Shown: piece by piece, positions 1-64,000 of the stretch
Numbering within the stretch: position 1 is the first letter of the stretch
How the letters are laid out: the number at the start of each line of letters is the position of its first letter
NCBI GenBank assembly: GCA_043228905.1
Contig: JBHGNT010000018.1
Coordinates: forward strand, 9,548,001-9,612,000
Length of the DNA stretch: 64,000 bases
Source: Azolla caroliniana
Lineage: Eukaryota; Plantae; Polypodiophyta
Direction: 5' to 3'
Position numbers and translations under genes: made by a program
The notes under the pieces: generated by a model
What the model was told of the DNA's origin: nothing
Databases searched by the model: none
The model's input: the letters and a program-made list of their open reading frames with translations, nothing else

Positions 1-778
1 ATGGTTACGGTTCCGAAGAAGAATGGGTCACTCCGATTTATCCAAGACTTGCAACCGGTGAATAAGGTCACGATCCGGAACTCGGGAGTCGGTCCGATAG
101 TGGACGAATTTGCGGAAGCTTTTGCCGGTCGTGCGATATACTCCATCGGAGACCTATACTCGGGGTATGACCAATTCCAACTAGCCGTGGAGAGCCGAGA
201 CATCACAACCATGCGAACACCGATAGGATTAGTCCGAATGTGCACACTACACAAGGAGCGACAAACTCGGTTGCTCATATGATGAACGCGATGAACAAGG
301 TGCTTCGAGACTGCATTCCGGAGATAACGATGCCGTTCCTCGATGACATTCCGATGAAAGGATGCGCGGTCGAAGAAAAAGATGAGACTATGGATGATCG
401 GGGATGCCGAAAGTTCGTGGTCGACCATATTCATGCTTGCGAGAAAGTGTTGCGAAAGCTAGAAGATGTGCACCTAACACTTTCCGGGGAGAAATCGGCA
501 TTCGGGCAAGAAGAAATATTGGTGGTCGGACATCTATGTGGGCCCTACGGCCGAAGACCGTCACCAACAAAGATCGATGCGATTCAAGCTATGGAGGAAG
601 TATGTGAGTCAACATCCGAAGTCCGAAGGTTTCTCGGTGCATGTGCATTCTATCACATATGGATTCCGCACTATGCACATATAGCGGATCCGCTCTACCA
701 CTTGTTGCGGAAAGGTAAGAAATTCGAATGGAAACCGGAACACACCAAAGCCATGAAGAAATTGAAGAAGACACTTCG

Positions 779-1539
779 TGTTGGGATTACGGTCCCTCCG
801 GATGGGATGTCCGGAGACGAATGACGAGTACCCGGATGCGGAACCGGATGATGAAGAGTACCCGGCATGAAGCCGGATGACGAGTACCCGGATGCGGATC
901 CGGATGATGAAGAGTACCCGGCATGAAGCCGGATGACGAGTACCCGGATGCGGATCCGGATGATGAAGAGTACCCGGCATGAAGCCGGATGACGAGTACC
1001 CGGCTGCGGATCCGGATGATGAAGACCCTGGCTACGGAGCCGGATGATGAAGACCCCGGCTACGGAGCCGGATGATGAATTTACCCGGAGAGAGATCCGG
1101 ATGCGGGGACATATTTGTGAATATGTTTGCCAAGAGCCCTTGAGGCTATATTTGTAAATAGCCAGAAAGTCATATGTGTATAAATATGACTTAGGGCAAA
1201 CAGTTTAAATGTTGTTGCTCATTTTTCATGCGTAGTGAGAGCAGCCGAGAGAGAGAGAGAGAGAGAGAGAGATGAAGAGGTCGTTGCCTCTGTGTATTAC
1301 CGCCGCCTGTGGCGAAGACAGTGAGCTAAAGGTTGTTGCCTTGTAGTTTCACCATTGTACACCTCTGTTCATAGTGATAGTTGGAGTTTGAGGACTCCCG
1401 TGGTTTTTCCCATTTAGGGTTTTCCACGTAAAACATCCTGTGTACCTTTCTCTCTGTTGTCTTCGTGCATTTTGTATTTCCTGTTTTCTGAGAGTTGATC
1501 CTATTCCTCGGTGGTGGCCGAGCGCTGTTTGCATCAACA
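779..1539 (+). repeat. Copia 5' LTR
   Basis: TGTTGGG...CATCAACA; 56-bp tandem repeats in U3 from 823, TATAAAT near 1178, (GA)13. Confidence 0.96.
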
Positions 1540-1541
1540 AG

Positions 1542-1553
1542 TGGTATCAGAGC
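1542..1553 (+). promoter_or_regulatory. Primer-binding site, tRNA-iMet
   Basis: TGGTATCAGAGC 2 nt after the LTR. Confidence 0.93.
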
Positions 1554-1569
1554 GACGGTAACACAGAAA

Positions 1570-4500
1570 ATGGAAGGCGGCGGTAGTGGGCCTCCGGGCA
1601 TGATGGTGTTGAACTCACAGAACTACGCCGACTGGAAGATAAAGATGGAAGACCTCCTCATCGTCCGAGACCTGTACGAACCGATCGACAATGCCGAGAT
1701 ACCCAAGGGGGTAATAGAGTCGGAGTGGAAGCTCCTGAACCGGAAAGCCGTAGCGACGATCCGGCAATATGTAGATGTAAGTGTTCTGCAACATGTGGCG
1801 AACGACACCAACGCATATGAGATGTGGAAGAAGCTGTTGGGCCTCTACGAGAGGAAGAATGCGTTGAACCGGACCTCCCTGATGAGGAAGATAGTGAACC
1901 TCAAGTACCGGGACGGCGAGAATATGGTGGAACACGTGAGCACGTTCATGGGATTCGTGAACCAGCTTGCGGCGATCAAATTCCCGTTGGAGGATGCAAT
2001 GCAAGCCATCATTCTGATGTGTACATTGCCGGAAAGCTGGGAGAACTTGGTGGTGACTCTCAGCACCTCCTGCACCGAAGATAACTTGTCTCTACAAACG
2101 GTAAAGACAAGCATTTTGAACGAAGAAGCGCGTCGGAGAGATAAAGAACCGGCCTCCGACTCGAAGGCGCTGCTCACCGAATCGGAACGGGGAAGACAAT
2201 GGAACCGGAGTCCGCAAAGACGGGAGAAGTCGGGGACCCGGTCGCAGTCAAGAGGAAGACCCACATGCTTCCACTGTGGGAAGCCGGGGCACTTCCGGAA
2301 GAATTGTCGGCATTACCGAAAGGACAACGGAGCCGACGACACCGATTCGAAGAAGTCACCGGAGAGAAACGGTGCATACCGGGGAGCTACGGACCGGAGA
2401 GGTTCGGATCGGCGAGGGCAGGACCGGAAAGGAACGACGGCACTCGCGGCAAGTGAAGAAGAGATAATGCTCATTACCGAAGAGACGGAGCTGAACCTTG
2501 CCGGTGAGGAGATGACCTGGGTGGTCGATTCCGGAGCATCGTTCCATCTGACCCCGGAGAAGAAATACTTCTCATCCTACACAGCCGGTGAGCACGGCTG
2601 TGTCCGGATGGGAAATGAAGGTACGTGCCGGATAGCCGGCATAGGAGACGTGTGGCTGATGACATCAACCGGATGCAAGATGCTGCTGAAGGATGTGCGA
2701 CACGTTCCGGAGGTTCGATTGAACCTGATTTCGGCCGGGAGGCTAGACGATGAAGGCTACACGGGTAGCATCCGGAACGGTGTCATGAAGTTCAGCAAAG
2801 GGAGCCTGATAGTGGCTCGGGCCCGGAAGGTCAACACACTGTACCTGATGAATTCCCGGCTATGTCCGGAGGAGCTGAACGTGGCAGCCGACGCTGCCGG
2901 TGAGCTGTGGCACAAGAGACTGTGCCACATGAGTGAGAAGGGGATGAAGAGGCTTGCAGAAGACAACCTTATTCCAGTGAAGCATGTGCACCTGGAGAAG
3001 TGCACCGACTGTCTGGCCGGTAAGCAAAACCGGACCTCCTTCCACTCAAGGCCACCGACGAGACGTTGCGGACCATTGGAGCTGGTGCACACAGACGTGT
3101 GTCAAGTAGAAACGAAGTCACATGGCGGAGCCCAGTACTTCGTGACATTCATTGATGACCACAGCCGGAAGCTGTGGACGGCACCGTTGAAGACAAAGGA
3201 CCAAGTACTGTCCGTCTTCAAAGAACTCCACGCGAGGGTGGAAAGGGAATCCGGCAAGAAGCTGAAAGCAATACGAGCGGATAACGGAGGAGAATACCGG
3301 GGGCAGTTCCAGGAGTACTGTCGCTCGAAGGGAATCCGGCTCGAGTTTACTGTGCCGAAGACGCCGGAACTGAACGGGCTGGCCGAGAGGATGAACCAGA
3401 CCATAATGGAGAGGGTCCGGAGTATGCTGGCGCATGCGAAATTACCCAAGGGATTTTGGGCTGAGGCAATGTCGACGGCGACGTATGTGATAAATAGATC
3501 ACCCTCAGTACCTTTGGACGGAGACACGCCGCAGAAAGTGTGGACCGGTAAGGAAGTGTCCTACCGGCATCTGAAGGTGTTCGGGTGTCTCGCATACGTG
3601 CATGTGGCAAAGGACCGGAGAGGAAAGTTAGATCCAAAGACCCGGCCATGCATATTCCTCGGTTACGGCGACGACGAGTTCGGCTACCGAGTATGGGACC
3701 CGGTCGACAAGAAGATATTCAGGAGTCGAGATATCATCTTCATGGAGGACAAGACGCTCGCCGACTGGGAGTCGGAGAAGAAGATGAAGAGCTCCAAGTC
3801 GACCGGTGAGGATAAACTCTACGAGGAGCAGTCCCGACCGGCAAGGGACCGGTTAACACTCGAAGATCCGGCCGAAGACGGTGAAGAAACAGAACCGGCC
3901 GAGGAAGATGAAAATGATACCGGAACCGGCCCCGATCCCGAAATGGATTCGGACGAAGAAGAATCGGAAGAACCGGTTATCGAAGCTCTGGATCGGAGAT
4001 ATCCTCTAAGAGAGAGAAGGCCCCCCCGGAGATTTCCGGAACCAGAGCACGTGTTGCTAATCGACGAGGGGGAGCCGGAGAGCTTTGAAGAAGCAAAGCA
4101 CGACACCCAGAGCCGCAGGTGGTTGAGTGCCATGCAGGATGAGATGGATTCCCTGCATGAGAACCACACATATGAACTTATGGAGTTGCCGAAAGGAAAG
4201 CGGGCACTTCGAAACAAGTGGGTGTTCAAGCTGAAACCGGGAGATGCCGGAAACCCCCCGAGATACAAAGCCAGGATCGTGGTGAAGGGGTTTCAGCAGA
4301 AGAAGGGCGTCGACTTCGACGAGATATTTGCCCCGGTAGTGAAGATGACCTCCATCCGGACGGTGCTGAGCATAGCGGCAAGCATGGACCTCGAGGTAGA
4401 ACAGATGGACGTGAAGACGGCATTCCTTCACGGTGACCTCGAAGAAGAGATCTACATGCAGCAACCGGAAGGATTCGAGAAGAAAGGGAAGGAGCACCTG

Positions 4501-5643
4501 GTATGCCGGTTGAAGAAGAGCCTTTACGGACTGAAGCAGGCTCCCCGGCAATGGTACCGGAAGTTCGACTCCTTCATGACCGACGAAGGGTACCTCAAAA
4601 CGCAGTCTGACCACTGCGTGTTTGTGAAGAAGTTCGAAGGAGGAGACTTTCTAATACTCCTCCTGTACGTGGACGACATGTTGATCGTCGGACGGGACCA
4701 GGTCAAGATACGGATGCTGAAGAAGGCTCTTCACCGAACCTTCTCAATGAAGGACTTGGGTCCGGCGAGACAAATACTAGGGATGCACATCATCCGGGAC
4801 CGGAGCAAGAAGCAGTTGTGGCTGTCACAAGAGAAGTACGTGACAAAGGTGCTTCAACGGTTCAACATGTCGGAAGCAAGACCGGTCGGATCAACCCTAC
4901 CGGCAAACTGCAAGTTGTCCAGCAAGCAAAGTCCCAAGACAAAGGCTGAAAAGGAGGATATGATGAAAGTGCCGTATGCCTCAGCCGTCGGGAGCTTGAT
5001 GTACGCCATGGTGTGTACGAGACCGGACATCGGATATGCAGTCGGAGTGGTGAGCCGGTACATGAGCAATCCTGGCAAAGAGCATTGGAACGCGGTCAAG
5101 TGGATACTCCGATACCTGAAGGGCACGACAAACGTGTGCCTCCGATTCGGCTCCGGTAAGCCCGAACTCGACGGCTTCACCGACTCGGATATGTCGGCTG
5201 ATGCAGATACCAGCCGGTCCACATCAGGGTATGTGATGACATATGCAGGGGGAGCTGTTTCGTGGCAGTCGAGGCTGCAAAAGACGGTTGCGTTGTCAAC
5301 CACGGAGGCGGAGTATATGGCGGCTGTTGAAGCCGGCAAGGAAATAATATGGATGAAGGACTTCATTAGAGAGCTCGGTATCCGGCAAAAGGAGTACCTA
5401 CTCTACTGCGACAGTCAGAGTGCCATCCACCTTGCGAAGAACGCGGCCTATCACTCCCGGACGAAGCACATCCAGCGAAGATATCACTGGATCCGGGAAA
5501 GGATAGAAGACCAGGAGTTTGTGCTGACGAAGATCCACACGGACGAGAACGGGTCAGATATGCTGACCAAAGTGCTCACAACCGACAAGCTGGAAGCATG
5601 CCGGAAGAGGATCGGATTGGAGAGACATCCCATGCCGAAGTGA
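1570..5643 (+). CDS. gag-pol: Copia gag-pol polyprotein (gag, CCHC knuckle, protease, integrase, RT, RNase H)
   Basis: Uninterrupted ORF; first ATG after the PBS is at 1570; CFHCGKPGHFRKNC, WVVDSGAS, LWHKRLCH, QMDVKTAFLHG, LLLYVDDM, SRTKHI; Copia domain order. Confidence 0.96.
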   Translation: MEGGGSGPPGMMVLNSQNYADWKIKMEDLLIVRDLYEPIDNAEIPKGVIESEWKLLNRKAVATIRQYVDVSVLQHVANDTNAYEMWKKLLGLYERKNALNRTSLMRKIVNLKYRDGENMVEHVSTFMGFVNQLAAIKFPLEDAMQAIILMCTLPESWENLVVTLSTSCTEDNLSLQTVKTSILNEEARRRDKEPASDSKALLTESERGRQWNRSPQRREKSGTRSQSRGRPTCFHCGKPGHFRKNCRHYRKDNGADDTDSKKSPERNGAYRGATDRRGSDRRGQDRKGTTALAASEEEIMLITEETELNLAGEEMTWVVDSGASFHLTPEKKYFSSYTAGEHGCVRMGNEGTCRIAGIGDVWLMTSTGCKMLLKDVRHVPEVRLNLISAGRLDDEGYTGSIRNGVMKFSKGSLIVARARKVNTLYLMNSRLCPEELNVAADAAGELWHKRLCHMSEKGMKRLAEDNLIPVKHVHLEKCTDCLAGKQNRTSFHSRPPTRRCGPLELVHTDVCQVETKSHGGAQYFVTFIDDHSRKLWTAPLKTKDQVLSVFKELHARVERESGKKLKAIRADNGGEYRGQFQEYCRSKGIRLEFTVPKTPELNGLAERMNQTIMERVRSMLAHAKLPKGFWAEAMSTATYVINRSPSVPLDGDTPQKVWTGKEVSYRHLKVFGCLAYVHVAKDRRGKLDPKTRPCIFLGYGDDEFGYRVWDPVDKKIFRSRDIIFMEDKTLADWESEKKMKSSKSTGEDKLYEEQSRPARDRLTLEDPAEDGEETEPAEEDENDTGTGPDPEMDSDEEESEEPVIEALDRRYPLRERRPPRRFPEPEHVLLIDEGEPESFEEAKHDTQSRRWLSAMQDEMDSLHENHTYELMELPKGKRALRNKWVFKLKPGDAGNPPRYKARIVVKGFQQKKGVDFDEIFAPVVKMTSIRTVLSIAASMDLEVEQMDVKTAFLHGDLEEEIYMQQPEGFEKKGKEHLVCRLKKSLYGLKQAPRQWYRKFDSFMTDEGYLKTQSDHCVFVKKFEGGDFLILLLYVDDMLIVGRDQVKIRMLKKALHRTFSMKDLGPARQILGMHIIRDRSKKQLWLSQEKYVTKVLQRFNMSEARPVGSTLPANCKLSSKQSPKTKAEKEDMMKVPYASAVGSLMYAMVCTRPDIGYAVGVVSRYMSNPGKEHWNAVKWILRYLKGTTNVCLRFGSGKPELDGFTDSDMSADADTSRSTSGYVMTYAGGAVSWQSRLQKTVALSTTEAEYMAAVEAGKEIIWMKDFIRELGIRQKEYLLYCDSQSAIHLAKNAAYHSRTKHIQRRYHWIRERIEDQEFVLTKIHTDENGSDMLTKVLTTDKLEACRKRIGLERHPMPK

Positions 5644-5653
5644 AGGGGGAGTT

Positions 5654-6414
5654 TGTTGGGATTACGGTCCCTCCGGATGGGATGTCCGGAGACGAATGAC
5701 GAGTACCCGGATGCGGAACCGGATGATGAAGAGTACCCGGCATGAAGCCGGATGACGAGTACCCGGATGCGGATCCGGATGATGAAGAGTACCCGGCATG
5801 AAGCCGGATGACGAGTACCCGGATGCGGATCCGGATGATGAAGAGTACCCGGCATGAAGCCGGATGACGAGTACCCGGCTGCGGATCCGGATGATGAAGA
5901 CCCTGGCTACGGAGCCGGATGATGAAGACCCCGGCTACGGAGCCGGATGATGAATGTACCCGGAGAGAGATCCGGATGCGGGGACATATTTGTGAATATG
6001 TTTGCCAAGAGCCCTTGAGGCTATATTTGTAAATAGCCAGAAAGTCATATGTGTATAAATATGACTTAGGGCAAACAGTTTAAATGTTGTTGCTCATTTT
6101 TCATGCGTAGTGAGAGCAGCCGAGAGAGAGAGAGAGAGAGAGAGAGATGAAGAGGTCGTTGCCTCTGTGTATTACCGCCGCCTGTGGCGAAGACAGTGAG
6201 CTAAAGGTTGTTGCCTTGTAGTTTCACCATTGTACACCTCTGTTCATAGTGATAGTTGGAGTTTGAGGACTCCCGTGGTTTTTCCCATTTAGGGTTTTCC
6301 ACGTAAAACATCCTGTGTACCTTTCTCTCTGTTGTCTTCGTGCATTTTGTATTTCCTGTTTTCTGAGAGTTGATCCTATTCCTCGGTGGTGGCCGAGCGC
6401 TGTTTGCATCAACA
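5654..6414 (+). repeat. Copia 3' LTR
   Basis: Copy of 779-1539 with only one difference seen (GAATTTACC vs GAATGTACC); preceded by PPT. Confidence 0.96.
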
Positions 6415-8417
6415 CTTCGGAGGGCGGAAGCACTTAAGAAGCCGAGCTACGACCGACCGATCATAGTAACGGTTGATACAAGTCCAACCGGTATCGGGTG
6501 GGTCATCAATCAAGCCGACTCGGATGGTTCGCGGTATCCGATCCGATTCGGAGCAAAGGTTCTCAACGAAAGGCAACGTGGATATGCACAAGTCAAAAGA
6601 GAACTGTGGGGAGTCGTGTCGGCGATAAAATCGGATCGGGATTATTTGATCGGAGCCGAAGTGGTGATCGAGACGGATTGTCTTCCGATACTCGGGATGA
6701 TGCGGTGTTGTACGATACCAGATGTAGCTATGCTAAGGTGGGTTGCATATGTCAAGTCGCTTAATCCGGAGGTTCGACACATCTCGGGGAAGGAAAACGC
6801 GGTAGCGGATATGTTATGAAGGGCTCGGTTCGGAGACGACATAACTGAATCGGATAATGAAGAAGTTTCCGAAGACTACTTCGCGTCGGAGCACATATGC
6901 CGAGTGAACGTAATCCGAGAATTTCGGGAAGAAGAATATGAGGGAGAAAGTTTGATGATCGGAAAGATGTTACAAGAGGCCGAGGACTCGACAAACGATA
7001 AAGGAAGAAGAGCCGAGATCCGAAGGAAGAAGAGGCAAGTCCAAAAGTTCTTCTTGGAAAACGGATTAATATGGAGGGCGCCGAAAAGACCGGATGGTAT
7101 ACCACTTCGAGTAGTCGGGACAAAAGAGCAACGAAACCGGATAATGTCCGAGTTTCACGAATCCGATTGGGCTGGACACCGAGGAACATGGGCAACATTT
7201 GTGAAGATCAAGCAAAAATATTGGTGGAAGAAAATGTACAAAGATATCGCGGAGTTTACCGAAAGCTGCGAGAAATGTCAAGTCTACTCCGGGGTTCGAC
7301 ATCGAGATGAGTTACATCCGACATTCTCACCGACAATCAACTTCAAGTGGATGGTCGACATAGTGGCCATGCCGACCGGGATCGGACAAAAGAAATACTT
7401 GGTATTAGCTCGGGAAGATCTCACGAATCAAGTAGAAGGTCAAGCGCTTCAGAGGAAAACGTGTTCCGCGGTATGCCAATTTCTTTTGGAGGAAGTATTT
7501 TGCAGGTAGGGGTGCGTAGGACAAGTGATTGCAGACCGGGGAGAACTCGACTCAGACAAAGCTAGGGGATTCTTCGCCAAACACGGAGTTCGGTTATCGC
7601 TGACAACGGCATACAATCCGGAGGCCAACGGGAAAATCGAACGAGGACATAGTCCGATCGTAAAAGCACTTGCGAAGGCATGCGATGGAAAGGTGAAGGA
7701 CTGGCCGCAAATGCTTCCGTATGCACTATGGGCGGATCGGACGACGCATAGCTCCATAACCGGTTACATGCCGGCAGAACTCATGACCGGACAAGCACCG
7801 GTAATGCCGACGGAAACCGCGATCGCGACATGGACAGTGCTACCATGGAAGGAAGAGATGAGCCGGGAAGAACTACTAGCGGTCCGGATACGACAACTAG
7901 AGGGAAGACCGACAGACATAGTGGAAGCAATACGCTGACAACAAGAAGCACGATTGAGGAACAAAAGCCGGTTCGACACAAAGCACCGACTACGACTGAG
8001 GAGGATTGAAGAAGGAGACTGGGTGATCGTCTATGACAGTAGTTTGGACCATCAACATACAACGATGCGGAAATTCGCGAAAAGGTGGTTCGGGCCATAC
8101 GAGGTTCGGAAAGTCTTCGACAATGGAACGTACCGACTGTCCGAGTTGGATGGAACAATACTACGAGTGCCTATAGCCGGGAAGCGGGTGAAGATTTTCA
8201 AGAAGCGGACCGACGACAAACCCTATGTGATCCAAGCCAAGGCCGACTACGAGGAGTAATCAGACGAAGACCATGGGGATGCGGGAAGCGAAGAACGTGA
8301 ATTACAACTCATAGTCGACATAAGGGGAGAATCGGAGGAAGCTTTGGGTGAAGACGGATATGGGGAATCGAGAACTTTGGCACATACCGGAGGATGTGCG
8401 GGTTCGGAGGGGGCGAG

Positions 8418-9121
8418 TGTCGTAGTGTATTCCACACACTACGTGAAAACCATAAAATAATATATCCGAATTTAGATACATATAAATAAATAAATAATAT
8501 ATCAAAAGAATTTATCACGTGCATAGGGCAAGATTCAAACCATGCACCTCCACGTAGATAAACCCCAACTTTACCATTGTAATAACTTATCTTTAGTGTT
8601 ATAAATATAGATTTAATACGTATAAGACCTTTATTTACACATACCTTTATTAAAAGGTAAAAATCATGTATTCTTTAGAGTGTGAATATTTTATTTACAC
8701 GTGACATTAAAAGTGACTCATGCACGTCTAGCGTGCACGAGCCCTATATTTAGGAAATGACAAAACATCACATGCACATTTAGTGTGCATGGGCACTTTA
8801 GGTGAAAAAGCATGAAGCCATGCTTAGCCTCTTCCTTCTTTATATAAGGAGGAGAAAAATATGTATATGGTTGTTGATTAATATAGAAGAATTGATCAAT
8901 CTAATAGATTCGGGGGATTCACGAATTTTGCCATCTAATTGCTCTAATAATCTAAATATTGTTTTAATTACACTAAACTCGTGGGATTCACGAGGTTACT
9001 ATCTTACTTCTCTTCCTATTATTCATAACTAGCCTTAAGTTGTATTCCTCTTCCTCCTAGTCCAAAACCTTGGCGGTTCCCACCCGACTCATGCAACGAT
9101 CCGGAGCCGAAGGGCACGACA
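8418..9121 (+). repeat. Gypsy A 3' LTR
   Basis: TGTCGT...ACGACA termini directly after the PPT; homologous to the solo LTR at 59118-59908. Confidence 0.92.
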
Positions 9122-9655
9122 ACGCAATCGTCGGATCTTGTTGATCGCCGTCCTGATGTTGTCAGTATCTTCGAAGCAGGCTTTAAACTCGCTAATAAAG
9201 TCTTCAAAGTTATTAAGCAAGGGAGATTGATTTTCTAAAAGCGGAGCGAACCTTGCAGAGGCTAAGCCGCTAAGCAACATGCTTATTAAGCCTACTTGGG
9301 ATGCCTCAATGGGGTATCGGGAAGGATGCATCTGAATGACTAAACGTACCTGATTATGGAATCCTCTGAATTGTGATCGTGTTCCATCAAATTTCACAGG
9401 AAGTCCAATCTTGGGCTCTTTATGAAGTCCTTGGGGACTTGATCCCTGTTGTTGCAATGCTACGATGGTTGCTTCGAGTTGTTGCACACGTAACGCTAAC
9501 TCCCCATGTTGCTGCGTTTGCTGTTTTTCTAAAGTGATTTATTGAAGATCCCCTAACAGTCGTTGGTTTTCTTGTCCCAATGCAACAATTTTTTCTTTTA
9601 GACACTAAATCTCGGAAAAAACGGGTTGATATTCTTGGGCGCTAACATTAGCCAT
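9122..9655 (-). pseudogene. gag: 5' part of gag of a Tcn1/Tf1-type Gypsy, cut by the Gypsy A insertion
   Basis: EPKIGLPVKFDGTRSQFRGF...LLSG..WF-like retrotransposon gag; paralogous to 23145-24146; probable ATG at 9655. Confidence 0.82.
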
Positions 9656-9726
9656 AGTATTGGAAAAAGGGGTAAGAGGATGAGGGAAACTGAAAAGAAG
9701 ACGAGAGGGAGAAAATCGATTCAAAC

Positions 9727-9832
9727 TGTTAGGAACAATACTAAGACAAAGAAGGAATTAGTACTAAAAGATGAGGATTAATACTAAGGGAGGTGTAGAA
9801 CTCTCGAGAGAAGGAAAGAGTGAATGAGATAG

Positions 9833-9892
<60 letters not shown>

Positions 9893-10786
9893 GTTTCGTG
9901 CTAAGGTGTTTCTTTGGCGTGTGATTGTTGGTGGGTTGCCATTGGCGATGGATTTAAAACGGCGAAATATTTCAAATGGGACATGTTTTTTTTGCACGGT
10001 GGTTGAGGAAGATGCCAGACATAGGTTCATTACATGTCCGGTTGCTAAAGCCATTTGGGTGGTTATATCACAAATTTGGGCATCGATAATAGGCAATATT
10101 TTGTCACCTTTTAATTGGCTTTTTATTGATGACGATAAAGGCATGCTTGCACCATCATATAAGATCGTGTTTGACTACCTTAGGTATTGGGGGATGTGGT
10201 TTAATTGGACCATGAGAAATGTGTTCTTGTTTGATGGACTTCATGGGGTAACACAACAACTTCGTAGGATGAGAGGGAAATTGATGTGGCAATTTTCGCA
10301 ACTATGTTCTTTGGGGGCATTGTCCCGAGAGGAGATAGAGGTATGCCATCTAGTTTTGCAACACTTGAGAGGGTTTCCCATGCATTATGACTACTCATGA
10401 TGTAGTGAAGATACCAAGGGTTGTATTATCATCTTGTTTTAATAACAAAACATTGATTTATGAAAAAAAGAAAAAAAAGAAAAGAGAGAGAGAGAGAGAG
10501 AATGATGATAACAAAATATATATATTATGTTAAGAGAATATACAATAGTAGCTAGTGTTGAACCAATTTGGTTCGAAATAATGCCTTGTGCCTCCTTTTA
10601 TAGTGTTCTCAGGAGTACTCCTGAAGTTTCTAGAATGTTCTAGAGAAATCCGGAATATACATCAATTTTTTATAGTAAAACTTAAATGAAAATAATATTT
10701 TTTATATTACAACATATAGTCTAATGGTCAAGAGCTCAACCAATGTAACATAAGGTCATGGGTTCGAGTCTTGTCATATCATGACA
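9727..10786 (-). repeat. LTR of the Tcn1-type chromovirus, containing a LINE insertion
   Basis: Minus strand TGTCATG...CCTAACA; follows PPT AGGAGGATAG; TATA (CTATAAAAGG) near 10600; followed by a GTTTG PBS-like sequence and gag. Confidence 0.72.
9892..10482 (+). mobile_element. 5'-truncated L1-like LINE fragment (zf-RVT domain, 3' UTR, A-rich tail)
   Basis: ORF 9906-10400: KVFLWR..LP...CFFC...EEDARHRFITCPVAKAIW (zf-RVT); A-rich tail 10463-10482; (AG)n on both sides. Confidence 0.82.
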
Positions 10787-11721
10787 CTATCCTCCTTTTA
10801 AAACGACGAGTGTGACGAGTTGTTTGGATTGAGGACCCGGTTTGTCTGGATATTGACGATAGAAGTCTTGAAGACCACAAGCATTATTAGTCACATTCTC
10901 TATTGGTTCCCAAGTACGCTCGTTGGGACTATATCCTAACCAATCGATTAAATAGTAGAGCTTGTTGCAAATAATCTTGGAATCGAGGATGGCAGCAACC
11001 TCATAGTCAGATCGATCTTCAAGTTGGATCGGGGGTGGAGGTTGTTTAATATGACCTGAGATGGTGTTGTCTTGATAGGGTTCGAGGAGAGAACTATGAA
11101 ACACCGGATGTATCCGAAGTTGTGGAGGTAGATTGAGACGAAAAGCGACTTCATTAATTTTTCCAATAATACGGAAAGGACCTAATGGCCGATAATCCAA
11201 CTTCTCGCATGGGCGAGTAGTATTAATGTGTCGTCGTAGTAGCCATACCTGATCTCCAATGTTAAAATTGGATGGAAGCCGATGATGATCCGCGTAAACC
11301 TTGTGTGTTTGTTGAGCTTGCTGTAGATGAGTAGATAAATATGCTTGTATCTTGCGTAACCGCTCCAAATGATCCTTTGCGCAAGGATTTGTGGGTAACT
11401 CTGGGGTTTCAAATACACACCACCGGGGATGACAACCCGTATAAGCATAAAATGGTGTAACCTTTGTCGATGAGTGGACAGAGTTATTCTATGCAAATTC
11501 GGCGAAGTGGAGAATATCCGCCCAATTATCTTGATGATAGCTTAGATAGCACCGAAGATACTACTCCGGCGTTTGATTTGTTTGTTCTGCTTGGCTGTCT
11601 GTTTGTGGGTGGTAGCCGGGGGAGAGGTTACAAGTGACCTTGAGCATTTTAAAGAGGTGCTTCTAGAATTTCGAGACAAACTAGGGTCCACGATTGTTAA
11701 TGATACTATAGAGAAGGACAT

Positions 11722-12176
11722 TATTAGAGATCTAAGTACTAACGTAATCTTAAGATAAGGATAAAGAAATGATAGATAGAAAGGAGAAAGAGAAAGAAGG
11801 GTGCCGATCCACCCGACCACCCCCGAGCGAAGGGATCGAGACGGACTCGAGCCTCAATCGGCGTCCCATACCACCACCGTGGCGTCGAGTCGTAACTGGT
11901 GCTGGCGCGCTCGCTACAAGAGTTGACCCACCACAAGAGCAGAGTCTCGATGTAGTCAAAAGATAATCAAATGAGGGTAGCTATGCCTCTTATTTATAGC
12001 AATACCCAAGGCCCCCAGGCAAGTTCACACTTGACCTAATGGGTTGTCTCAATCCTGAGGATTAAAAGTAATCCTCCCCTTCTTTACACTCTCGTTTAAC
12101 CCTCACACTTATCCACGTGTATAGAATACTACGGTAAATTCTCACCACAGGATATTAAATTGTCATGCCCGTAACA
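11722..12176 (-). repeat. 3' LTR of chromovirus C
   Basis: Direct repeat of 18279-18733, adjacent to the PPT. Confidence 0.93.
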
Positions 12177-15100
12177 TACTCCCCCTCTTTAAAACATTGC
12201 ACTCTTGCAATGGAAAGTTAGGGAAATTAGTTCTGAGAGTATTTTCGCGTTCCCATGTGACATCTTTTATTGATTTATCTATCCATTTTATTTTAAATTC
12301 TCGGATTTCTTTAGTACGTAATTTTTTTGTTTTAACATCGAGAATTCTTTCTGGTACATGTGGTTTAGAAGATAATGCTTCAGAAGTAACCAAAGTTTCA
12401 GTTGTAACTGTATTGTCGCCAGAACCTAGAAGTTCTTTTAAACAACTCACATGAAGGACTGGATGAATGCCGACACCATCGGGAAGAGCGAGACGATAGG
12501 CTGATGACCCAATGCGTTTGAGGACTGTAAAAGGTCCACAAAACCGTGGGGCTAACTTAGCGCACTTACCCGTAGACAATGTCTTAGAATTGTGAGGTAC
12601 ACGTAAAAATACCTTCTATCCAGGGTTGAATACACGAGGTTGCCTATGATGATCGGCATAAAAATGCGCTCTATCTTGAGCTGTTTTTATATTATCTCGT
12701 GCAATATGCAACATATCTTGCATATCCCGAAGAAAGTTTTGCGTACTTCGCAACTCATCATGATGTATATTAACATCAATCGGGGCTCGTGGCTGAAAAC
12801 CATACATCAACATAAAAGGACTATATCCTGTCGACGTATGCTTAGAGCTGTTATAAGCAAACTCCAAAATTGGGAGATAACGTTCCCATTTTGTTGGTTT
12901 TGCACCAACGTATGCTCGAAGCATGTCCTCAATAATTTGATTTACTCATTCTGTCTGTCCATCGGATTGAGGATGATCCGTGGAGCTCATGCTCAACGTA
13001 GTTTCTAACTTCTTCAAGACTTGCGTCCAGAAGTCACTAGTAAACTTTGGATCTCGATCACTCACGATATCCATCGGTAACCCATAAAAACGAAACAATT
13101 CGTCAACGAATTGGTAAGCCAATTCAGAAGCTGTTACCGTGGTTTTAGTAGCAATAAATCTGGCCATTTTAGTTAGTCGATCAACGACAACCCAGATGGC
13201 ATCATGACCTTTTTGGGTGCGAGGAAGGCTAACAATAAAATCCATGGATATACTTTCCCACTTATTATTGGGAATGTCCAAGGGATGTAAAAGTCTTGCG
13301 GCTTTAAGTCGCTCGGCTTTGTTAACCTGACACTGGTGACATTTAGTCACATAGCTATGTATGTCAGGACGCATCTTAGGCCAATAAAATTGAGTGGAGA
13401 TAAGAACGAGTGTATGATGTATTCCAGGGTGCCCTGCTGAGGGTGCATCATGGCATTCAAAAAGAATCCTCTTTTTGACCTCGGGTAAATCTGGAACACA
13501 AACCTTCCCATTACGGTAGAGCAAACCGTTAGCAATGTGGAAGTATTCCTTCGAGGATGTGGTGGTGTCTGTTCCAGACTCAACTCTTGCCCAGTATTTT
13601 GCAAAATAACTGTCATCAGGATACTTTCCCCAAAGGTGATCATAAAGATCTGATGTTATTTCAGTGAAGCTAAGCATGTTAACTTCACGGATGCGACTTA
13701 GTGCATCAGCGACAGTGTTCATGGAACCTTTACGATATCGTATGGAAAAATCAAAGTCCTGGATGAGATCAGCCCATCGTGCCTTACGACCTTTCAGGTC
13801 TTGTTGGTCACAAAAATATTTCAAGGACTCGTGGTTCGTAGTTACCACAAAGTGATTTCCATAAAGATAATGGCGCCATGTTTTGAGCGCATGTATAACT
13901 GCAAATAATTCCTTTTCTTGAACGGGATACCGACATTGAGCAGAATCAAGTTTCTTACTCTCAAATGCTATTGGTTTACCATCTTGATACAAGACAACAC
14001 CTATAGCATAATCACTTGCATCGGTTTCAACCTCAAAAGGTTTTGAAGGATTAGGTAAAAGAAGTGAAGGAGCCTTGCAAACCAGGTCCTTGAGTTCCTT
14101 AAAGGCGAGGTCTAGTGTAGCATCCCACACAATAGGTTTTGTAGACTTACGCGTTTGACCTTTTAAAAGATCAGTAAACGACGTTGTCAATTGGGAGTAA
14201 TTACGAAGAGACTTTCGCAAAAACCCGACAAAACCAAGGAATGATCGAACTTCTCGAATATTCCGAAGAGTGGGCCAAAGCTTGATTTTCTCAATGCGAG
14301 AAGGATCAATTTCAACTCCTCGTTCAGTTATGAGATGTCCTAGATAAGTAATTGATTTCTTGAAGAACTAACATTTTGAGATCTTTGCATAAAACTGTTT
14401 GTCACGCAATGTTTGTAAAACAAAGCGGACATGTCTAGCATGTTCTTGTAATGTACGGCTATAAACTAAAATATCATCCAAGAAAATAACGACAAATTTT
14501 TCAAGTTGTTTTCGGAAAATGTCATTCATTTCTTGTTGAAAAGTAGCCGGAGCATTGGTCAAACCAAAAGGCATAACCAAAAACTTGTAATGGCCATAGC
14601 GCGTACGAAATGCCGTTTTAGGAACATCATCCTCACTTATTCGTATTTGATGGTAGCCAGTACGGAGATCAAGTTTCGTAAAATACCGAGCTCCTTGGAG
14701 ATGGTCAATTAGATCGTCAGCCCGAGGCAATGGGTACGAATTCTTGATTGTCACTTTATTCAAGCGTCGGTAATTAATACACATACGCCATGTGCCCTCT
14801 TTCTTTTTAACCAAGAGAACTGGTGCACCCCATGGAGATTTACTATAACGTATATAACCCATTCGTAAATAGTCCTTGAGTTGTTTAGATACCTCATCTT
14901 CTTCGGATCAACTTAAGCGATACGGAGGTATACTTATTGGTGCAACACCAGGTACAATATCTATACGATGGTCTATATTACGTTTAGGAGGTAACCCATC
15001 AGGTAGTTCACTTGGAAAAACATCATGAAAATCATTTAAGATTTCATCAAGTTGTTGTTGTTCAAAATATGTTAATTGAACCGGGACATTATCGATATTG

Positions 15101-16596
15101 CAAATGTGAATGTCCGGATCAAGTACACAATAAAATAACGTAGAACAAGACAACTCGGATATTGATGGACACGAGGAAACAATCGAGAGGGATTGTTTTT
15201 TTACACATTGAATAAAATGCGTACAATCGTTTAGTACAAAAGAAATGGAATGACGAACGCAATCAATAAATAAAGAAGAGTTTTTATTATAAAACTAGGG
15301 ATAACCCAGTATTACATCAGTGGTACAAAGATTCATTACATGGAAGTCTACTTCCTCTATATAAGTATCAATAGAAATTCCTAATGAATGAATCGCCCCA
15401 TTGATGTATTGTACTCTTCCATCAGCCAAGTGCACAGTGTAGGTGTGATCACTTACGGTGGGTTGGATTCCCCATATCTGAACCAAACGATCATTCACAA
15501 AATTGTGTGAGCTTCCCGAATCAAATAAAAATTGTACGGGAGATCCATTGATATACCCGTTTGCACGTAGTAAATCATTGGGACCCAATACATAGTGAGG
15601 GAAAGAACATTGACAATTACTTAAATGATGTGTATAGACCTGAAGGACATTAGGAATTTGACCTTTATGGTCTGCAGCTTTAGCTTTGTTGTCGTGCTCT
15701 TTCCGTTCGAGCTTTCGACATTGATCTTTTGTATGAACCTTCTTTTTGCAGAATACACAAAAAGGATGTTGTCGCTTACAATCGCGATCCAGGAATTCGT
15801 TGGGTGTCTTGCGTTTCCCAACAAATTGCGACTGCTTAGTCCCGGGCGCTTCGTTGGGTTTGTTATGGTCCTTCTTCGAAGTGCGTTGATAGCGAAGAAC
15901 TATTTCAATGGCCTCTTCAAAGGATTTTGGATCCTTATCGTGCACTATCCAGTGATAGTCCGAATTGGGGATGCCATTGACAAAACAAGCTATTAACCAA
16001 ATTTCCCCTTCTAGACCCGATTTTTGGATTTGGGTTCTAGCATGGTGAACATAGTCTTCTAGCGAGGAAAATTTCTTGCTAGAGAGGTTCATTAAAGCTT
16101 GTGTTGCCTCGGTTCGAGAGGGAGGTTGTAGAAATTGGCCCTTAAAAACCGTGACAAAATCTGTCCAGGTATCGGGCAATTTCCCCATAGTACGGAGCCC
16201 ACGCCACCAGGCGGTGGCCTTACCCCCGAGTTCTCAGCCGACATATGCAATCTTCGTACTATCTGGTGTGGGATAGACCTCAAAATGAGACTCCCATCGT
16301 CCCAACCATGTGCAGATTACTTCTTCGGTTCTTTCCTTTTTGTCTCCGGTAAATGGCTTAACGACAAATGATGGTTCACCTTGTCGCTCATCAAGTCTAT
16401 TAGTCTCACGTTGTAGACTAATGACACGTGCCTCAAGAGCACTCTGAGATTGCCGAAGTTCGGTCATCTATTGAGCGGTGAAACTAAGGTATTGGGTTAT
16501 TTGTGCCAAATACATCTCAGTGGACATTTGTCTAGGAGGATTCCCTTGAGTTCCTTCCGCTTGAGCAGATGACATCGGGTTGTTAATTTGAGCCAT
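12177..16596 (-). pseudogene. gag-pol: gag-pol of chromovirus C (gag, protease, RT, RNase H, integrase, chromodomain), with stops and frameshifts
   Basis: [72 protein letters not shown]...KW...TWE. Confidence 0.9.
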
Positions 16597-18278
16597 TAAA
16601 GATTATTTCTGGAAAAGAAATAGGATAAAGTCAGAGAGATAGTCATAACATCATGTCGTGATGTAAACATATCATGGGCAAACATTAATTGATATCATGA
16701 TCTCACGTCAATACCCCTCTAGACGTATGAGATGAGGTTCAAGATCAGGTTACTATGGTAACACAAAGGTGTTTTAAAAACCATGGGGGTGACAAATAAA
16801 TGTCTTTCCCTGATCACTATATCGATTTTTTCATGGTGGCTCCCCGAGGCTCAACCATGTATGTTCGCGTCATGAATAGTTTATACACGAAAAAAATGTT
16901 AACAATAAACTATGTTTCGGTGCCCACATATGTGGTTTCGGCTCTTTAAGTCCTATTACGAGGACCCAGAGGTGCACTTAGACCTTAAGTCTAAACATGT
17001 GTTATAGTCATATGTATCAAGGATGTTGTATGGTCTTGGTCATATTTGAACTCGAGACCTCGAGAACAAATACATTAAACACTTGAGCCAACCAAGTAAG
17101 TTGCTCTTCTTGAATGCTTAATGTTTGATGCGTATAAGAGATATGCGAGATCATATATGTTTTTTCTAAAAAGAACATATATTTCAATGGTCCTTATTTC
17201 GCCCTCATTTACCAAAACTATGTTGGTATGTTACCTAACCTCAAGTCTCGTAATTACGATGGCATACGCCAAATTGCAACCTAATGGTCAAGCCAAATGA
17301 GCCTTTGTTTCGTAGTAGGCCCACGTGGCCCATCACATGGTCACGTCATTACGAATGCCTCTCGTAAGAACGAGCTCATGGTGGCATCGTATCCATGTAA
17401 CGAGGGAGGGATGTTGGATACGTGCGTCATTGGAGCAACCTCACTTGAAGTGGGTCAAGCCCTACGTACTCAACATCATTATGGCTATTGGCGTTTCTTT
17501 ACGTAACGAAATCAAGGTCATCAACGGGGTTGTCAACAATAAAAAATTGTTGAAAAAGGGATGGTGACAACGCCATTCTCACAAAAATGTGAGGACGGCC
17601 ACCAACATCCTTTTCCCGACAAGGACAACTTTAGATATAATCACGTAATAACGAATATACACATATGTTTACTTATCACATATATACGATCAAATACGTA
17701 TATATGTGACCACATATGCCTATATTAAACATATCGTTATATTAAATAGCCACAAATGATGTGATCGAGATACGTAATCGAGGTATATACCTCTAGGCAC
17801 ACGAAACATCCACAAATAAGAGATCATCGTAATACGCAATTGAGGTATTGACCTCTTACGCATACGAGACCAACCGCATATCGTTTACAACAAATCAAGG
17901 TATTAAACTCATAGGCAAACGTAACATATGTTCGTGAACGTAATACGTAATTGAGGTATTAACCTCGTACACATACGACACTCATCACATATTATTAATA
18001 TGTCAAACAAGGTATTGACATCGTGCACATATGTAAACGTTTTAGATAATCAATTAAAGACCACTACAACATCATTGACTCAATGAAAAAAAATGACATA
18101 TAAACTAAACACATGATTAGATGGGAGAAGAGAGAATAGAAAAAATTTCTGGAAAGAGTTACCGAAGTTCTTTGTTGATCGTTGTCTGGATCAAGGCCGA
18201 CCGCACATCGATCGATCACCATCAATCAAAAGACAAATGAAAAACAAAGAAACATTAGTACATAAATCTGATACCAAA

Positions 18279-18733
18279 TATTAGAGATCTAAGTACTAAC
18301 ATAAGCTTAAGATAAGGCTAAAGAAATGATAGATAGAAAGGAGAAAGAGAAAGAAGGGTGCCGATCCACCCGACCACCCCCAAGCGAAGGGATCGAGATG
18401 GACTCGAGCCTCAATCGGCGTCCCATACCACCGTCGTGGCGTCGAGTCGTACCTGGTGCTGGCGCGCTCGCTACAAGAGTTGACCCACCACAAGAGCAAA
18501 GTCTCGATGTAGTCAAAAGATGATCAAATGAGGGTAGCTACGCCTCTTATTTATAGCGATACGCAAGGGCCCCAGGCAAGTTCACACTTGACCTAATGGG
18601 TTGTCTCAATCCTGAGGATTAAAAGTAATCCTCCCCTTCTTTACACTCTCGTTTAACCCTCACACTTATCCACGTGTATAGAATACTACAGTAAATTCTC
18701 ACCACGGGATATTAAATTATCATGCCCGTAACA
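18279..18733 (-). repeat. 5' LTR of chromovirus C
   Basis: Direct repeat of 11722-12176; PBS immediately internal. Confidence 0.93.
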
Positions 18734-21359
18734 GACATGATGCCGACATACTTCACGCATGATAGTTTTGGCGGTTTCCTCATTGGATATTTCCTTAGTA
18801 CATGGCAGGAAATGGTCCATCTTTGTATATCAATCTACTACTGTTAAGATCACATTGAATCCCTTAGAGACTCGAACATTTGTGATGAAATCTAGAACAA
18901 TGGATTGCCACGACTTTCTTGGAACTGGTAATGGTTCTAATGAACCATATGGATGATGCCTTGGCATTTTTGCTCTACAACATGTATCACAAGTCCGAAC
19001 AAAATCTTCGACAAATTGTCGAATATGGAGCCACCAGAATGATTGTTGTACTAAATCTAATGTTCTAGTACTACCAAAATGCCCAACTGTATATGTGTCA
19101 TGACAGATTTGGACTACTCAAAGGAGACAAGAACCATTAGGAACATACAAGAGTTTCTTAAAGAATACTAATCCATCATGACATTTGAATTGTCGATAGT
19201 CTGTACCTGGTTGTTGCGACTATGAACAAGATGCTCGAGAGGGATCAATTTGGGCTAGAATGGCTTCGGCAAAAGCATCTGTCTTCAAGTCCTCACGTAT
19301 GGTATTGATAACATGGGAATCCATGGGCATACCAAAGACATGCGTTGCTTGCAGTCGTGCTGGTCCCAAGATTACTTGCTTTTGGTTATCGAAAGTTGGC
19401 TCGCCAGGACACGGTGCTAGATACGAGCGCCCTTATAATGCATCTGCCTTCCCTTGTTGCTTCCCCAGACGATATGTAATTTTGAAGTCGAAATGAGTGA
19501 GGAATTGGGCCCACTCGGCTTGACGTTGATTTAACACACGAGCATTCTGAAAGTAGGCAAGGTTTTTGTGATCACTGAATACAGTGAGTTGATGAGAAGA
19601 TCCCTCTAGAAAATGCCTCCATTGCGTAAAAGAGTACACTATTGCTAATACCTCCTTATCATGAATTTCATAGTTGATTTCGGTGGCGTCAAACTTGCGT
19701 AAGTGGAAAGCCACAGGATGGAGCTTTTCATCATCGCCTTGTTGTGACAGAATGTTACCCAACGCGAAATCCGACGCGTCTGCTTCGATGATAAATGGTT
19801 TTTCCGGATCAACATGATTTAGAATAGGAGTTGATGTAAGTGCCTTAAGATTCTCAAAAGCCATGTCTGCTTCTTCAGACCAAACGAACGATTTTCCCTT
19901 CCTGGTGAGTTGTGTGAGAGGTAGAACAAGCTTTGAGTAATCTTGTATAAACTTGCGGTAGAAATTTGCAAAGCCTAAAAAGCATTGTACATCTCACAAC
20001 GAATGCGGAGTTTGCCTCTCTACCACAGTTTTGACCTTAGCTGGATCCATGGAGATGCCTTCCGAGGAAATGACATAGCCTAGAAATTCTACCTGGTTGC
20101 ACTCGAAACTATATTTTTCCAGCTTTGCACGAAGACCATGTTCTCGAAGTCGTTTTAGTACTAACAGTACAAGAGAATCATGCTCTTCTTGGGTCTTTGA
20201 ATAAACTAGTAGATCATCCAAATAGATGATCAAACAAACATCCAAATGATCTCGGAATATATCATTTTCCATGTGCTGGAAGACTGCTGGCACATTAGTG
20301 AGGCCGAATGGCATGACCGTATACTCGAAGTGCCCATATCTGGTGCGGAACGTGGTCTTCCATTCATCTCCTGGTTGGATCTGTACGAGGTTATATGCTC
20401 CTTGTAAGTCGATCTTTGTGAAGAACCTTGCACCATTGATCCATTCTAAAATACTTGAGATAAGGGGAAGTGCGTACCTATTCCTGATGGTGACCTTATT
20501 CTAGCCACGGTAATCTACGACGAGGCGAAGTGATCCGTCCTTTTTCTTGACAAAGAAAATGGGTGTGTTGGCTGGAGATTTCGAATGTTGAATGAAACCA
20601 TTGGCCACATTCTCCTCTATATAGGCTCGAAGGACTTCTAGCTCGGTTGGTGATAAATTGTAGATCGGTTCCCATGGTGGCTCTTGTTCCGGTTGTAAAT
20701 CGATAGGGCAATCATACGGTCGATGGTGAGGAAGCATTTTGGCTTGTACTTTATTGAACACATCGGCATATGACGATACTTCTCTGGAAGTTGAATAGTG
20801 GAATCCTCTTTAGTGGTGTTGGAGGGTGTTATTGATACTACGAAGAGAAACATTTCTTCCTTGCGTCCTTCCTCATGCAACTGATGTAGTGAAATGGTTG
20901 CAATCTTATGAGTAGATCCTCGGGTTTGTCGATACTGAATTTCCCTTGTTCTCCAATCTATGTCTGGGTTATGTAATTCGAACCACGGTAATCCAAAAAC
21001 AATGGGATGTTCTAGGATACTAATTATGTTAAAGGATACTACACACACTAAATTGTCTAGGACAATATTAATGGGCTCTGACTCTTCTATGATATTTCCG
21101 GAAGCAATGGGACGACCATCAATGACTATTACAGAGGCTGGACACGTGATTTTTCTTAGGGATATCTGATGAGCTTGGGCAAAATTCCTATCCATGAAGC
21201 AAGAATTAGCTCCAGAATCTAGGAGTGTTGAGACATGTACTGGAGAGGTACTTTTAGTACTAATTGTTACTTGGGCTAAGAACACATTGCTAACTTGCTT
21301 AGAGGGAATGAAACAACTAATGGGCTACACAGATCTAGGGTTGTCCAACCAAATGGCTC

Positions 21360-23144
21360 TGTCACGGACACACCAAGTGTGGACTAAGACGGAGCACGGA
21401 TGATGAGGTTACGACGGAGAGATGACGGAATGACACAAGGGCATAAAGATAGAGATGAAGATTAAGGAGAGAAGATGGGCGAAACGGGAATACTAGATTG
21501 ATATGTCCATGACTGGCGTTGTTCACCTGGAATTCCTTCAAGGTGAACTCAACTATTTATACTAAGTGGCATGCATACCTGTTGCACACATGTGATACAA
21601 TAGAGCATGTAGGCAGTAGGTACGCATGCATGTGCCAAGTGTTAATAATACAAGGGAGAAATTATGCACATGATGCTAGCTAAAACCTACAATGAGGAAG
21701 TATATACATGATTATATGCTAGATGTGTGGTTAACACATAATATTTGATTATAACATGGTCATGTCAAGAGTTCGAATCTTGACATTATCCCCCCTTCAA
21801 CGATGTCTTCCCAAATCGTTTGTCGGCTTAAGGGGATATTGTTGATGAAAATCTTAGATCACCTCCAAAGTATTTTGTAAATCCTAGACAAGGAGTAACC
21901 CTTCCACAAGACGAGGTATTTAACACCAACGGGCATGAGCAACCATGTGTGGTCCTCGCCTAGAATTGGAACACAAATATCAACGGGTGTGAGCGACCAT
22001 GTGCGGTCCTCACGGGGAGCATGAACACCAAGGGGCATGAGTAACCATGTGAGGTCCTTGCCGGGAACTGGAACGGTCCTCGATGAGAGTTGGAACACGA
22101 ACACCAACGGGCGTGAGCAACCATGTTGTCCTCACCGAGAAATGGAACACGAACGAGTGAGTGACCATGTGGCCCTCACCGGGAACAAGAACACGAATGG
22201 GAGTAATCGACCATGTGTGGTCCTCACCGGGAACTGGAACATGAACAACAACGGGCATGAGCGACCATGTTGGTCCTCATCGGGATCTAGAACACGAACA
22301 ATAGTTGGAGTGAGCGGTCATGTGCGGTCCTCACCGGAGACTGGAACACGAACGGGAATGAGTGACCATGCGGCCCTCACCGGGAACAGGAACACGAACG
22401 GGAGTGAGCCACCATGTGCGGCCCTCACTAGGAACAAGAACACGAACGGACCATGCGGCCCTCACCGGGAACTCGAACACGAACGGGCGTGAGCGACCAT
22501 GCGGCCCTCACCGGGAACTGGAACACGAACACCAGCGGGAGTGAGCGGCCTTGTGCGGACCTCACCGGGAACTGGAACATGAACACCAACAGGAAAGAAA
22601 CTAAAAAATAGAGACAATGAAGCGATGTTGCTGATGGTACGATGACAATGGTAACTCTAGAAGCAAGGGTGATGACGAAGACGAGTGATGCTTCTAGTTG
22701 GAAGGTGAACAAACTGTCACGGACACACCAAGTGCGGACTAAGACGGAGCACGGATGATGAGACTACGACGGAGAGATGATGGAATGACACAAGAGCATA
22801 AAGATAGAGATGAAGATTAAGGAGAGAAGATGGGCGAAATGGGAATACTAGATTGATATGTCCATGATTGGCGTTGTTCACCTTGAATTCCTTCAAGGTG
22901 AACTCAACTATTTATACTAAGTGGCATGCATACCTGTTGCACGCATGTGATACAATAGAGCATGTAGGCAGTAGGTACGCACGCACGCATGTGCCAAGTG
23001 TTAATAATACAAGGGAGAAATTATGCACATGATGCTAGCTAAAACCTACAATGAGGAAGTATATACATGATTATATGCTAGATGTGTGGTTAACACATAA
23101 CACTCGATTATAACATGGTCATGTCAAGAGTTCAAATCTTGACA
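21360..23144 (-). mobile_element. Non-autonomous LTR element (TRIM-like) with a minisatellite interior
   Basis: LTRs at 21360-21785 and 22715-23144 (TGTCA...TGACA), PPT GAAGGGGGGATAA, no retroviral domains; imperfect TSD (GGCTC/TTCTC). Confidence 0.88.
21925..22595. repeat. Imperfect minisatellite with units of about 35-55 bp
   Basis: Recurrent GACCATGTGCGGTCCTCACCGGGAACTGGAACACGAAC variants. Confidence 0.88.
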
Positions 23145-24146
23145 TTCTCCTATTTTGGCTGGACTTAGTCGTTTAACTCTTCTTCTAACTGACTAGTGAC
23201 ATCAAATTTGTTCGATAGATTTGGGCTATTAGTTCTATTAGGACTATTAGATATTCGTACTGAAATAGACTCGGGTTTAGTACAATTAGAACTAGCAACT
23301 ATTTGGTTCACTTGTCTTCTTGCCCTATGGGCACAGTTCAATGCAGTATGCCCTGGTCCACCAGAATAAAGACATAGTTGATTTGCTTAGCGTCGCTGCT
23401 TTTCTTCTTCCGATAATGGTTCACGACGATGTGTAGTGTCAATTTCCATCGGAGTTGGAGTATTCACTAGAGACACATTATATGACTCCCTTGGAAAAGG
23501 TTTTGCTACCACTGAGGTGTAGGTGGGCTTTGTTCTTGCACTTGGCATCTGGAATTGACGTTCCAAACGTCATTCGAAAAGACGGTTGTCGCATCTCACC
23601 GCGCGACTAATTGCTTCTTTCAATGACTTTGGTTCTTCGGCGAAGGTCAAGAGTAAATCCTTGACATCGTTACGTAGACCATAACGAAATTGCTCCATAA
23701 GCGCTTGGTCATCCCAAGGGATATCGGAGGCGGGTAGGCGGAAATCTGCAGCGTATGCGGAGGTTGGACAATCACCTTGGCGTAATTGTTGAATTTTGTT
23801 GATTGTTGTCCTTATGCTATCAGTATCTCCAAAACAGGCTTTAAAATCACTTAAAAACTCTTCAAAATTGTTTAGTAAAGGAGATTCCTTTTCTAACAAT
23901 GGAGCGAACCATGCCAAAGCTGAGCCACTTAAGAACGTCCCTACTAAACCCACTCATGATGCATGGTGGGATATCGAGAAGGATGCATTTGAATGACTAA
24001 TCGTACCTGATTAAGGAATCCTCTAAACTGCGATCGCGTTCCATCGAATTTCATGGGAAGGCCGATCTTGGGTTCTTTATGAACCCCTTGCGTAGTGGGT
24101 CCTTGTTGTTGCATCGCGACTATGGTTGCTTCGAGCTGTTGCACGC

Positions 24147-24720
24147 TGTCGTGACGTTTCCATGCCACGATGAGAAAATAGCTTCTACCAATTTATATGA
24201 GCTTATTCAAATCTTTGTCAAAGGTTATATAAAGTGCGAGACCTCAATGAATAGGAGCGTCTGGGGGTTTAGGGGTCGTGAAGGATTTGCTTCACAATAG
24301 AAAAATAAACTAAAATATTGTATTGAATAACATTTGAGAGACTTGAACCCACAACCTCACATACCAAACATGAAAGCTCAAATGCGTGGGATGTCTATCA
24401 TGCATCACATATAATGCGTGAACGTCAAATGGCGATCATGCATGATGCATGTTTTGTACCCTCACATGCATCATATGAATGGGGGCACCTATTTAAAGAG
24501 GGAAAGGGAAAAGAGTGAGGGGAGAGCATGAGACGAGGAATATTATTGTAATAGGAGGGACAAGGTATATTATTGTACAAGAAATATTTTGTAATCATCT
24601 TCAAATATCAATACAAGTTATTTCTTTTTCTCCTCTTTCTTTGACAAGAAGCCCGGTGCTTACTTCCCGGATTCATGATTTTCTTTTCGTTTTCTCTCGT
24701 ACGCCTAGATCGACGCGACA
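24147..24720 (+). repeat. 5' LTR of Gypsy D
   Basis: Inverted termini, TATA-like TATTTAAAG near 24490, PBS follows. Confidence 0.85.
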
Positions 24721-24721
24721 G

Positions 24722-24738
24722 TGGTGAACCCAACGTGA
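24722..24738 (+). promoter_or_regulatory. Primer-binding site, tRNA-Trp-like
   Basis: TGGTGAACCCAACGTGA, near-complement of the plant tRNA-Trp 3' end as I recall it. Confidence 0.7.
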
Positions 24739-24739
24739 A

Positions 24740-27700
24740 ATGGGAAGTTAAGAGAGCTGGAGAACCAAGAAGCACTCTCGGAGCCACGAATCAACCAAGA
24801 AGTTGTTTTGGAGCCACAAATCAATGTGGTGCTTCAAGTGATTGAAAGAATGATGCAAAGCCAAGAACGTGCAACTGCTCTTCAATGAATCAATCATGCT
24901 ATTGACAAGCTTGTAGAGCAAATAGGTCTCTTTGAAGGTAAAAATATAACTAAATTCTTACAAGCATATGTTACAAGAAGGATTAAATCAACATGATGTT
25001 CAAATGAATTTTGTGAGGATGGTTTAACTCCCTTTGAGAAATAGAGTCTTTGAACGATTGGGTTGCATTTGAGCAAGCTTTATTAAATGAATACATGCTT
25101 GCTGATATAATCTGAGCATCAAGGAGGAGTTTCTTGGATTGGGTGGACAAAGAGGACATGAAGATTTCGGTGATGGAGTTGTTGAAATAGTTTGAAGCTC
25201 GTTGTAATCAATTAATGACGACTGAAAGAACTCTTTTGGAACAAGAGAAGGTCATATTATTCTTGAAGGCATCAGACTGATCCTATCGAGAAAAATTAGT
25301 TTCATTCCTTGAAGACTGGACTAGTGTCTGATTGGAATCAAGTACATAAATCTTGCAACAGAATCAACAAAAGAGCCCAATGGTGTGAGGATCTTTCGAT
25401 TTCCGGAGGTATGAAAGATGAAGTGATGACAATGATCAGGGAGGATACTGGGAATCCGTTAACTATTTCCAAGGTACCCGAAACAGTGACAGACGATCTT
25501 ATCAAAGGTATAAAGGATCTTTCATTACATGTTGCAAAGTTACAAGAAGAAAAATCCTCACAACCCCAAAAAGATTTTGAAAGAAGATGCATATGGTGTG
25601 ATAGCGTCGCCCATTCAAGAGGAGGGTGTGATAACTATCAAGAAGCGATAGAAAGAGGGGTGATATTCTTCAAAGATGGTAAGATTCATTCTTTTGAAAC
25701 TCTATTACCTCTCCGAACTAACTTTAGAAGAGGTGGTATGAGAAGGATCATTGACGACGCGGAAATAACTAGGACACAAGCTTTCTATCAACCAACAACT
25801 ACGGTCATCCATGTTGGTGAAGGAGGATCTGAATCTGAATTTTGGCCGTGTATTTTGAAAGCTGCAAGAAAGGGTAAAATCGAGTTTGAAAAGTTGAAGT
25901 TTGGAGGTGATGTTGTCTGAAGCAAAACTGGTTGGCACGACCCAATGGATGGCCTCTTAGCTTTCGCGAAGGTTGCAACAACCCAAGCCCATGAAGCGAT
26001 CAATGAAGAGAAACGGAAATGGGCAGAAAATGAAGATAACAAGAAGAGGGAGCTAAGAAGCACTAAAAAGAGGGAGAGAAAAAGTCCAAAAATGGTAAGC
26101 CCTAACATTGAAAAAGGTAAGGATAAGAAGAGTCCCTCGTTTAAATTATTATCTGATATTGAAGCTTCAACTGATTTAAAAAAAGTATTGTAAGAAAGAA
26201 TTTTAGATAGCAAAGTGGAACATTCCTTGAGGAAACTTTTGGGCATATCTAAAAAAGAATTTCATGATGCAATAATAGATGGAATTAAAAGAAAACCACA
26301 AAGTATTGAAGCCGCCGAAAACCCAGGAAGTGAAGTAAAGAAAGAAACGGTGGAAGTCCTCAAAGGTGAACCAAGCTCTTCCATTGTTGGTACACAAGCT
26401 ATTGCGACGACAACTTTTGAAGAGAAGCCAAAAGAGCTAAAAAGTTGCTATGCTAAGAAACATTGGGCAAGAGCAACAACTGAGACACCCTTGAAGATTG
26501 AAAGCCTTAATTGACCATGGCTCAGAAATTAATCTAATTTCTTATGATATTTATAGGAAAGGCGGATGGCCAATGGAAACGAATCATGGGTGGAGGTTGA
26601 AATCAACTAATTCAATGACCGAGCAACTTCGTGGAGCTTGCCCAAACATCAAAGTCACCATTGGAGATGTGCTAATGGAGCAACACCTAGTGATTCTTGG
26701 TCAACCATACATCACATCTTCTAGGATGGAGATGAAGGTGCTTGAAGATGGTTTGGCATATGCTAGGATTCGAAGTACTTATGGTAAAAGAAGTGTTCAA
26801 TTTCTTACTATTAGGCAGGAGCATGATAGAAAGAAAGAAGAATTACGAATTAACTCATGTGAGCATGATATGTCATCTTATGAGTCGGATTTTTAAATAG
26901 GATCATTGATGGGCAGGGACACAATGGTCCCAAAGCTTTTCTTTCCTTGCAAAAATGTTTTTCAATTAATAACACAATCAAGACTTTGTCTAATACAATG
27001 GATGGATTTACCTATTACTTTGGTGTGGAAAGTCATACACAAAATAAAGGGAGTAGGAAGATGTTGGATGCATTGTGCACTTTAGGGATGATTGAAAGGG
27101 ATGACATAATTTCTGGTATGTTTCTTGAATATTCAAATGTGGATATAGTCAAAATATTAGAAAATTGCTTGAATGAGAAAGAATGCGACAAGAGATTTGT
27201 TCATGTAAATTCTGTTGATATGTACCTTCATATTGCTGATTTTATTGAAAAAAATGGTTGTATAGCTAATAGTGAAATAGTTGGCAATAGCTATCATGAA
27301 ATGGCTAAAAACGCAAGTAAAAATAATTATGCAATAAAAATTAACACTAAATATAAAACAATAGACAAAAAGGTCAAGCCCGTGGCCATGCATCTACCTA
27401 TGGATAGTACTGAAATGAAAAAGAATGACGTGTTTGAGCCAACATTGCGGGATTCTAAGGATATTGGTCATAAGTTTACAAATGCTACTCAAGATCAACT
27501 AAAAATTGGTGAGAATGATTTTCTTTTGCCTGTTGAGATACAATGTTTTCGAAATATGATTGCTAGTCATGGGAAAGCATTTGCATTTGAGTTGAGTGAA
27601 ATTGGTTGTGTAGATCCCACAATTGTGGAATCAATGATTATATTTACAATTTTGCATATTCCCTGTTCCTCGGCCCAAATACCGCAAGTAATAGCTTGGC

Positions 27701-30346
27701 TTAAGGAAAAAATAGAAATGGGTATCTTAGAGCAATCAGACGCCCCCTACTCGAATAAGTGGTTTACTGTACCTAAAAAGAATGGTTCATTAAGGTTCAT
27801 TAAGGATTTACGGCCTGTCAATAGGGTTACTATTCGAAATGTCGGAGTTGGACCGATTGTAGATGTCTTTACAGAAGCTTTTGCAGGAAGAGCTATATAT
27901 TGTATGTGTGATTTGTATTCAGGATATGATCAATTTTAGCTTTCTATTGATAGTCGTGATATAACTACTATAAGAACACCAATTGGATTGATGCGAATGT
28001 GTACATTGCCTCAAGGTGCTACAAATTTTGTAGCACATATGGTGAATGCTATGAATAAAATTTTAAGAGATTTTGTGCCAAAAATAACTATGCCTTTTCT
28101 AGATGATGTTCCAATTAAAGGATGCTTGATGAATAAGAAGGATGAAAAACTCATGCCGAACGGATGTAGAAAGTTTGTTGCCGACCACATTGATGCTTGT
28201 GAAAGAATCCTTTCAAGGTTAGAAGAGGTTCATCTTACATTTTCAGGTCAAAAATCTATGTTTGGGGTTCCCGAAGTTCTGATTGTAGGGCACATGTGTG
28301 GACCCTACGGAAGAAATCCATCCCCAATTAAGGTAAATGCAATTCAAAATCTAAAGGATGATTGTAAATCTCTAACAGAAGTGCGTAGGGTTTTGGGTGC
28401 TTGTGTGTTTTATCGAATTTGGATTCCACATTTCGCACATGTGGTTGATCCGCTTTATGGGTTGCTTAAGAAGAATTCAAGTTTCCTTTGGACTAATGTA
28501 CATACAGATGCAATTCGCCAACTAAGGGAAAGGTTGTTGAATGCCCTTGTTTTACGGAAGGCTAGGTATGATAGTGAGCACCCCATCATTGTTATTGTGG
28601 ATACAAGTCCAATCGGGATCGGTTGGGCTGTTAGCCGAAAAGAGAAGGATGGGTTGAGATACACAGTTCGATTTGGTGCAAAAATCTTAACAGAACGCAA
28701 AAGAGCTTACCCACAGATTAAAAGAGAGTTATGGGGTATTAAAACAGATCGTGAATACTTAATTGGTGTTGAAGTTGTGGTTGAAACAGATTGTCATCCA
28801 TTGTTAGGAATGATTTCAAGTTGTGAAACATCTAATATAGCTATGCTTAGATGGATAGATTACATAAAATCACTATGTCCTGAAATCAAGCACATTGCAG
28901 GAACGGATAACCCAGTTGCCGATATGCTCTCAAGAGTGAGGTTTAAAGGTAAAAGTACTATGGTAATGACTGATGAAGAAGATGAGAGTTTTGATTTCTT
29001 TTCCATAAATTGTAACTTGAAGGGCTCATGCGATTTGGGTGTTCATGTTATTCTTCGTGAATCTGAGTACGAGGGGGAGATGTTACAAATTGGAAAATAC
29101 TTGAGTACTCATGAGAAAGATGGAACATGGTCAAGGGAGCTATTTCATAAAATAAGAAATAAAGCTTATAAATTTTTTCTTCATGAGGGATATCTTTGGA
29201 GACATCCAAAAGTTGTGAAAGGGATTCGGCAAAGAGTGATTGGAAGAAGGGAAGAGCAACAAAAACTAATATTTGAATTTCATGCTATTTTATGGGCAGA
29301 TCATCGTGGAGTTTGGGCCACCTACTCAAAATTAAAAGAGACGTTTTGGTGGGTTGGAATGTACAATGATGTTGCAGATTATGTACAATCATGTGAGAAC
29401 TGCCAAATGTATTCGAATATTTGGCATCGCGATGGGTTGCAACCTACTTATTCTTTATCTCTACATTATAAATTGGTTGTGGATATTGTAATGATGCCTA
29501 TGGGGGTTTGGCAAATGAGATATCTTGTATTGGCAAGAGAAGATTTGACAAATCAATTGGAAGGCCGAGCCCTACGCCAAAAAACCACTTTAGCTATTTG
29601 TAAGTTCCTTCTTGAAGATGTGATATGTACGTATGGGTGCATTGGGAAGATTGTTGTAGACAGAGGAGAACTAGATTCTAACAACGTTGAACAATTTTTT
29701 TCAAGAATGGGAATTCAACAGTCCTTAACTATGACATATAACCCTGAAGCTAATGGGAAGGTTGAGCGTGGACATAGCCCTATAGTAAAAGCTTTGGTGA
29801 AACCTTGTGATGGCAAGATAGCTAACTGGCCTCATCTGTTACCGTATGCACTATGGGCTGACCGCACTACTCACAGTTCCGTAACTGGGTTTATGCCATC
29901 AAAATTGATACTTGATCAAAAGCATATTATGCCAGTAGAGCAATCAATATTTTCCTGGGTTTCCTTGCCATGGGCAGATGAAATGAGTCGAGAAAATTTG
30001 CTTGATCTTAGAATAAGACAACTAGAAAGAAGGGATGAAGATGTTCAAATAGCTATGGAAAGGATGAAACAATGTCAACTACAGAACAAAGAAAGATTTG
30101 ATACAACCCATCGCCTTTGACCAAGAAAGCTCCAAGAAGGTGATTGGGTCATAGTTTATGATAGCAGCTTGGATATCCAACATAGTACTTCTCGCAAATT
30201 TGCCAAAAGATGGTTCGGGCCATGTATGATTAGACAAGTGAATACAAATGTAGCGTATTTCCTAACTGAAATGGATGGAGTTGCTTTGAACTTACCAATT
30301 GCAGGAAACCGAATTAAGCTATTCAAGAGAGGGAAGATCAAAGCAA
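24740..30346 (+). pseudogene. gag-pol: gag-pol of Gypsy D with many stops and frameshifts
   Basis: ORFs 25309-25920 (CIWCDSVAH), 26498-26896, 26947-27939, 27988-30120, 30169-30360; homologous to Gypsy A pol. Confidence 0.88.
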
Positions 30347-33300
30347 CATTCATGGTCTAGGATAGTGAATTCAAATCTACACAAACTAGAGGTGGGTTTC
30401 AGACCCAACAAATCCAAAACTCTAACAATGAATTATACATTAAGGGTTTACCATGGAAGCAAAAACTCATAGTGTGATGGGTAGTGAGTGACCAAAATGA
30501 ATAAGGTATTTTGCATTTATAGAGTCCTAGAGATGTCTAATACTTCCTCAAAAATTAATTACAATCATTCATTTGTGAGCTATAACTAAGCATTTCACAT
30601 ACATTGATTATTTATTCCCCAATTGTGAGGCTTTCATTAGTAATTAAACAAATTCAAAGGATAGTCGACTCTTCCGTTTCTAGCCAAGATTTGGTACTTG
30701 TAGCTCATTGCATAGAATGTTTATTTCCTAAGCAGATGGTTCAAGTTTGACCCCTTCCTAGTGTGATTGAAACAAAGATCATTCATTTCCTTTGTATTCA
30801 CAATGTTGTATTTGGTTTATCTGTTGTAGATCGAGCTTTACCCAATCTTATGTGCATAACACTAATAACATACTCCACATTCATGGTCTAGGAGAGTGAA
30901 TTCAAATTCGCACAAACTAGAGGTGGGTTTCAGACCCAACAAATACAAAACTCTACCAATTTATTATATATTAAGGATTTACCATGCAAGCAAAAACTTA
31001 TACTAAAATGGGTTCGAAGTGACTAAAAGGAATGAGGTATTTTGCAATTCGAGACTACTATAGATGTTCAGTATTTCCTAAAAAATCGATTGCGGTGATT
31101 AATTTTTGAGCTATAATTAGCCATTTCACATACATTGATTATATATTCACCAATTCAAAGGCCTTGATTAGTAATTAGAAAAATTAGTAGAATAGTGGAC
31201 CCTTTCTTTGAGAACCCATATTTTTCACTTGTAGTTCAGGGGATAGATCATGTGTTTCCTAATCGAAAGGCTGAAGGTTGGACATCTTCCTACTGCGATT
31301 CCAACAATAACCATTCATTACCTTTATATTCAAAATGATGGATTTATTTTATGTGTCGAGGATCAAGGTTTACCCAATCTCATGTGTAGAACACCACTAA
31401 GATACTCCACATTCCTTGTTTGGGATAGTGAATTTAAATTTCCATAAATTAGAGGTGGCTTTTTGACCTAACAAATGCAAAACTCTAACAATCTATTATA
31501 CATTAAAGGTTTACCATGGAAACAAAAACTCATAGTGTGATGGGTCCTAAGTGACAAAAATGAATGAGCTATTTTGCATTTAGAGAGTCCTATAGATGTT
31601 CGATACTTCCTCAAAAATTAATTACGATCATTCATTTGTGAGCTATAACTAAGCATTTCACATACATTGATTATTCATTCCCCAATTCAGAGGCATTTAT
31701 TAGTAATTAAACAAATTCAAAAGATAGTCGACTATTCTGTTTACAACCAAGATTTGGTACTTGTAGCTCATTGGATAGAATGTTTATTTCCTAAGAAGAT
31801 GGTTCAAGCTCGACCCCTTCCTAGTACGATTGAAACAATGATCATTCATTTCCTTTGTATTCACAATGTTGTATTTGGTTTATCTGTTGCAGATCGAGCT
31901 TAACCCAATCTTATGTGCAGAACACTAATAACATACTCCACATTCATGGTCTAGGATAGTGAATTCAAATTTGCACAAACTAGAGATGGGTTGCAGACCC
32001 AACAAATGCAAAACTCTAGCGATGTATTATATATGAAGGATTTACAATACAAACAAAAACTTATACTATAATGGATCTGAAGTGACCAAAAGGAATGAGG
32101 TATTTTGCAATTAGAGACTGGTATACATGTTTAGTATTTCCTAAAAAATCGATTCCGGTGATTCATTTGTGATCTATAACTAAGCATTTCACATACATTG
32201 ATTATTTATTCCCGAATTCAGAGTCATTGATTAGTTATTAGAGAAATTCATACGATAGTCGACTATTACTTTTGGTGCAAAGATTTGGCACTTGTAGCTT
32301 AGTGGATTGAGCTTCTGTTTCCTAAGAAATAGACCGAAGGTTTGACTCCTTCCTAGTGTGATTGAAACGATGATCAATGATTTCCTTTGTATTCACAATG
32401 TTGTACTTGGTTTATCTGTCGCAGATCGAGGTTTACCCAATCTTATGTGCATAACACTACTAAGATACTCTACATTCTTCGCCTAGGATAGTGAATTCAA
32501 ATTTGCATAAACTAGAGATGGTTTTCAAACCCAACAAATGCAAAAGTCTAATGTTTTATTATACATTAAGGGTTTACCATGGAAGCAAAAACTCATACCC
32601 AAGTGCCCAAAACAAATGAGGTATTTTGCAATTAGAGACTAGTATAGATGTTCAGTATTTCTTAAAAAATCGATTGCGGTGATTAATTTGTGTGCTATAA
32701 TTAGCCATTTCACATACATTGATTATATATTCACCAATTCAAAGGCCTTGATTAGTAATTAGAAAAATTAGTAGAATAGTGGACCCTTTCTTTGAGAACC
32801 CATATTTGTCACTTGTAGTTCAGGGGATAGATCATGTGTTTCCTAATCGAAAGGTTGAAGGTTGGACACCTTCCTAGTTCGATTCTAACAATAACCATTC
32901 ATTACCTTTATATTCAAAATGATGGATTTATTTTATGTGTCGAGGATCAAGGTTTACCCAATCTCATGTGTAGAACACCACTAAGATACTCCACATTCCT
33001 TGTTTGGGATAGTGAATTTAAATTGGCATAAATTAGAGGTGGCTTTCTGACCCAACAAATGCAAAACTCTAACGATGTATTATACATTAAGGGTTTACCA
33101 TGGAAACAAAAATTCATAGTATGATGGGTCCTGAGTCACAAAAATGAATGAGGTCTTTTGGATTTAGAGAGTCCTATAGATGTTCAATACTTCCTCAATG
33201 AATTAAAATAAGATGATTCATTTGTGAGCTATAACTAAGCATTTCACGTACATTTATTATTTATTCCCCAATTGAGATTGATTAGGAATTAGAGAAATTC

Positions 33301-35609
33301 ATACGATAGTCGACTCTTTTTTTTGGTGGCACGATGAAGCACTTATAGCTCAATGGATAGAGCGCGTCTATTTCCTTAGCAAAAGGCTGAAGGTTCAACC
33401 CCTTCCTAGTGTGATTGAAACAATGATCATTCATTTCCTTCATATTCACAATGTTGTATTTGGTTTATCTGTCGCAGATCGAGGATTGTAACCCAATCTT
33501 ATGTGTGTAACACTACTAAGATACTCCACATTCATGGTCTAGGATAATGAATTCAAATTTGCACAAACTAGAGGTGGGTTTTAGACCCAACAAATGCAAA
33601 ATTCTAGCGATGTATTATATATTCAGGATTTACCATGCAAGCAAAAATTTATACTATGATGCGTCCCAAATGACCAATAGGAACGAGGAATTTTGCAATT
33701 AGCAATTAATACAGATGTTCAGTATTTCCTGAAAAATTGATTGCGGTGATTCATTTGTTAGCTATAATTAGCCAATTCACATACATTGATTATATATTCA
33801 CCAATTCAGAGACATAGATTAATAATTATAAAAATTAATAGAATAGTGGACCCTTTCTTTTAGAAACAATATTTGCAACTTGTAGTTTAGTGGATAGAGC
33901 GTCTGTTTCCTAGCGAAAGGGTGAAGGTTGGACCCGTTCCTAGTGCGATTCAAACAATAACCATTCATTACCTTTATATTCAAAATGTTGTATTTATTTT
34001 ATGTGTCAAGGATCGAGGTTTATCCAATCTCATTTGCATAACACTAGTAAGATACTCCACTTTCCTTGTCTGGGATAGTGAATTTACACTAAGCGTTTAT
34101 CATGGAAGCAAAAACTCATAGTGTAATGGGTCCTGAGTGACCAAAATGAATAAGGTATTTTGCATTTAGAGACTCCTATAGATGTTTTATACTTCCTCAA
34201 AAATTAATTACGATCATTCGTTTGTGAGCTATAACTAAGCATTTTACATACATTGATTATCTATTCCCCAATTCAGAGGTATTCATTAGTAATTAGACAA
34301 ATTCAAAGCATAGTCAACACTTTTGTTTACAGCCAAGATTTTGTAGCTCATTGGATAGAGCGTCTATTTCCTATGCAGAAGGTTGAAGTTTCGACCCCTT
34401 CCTAGTGTGATTCAAACAATGATCATTCATTTCCGTTGTATTCACAATGTCATATTTGGTTTTGTTGGGAGACAGGTCCCTCCGGATGGGAAGGGAGAAG
34501 AATAGTGTGGATGAACAAACTCGGCCGAGGCCAAAATCGGATGAGGAGTACCCGGCTATGGAGAGCCGGATGGTGCAGGCCCGGTGTGAACCGGATGAGG
34601 AGTACTCGGCTACGGAGAGCCGGATGGTGCAGGCCCGGTGTGAACCGGATGAGGAGTACTCGGCTAATCACACCGGATGAGGAGTACTCGGCTACGGAGA
34701 GCCGGATGACGCAGACCCGGTGCGAACCGGAGGAAGAGACATATTCGTAAATATGTTTCTGAGAGCCCATCGAGGCTACATTTGTAAATAGCCGAAAAGT
34801 CATATTAGTATAAATATGACTTAGGGCAAGCTTTTAGTGGTTGTTGTTAATTTTTTGGAGTTGTCATTATTTTTTTCTTGTTGGTGCAAGAAGAAGAGTC
34901 AGCACGTAACAGTGTACAAAGAGAGAGAGAGAGAGAGAGAGAAAGAGGTCGCTGCCTCTGTTGTAACCGCCGCTTGTGGCGAAGATCATGAGCACGAGGT
35001 CGTTGCCTCCGTGAACTCACTGTTTTGTACATTACTACATAGTGACAGTTTGCAGCCTATGGGCTGCCGTGGTTTTTCCCCTAGTTTGGGGTTTTCCACG
35101 TAAACCTCCTGTGTAATATCTTCCTCTTCTCTGTGTCGTGTTTTATTTCCCATTTTCTGTGTATCATTCTAAGCTCGGTTGTGGCCGAGCGTTGCGCATA
35201 AGGAACGTTGAGTTCCCGTCAGGTTTAAATGTCACCAATCGAGGTTTACCCAATCTTATGTGCATAACACGAATAAGATACTCCACATTCATGGTCTAGG
35301 ATAGTGAATTCAAATTTGCACAAACTAGAGGTGGGTTTTAGACCCAACAAATGGAAAACTTTAGCAATGTATTATATATTAAGGATTTACAATGCAAACA
35401 ATAACTTATGCTATGATGGGTCCCAAGTGACCAAAAGGAATAAGGTATTTTACAATTAGAGACTAGTATAAATGTTCAGTATTTCCTAAAAAACGATTTT
35501 TGTGATTCATTTGTGAACTATAACTAAGCATTTCACACACATTGATTATTTATGCCCCAATTCAGAGTCAATACTCAGGAATTAGAGAAATTCGTTGGAT
35601 AGTTGACTC
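30347..35609 (+). repeat. tRNA-Arg-derived satellite, left degenerate layer (~530-bp monomers)
   Basis: Pseudo-tRNA starts near 30694, 31225, 31757, 32288, 32809, 33339, 33875, 34340 (spacing mostly 521-536 bp); shared spacer motifs such as CACATACATTGATTAT and GAGGTATTTTGCA. Confidence 0.92.
34463..35221 (+). mobile_element. Solo LTR of a Copia related to 779-6414
   Basis: TGTTGGGA...TCCCGTCA, TSD GGTTT (34458-34462 and 35222-35226); shares GGTCCCTCCGGATGGGA, GAGTACCCGG repeats, TATAAATATGACTTAGGGCA and (GA)n with the Copia LTR. Confidence 0.92.
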
Positions 35610-35964
35610 AAAACCCTCCAACATTTTCTACAAACTCCTTGTATACCCCTCCGTTACTTTCTAATATTCCCCAACCTAACCCCCTTCCCCCTTTTTGTAA
35701 TGACCCCCACCCATATTTTCCCCCCAACACTTTGTATAATTCTGGTCTTTCCCCTCCCCCTATTTCTAACACATCCCCCTCCCCCCCTAATATCTTCACA
35801 CACTCCCTCTCCTTTCTTAATAATTCCACACATGCACCCTCCCCCCCCCTATTCTCATATAATTTGAAAAATAACCCCTCCCTATTTACATATAATACCC
35901 CTCCCCTTTTTCCTAAGTCTAACAAACTAAAACTCTGTCTTATACATGTAGACCAAAAAACGGG

Positions 35965-36409
35965 TGTTAGCCGGCTGGCAAGGGAAGTCCAGAATGGGAA
36001 AAGGGGGATAATTAATAACCGGGAGCTGATTATCTATAATATTTAGAAGGATATTTTGAGAAGCGAACGGACGGATCGGAATCGGTATGCCGATCCAGAT
36101 CCGGACCGGTTCGTAGCCGGTTGCCGGTTGGCACCGGTTTGTACTTAGAATCGAGGACCTATAAAAGGGCCCAGTTAGATTGTAATCATTAGTGGATAAT
36201 TAATAAAGTGTTGTTGTTCTATATCTTAACCAGTGTTAATTACCGTTCTGTGCTACGTGTGTATTGTGATTAATGATCTTGCCGATTAGTAACCACTTAG
36301 GGTTTCATTAATACTTCGGTCTAAGTTTATCTCACTGCAAGACCCCTTTGGTGAAGTGTCTCAAAGGGACACCCTGTGTTAGGGCATTGTCCGGCCCCTA
36401 GCGATAACA
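35965..36409 (+). repeat. 5' LTR of Gypsy E
   Basis: Direct repeat of 45474-45932; CTATAAAAGGG TATA box. Confidence 0.93.
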
Positions 36410-36451
36410 CAGTTTTTGGTGACCACGGTTCCTCCACAACGGCAGGAATGG

Positions 36452-39400
36452 ATGACTAGACCAACGAACGACCCGGTTACGGAGCGAGCAAGAAGACTTG
36501 TCGAACGATTGCGGAAGCGAGAGGCTTTCCATCAGGTGGCAGAAGAGATCCGTGCGGATCGATCACTTTCCAAAGTAATCCGGCGAGTGGCCGCGGATTC
36601 ACTTCGCATGTAACAAATTTCCCACCCGGACGAAGGAAGCAGCTTGAGCATTCTCCGGGATGCGGGATCCATTTTGCATGCATTAGCGATAGTGGAAGGC
36701 GATTCAGAACCGCTCTCAACCCTCGAATCGGATTCGGACGGCGAATGTAGTGCCCATTCGAATTGCCATAGTAGCCACAACATCCCAGACGGACTGGAGG
36801 AGGAGTAGTCAAATACCTTGCCAACACCAAAACCGGAGTTAACGGAACTGGAAGCCCCAAACTGGCAAGTGGCGGATCAACTTCTAACATCGCCACGTGA
36901 AACACCGAAAGAAGAGGAGGAAAGACCTCTCACACCGAAAGAAGCGGAGGGGAGACCCCTGACACCACCAACCCATGTTCCGACACTGAACGACGACATG
37001 CCGTTCCAATATCCAAAGTACCGGGATGATCCGGACGTGGAAGCTCATGTCTATGCATTTCTACAAACATGGGAAGCAAACCATGTGTCGCTACGCTTTA
37101 CCGCCGTCGAAGCAGAACGCTTGAAGATTGTAGTGTTCGGCATGACCTTAAACCCTAAACCCTAAACCAGCCGCGCGATGTCGCTTGACGCACCCTCCGG
37201 ACACCATCACGACGTTTGAGGACTTAAAAACCAGACTTTTACAGTTCTTCAACAAGGAGGTGGATCAACGGGAGATGGTCGACCTATTCTACACCATACG
37301 ACAGGAACCTACGGAAACCATTTAGCAATTTGTAATTTGGTTCCAGCAAATGCACAACCAGCTAAATTGGGCAGCAACCGAAAAGACGCTCACGACCGAG
37401 ACCGGCAGGATAGGTACCGGGATTAGAACGGTGATCGATATGAGAGACACAACCGGGATCACTCCCTAGGTTACAACCAACGGAGGGGGGATCAAGGCAA
37501 TTATATAAACTGGCCCCGATAGGGTTACCAGAACAAAAAACGCTTCAACAAAAAATGGAACATTAGAAAGGAGGACCACCAATGGCAGCCGGACAAGGGC
37601 ACACCAAGGACCCAACTGGACCAAGGCCAAGCACCTAACCAACCACCAATAGGACCTCAACCGGGTACCGAAGTGAATGCCGAATCCAGCAACACCCGAA
37701 AAGTGTACTGCTACTATTGCCGGCAAGAAGGACATTATAGTAATCAATGTCCGGTTAAAAGTTACGAGAAACGACCAACAGTAAATATAGTGGTAGCAGA
37801 AGTCGCCGACATACAACAAGTCACCACCAGGGCAAAAGGCAAAACAACGAAGTGGGAAACACAGGAAGCAATCCGAAAGCAAGCCACTGAGTGGGTGAAA
37901 AAGGCAGATGAGCGGAATGTGGCTGAGCTTGAACAACAAAAGGAGAAACCGGAAGAGGCCACCGACACGATTCAACCGGAAAACCCAACATGGCAAGCGT
38001 TACAAGAATGTCAAATTACACTGTCATTGGGTCAGTTATTATAGCTAGTACCCCAGTTTACGGAAGGGCTGAAATCAGGAATGACCACATCAAATCCGTT
38101 GCCGGCTCCTGCGTTCTTCTCAAATTCGGAAGAAGGGCCAATAGTGGTTGACACGAACAGTCCGGCAATCACTGCCATCATCAAAGGAAGAGAACTACCA
38201 GGCACGATTGTGGACAAAGGATTGGGCATGAATGTGATTAGTCTACGGACTTGTAATACTCTAGGAATCTAGGAATGGGAGCCTTGCCCATTTTGGCTCC
38301 GAATGGCGGATACAAGTTCGGTAAGACCTACCAGTTTGATATGGGATTTAGACATAACTATCAGATGACACACATTCCGTATTTTGGCGGTGGTTCTCCA
38401 GCTCAATGCGCAAGGGACTTACCCATTGTTGTTGGGCCGCCCATGGCTAAAAACGACGCATATCAAACAAAACTGGAGGAAAAACATGATTACCTTCTAG
38501 CGAGGAAAGGCTAAAGTAAGGGTACCTACCCACCCTCAATCGAGTACCGGCAAGGAGCTGACACTACTATATGGGGAAGACGTAAACATGCTCGAGGGGC
38601 TTGCTGACGAAGAGGTCGACCAATACTTAGAAGAAAACCCAAAAATTGTACCCCTATTTGAAATTGATGTAGCAGAAGCCCTGTCACCATATATAACACA
38701 ATCGGATGATGCCGGTGAGGAACCGGATAGGGAAGCTATCAGAGAATGACGACAAGCACAAGAAGCTCTGGAGAGGGAGCTGGCGGTATTTGAATGCGTG
38801 AAAGCATCCCAGTTCGAGGAAGTGAACTTAGGAACCGGGGACGACGCAAGACCGGTTCATATTGCTAAGGAAATGTCACCGTATAAGAAGACGACGATGA
38901 TCACTTTATTAAAGGAATTCTGAGACGTATTCGCCTGGTCCTATGAAGACATACGGGGGCTGGATCCTCAGTTGTACCAACACCAGATACATCTCAATAA
39001 GGATGCCAAACCGGTAGCACAACGGCATTACCGGATGAACCCTAACTATGTAGCAAAAGTCAAAGAGGAAATTGACAAGTTGCTACGGGTTTATCCGACC
39101 AGTGAAAAAAGCTACATGGTTAAGTCCCATAGTCATCGTGCCGAAAAAGAACGGTAAGATCTGGGTGTGTGTCGACTATCGGAAGCTCAATGTGGAAACA
39201 GTGACCAACGCCTTTCCACTTCCATTTACGGATGGAGTGCTGGACACGGTAGCGGGTCATGAAGTGTATAGCTTCCTAGACGGTTTCAGCGGCTACAATC
39301 AAATAAGGATGCACCCCGACGACCAAGACAAGATGGCATTTTATCACCGAATGGGGAATTTTCGTCGTAGTGGTAATGACGTTCGGGCTCAAGACCGCAC

Positions 39401-51932: not shown

Positions 51933-52005
51933 GCACTTGTAGCTCAGTGGATAGAGCGTCTGTTTCCTAAGCAGAAGGCCGAAGGTTCGACCCCTTCCTA
52001 GTGCG
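51933..52005 (+). tRNA. trnR-CCT: tRNA-Arg(CCT)
   Basis: Identical to consensus. Confidence 0.88.
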
Positions 52006-52329
52006 ATTGAAACCACGATCTTTCATTTCCGTTGTATTCTTTTATGTGTGGCGGATCGACGTTTACCTCCAACAAATACAAAACTCTAACGACGTATTAT
52101 ATTTAAAGGATTTACCATGCAAGCAAAATTATAAACTGTGATGGGTCCCACGTGACCAAGAGGAATGAGGTATTTTGCAATTAGAGACTACGATAGAGGT
52201 TCAGTATTTCCTAAAAAATCGATTGTGCTGATTAATTTGTGACCTATAATTAGCCATTTCACATACATTGATTATATATTCACCAATTCAAAGGCATTGT
52301 TTAGTAATTAGAAAAATTAGAAAGATGTG

Positions 52330-52402
52330 GCACTTGTAGCTCAGTGGATAGAGCGTCTGTTTCCTAAGCAGAAGGCCGAAGGTTCGACCCCTTCCTAGTG
52401 CG
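52330..52402 (+). tRNA. trnR-CCT: tRNA-Arg(CCT)
   Basis: Identical to consensus. Confidence 0.88.
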
Positions 52403-52843
52403 ATTGAAAAACCGATTATTTATTTCCGTTGGATTCTTTTACGTGTGGCGGATCGACGTTTACCTACAACAAATGCAAAACTCTAGCGAGGTATTATATT
52501 TTAAGGATTTACCATGCAAGCAAAAACATAAACTGTCATGGGTCCCAAGTGACCAAGAGGAATGAGGAATTTTGCAATTAGAGACTACGATAGAGGTTCA
52601 GTATCTCCTAAAAAATTGATTGTGTTGATTAATTTGTGACCTATAATTAGCCATTTCACATACATTGATTATATATTCGCCAATTTAGAGGCATTCTTTA
52701 GTAATTAAAAAAATTAGTAGAATAGTGCACCATTTCTTTTAGATCCAATATTGTGCCATTGTAGATCAGTAGATAGACAGTCTGTTTCCTAACACTATTA
52801 AGATACTTCACATTCTTGGTTTCGGATAGTGAAAATCAAATTT

Positions 52844-52916
52844 GCACTTGTAGCTCAGTGGATAGAGCGTCTGTTTCCTAAGCAGAAGGCCGAAGGTTCG
52901 ACCCCTTCCTAGTGCG
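52844..52916 (+). tRNA. trnR-CCT: tRNA-Arg(CCT)
   Basis: Identical to consensus. Confidence 0.88.
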
Positions 52917-53240
52917 ATTGAAACCACGATCTTTCATTTCCGTTGTATTCTTTTATGTGTGGCGGATCGACGTTTACCTCCAACAAATACAAAACTCTAA
53001 CGACGTATTATATTTAAAGGATTTACCATGCAAGCAAAATTATAAACTGTGATGGGTCTCACGTGACCAAGAGGAATGAGGTATTTTGCAATTAGAGACT
53101 ACGATAGAGGTTCAGTATTTCCTAAAAAATCGATTGTGCTGATTAATTTGTAACCTATAATTAGCCATTTCACATACATTGATTATATATTCACCAATTC
53201 AAAGGCATTATTTAGTAATTAGAAAAATTAGAAAGATGTG

Positions 53241-53313
53241 GCACTTGTAGCTCAGTGGATAGAGCATCTGTTTCCTAAGCAGAAGGCCGAAGGTTCGACC
53301 CCTTCCTAGTGCG
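53241..53313 (+). tRNA. trnR-CCT: tRNA-Arg(CCT), G26A variant
   Basis: Same as 51420. Confidence 0.84.
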
Positions 53314-53753
53314 ATTGAAAAACCGATCATTTATTTCCGTTGGATTCTTTTACGTGTGGCGGATCGATGTTTACCTACAACAAATGCAAAACTATAGCGA
53401 GGTATTATATTTTAAGTATTTACCATGCAAGCAAAAACATAAACTGTCATGGGTCCCAAGTGACCAAGAGGAATGAGGAATTTTGCAATTAGAGACTACG
53501 ATAGAGGTTCAGTATCTCCTAAAAAATTGATTGTGTTGATTAATTTGGGACCTATAATTAGCCATTTCACATACATTGATTATATATTCGCCAATTTAGA
53601 GGCATTCTTTAGTAATTAAAAAAATTAGTAGAATAGTGGACCATTTCTTTTAGATGCAATATTGTGCCATTGTAGATCAGTAGATAGACCGTCTGTTTCC
53701 TACACTACTAAGATACTTCACATTCTTGGTTTCGGATAGTGAAAATCAAATTT

Positions 53754-53826
53754 GCACTTGTAGCTCAGTGGATAGAGCGTCTGTTTCCTAAGCAGAAGGC
53801 CGAAGGTTCGACCCCTTCCTAGTGCG
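53754..53826 (+). tRNA. trnR-CCT: tRNA-Arg(CCT)
   Basis: Identical to consensus. Confidence 0.88.
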
Positions 53827-54150
53827 ATTGAAACCACGATCTTTCATTTCCGTTGTATTCTTTTATGTGTGGCGGATCGACGTTTACCTCCAACAAATAC
53901 AAAACTCTAACGACGTATTATATTTAAAGGATTTACCATGCAAGCAAAATTATAAACTGTGATGGGTCCCACGTGACCAAGAGGAATGAGGTATTTTGCA
54001 ATTAGAGACTACGATAGAGGTTCAGTATTTCCTAAAAAATCGATTGTGCTGATTAATTTGTGACCTATAATTAGCCATTTCACATACATTGATTATATAT
54101 TCACCAATTCAAAGGCATTGTTTAGTAATTAGAAAAATTAGAAAGATGTG

Positions 54151-54223
54151 GCACTTGTAGCTCAGTGGATAGAGCGTCTGTTTCCTAAGCAGAAGGCCGA
54201 AGGTTCGACCCCTTCCTAGTGCG
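54151..54223 (+). tRNA. trnR-CCT: tRNA-Arg(CCT)
   Basis: Identical to consensus. Confidence 0.88.
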
Positions 54224-54664
54224 ATTGAAAAACCGATTATTTATTTCCGTTGGATTCTTTTACGTGTGGCGGATCGACGTTTACCTACAACAAATGCAAA
54301 ACTCTAGCGAGGTATTATATTTTAAGGATTTACCATGCAAGCAAAAACATAAACTGTCATGGGTCCCAAGTGACCAAGAGGAATGAGGAATTTTGCAATT
54401 AGAGACTACGATAGAGGTTCAGTATCTCCTAAAAAATTGATTGTGTTGATTAATTTGTGACCTATAATTAGCCATTTCACATACATTGATTATATATTCG
54501 CCAATTTAGAGGCATTCTTTAGTAATTAAAAAAATTAGTAGAATAGTGCACCATTTCTTTTAGATCCAATATTGTGCCATTGTAGATCAGTAGATAGACA
54601 GTCTGTTTCCTAACACTATTAAGATACTTCACATTCTTGGTTTCGGATAGTGAAAATCAAATTT

Positions 54665-54737
54665 GCACTTGTAGCTCAGTGGATAGAGCGTCTGTTTCCT
54701 AAGCAGAAGGCCGAAGGTTCGACCCCTTCCTAGTGCG
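54665..54737 (+). tRNA. trnR-CCT: tRNA-Arg(CCT)
   Basis: Identical to consensus. Confidence 0.88.
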
Positions 54738-55061
54738 ATTGAAACCACGATCTTTCATTTCCGTTGTATTCTTTTATGTGTGGCGGATCGACGTTTACCT
54801 CCAACAAATACAAAACTCTAACGACGTATTATATTTAAAGGATTTACCATGCAAGCAAAATTATAAACTGTGATGGGTCTCACGTGACCAAGAGGAATGA
54901 GGTATTTTGCAATTAGAGACTACGATAGAGGTTCAGTATTTCCTAAAAAATCGATTGTGCTGATTAATTTGTAACCTATAATTAGCCATTTCACATACAT
55001 TGATTATATATTCACCAATTCAAAGGCATTATTTAGTAATTAGAAAAATTAGAAAGATGTG

Positions 55062-55134
55062 GCACTTGTAGCTCAGTGGATAGAGCATCTGTTTCCTAAG
55101 CAGAAGGCCGAAGGTTCGACCCCTTCCTAGTGCG
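55062..55134 (+). tRNA. trnR-CCT: tRNA-Arg(CCT), G26A variant
   Basis: Same as 51420. Confidence 0.84.
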
Positions 55135-55574
55135 ATTGAAAAACCGATCATTTATTTCCGTTGGATTCTTTTACGTGTGGCGGATCGATGTTTACCTACA
55201 ACAAATGCAAAACTATAGCGAGGTATTATATTTTAAGTATTTACCATGCAAGCAAAAACATAAACTGTCATGGGTCCCAAGTGACCAAGAGGAATGAGGA
55301 ATTTTGCAATTAGAGACTACGATAGAGGTTCAGTATCTCCTAAAAAATTGATTGTGTTGATTAATTTGGGACCTATAATTAGCCATTTCACATACATTGA
55401 TTATATATTCGCCAATTTAGAGGCATTCTTTAGTAATTAAAAAAATTAGTAGAATAGTGGACCATTTCTTTTAGACGCAATATTGTGCCATTGTAGATCA
55501 GTAGATAGACCGTCTGTTTCCTACACTACTAAGATACTTCACATTCTTGGTTTCGGATAGTGAAAATCAAATTT

Positions 55575-55647
55575 GCACTTGTAGCTCAGTGGATAGAGCG
55601 TCTGTTTCCTAAGCAGAAGGCCGAAGGTTCGACCCCTTCCTAGTGCG
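55575..55647 (+). tRNA. trnR-CCT: tRNA-Arg(CCT)
   Basis: Identical to consensus. Confidence 0.88.
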
Positions 55648-55971
55648 ATTGAAACCACGATCTTTCATTTCCGTTGTATTCTTTTATGTGTGGCGGATCG
55701 ACGTTTACCTCCAACAAATACAAAACTCTAACGACGTATTATATTTAAAGGATTTACCATGCAAGCAAAATTATAAACTGTGATGGGTCCCACGTGACCA
55801 AGAGGAATGAGGTATTTTGCAATTAGAGACTACGATAGAGGTTCAGTATTTCCTAAAAAATCGATTGTGCTGATTAATTTGTGACCTATAATTAGCCATT
55901 TCACATACATTGATTATATATTCACCAATTCAAAGGCATTGTTTAGTAATTAGAAAAATTAGAAAGATGTG

Positions 55972-56044
55972 GCACTTGTAGCTCAGTGGATAGAGCGTCT
56001 GTTTCCTAAGCAGAAGGCCGAAGGTTCGACCCCTTCCTAGTGCG
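55972..56044 (+). tRNA. trnR-CCT: tRNA-Arg(CCT)
   Basis: Identical to consensus. Confidence 0.88.
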
Positions 56045-56485
56045 ATTGAAAAACCGATTATTTATTTCCGTTGGATTCTTTTACGTGTGGCGGATCGACG
56101 TTTACCTACAACAAATGCAAAACTCTAGCGAGGTATTATATTTTAAGGATTTACCATGCAAGCAAAAACATAAACTGTCATGGGTCCCAAGTGACCAAGA
56201 GGAATGAGGAATTTTGCAATTAGAGACTACGATAGAGGTTCAGTATCTCCAAAAAAATTGATTGTGTTGATTAATTTGTGACCTATAATTAGCCATTTCA
56301 CATACATTGATTATATATTCGCCAATTTAGAGGCATTCTTTAGTAATTAAAAAAATTAGTAGAATAGTGCACCATTTCTTTTAGATCCAATATTGTGCCA
56401 TTGTAGATCAGTAGATAGACAGTCTGTTTCCTAACACTACTAAGATACTTCACATTCTTGGTTTCGGATAGTGAAAATCAAATTT

Positions 56486-56558
56486 GCACTTGTAGCTCAG
56501 TGGATAGAGCGTCTGTTTCCTAAGCAGAAGGCCGAAGGTTCGACCCCTTCCTAGTGCG
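56486..56558 (+). tRNA. trnR-CCT: tRNA-Arg(CCT)
   Basis: Identical to consensus. Confidence 0.88.
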
Positions 56559-56882
56559 ATTGAAACCACGATCTTTCATTTCCGTTGTATTCTTTTATGT
56601 GTGGCGGATCGACGTTTACCTCCAACAAATACAAAACTCTAACAACGTATTATATTTAAAGGATTTACCATGCAAGCAAAATTATAAACTGTGATGGGTC
56701 CCACGTGACCAAGAGGAATGAGGTATTTTGCAATTAGAGACTACGATAGAGGTTCAGTATTTCCTAAAAAATCGATTGTGCTAATTAATTTGTAACCTAT
56801 AATTAGCCATTTCACATACATTGATTATATATTCACCAATTCAAAGGCATTGTTTAGTAATTAGAAAAATTAGAAAGATGTG

Positions 56883-56955
56883 GCACTTGTAGCTCAGTGG
56901 ATAGAGCGTCTGTTTCCTAAGCAGAAGGCCGAAATTTTGACCCCTTCCTAGTGCG
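56883..56955 (+). pseudogene. tRNA-Arg(CCT) pseudogene (B box destroyed)
   Basis: GAAATTTTGACC in place of GAAGGTTCGACC. Confidence 0.75.
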
Positions 56956-57712
56956 ATTGAAACAACGATCATTTATTTCCGTTGCATTCTTTTATGTGTG
57001 GCGGATAGATGTTTACCTACAACAAATGCAAAACTCTAGCGACGTATTATATATTAAGGATTTATCATGCAAGCAAAAACATATACTGTGATGGGTCCCA
57101 AGTGACCAAGAGGAATGAGGTATTTTGCAATTAGAGACTACGATAGAGGTTCAGTATTTCCTAAGAAATCGATTGTGGAGATTAATTTGTGACCTATAAT
57201 TAGCCATTTCACATACATTGATTATATATTAGCCAATTCAGAGGTATTGATTAGTAATTTGAAAAATTAGTAGAATAGTGGACCATTTCGTTTAGATCCA
57301 ATATTTGGCCATTGTAGTTCACTACATAGACCGTCTGTTTCCTAACACTACTAAGATAGTTCACATTCCAGTATTAGGATAGTGAATTCAAATTTGCATA
57401 AACTAGTGGTGGCATTAGACCCAACAAATGCAAAACTCTAACGATGTATTATACGTTAACGGCTTACCATAGAATCAAAAAATCTTAGTGTGATGGGTGG
57501 TCCTCAGTGACCAAAATAAATGAGGTATTTTGCATTTACACTGACCTATAGATGTTCAATACTTCCTTAAAAATTAATTAAGACGATTTATTTCTCAGCT
57601 TTAACTAAGCTTTTGACATACATTGATTATTTATTCCCCAATTGATAGTCATTACATAGGAAGTAGAGAAAATCATATGATAGTCTACTCTTTGTTTACG
57701 TGAAAAGATCTG

Positions 57713-57785
57713 GCACTTGTAGCTCAGTGGATAGAGCGTCTGTTTCCTAAGCAGAAGGCCGAAGGTTCAACCCATTCCTAGTGCG
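57713..57785 (+). tRNA. trnR-CCT: tRNA-Arg(CCT), T-arm variant (possibly a pseudogene)
   Basis: GGTTCAACCCATTCC; one T-stem mismatch. Confidence 0.55.
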
Positions 57786-58542
57786 ATTGAAACAACAATC
57801 ATTTATTTCCGTGGTATTCTTTTATGTGTGGCCGATCGAGGTTTACCCACAACAAATGCAAAACTCTAGCGACGTATTATATATTACGGATTTACCATGC
57901 AAGCAAAAACATATACTGTGATGGGTCCCAAGTGACCAAGAGGAATGAGGTATTTTGCAATTAGAGACTACGATAGAGGTTCAGTATTTCCTAAGAAATC
58001 GATTGTGGAGATTAATTTGTGACCTATAATTAGCCATTTCACATACATTGATTATATATTAGCCAATTCAGAGGTATTGATTAGTAATTTGAAAAATTAG
58101 TAGAATAGTGGACCATTTCGTTTAGATCCAATATTTGGCCATTGTAGTTCACTACATAGACCGTCTGTTTCCTAACACTACTAAGATAGTTCACATTCCA
58201 GTATTAGGATAGTGAATTCAAATTTGCATAAACTAGTGGTGGCATTAGACCCAACAAATGCAAAACTCTAACGATGTATTATACGTTAACGGCTTACCAT
58301 TGAATCAAAAACTCATAGTGTGATGGGTGGTCCTGAGCGACCAAAATGAATGAGGTATTTCGCATTTACACTGATCTATAGATGTTCAATACTTCCTTAA
58401 AAATTAATTAAGACGATTTATTTGTAAGCTATAACTAAGCTTTTCACATACATTGATTATTTATTCCCCAATTGATAGTCATTACAAAGGAAGTAGAGAA
58501 AATCAAATGATAGTAGACTCTTTGTTTTCGTGAAAAGATCTG

Positions 58543-58615
58543 GCACTTGTAGCTCAGTGGATAGAGCGTCTGTTTCCTAAGCAGAAGGCCGAAGGTTCGA
58601 CCCGTTCCTAGTGCG
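58543..58615 (+). tRNA. trnR-CCT: tRNA-Arg(CCT), T-stem variant (possibly a pseudogene)
   Basis: GGTTCGACCCGTTCC; one T-stem mismatch. Confidence 0.6.
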
Positions 58616-59117
58616 ATTGAAACAACGATCATTTATTTCCGTTGTATTCTTTTATGTGTGGCGGATCGACGTTTACCCACAACAAATGCAAAACTCTAGC
58701 GACGTAATATATATTAAGGATTTACCATGCAAGCAAACACATATACTGTGATGGGTCCCAAGTTACCAAGAGGAATGAGGTATTTTGCAATTAGAGACTA
58801 CGATAGAGGTTCAGTATTTCCTGAAAAATCGATTGTGCTGATTAATTTGTGACCTATAATTAGCCATTTCACATGCATTGATTATATATTCGCCATTTCA
58901 GAGGTATTGATTAGGAATTAAAAAAATTAGTAGAATAGTGGAGCATTTCTTTTAGATCCAATATTTGGCCATTGTAGTTCAGTGGATAGACCGTCTTTTT
59001 GCTAACACTACTAAGATACTTCACATTCTTGTATTAGGATAGTGAATTCAAATTTGCATAAACTAGTGGTGGCATTTAGACCCAACAAATGCAAAAGTCT
59101 AACTATGTATTATACGT

Positions 59118-59908
59118 TGTCGTAGTGTATTTCGTACACTACGTGAAAAAGTAAAAATAATATAACCGATTTAATTACATATAAATAAATAAAATAAAAT
59201 ATCAAGATATTTATCACGTGCATAGGGCAAGATTCGAACCATGTACCTCCACATAGCCAAACTTCAACTTTACCATTATGCTACCTTATCTTTAGTGTTC
59301 TATAAATAGATTTAATAACTATAAGTGCTTTATTTGCGCCTACCTTTATTAAAAAGGTAAATCATGCATTTTTAGAGTGCGTGAATATTTTATAGAAAAA
59401 CGCAAGCAACTAAAAAGTGACTCATGCACATCTAGCGTGCATGAGCACTATATTTAGCAAATAAAAGCAAGGATTAAAAAAGCATCACATGCACATTTAG
59501 TGTGCATGAACATATTAGAAAAAAAAGCATGTAGCTATGCTTAGTCTCTCCCATCACTACATAAGGATGGGGAGCACAATGTAATAGGCGTGTGAAATAT
59601 TTGGAAATTGGATATATTTCCGAAAACACCAACCGATTAATATAATCGTGGGATTCACGAAAATAATATAATCTATACTTGTGGGATTCACAAGTTTCTT
59701 ATATCTTTCTTTCAATCTAAATACATATTCTTACCTAAATATTGACTAAATATACTAAACTCATGGGATTCACGAGATTCTTATCTTATAACTCTTTCTT
59801 ACAACATATTTATATTCTTATTAGCCTTAAAACTCTCCTCTTCCTAGTCCAAAACCCCAGCGGTTTCCACCCGACTCACGCAACGATCCGGAGCCGAAAG
59901 GCACGACA
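59118..59908 (+). mobile_element. Solo LTR of the Gypsy A family inserted in the satellite
   Basis: TGTCGTAGTGTATT...GGCACGACA, homologous to 8418-9121; 4-bp TSD ACGT (59114-59117 and 59909-59912). Confidence 0.93.
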
Positions 59909-60168
59909 ACGTTAATGGCTTATCATGGAATCAAAAACTCATAGTCTGATGGGTGTTCCTGAGTGACGAAAATGAATGAGGTATTTTGCATTTACACTGA
60001 CCTATAGATGTTCAATACTTCCTTAAAAATTAAGTAAGACGATTTATTTGTCAGCTATAACTAAGCTTTTCACATACATTGATTATTTATTCCCCAATTG
60101 ATAGTAATTACAAAGGAAGTAGAGAAAATTATATGATAGTAGACTCTTTGTTTTCGTGAAAAGATTTG

Positions 60169-60241
60169 GCACTTGTAGCTCAGTGGATAGAGCGTCTGTT
60201 TCCTAAGCAGAAGGCCGAAGGTTCGACCCCTTCCTAGTGGG
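60169..60241 (+). tRNA. trnR-CCT: tRNA-Arg(CCT), C72G variant (possibly a pseudogene)
   Basis: Consensus except the 3' end CTAGTGGG. Confidence 0.55.
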
Positions 60242-63200
60242 ATTCAAAAAACGATCATTTATTTCCGTTGTAGTCTTTTATGTGTGGCGGATCGACATTT
60301 ACCCACAAGAAATGCAAAACTCTCGCGGCGTATTATATATTAACGATTTACCATGCAAGCAAAAACATATAGTGTGATGGGTCCCAAGTGACCAAGAGGA
60401 ATGAGGTATTTTGCAATTAGAGACTACGATAGAGGCTTAGTATTTCCTAAAAAATCAATTGTGCTAATGAATTTGTGACCTATAATTAGCCATTTCACAT
60501 ACATTGATTATATATTCGCCAATTCAGAGGCATTGATTAGTAATTTGAAAAATTATTATCTTTTAGATCCAATATTTGGCCATTGTAGTTCACTGGGTAG
60601 ACCGTCTGTTTCCTAACACTACTAAGATACTTCACATTCTTGTATTAGGATAGTGAATTCAAATTTGCATAAACTAGTGGTGGCATTTAGACCCAACAAA
60701 CTCTAACGATGTATTATACGTTCACTGGATAGACCGTCTGTTTCCTAACACTACTAAGATACTTCACATTCTTGTATTAGGATAGTGAATTCAAATTTGC
60801 ATAAACTAGTGGTGGCATTTAGACCCAACAAACTCTAACGATGTATTATACGTTAAGGGTTTACCATGGAAGCAAAAACTCATAGTGTGATGGGTAGTCT
60901 TGAGTGACCAAAATGAATGAGGTATTTTGCATCTACACAGTTCTATAGATGTTCAATACTTCCTCAAAAATTAATTACGACGATTTATTTATTGATTATT
61001 TATTCCCCAATTCAGATTGATTGAATTCTAATGACAGAGATTCATACCATAGTCAACTCGTTCCTTTGGTGTAAAGACTTAGCACATGTAGCTAAGTGGA
61101 GAGAGCGTTTTTTTCCTAAGTACAAGGCCAAAGGTTCGACCCCTTTATACGATGATTGAAATGATGATCAATCATTTCCTTTGTATGCAGAACGTTGTAT
61201 TTCGTTTATCTATCGCAGGTCGAGGTTTACCTAATCTTATGTGCATAACACTACTAAGATACTCCACATTCTTGGTCTGGGATAGTGAATTCAAATTCGC
61301 ATAAACTAGAGATGGCTTTCAAATCCAACAAATGGAAAAGTCTAACGTTGTATTATATATTAAGGGTTTACCATGGAAGAAAAAACTAATAGTGTGATGG
61401 GTCCTGAGTGACCAAAATAAATGAGTTATTTTGGATTTACAGAGTCGTATAGATGTTCAATACTTCCTTAAAAATTAATTTCGATTATTCATTTGTGAGC
61501 TATAACTAAGCATGTCACATACATTGATTATTTATTCTCCAATTTAGAGGCATTCATTAGTAATTAAACAAATTCAAAGGATTGTCGACTCTTCCGTTTA
61601 TAGCCACGATTTGGTACTTGTAGCTCATTTGATAGAGCGTCTATTTTCTAAGCAGAAGGTTGAAGATTCGACCCCTTCCTAGTGCGATTGAAACTACGAT
61701 CATTCATTTCCTTTGTATTCACAATGTTATATTTGTTTTATATGTCACAAGTCGAGCTTTACCTAATCTTATGTGCATAACACTAATAAGATACTACACA
61801 TTCATGGTCTAGGATAGTGAATTCAAATTTGCACAAACTACATGTGGGTTTCAGACCCAACAAATACAAAACTCTAGCGATGTAATATATTAAGGATTTA
61901 CCATGCAAGCAAAAACTTATACTGTGATGATTCCCTAGTGACCAAAACGAATGAGGTATTTTGCAATTAGAGAGTAGTATAGCTATTCAGTATTTCCCAA
62001 AAAATGATTGTAGTGATTAATTTATGAGGTATAATTAGCCATGTCACATACATTGATTATATAGTCGCCAATTTAGAGGCATTGATTAATAATTAGAAAA
62101 ATTAATATTATAGTGGACGCTTTCTTTTAGAACCAGTATTTGCCACTTGTAGTTAACTGGATAGATCATATGTTTCCTAAGCGAAAGGCTGAAGGTTGGA
62201 TCCCTTCCTAGTGCGATTAAAACAATAACCATTCATTACGTTTGTATTCGAAATGGTGTATTTATTTTATCTGTCAAGTATCGAGGTTTACCCAATCTCA
62301 TGTGCATAACACTAGTAAGATACTCCAAATTCCTTGTTAGGGATAGAGATTTTAATTTTGCATTTAGATAATTCTATAGATGTTCAATACATCCTCAAAA
62401 ATTAATTAGGATGATTCATTTGTGAGATATAACTAAGCATTTCACATACATTGATTATTTATTCCCCAATTTAGAGTCATTGATTAGTAATTAAAGAAAT
62501 TCATAGGATACTCGACTCTTTCATTTGGTGCCAAGATTAGACACTTGTAGCTCAGTGAATAGAGCATTTGTTTCCTAACCAGAAGGCCGAAGGTTTGACC
62601 CCTTCCTAGTGCGATTGAAACCACGATCGTTCATTTCCTTTGTAATCACAATGATCTATTTCGTTTATGTGTCGCGGATCGATGTTTACCCACAACAAAT
62701 GCAAAACTCTAGAGATGTAGTATATATTAAGGATATACCATGCAAGCAAAAACTTATACTCTGATGGGTCCCAAGTGACCAAGAGGAATGAGGTATTTTG
62801 CAATTAGAGACTAGTATAGAGGTTCAGTATTTTCTAAAAAAGTTGATTGCGGATATTAAATTGTGAGCTATAATTAGCCATTTCACATACATTGATTATA
62901 TATTCGCCAATTCAGAGGCATTGATTAGTAATTAGAAAAATTAGTAGAATAGTGGACCATTTCTTTTAGATCCAATATTTGGCAATTGTAGTTCAGTGGA
63001 TAGACCGTCTGTTTCCTAACACTACTAAGATACTTCACATTCTTGGTTTAGGATAGTGAATTCAAATTTGCATAAACTAGAGGTGGCTTTTAGACCCAAC
63101 AAATGCAAAACTCTACCGATGTATTATACAGTAAGGGTTTAGCATCGAATCAAAAACTCAGTGTGTGATGGGTGTTGAGTGACTAAAATGATTGAGGTAT

Positions 63201-64000
63201 TTTGCATTACAGAGTCGTATAGATGTTCAATACAACCTCAAAAATCGATTACGATAATTCATTTATGAGCTATAACTAAGCCATTTAACATACATTGATT
63301 ATATATTCGCCAATTCATAGGCATTGATAAGTAATTAGAAAATTAAAAATAATAGTGGACCCTTTCATTTAAATCCAATATTCCGCACTTATAGTTTAGT
63401 GGTTTGAGCGTTTGTTTCTTAACCTAAACATTGAAGGTTCGACCCCTTCCTAGTCCGATTCAAAGGAAAACCATTCATTTCCTTTGTATTCATAATAATG
63501 CATTTATTTTACGTGTTGAGGATCGAGCTTTACCCAATCTTATGTGTATAACACTACTATGATACTCCACATCCATGGTCTAGGATAGTGAATTCAAATT
63601 TGCACAAACTACAGGTCGCTTTTCGACCCAACAAATCCTCAAAAAATGATTACAATGATTTATTTGTGACCTATAATTAAGCATGTCACATACATTGATT
63701 ATTTATTCCCAAATTCAGAGGCAATGACCATTCATTTTAGTTGTATTCACAATGCTAGATTTGGTTTCTGTGTCAAATGTCTAGGTTTATCCAATCTCAT
63801 TTCGAGGTTTACCATGGGAGCAAAAACTCATAGAGTGAGTGACCTATAATTAAGCATGTAACATACATTGATTATTTATTCCCAAATTCAGAGGCAATGA
63901 CCATTCATTTTAGTTGTATTCACAATGCTGGATTTGGTTTCTGTGTCGAATGTCTAGGTTTACCCAATCTCATTTTGAGGTTTACCATGGGAGCAAAAAC

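Follow-up and report, generated by a model that had tools for sequence, protein, structure and literature searches.

Antisense tRNA-type A/B box cassettes in the U3 of two Gypsy lineages of Azolla caroliniana as putative TFIIIC sites

Two Gypsy lineages in the genome of Azolla caroliniana carry, in the U3 of their LTRs, an apparently tRNA-derived pair of A and B boxes in antisense orientation. Judging from what is conserved in it, this cassette is likely kept as a putative TFIIIC site that may keep an outward-pointing Pol III promoter open, roughly a nucleosome's length upstream of the Pol II TATA box, a reading to which we assign a probability of roughly one in two. Because the cassette points away from the element, it is not the element's own promoter. 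The elements described here lie in a window of 64,000 nucleotides (contig JBHGNT010000018.1, positions 9,548,001 to 9,612,000). All box motifs cited in a preliminary description of this window were found at the positions given there, with two corrections, which concern the loss of the A box in family D and the kinship of the families. Every cassette in the window is antisense to its element and in U3, as had been proposed, and lies 5' of the TATA-like box of the LTR.

Family A is represented by a solo LTR (59118..59908, plus strand) with a 4-bp target site duplication, ACGT, within a tRNA-Arg array. Its antisense cassette (59230..59283, minus strand) consists of the A box TAGCATAATGG (59283-59273), the variable-loop motif AGGT and the B box GGTTCGAATCT, which starts at 59240. 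The spacing is 43, and a T4 run lies approximately 24 nt past the B box. An autonomous-type Phygy-like element of a subfamily of A has its 3' LTR at 8418..9121 (plus strand); the cassette in this LTR (8531..8584, minus strand, boxes at 8584 and 8541) also has spacing 43, and its B box shows the substitution C56>T. Chromovirus B has a 3' LTR at 10470..10786 (minus strand), which starts at 10786 directly after the PPT and whose far end is approximate. Its cassette (10717..10770, plus strand) has the A box at 10717-10727 and the B box at 10761-10770, with spacing 44 and 17 nt between the B box and the LTR 5' end. Element C (21360..23144, minus strand) is a 1.8-kb non-autonomous derivative with LTRs at 22715-23144 and 21360-21785. 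Both LTRs hold a variant cassette with spacing 50, at 21720..21779 (3' LTR, plus strand, boxes at 21720 and 21770, A box without A14) and at 23079..23138 (5' LTR, plus strand, boxes at 23079 and 23129); the B box of the 3' LTR lies within a near-palindrome at the LTR end. The tRNA-like spacing first reported thus holds for A (43) and B (44), but not for C. Family D has an LTR at 24274..24720 (plus strand) with the B box at 24339..24349 (minus strand) as its only box. D had been described as having a B box only, which is correct for the window copy, where an internal deletion of about 80 nt took out the A box, but not for other genomic copies, in which an A box lies 43 nt from the B box. The pol domains are present in B, D and the element at 8418, while non-autonomous copies of A are about 3 kb long. 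The cassettes are mostly found in coding elements of 5-8 kb.

The families in the window had been called unrelated, but they fall into two Gypsy lineages. A tRNA-Trp PBS and one integrase clade are common to A and D, which we call Phygy-like from the absence of a chromodomain, the NCGN target site and the non-Met tRNA primer, the clade being named by these features without reference Phygy sequences. The PBS of D (24722..24739, plus strand) complements the 3' end of the host tRNA-Trp with one mismatch. B and C are Tcn1-like, a name likewise given by features, without reference Tcn1 sequences in the tree: a chromodomain follows the integrase, and self-priming replaces the tRNA PBS. Self-priming complements of 12, 12 and 10 nt, about 32 nt past the TATA box, were found in three of four B elements, and only 7 nt in the fourth. 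The corresponding site of C (22702..22712, minus strand) is an 11-nt complement of a stretch 32 nt past the LTR TATA box. A chromodomain remnant precedes the PPT in C, which is a deletion derivative within the Tcn1-like lineage. The integrase tree is a quick, midpoint-rooted tree without reference sequences. The Tcn1 clade is described as having a chromodomain, self-priming and occurrence in mosses and clubmosses, and the Phygy clade as non-chromoviral with an NCGN target (Neumann 2019, PMC6317226; Novikova 2010, PMC2864245). With two lineages, at most about two captures are needed, followed by inheritance and some losses.

The cassette is more widespread than the four families of the window. 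The exact A+B pattern gave 2456 + 2433 = 4,889 matches genome-wide versus 0 + 0 in the control. In positions 1-30200 of the window there are 3 A+B pairs versus 0.01 expected (0 of 100 shuffles), whereas B boxes alone are not beyond chance there (5 versus 2.2 expected). Other genome tiles (800 kb) hold 40 pairs, versus 0, 0, 0, 0 and 1 in five shuffles. The most abundant cassette variant, which may resemble the head of the plant Au SINE, appears to be LTR-borne, as suggested by its relatives L276 and L062. With counts anchored on integrase ends and blind to the motif, an antisense cassette was found downstream of 18 of 25 Tcn1-like integrase ends, versus 0 of 10 chromovirus-E ends and 2 of 65 Copia ends, both of the latter being 2-mismatch matches with spacings of 48 and 51. 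In other samples, 40 of the 69 loci of Tcn1-like relatives with at least 200 nt past the integrase end have the antisense cassette and none has it in sense; the carriers range down to 53% identity to the query. It is absent from all 18 more distant Tcn1-like loci of a second collection, and no relative was found in viral contigs. The orientation is antisense in all assigned cases. Lineage F and one Phygy subclade are without the cassette. That successful families, these two as well as chromovirus E and the 18 distant Tcn1-like loci, do without it counts against the role proposed for it.

The evidence for selection comes from the comparison between families. In 38 family-level cassettes the boxes, the variable-loop AGGT and the 43/44-nt spacing are kept, while the spacer sequence and the cloverleaf pairing are lost. 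This combination points to a selected, DNA-level Pol III promoter, in line with the earlier proposal of a tRNA-type cassette antisense in U3 that is read by a DNA-binding factor. Part of the constancy of the spacing is built into the pattern filters. This does not apply to an A-blind test anchored on the B box, in which 13 of 20 family representatives had TGG plus T/A/C at a spacing of 43/44, 4 of the 20 being anchored on a wrong B-like site, and no other spacing occurred more than once. Moreover, the copies of family D were collected with a query that had no A box, and still every position of this box is conserved in 22 or more of 25 copies. AGGT at tRNA positions 44-47, which was never a selection criterion, is present in 30 of the 38 family-level cassettes versus 2 of 11 host tRNAs. 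Stem pairing in the cassettes is at the level of column shuffles (acceptor 0.38, D 0.57, anticodon 0.44 and T 0.60), versus 0.91-1.00 in host tRNAs, and neither ARAGORN nor Rfam called a tRNA at the cassettes of the window. Spacer identity between families is about 0.36, versus 0.26-0.28 in shuffled sequences. The spacing is mostly 44 in Tcn1-like (18/25) and 43 in Phygy-like cassettes (11/13), within the 30-67 bp of type 2 Pol III promoters. TFIIIC is reported to read the bases of the B box directly and to tolerate A-B distances of 30-67 bp (PMC11811891); therefore TFIIIC alone does not explain a spacing of 43/44.

The preliminary description had also expected the boxes to be better kept than their flanks in young copies, and within families they are not. 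In five families the mismatch per base was 0.041 in the box core, 0.046 in the spacer and 0.058-0.081 in the flanks, with no significant excess conservation, and shared versus singleton alleles did not differ between box core and rest (Fisher p 0.65); the signal is seen only between families. The within-family test has low power, as copies differ mostly by changes that postdate their insertion. C56>T, a damaging change, is present in 5 of 33 copies of A and 7 of 56 copies of B. The decay of B-box CpG relative to that outside is lower in B and higher in A, C and P, with no consistent protection. Thus, most copies do not seem to be protected from methylation.

The position of the cassette suggests how it may act. 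The distance from the B box to the LTR end varies about 70-fold (7-516 nt). Between the A box and the TATA-like box there are 114-274 nt in seven LTRs that were checked, and the median is 175 nt over those representatives (24 of 36) for which a TATA box was called; these TATA boxes are predictions made by regular expression, with two miscalls (L031 and L002). Over the 40 nt that precede the A box, on its upstream side, the AT content is 75-78%, and in plant tRNA genes TFIIIB is reported to be loaded on an AT-rich upstream stretch (PMC13578239). We propose that a tRNA or the head of a tRNA-SINE was captured, probably once per lineage. TFIIIC would bind the B box and load TFIIIB, which would sit on AT-rich DNA lying between the A box and the TATA box. 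Nucleosomes would then be kept sparse at the upstream border of the LTR promoter, and in the few copies that are active this may limit silencing that comes in from the flank, a shielding that the preliminary description had also proposed. A stronger version, in which two distant Gypsy lineages independently acquired a tRNA-type promoter that was turned outward and serves as a mobile TFIIIC barrier at one nucleosome's distance upstream of the Pol II promoter, is tentative, and we would put it at less than even odds. Barrier elements of the animal or yeast type had not been reported in plants according to a 2022 review (PMC9540200). As for the source, a single tRNA was rejected, since the best matches among 15 host tRNA cores are scattered over Thr, Arg, Lys, Pro, Gln and others. 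A common origin of the cassettes of both lineages is disfavoured as well, the cross-lineage spacer identity (0.31) being no higher than that to host tRNAs (0.29-0.34) and the usual spacing differing between the lineages (44 versus 43). Two separate captures, one per lineage, would be the favoured history from these comparisons.

The cassette could instead act in the RNA of the element, where it is complementary to tRNA D and T arms and might pair with the primer tRNA for initiation or minus-strand transfer, like the U3 part of the bipartite PBS of Ty3. Its orientation and U3 position are exactly those required, the U3 of Ty3 is reported to pair with the T and D arms of tRNAi-Met (PMC5371799), and a stretch complementary to tRNA-Lys3 is described in the U3-R of HIV-1 (cited in PMC6468702). 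The spacing of tRNA-Trp also equals the Phygy value of 43, and this tRNA is second of 19 in duplex energy for one Phygy family. However, over five Phygy LTRs it ranks 10, 9, 8, 2 and 14 of 19 (with an incomplete host tRNA set and modifications ignored), the cassettes share with the B-box consensus a purine at position 52, where the host tRNA-Trp has T, and B and C self-prime and so need no tRNA primer. Pairing with the primer tRNA is thus disfavoured, and we consider it unlikely. The cassette might also be no more than a neutral remnant of a tRNA or SINE that was inserted long ago and has since been passed on with the LTR. This would agree with the decay of copies without extra conservation within families and with the loss or alteration of the cassette in several branches, including C. 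Such a remnant would not be expected to leave boxes, AGGT and spacing persisting in two lineages and in other samples while the spacer and the remaining LTR are near-random between families, nor to keep the boxes despite the variable distance to the LTR end, and seems rather improbable.

Two further explanations place the function elsewhere. The product might matter, as a short antisense Pol III RNA from U3 that tunes element expression (double-stranded RNA or siRNA decoy) or enters the flank. An apparently full promoter layout with AT-rich upstream DNA is consistent with this, as are T4 runs, which 10 of 13 Phygy and 14 of 25 Tcn1-like representatives (24/38) have no more than 60 nt from the B box, some of the Tcn1-like runs lying past the LTR end. 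Neither the fold nor the 3' end is conserved, however, and since Tcn1-like LTRs often end 7-66 nt past the B box, the transcripts would vary with the insertion site; we regard this explanation as quite improbable. Even less credible is that the cassette serves as a landing site for integrases that target Pol III, or tethers element cDNA to tRNA-gene sites. The elements of the window do lie in and beside a tRNA array, but the solo LTR of family A is about 500 nt past one tRNA gene and 260 nt ahead of the next, in a Phygy-typical NCGN site. The points upstream of the A box at which homology ends spread over 0-231 nt without a peak (209 cassettes with relatives, 68 of them in unselected tiles), many of them reflecting family divergence; the power of this comparison is lowered because the loci outside the tiles were chosen for intact LTRs.

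Among known systems, Helenus comes closest. Helenus/TRIMp3 (Kojima 2024, PMC10886601) is likewise reported to have tRNA-derived A and B boxes in the LTR, with conservation around the boxes and no functional tRNA, and AGGT in the variable loop is visible by eye in the Helenus consensus LTRs of the supplement, as in the cassettes studied here. In contrast, in the consensus LTRs shown there the Helenus cassette is sense and in the 3' half of the LTR, suited to the transcription of a short non-autonomous element (311-1263 bp for Helenus/TRIMp3; PMC10886601), whereas ours is antisense, in U3 beside a TATA-like box, and mostly in elements with pol domains, C having 1.8 kb. The same source states that "not a few" Repbase LTRs hold tRNA-like parts, its analysis covering TRIMs under 1 kb. 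The Cassandra and Ajax TRIMs also have a Pol III promoter in the LTR, but it is 5S-derived, and in Cassandra it is said to drive the element's own transcript, unlike here (PMC10886601). The bipartite PBS of Ty3 (PMC5371799) and the HIV-1 U3-R stretch (PMC6468702) share tRNA-complementary U3 sequence with the cassettes but match their own primers; here there is no specific primer match and one lineage self-primes. The tDNA and ETC barriers of yeasts and animals are likewise described as TFIIIC sites that border a transcribed domain, although as fixed host loci and unreported in plants, while the cassettes are mobile, putative sites (PMC9540200, PMC13578239). In trypanosomatids, conserved, divergent, non-coding tRNA-like A/B boxes upstream of the U2 snRNA gene are reported to be required by the neighbouring promoter; that neighbour is a Pol III gene (PMC4950102), whereas the cassettes would have a Pol II LTR promoter beside them. 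No mention of Pol III boxes in Tcn1 or Phygy LTRs was found in passages of PMC6317226 and PMC2864245, and a search confined to open-access papers found no description of an antisense U3 A/B cassette.

If the barrier reading is true, the cassette would be an anti-silencing element encoded by a retrotransposon and the first tDNA-type insulator in plants, and thousands of LTRs, not tRNA genes, would supply most TFIIIC sites in the genome. The intact cassettes, at least 4,889 in number, could also titrate TFIIIC, give rise to antisense RNA that runs into flanks, and mislead the annotation of SINEs and tRNA pseudogenes. The system offers a ready test of whether TFIIIC sites are chromatin barriers in plants, which the review cited above gives as unreported (PMC9540200). 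If the cassettes are functional, coding LTR retrotransposons would exploit the Pol III machinery of the host beyond their own transcript or target choice.

All motif positions in the preliminary description were confirmed in the window, and every cassette there, consisting of a tRNA-type A box and B box, lies antisense in U3, 5' of the TATA-like box of its LTR. In the first 30 kb of the window lone B boxes are within chance (5 seen, 2.2 expected), while A+B pairs number 3 against 0.01 expected and were found in none of 100 shuffles. Other genome tiles (800 kb) hold 40 pairs, 38 of them with a spacing of 43-45, against 0-1 in five shuffles. Across the 523 Mb genome the exact A+B pattern has 4,889 matches and the control has 0; the 100 matches listed are, as judged by eye, repeat cassettes, with two that are tRNA/SINE-like. 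The D LTR (24274-24720) had been described as carrying a B box only, but this is due to a deletion in the window copy. Its relatives align as two pieces flanking an 80-nt gap and have an A box at spacing 43. Each position of this A box is conserved in 22 or more of 25 copies, even though the search query contained no A box.

The families had been thought unrelated, but those in the window fall into two Gypsy lineages, Phygy-like and Tcn1-like, clade names that were assigned from features, without reference sequences. The solo LTR A (59118-59908) and D have in common a PBS complementary to host tRNA-Trp; pol DNA of the Phygy-like elements is 67% identical and their integrases form one clade. 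The ACGT target duplication of A fits the NCGN preference reported for Phygy (PMC6317226). B and C are self-priming. Chromovirus B (3' LTR 10470-10786) has a chromodomain, and its four elements have self-priming complements of 12, 12, 10 and 7 nt. The non-autonomous element C (21360-23144) has an 11-nt complement and, preceding the PPT, a chromodomain remnant that matches the Tcn1-like set with a best E of 7e-4; previously taken for a TRIM, it is with its 1.8 kb a Tcn1-like deletion derivative and not a classical TRIM. LTR pairs of family A are often just 2.3-2.7 kb apart, some in tandem with a common LTR (L018/L019, L025-L027, L028/L029), and represent an abundant non-autonomous derivative. 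In family B, the LTR end that carries the cassette is amplified in local tandems of three and four copies (L128:8544-8908, L149:5756-7065).

The window consists of nested LTR retrotransposons adjoining a tandem tRNA-Arg(CCT) array of more than 20 genes (48349-63457 and 32288-34409, continuing into L261-L269), with units of ~397 and ~514 nt and decayed copies at its edges; clusters of other tRNA isotypes occur elsewhere in the genome. The presence of Tcn1-like and Phygy-like elements would suggest a moss or a near relative of mosses (PMC6317226). Three window elements lack the cassette. These are a very young Copia element (779-6414; a single 1383-aa frame, LTR identity 99.9%) that landed within pol of a Phygy-like element, chromovirus E (11722-18736), which is nested in B and has a tRNA-Met-type PBS and a long 5' region, and Gypsy element F (35964-45932; junction near 45455-45473), which has no clear purine tract 5' of the 3' LTR but does have a stretch like a tRNA-Arg 3' end.

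A motif-blind survey covered the 900 nt that follow each coding end, both in the window and in 1.4 Mb of tiles, allowing up to two mismatches. Antisense cassettes follow 18 of 25 Tcn1-like ends (2 sense), none of 10 chromovirus-E ends, 7 of 34 Phygy-query ends (six of these being a distant lineage) and 2 of 65 Copia ends; the 4 sense cassettes after Copia ends are probably from nested neighbours. At 2.6 kb the cassette is present in 13/18 Tcn1-like, 10/27 Phygy and 0/10 lineage-F rows, and the single positive among six E rows is the LTR of B, the host of E in the window. One Phygy subclade yielded not even a degenerate cassette. Among 80 relatives on metagenome contigs, which include near-duplicates and some loci that closely resemble families of this genome, 69 have at least 200 nt, with 40 antisense cassettes and 0 sense. 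By collection these are 40/51 and 0/18, the elements of the second being ~50% identical to the query. Two further cassette-bearing repeat families were not assignable to a lineage (L200:7801, L223:1062, L128:9725, L178:7356). Another cassette variant predominates among the matches listed of 946 genome-wide; it has relatives at L276:5792 and L062, one of which lies antisense where a Tcn1-like LTR begins.

With anchoring on the B box only, 13 of the 20 family representatives have an A-box core at a spacing of 43/44, four of the 20 being mis-anchored, and any other distance occurs at most once. AGGT at tRNA positions 44-47, which was not a selection criterion, occurs in 30 of 38 family-level cassettes, which have spacers <72% alike and were chosen by box and spacing filters; of 11 host tRNAs, 2 have it. 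Spacer identity between families is ~0.36, against 0.26-0.28 when shuffled, and pairing in the four tRNA stems is no higher than in column shuffles (host tRNAs 0.91-1.00). The distance of the B box from the LTR end ranges from 7 to 516 nt. In seven LTRs the A box and the TATA-like box are 114-274 nt apart, and the median distance is 175 nt in the 24 of 36 representatives with a TATA call (two miscalls). The cassette is real and selected between families, and its kept motifs, lost fold and position, which follows the promoter more closely than the LTR end, are what would be expected of a protein-bound DNA element. In C (21762-21785) and one Phygy family (L131:7160-7169) the B box can be read on both strands because it lies within a near-perfect palindrome.

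Cassettes of the two lineages resemble each other no more than they resemble tRNAs, and they differ in their usual spacing, which favours two separate captures, probably one per lineage. A single donor was ruled out, as no one tRNA fits as source. Near position 1510 of L206 and L209 there is a repeat resembling a tRNA or SINE, with A/B boxes and ends that pair, whose homology begins 16 nt 5' of the A box; it is possibly a free-standing relative of the cassette.

Some results speak against function. Conservation above flanks within families was not borne out: when copies were compared in five families, core positions of the boxes showed no significant excess of conservation over spacer and flanks. 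The C56>T change of the B box is common among copies, the CpG of the B box has no consistent protection among them, and abundant families exist without the cassette. Besides, TFIIIC is reported not to require a fixed A-B spacing (PMC11811891). The cassette might pair with the primer tRNA, as in Ty3, and its orientation suits this; self-priming elements are at odds with it, and the tRNA-Trp duplex ranks 10, 9, 8, 2 and 14 of 19 for five Phygy LTRs, so that we consider such pairing unlikely. It is slightly less probable still that the cassette is a neutral relic, and a functional antisense RNA product comes after that. Use as a landing pad is very improbable, since breaks show no peak.

The antisense U3 cassette is a variant of an already known arrangement, the tRNA promoter in an LTR. 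Helenus LTRs (PMC10886601) carry the same kind of cassette, but in sense orientation, in the 3' half of the LTR and in short non-autonomous elements, and two defining features of Helenus are absent here. Literature searches directed at the antisense form brought up no account of it, and such LTR boxes go unmentioned in the available portions of PMC3601003, PMC2864245 and PMC7466625. Nevertheless, Kojima (PMC10886601) notes tRNA-like parts in "not a few" Repbase LTRs, so Repbase entries may already record it. For plants, the available text of PMC9540200 gives tDNA-type barriers as not reported. In Leishmania, divergent tRNA-like boxes have been shown to serve the adjoining promoter (PMC4950102). 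A divergent promoter built on TFIIIC and TFIIIB is the most likely mechanism, with a probability of about 0.5, and we infer both binding and benefit. TFIIIC would bind the B box, and TFIIIB would then be loaded onto the AT-rich stretch (75-78% AT) facing the TATA box. The resulting divergent promoter pair, with its open patch, may aid the LTR promoter in silent surroundings.

What the first reader, a model, noticed from the sequence alone, without database searches (positions are those of the whole stretch)
30347..64000. Satellite DNA whose monomer is a tRNA-Arg(CCT) gene: a single-isoacceptor tRNA array
Seen: more than 20 kb of tandem repeat in which each ~530-bp ancestral monomer carries a tRNA-Arg(CCT) head, all on the same strand; 14 copies in the core are complete cloverleaves with intact A and B boxes. 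Known: tandem tRNA arrays exist (Arabidopsis Ser-Tyr-Tyr and Pro clusters, Entamoeba tRNA-STR arrays), and tRNA genes act as chromatin barriers at fission yeast centromeres. Inference: this could be a dosage amplifier for AGG decoding, a source of tRNA fragments, a TFIIIC/Pol III-organised chromatin domain in heterochromatin, or a selfish SINE-like satellite. I do not know of an Arg(CCT) array with this architecture.
Basis: partly seen in the sequence, partly recalled or inferred. Interest (0 to 1): 0.85.

Follow-up and report, generated by a model that had tools for sequence, protein, structure and literature searches.

The report
Satellite keeps its own arginine tRNA
In a plant genome, probably a fern's, a tandem repeat carries an arginine tRNA gene in every unit; most copies are decayed, but one array-only version has stayed unchanged across arrays and related species while the DNA between copies diverged, so it is likely a working reserve tRNA that is switched on only at times, and at least six other tRNA types form similar arrays in the same genome.

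Summary
Confirmed, with corrections. The window holds 19.8 kb of a tandem repeat in four blocks split by retroelements. All heads lie on one strand. The 14 intact tRNA-Arg(CCT) heads sit in a very young 1,821-bp higher-order repeat built from shortened monomers, not from 530-bp ones.

New here: the head is an array-only isodecoder. It differs from the five dispersed genes by two compensatory acceptor-stem pairs (A3-U70, U5-A68). It is the same in a sister array whose spacer consensus differs by 17%, one to two changes away in an older array whose spacers barely align, and identical in one contig of another organism with an unrelated spacer. Decayed copies mutate at spacer rate or faster, mostly C>T/G>A. 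This fits birth-and-death under purifying selection on the whole tRNA, as in the Arabidopsis Ser-Tyr-Tyr cluster.

An AGG-specific dosage role is weakened: Arg(TCT), Lys(TTT), Ile(TAT), Gln, Pro and Asn form similar arrays here. It is not a SINE. Expression is untested, and terminators are weak. Verdict: new variant of a known kind.

The parts
30346..34462 (+). Satellite block 1: mostly full-length (521-537 bp) monomers, eight decayed heads (9-14 differences from the array consensus)
34463..35221 (+). Solo-LTR-like insertion in the array, 69% like the Copia LTR at 779-1539
35222..35608 (+). Satellite block 2: spacer remnant
35609..47873 (.). Nested insertion holding a Gypsy-type element at 35964-45932 whose LTRs are 89.4% identical; gives a minimum relative age for the flanking array
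47874..59114 (+). Satellite block 3, grading from decayed to intact heads
50509..56882 (+). Young core: 3.5 copies of a 1,821-bp higher-order repeat (monomers of 397, 425 and 88-89 bp) with 14 intact heads and 7 5' stubs
51023..51095 (+). Representative intact tRNA-Arg(CCT) array isodecoder (A3-U70, U5-A68, C47); 11 identical copies in the core; first T4 run 35 nt downstream
51420..51492 (+). G26A variant head (also 53241-53313 and 55062-55134)
56883..58967 (+). 830-bp dimer units (one full head, one 5' stub); heads with 1-3 changes, same spacer clade as the core
59115..59911 (.). Solo-LTR-like insertion, 72% like 8418-9124
59912..64000 (+). Satellite block 4: one near-intact head (60169), then decayed heads; runs past the window end

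Best explanation
This is a tandem array of a tRNA-Arg(CCU) gene in which most copies decay while one array-only version has been kept intact and re-amplified, likely because it is transcribed as a working tRNA in some cell type or condition and is likely silenced by DNA methylation elsewhere. Steps: (1) shown: head-to-tail monomers, higher-order repeats and deletions, inside retroelement-rich DNA. (2) shown: decayed heads carry mostly C>T/G>A changes at C and G sites; inferred: the array is methylated heterochromatin. (3) shown: intact heads form one spacer clade with no head change on its internal branches, and the same head recurs with diverged or unrelated spacers; inferred: purifying selection on the whole tRNA, with unequal crossing-over re-amplifying survivors. 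(4) shown: two G-C pairs of the dispersed gene are A-U pairs in the array gene; inferred: methylation-driven transitions, kept only when compensated, made the array isodecoder. (5) untested: Pol III transcription, processing from a long 3' trailer, charging with arginine, and conditional use as a reserve pool. It is one member of a genome-wide set of such arrays, not an AGG-only device.
For: Dispersed genes: 5 matches genome-wide with up to 1 mismatch. Array head versus these: two pairs changed on both sides, all 20 counted pairs intact in 10 of 10 sequences, G3-U70 intermediate in one dispersed gene. Consensus of this array versus the sister array at C18:7.91-8.00 Mb: 1 of 73 head positions, 78 of 459 spacer positions (Fisher p 7e-5). 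Old array on C19 (1,889-bp unit, monomers about 62-73% alike): one head per unit has 2 differences, its three full decayed neighbours 17-21 (p 3e-7); the related C13 fragment has 1. Spacer-only tree of 41 monomers: 16 near-intact monomers form a clade (support 84) with 0 head changes on internal branches against 14-22 expected, while tips carry 18; outside the clade heads change 1.56 times as fast as spacers. Decayed heads: 361 of 700 changes are C>T or G>A; rate per site CHG 0.21, CG 0.14, CHH 0.085, A/T 0.032. Other species (contigs only): organism B shares head and spacer; organism C has a contig with a 0-difference head 309 bp from a 14-difference head and no spacer match; organism D has many heads, none of this spacer. 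An independent study of organism A covers all 29 bins of the monomer. Analogue: the Arabidopsis Ser-Tyr-Tyr cluster has cluster-specific tRNA-Tyr with G49A and C65T, is silent in most tissues, has a core with pseudogene-rich flanks and is reactivated in root cap (PMC7544208 abstract and section 15; PMC12308677 abstract and section 7).
Against: No expression evidence of any kind. Terminators are poor: T4 at +35 in the core, +132 or more on C13, C19 and C904, none within 400 nt for 3 of the 4 perfect heads of the sister array; dispersed genes have T4 at +2, +2, +6, +34 and +104. Only 4 of 98 scored sister-array heads are perfect, and most of its heads carry 3-8 changes, so most of the family is decaying. 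A further C19 copy, 9% diverged in spacer, has a damaged head. The array tRNA folds less stably (-20.9 against -25.3 kcal/mol; shuffle z only -0.9). The tree test rests on short spacers that recombine, and I chose the clade after seeing the heads. The consensus of this array mixes monomer subtypes, which inflates spacer distance. Five ordinary genes already exist, so need is not obvious.
Confidence: 0.6

Rival explanations
1. Selfish Pol III satellite: intact heads bind TFIIIC/Pol III, stall forks or open chromatin and so are copied more often; the host gains nothing.
For: Only intact lineages seed new amplifications. In this array all 18 near-intact heads sit in shortened monomers, 0 of 14 full-length ones. 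Deletion junctions fall at the head's 5' end. Many tRNA types form arrays and mostly lack close terminators.
Against: The 50 positions outside the A and B boxes are also unchanged between arrays (p 9e-5 at 17% divergence), including anticodon and acceptor stem, and the changes that were kept are compensatory.
Confidence: 0.16
2. Neutral tRNA-derived satellite: all copies are pseudogenes, and the intact heads are simply young or were refreshed by gene conversion from ordinary genes.
For: Most heads decay at spacer rate or faster; the core is extremely young; terminators are weak.
Against: Youth does not explain identical heads between lineages whose spacers differ by 10% (397 versus 425 type, 19 of 190), 17%, or beyond alignment. 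Conversion from dispersed genes would erase the four array-only acceptor bases, yet they persist.
Confidence: 0.09
3. Source of tRNA fragments: the array exists to supply a 5' fragment with a different seed, for example against retroelements in male gametes.
For: Two array-only bases (3 and 5) lie in the first 8 nt. 19-nt 5' fragments build up in plant male gametophytes and cut transposon RNA (PMC5605234 passages); an ArgCCT 5' fragment is among Argonaute-associated, drought-induced ones in Arabidopsis (PMC3574835 passages).
Against: No small-RNA data and no target search here. Many tRNA types show the same arrays, and the G-C to A-U shift has a simpler mutational cause.
Confidence: 0.08
4. 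Chromatin barrier or TFIIIC-organised domain near a centromere.
For: The window's annotated ORFs are retroelement proteins (12 of 16 tested, none a host gene family); two large arrays lie 1.6 Mb apart in the middle of an 18.1-Mb contig.
Against: A barrier needs boxes, not a whole tRNA. The family is on 4 of the large contigs only (C10, C13, C18, C19). The neighbouring young Copia family is scattered (16 matches on 7 contigs), which gives no sign of a centromere.
Confidence: 0.07

Closest known systems
Arabidopsis Ser-Tyr-Tyr and Pro tDNA clusters (PMC7544208; PMC12308677)
   Same: Tandem tRNA genes in heterochromatin; cluster-specific isodecoder that includes a G-C to A-U pair change; recently expanded core flanked by variant and pseudogene copies.
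   Different: Here one isoacceptor, Arg(CCT); far more decay (about 200 head hits, under 40 with two or fewer changes outside the two short contigs); satellite-type higher-order repeats; no close terminator, whereas Arabidopsis clustered genes keep their cis-elements; the isodecoder recurs in other species with unrelated spacers; expression not shown.
Plant tDNA homoclusters: maize Ile and Ala, barley Gln, Ceratodon Ile and Cys (PMC13437025 section 10 and cluster table; PMC12652284 passages)
   Same: Five or more genes of one isotype within 5 kb, made by tandem duplication; Ceratodon has many such intervals.
   Different: No plant cluster with a CCT anticodon is in the Hummel 2026 table (14 'CCT' places, all human or worm); that table covers 31 plants with one bryophyte and no fern. 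The supplement of PMC12652284 could not be read.
Nippostrongylus brasiliensis tRNA-Trp and tRNA-Ser tandem repeats (PMC5765664 passages)
   Same: Satellite-sized arrays of one tRNA plus a species-specific spacer (about 150 and 90 copies).
   Different: Nematode; the passages read report no test of head versus spacer conservation and no array-only isodecoder.
Extreme tRNA gene count of the fern Azolla filiculoides (over 7,500; PMC13578239 section 6; 7,848 in the table of PMC13437025)
   Same: A fern with unexplained thousands of tRNA calls, put down to duplication and repeats.
   Different: The review names no arrays. Whether that count comes from arrays like these was not tested, and this genome's tie to that species was not examined.
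tRNA-derived SINEs
   Same: tRNA-related head with A and B boxes followed by an unrelated body.
   Different: Not dispersed, no decay of the cloverleaf in the master, no A-rich tail. A separate dispersed family with a non-cloverleaf head does exist in this genome.
Entamoeba tRNA-STR arrays and fission-yeast centromeric tDNA barriers (recalled, not read)
   Same: Arrays of tRNA genes with a possible structural role.
   Different: No short-tandem-repeat spacers here beyond weak 29-bp periodicity; no centromere evidence.

Membership tests
Functional nuclear tRNA gene | Cloverleaf with 7-nt anticodon loop and covariance-model score | tested here: met
   RF00005 66.2-66.5 bits for 14 core heads; 20 of 20 pairs intact, U6-U67 mismatch shared with dispersed genes. 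tRNAscan-SE was not available.
Functional nuclear tRNA gene | Intact A and B boxes | tested here: met
   Identical to the five dispersed genes.
Functional nuclear tRNA gene | Oligo-T terminator within about 25 nt | tested here: not met
   First T4 at +35 in the core, later or absent in most other array copies; met by 3 of 5 dispersed genes.
Functional nuclear tRNA gene | Purifying selection relative to flanks | tested here: met
   holds for a lineage of copies, not for most copies.
Functional nuclear tRNA gene | Transcribed, processed and charged | not testable with these tools
   Only assembled contigs were on offer.
Plant tDNA homocluster (Hummel 2026 definition) | Five or more genes of one isotype within 5 kb | tested here: met
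   14 intact heads in 6.05 kb, 11 in the first 5 kb.
Plant tDNA homocluster (Hummel 2026 definition) | DNA methylation and silencing as in Arabidopsis | tested here: inconclusive
   The mutation spectrum fits past methylation; no methylome. Spacers of intact copies keep CG (observed/expected 1.03) against 0.56 in decayed ones.
Satellite DNA | Head-to-tail monomers, higher-order repeats, few loci | tested here: met
tRNA-derived SINE | Dispersed single insertions | tested here: not met
   All 66 and 84 pattern matches lie in or near arrays or array fragments; one spacer match at C18:7.847 Mb was not inspected.
tRNA-derived SINE | A-rich or simple-repeat tail with target-site duplication | tested here: not met
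   Monomers abut the next head with no tail; read by eye, no formal duplication scan.
Retrotransposon primer tRNA | Primer-binding sites or CCA-tailed copies matching this tRNA's 3' end | tested here: not met
   0 exact 16-nt matches genome-wide; 0 11-nt matches in 849 kb held.
Centromeric tDNA barrier | Flanks a CENH3 domain and binds TFIIIC | not testable with these tools
   No chromatin data; one search gave no clustering of the neighbouring Copia.

The most novel reading that the evidence does not exclude
This plant lineage keeps a second, satellite-borne tRNA set: for many amino acids an array-only isodecoder lives inside methylated tandem repeats, survives by repeated re-amplification of intact heads while spacers turn over completely between species, and is switched on as a reserve in a particular cell type or growth state. 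Such arrays would account for much of the extreme, unexplained tRNA gene counts reported in a fern.
Probability: 0.3. Interest if true: 0.82.

Novelty: new variant of a known kind. Interest (0 to 1): 0.6.

Why it matters
Whether clustered plant tRNA genes are adaptive or by-products is called unresolved in a 2026 review (PMC13578239, passages). Here head and spacer, intact and decayed neighbours, and several species give built-in controls that point to selection on a tRNA found only in satellite DNA. Four acceptor-stem bases tag every array transcript, so expression can be tested directly by tRNA sequencing. The same build in at least seven tRNA types offers a concrete, checkable cause for very high tRNA gene counts in a fern and warns that such counts mostly reflect decaying copies.

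Tried and rejected
RNA: no RNA holder listed. Two runs guessed to be RNA laid 0 records and a run of unknown kind laid 1; none of this bears on expression. Primer or processed-copy idea: no match. Protamine demand: 4 linker-histone matches are lysine-rich with 1-7 arginines; a paper search gave only animal protamines (listing only); neither supported nor properly tested. 'Arrays only for A-rich codons (AAA, AGA, AGG, AUA)': suggested, rejected when broader patterns showed Gln, Pro and Asn arrays; the RF00005 search scored only 63 of 58,716 candidates, and the patterns listed only the first 100 places (contigs C1-C3) of 930 and 1,754, so the list of arrayed types is a lower bound. Centromere test by Copia LTR: scattered. 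Lineage: I first took the genome for a moss; linker-histone searches were not diagnostic; a host gene's named hits were ferns at 32-33% with closer unnamed hits at 66-94%, so 'probably a fern' is weak, and Physcomitrium codon data (PMC5507605 passages) were dropped as evidence. Local alignments between arrays cover short stretches and are biased, and the global alignment misaligned; I rely on the consensus comparison. Two long-branch tips holding non-satellite DNA were left out of the rate ratio. C369, C904 (97-98% like C18 regions) and C1271 may be second haplotypes and are not counted as separate arrays. Summed contig depths are no copy numbers and are not used as such. Full-text search for the head's first 18 bases: 0 papers. 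Earlier-finding look-ups by sequence and by words: nothing.
Full report
Observation. The window is G000:C18:9548001-9612000 of a 523-Mb plant genome. A tandem repeat fills 30346-34462, 35222-35608, 47874-59114 and 59912-64000, in all 19,834 bp. The gaps are inserted elements, one a Gypsy-type element with LTRs 89.4% identical, so the outer array is old. There are 50 head hits, all on +: 35 full-length, one 3' remnant, 14 5' stubs. Rfam scores 27 as tRNA, ARAGORN 22. Fourteen heads at 50509-56558 are intact (66.2-66.5 bits): 11 identical, 3 with G26A. They lie in 3.5 copies of a 1,821-bp unit with 0-2 mismatches per 1,500 bp, made of shortened monomers. All 18 heads of this array with two or fewer changes are in shortened monomers, none of 14 full-length ones.

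Family in the genome. The array continues in pieces to C18:9.72 Mb (74 head hits). A sister array lies on the other strand at C18:7.91-8.00 Mb (102 hits), a small one on C10, and an older relative on C19 with a fragment on C13. Short contigs C369 and C904 are 97-98% like C18 regions and may be second haplotypes. Exactly 5 dispersed tRNA-Arg(CCT) genes were found. No dispersed single gene of the array type was found.

An array-only isodecoder. Against the dispersed genes the array head changes G3-C70 to A3-U70 and C5-G68 to U5-A68; one dispersed gene has G3-U70; all 20 counted pairs hold in 10 of 10 sequences. All four changes are C>T or G>A. The C18 arrays also have C47 where dispersed genes, C13 and C19 have U47. 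The arginine identity bases A20, C35 and U36 (recalled, no call) are unchanged.

Selection on the head. (a) Consensus of the two C18 arrays: 1 of 73 head and 78 of 459 spacer positions differ (p 7e-5). (b) In the 1,889-bp C19 unit, whose monomers are about 62-73% alike, one head has 2 differences and three neighbours 17-21 (p 3e-7). (c) On a spacer-only tree of 41 monomers (51 before removing near-duplicates), 16 near-intact monomers form a clade (support 84) with no head change on internal branches against 14-22 expected, while tips carry 18; outside it heads change 1.56 times as fast as spacers, two artefact tips left out. (d) Contigs of other organisms: B shares head and spacer; C has a 0-difference head 309 bp from a 14-difference head and no spacer match; D laid 572 records on the head and none past its first bases. 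The 50 positions outside the A and B boxes are conserved too. Limits: spacers recombine, the clade was picked after seeing the heads, contigs give no copy numbers, and most copies are plainly decaying (only 4 of 98 sister-array heads perfect; a damaged C19 copy).

Decay. Among 122 distinct heads, 361 of 700 changes are C>T or G>A, with rates per site CHG 0.21, CG 0.14, CHH 0.085 and A/T 0.032. I infer methylation. Spacers of intact copies keep CG at expectation (1.03) while decayed ones are depleted (0.56).

Against function. No expression data could be had. The first T4 run is at +35 in the core and farther or absent in most other intact copies; 3 of 5 dispersed genes have one within 6 nt. 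The array tRNA folds less stably than the dispersed one. No primer site or CCA-tailed copy matches it.

Not only Arg(CCT). Following clusters in a tRNA family search and two broad patterns, I found single-type arrays with a few near-intact and many decayed heads for Arg(TCT) (107 head hits in 70 kb), Lys(TTT) (73 in 60 kb), Pro (129 in 30 kb), Gln (49 in 20 kb), Asn(GTT) (34 in 10 kb) and Ile(TAT) (9 in 10 kb). Close T4 runs are rare there as well (1 of 56, 1 of 57, 10 of 67, 9 of 26, 0 of 15, 2 of 8). The Asn array consensus also carries an A-U pair where the four dispersed genes fetched have G-C; the Gln consensus matches one dispersed gene apart from one base. I did not run the selection test on these families, and the survey is partial. 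This removes the case for an AGG-only purpose.

Mechanism. Most likely (0.6) a birth-and-death tRNA array: tandem duplication, amplification by unequal crossing-over, methylation-driven decay of most copies, and survival of a lineage of whole, working tRNA genes that are probably used conditionally. Architecture, decay and conservation are shown; methylation, selection as the cause, and expression are inferred or untested. Rivals: selfish Pol III-driven amplification (0.16), neutral satellite (0.09), fragment source (0.08), chromatin barrier (0.07).

Comparison. It works like the Arabidopsis Ser-Tyr-Tyr cluster: cluster-specific tRNA with a compensated pair, silent in most tissues, core with pseudogene-rich flanks, active in root cap (PMC7544208 abstract and section 15; PMC12308677 abstract and section 7). 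It meets the homocluster definition of PMC13437025 (section 10, passages, supplements searched), whose table has no plant CCT cluster but includes no fern. Large tRNA arrays are known in Ceratodon (PMC12652284 passages; supplement unreadable and may list Arg clusters) and in Nippostrongylus (PMC5765664 passages). It fails the SINE tests. The lineage is probably a fern (weak; earlier notes agree). A review reports over 7,500 tRNA genes in one fern without naming arrays (PMC13578239 section 6 and passages); term searches of two fern genome papers found nothing on host tRNA arrays in their main text (PMC6786969, PMC9477723).

Novelty. Ten library searches (listings read) showed no report of an Arg(CCT) array or of an array-only isodecoder conserved across spacer turnover; most subscription papers are outside the library. 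Verdict: new variant of a known kind, interest 0.6.

Noticed in passing
L068-L072, L084 (C5:17.91-18.02 Mb; C16:18.117 Mb): tRNA-Lys(TTT) satellite arrays, 368-bp core period; two copies carry a GTT anticodon and are called Asn by ARAGORN.
   Followed up: partly
L073, L076-L081 (C11:0.69 Mb; C22:1.43-1.51 Mb; C4:19.51-19.58 Mb): tRNA-Arg(TCT) arrays with one near-intact head per higher-order unit among strongly decayed heads, the same build as the C19 Arg(CCT) array.
   Followed up: partly
L088-L093, L074 (C1:26.2-26.4 Mb; C3:9.32-9.38 Mb; C3:6.38 Mb; C2:20.109 Mb): Gln, Pro, Asn(GTT) and Ile(TAT) arrays, mostly decayed; the Pro array mixes AGG, TGG and CGG anticodons at about 135-bp spacing.
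   Followed up: partly
L027:2795-2867 (C2:23.34 Mb): A dispersed tRNA-Arg(CCT) gene with a G3-U70 pair, the alanyl-tRNA synthetase identity element (recalled); could be mischarged with alanine.
   Followed up: no
L105-L107: A dispersed family of several hundred copies with A and B boxes but no cloverleaf, followed by a second tRNA-like box set in the opposite direction; SINE- or MITE-like.
   Followed up: no
window 779-6414: Young, intact Copia element (LTRs 99.9% identical, 1,383-aa ORF) with 56-bp tandem repeats in its LTR, inserted into a Gypsy remnant.
   Followed up: partly
window 45450-45471, minus strand; also L036, L040, L084, L090: Just inside the 3' LTR of the Gypsy element at 35964-45932 lies a site matching the 3' end of tRNA-Arg(TCT) in reverse, like the PPT-less elements in earlier notes; in L036 such a site recurs 11 times at an 809-bp period.
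   Followed up: no
window 46114-47046: 310-aa ORF with no Pfam match, in the insertion that encloses the Gypsy element; by eye it resembles a non-LTR or Penelope-type reverse-transcriptase remnant.
   Followed up: no
window 49715-49787: A decaying head with C35A reads as tRNA-Met(CAT); anticodon shifts in the arrays will mislead automatic tRNA counts.
   Followed up: no
L083 (C16:18.07 Mb) and L082: Bacterial-type rRNA pieces and tRNAs on chromosome-scale contigs, probably organelle insertions.
   Followed up: no
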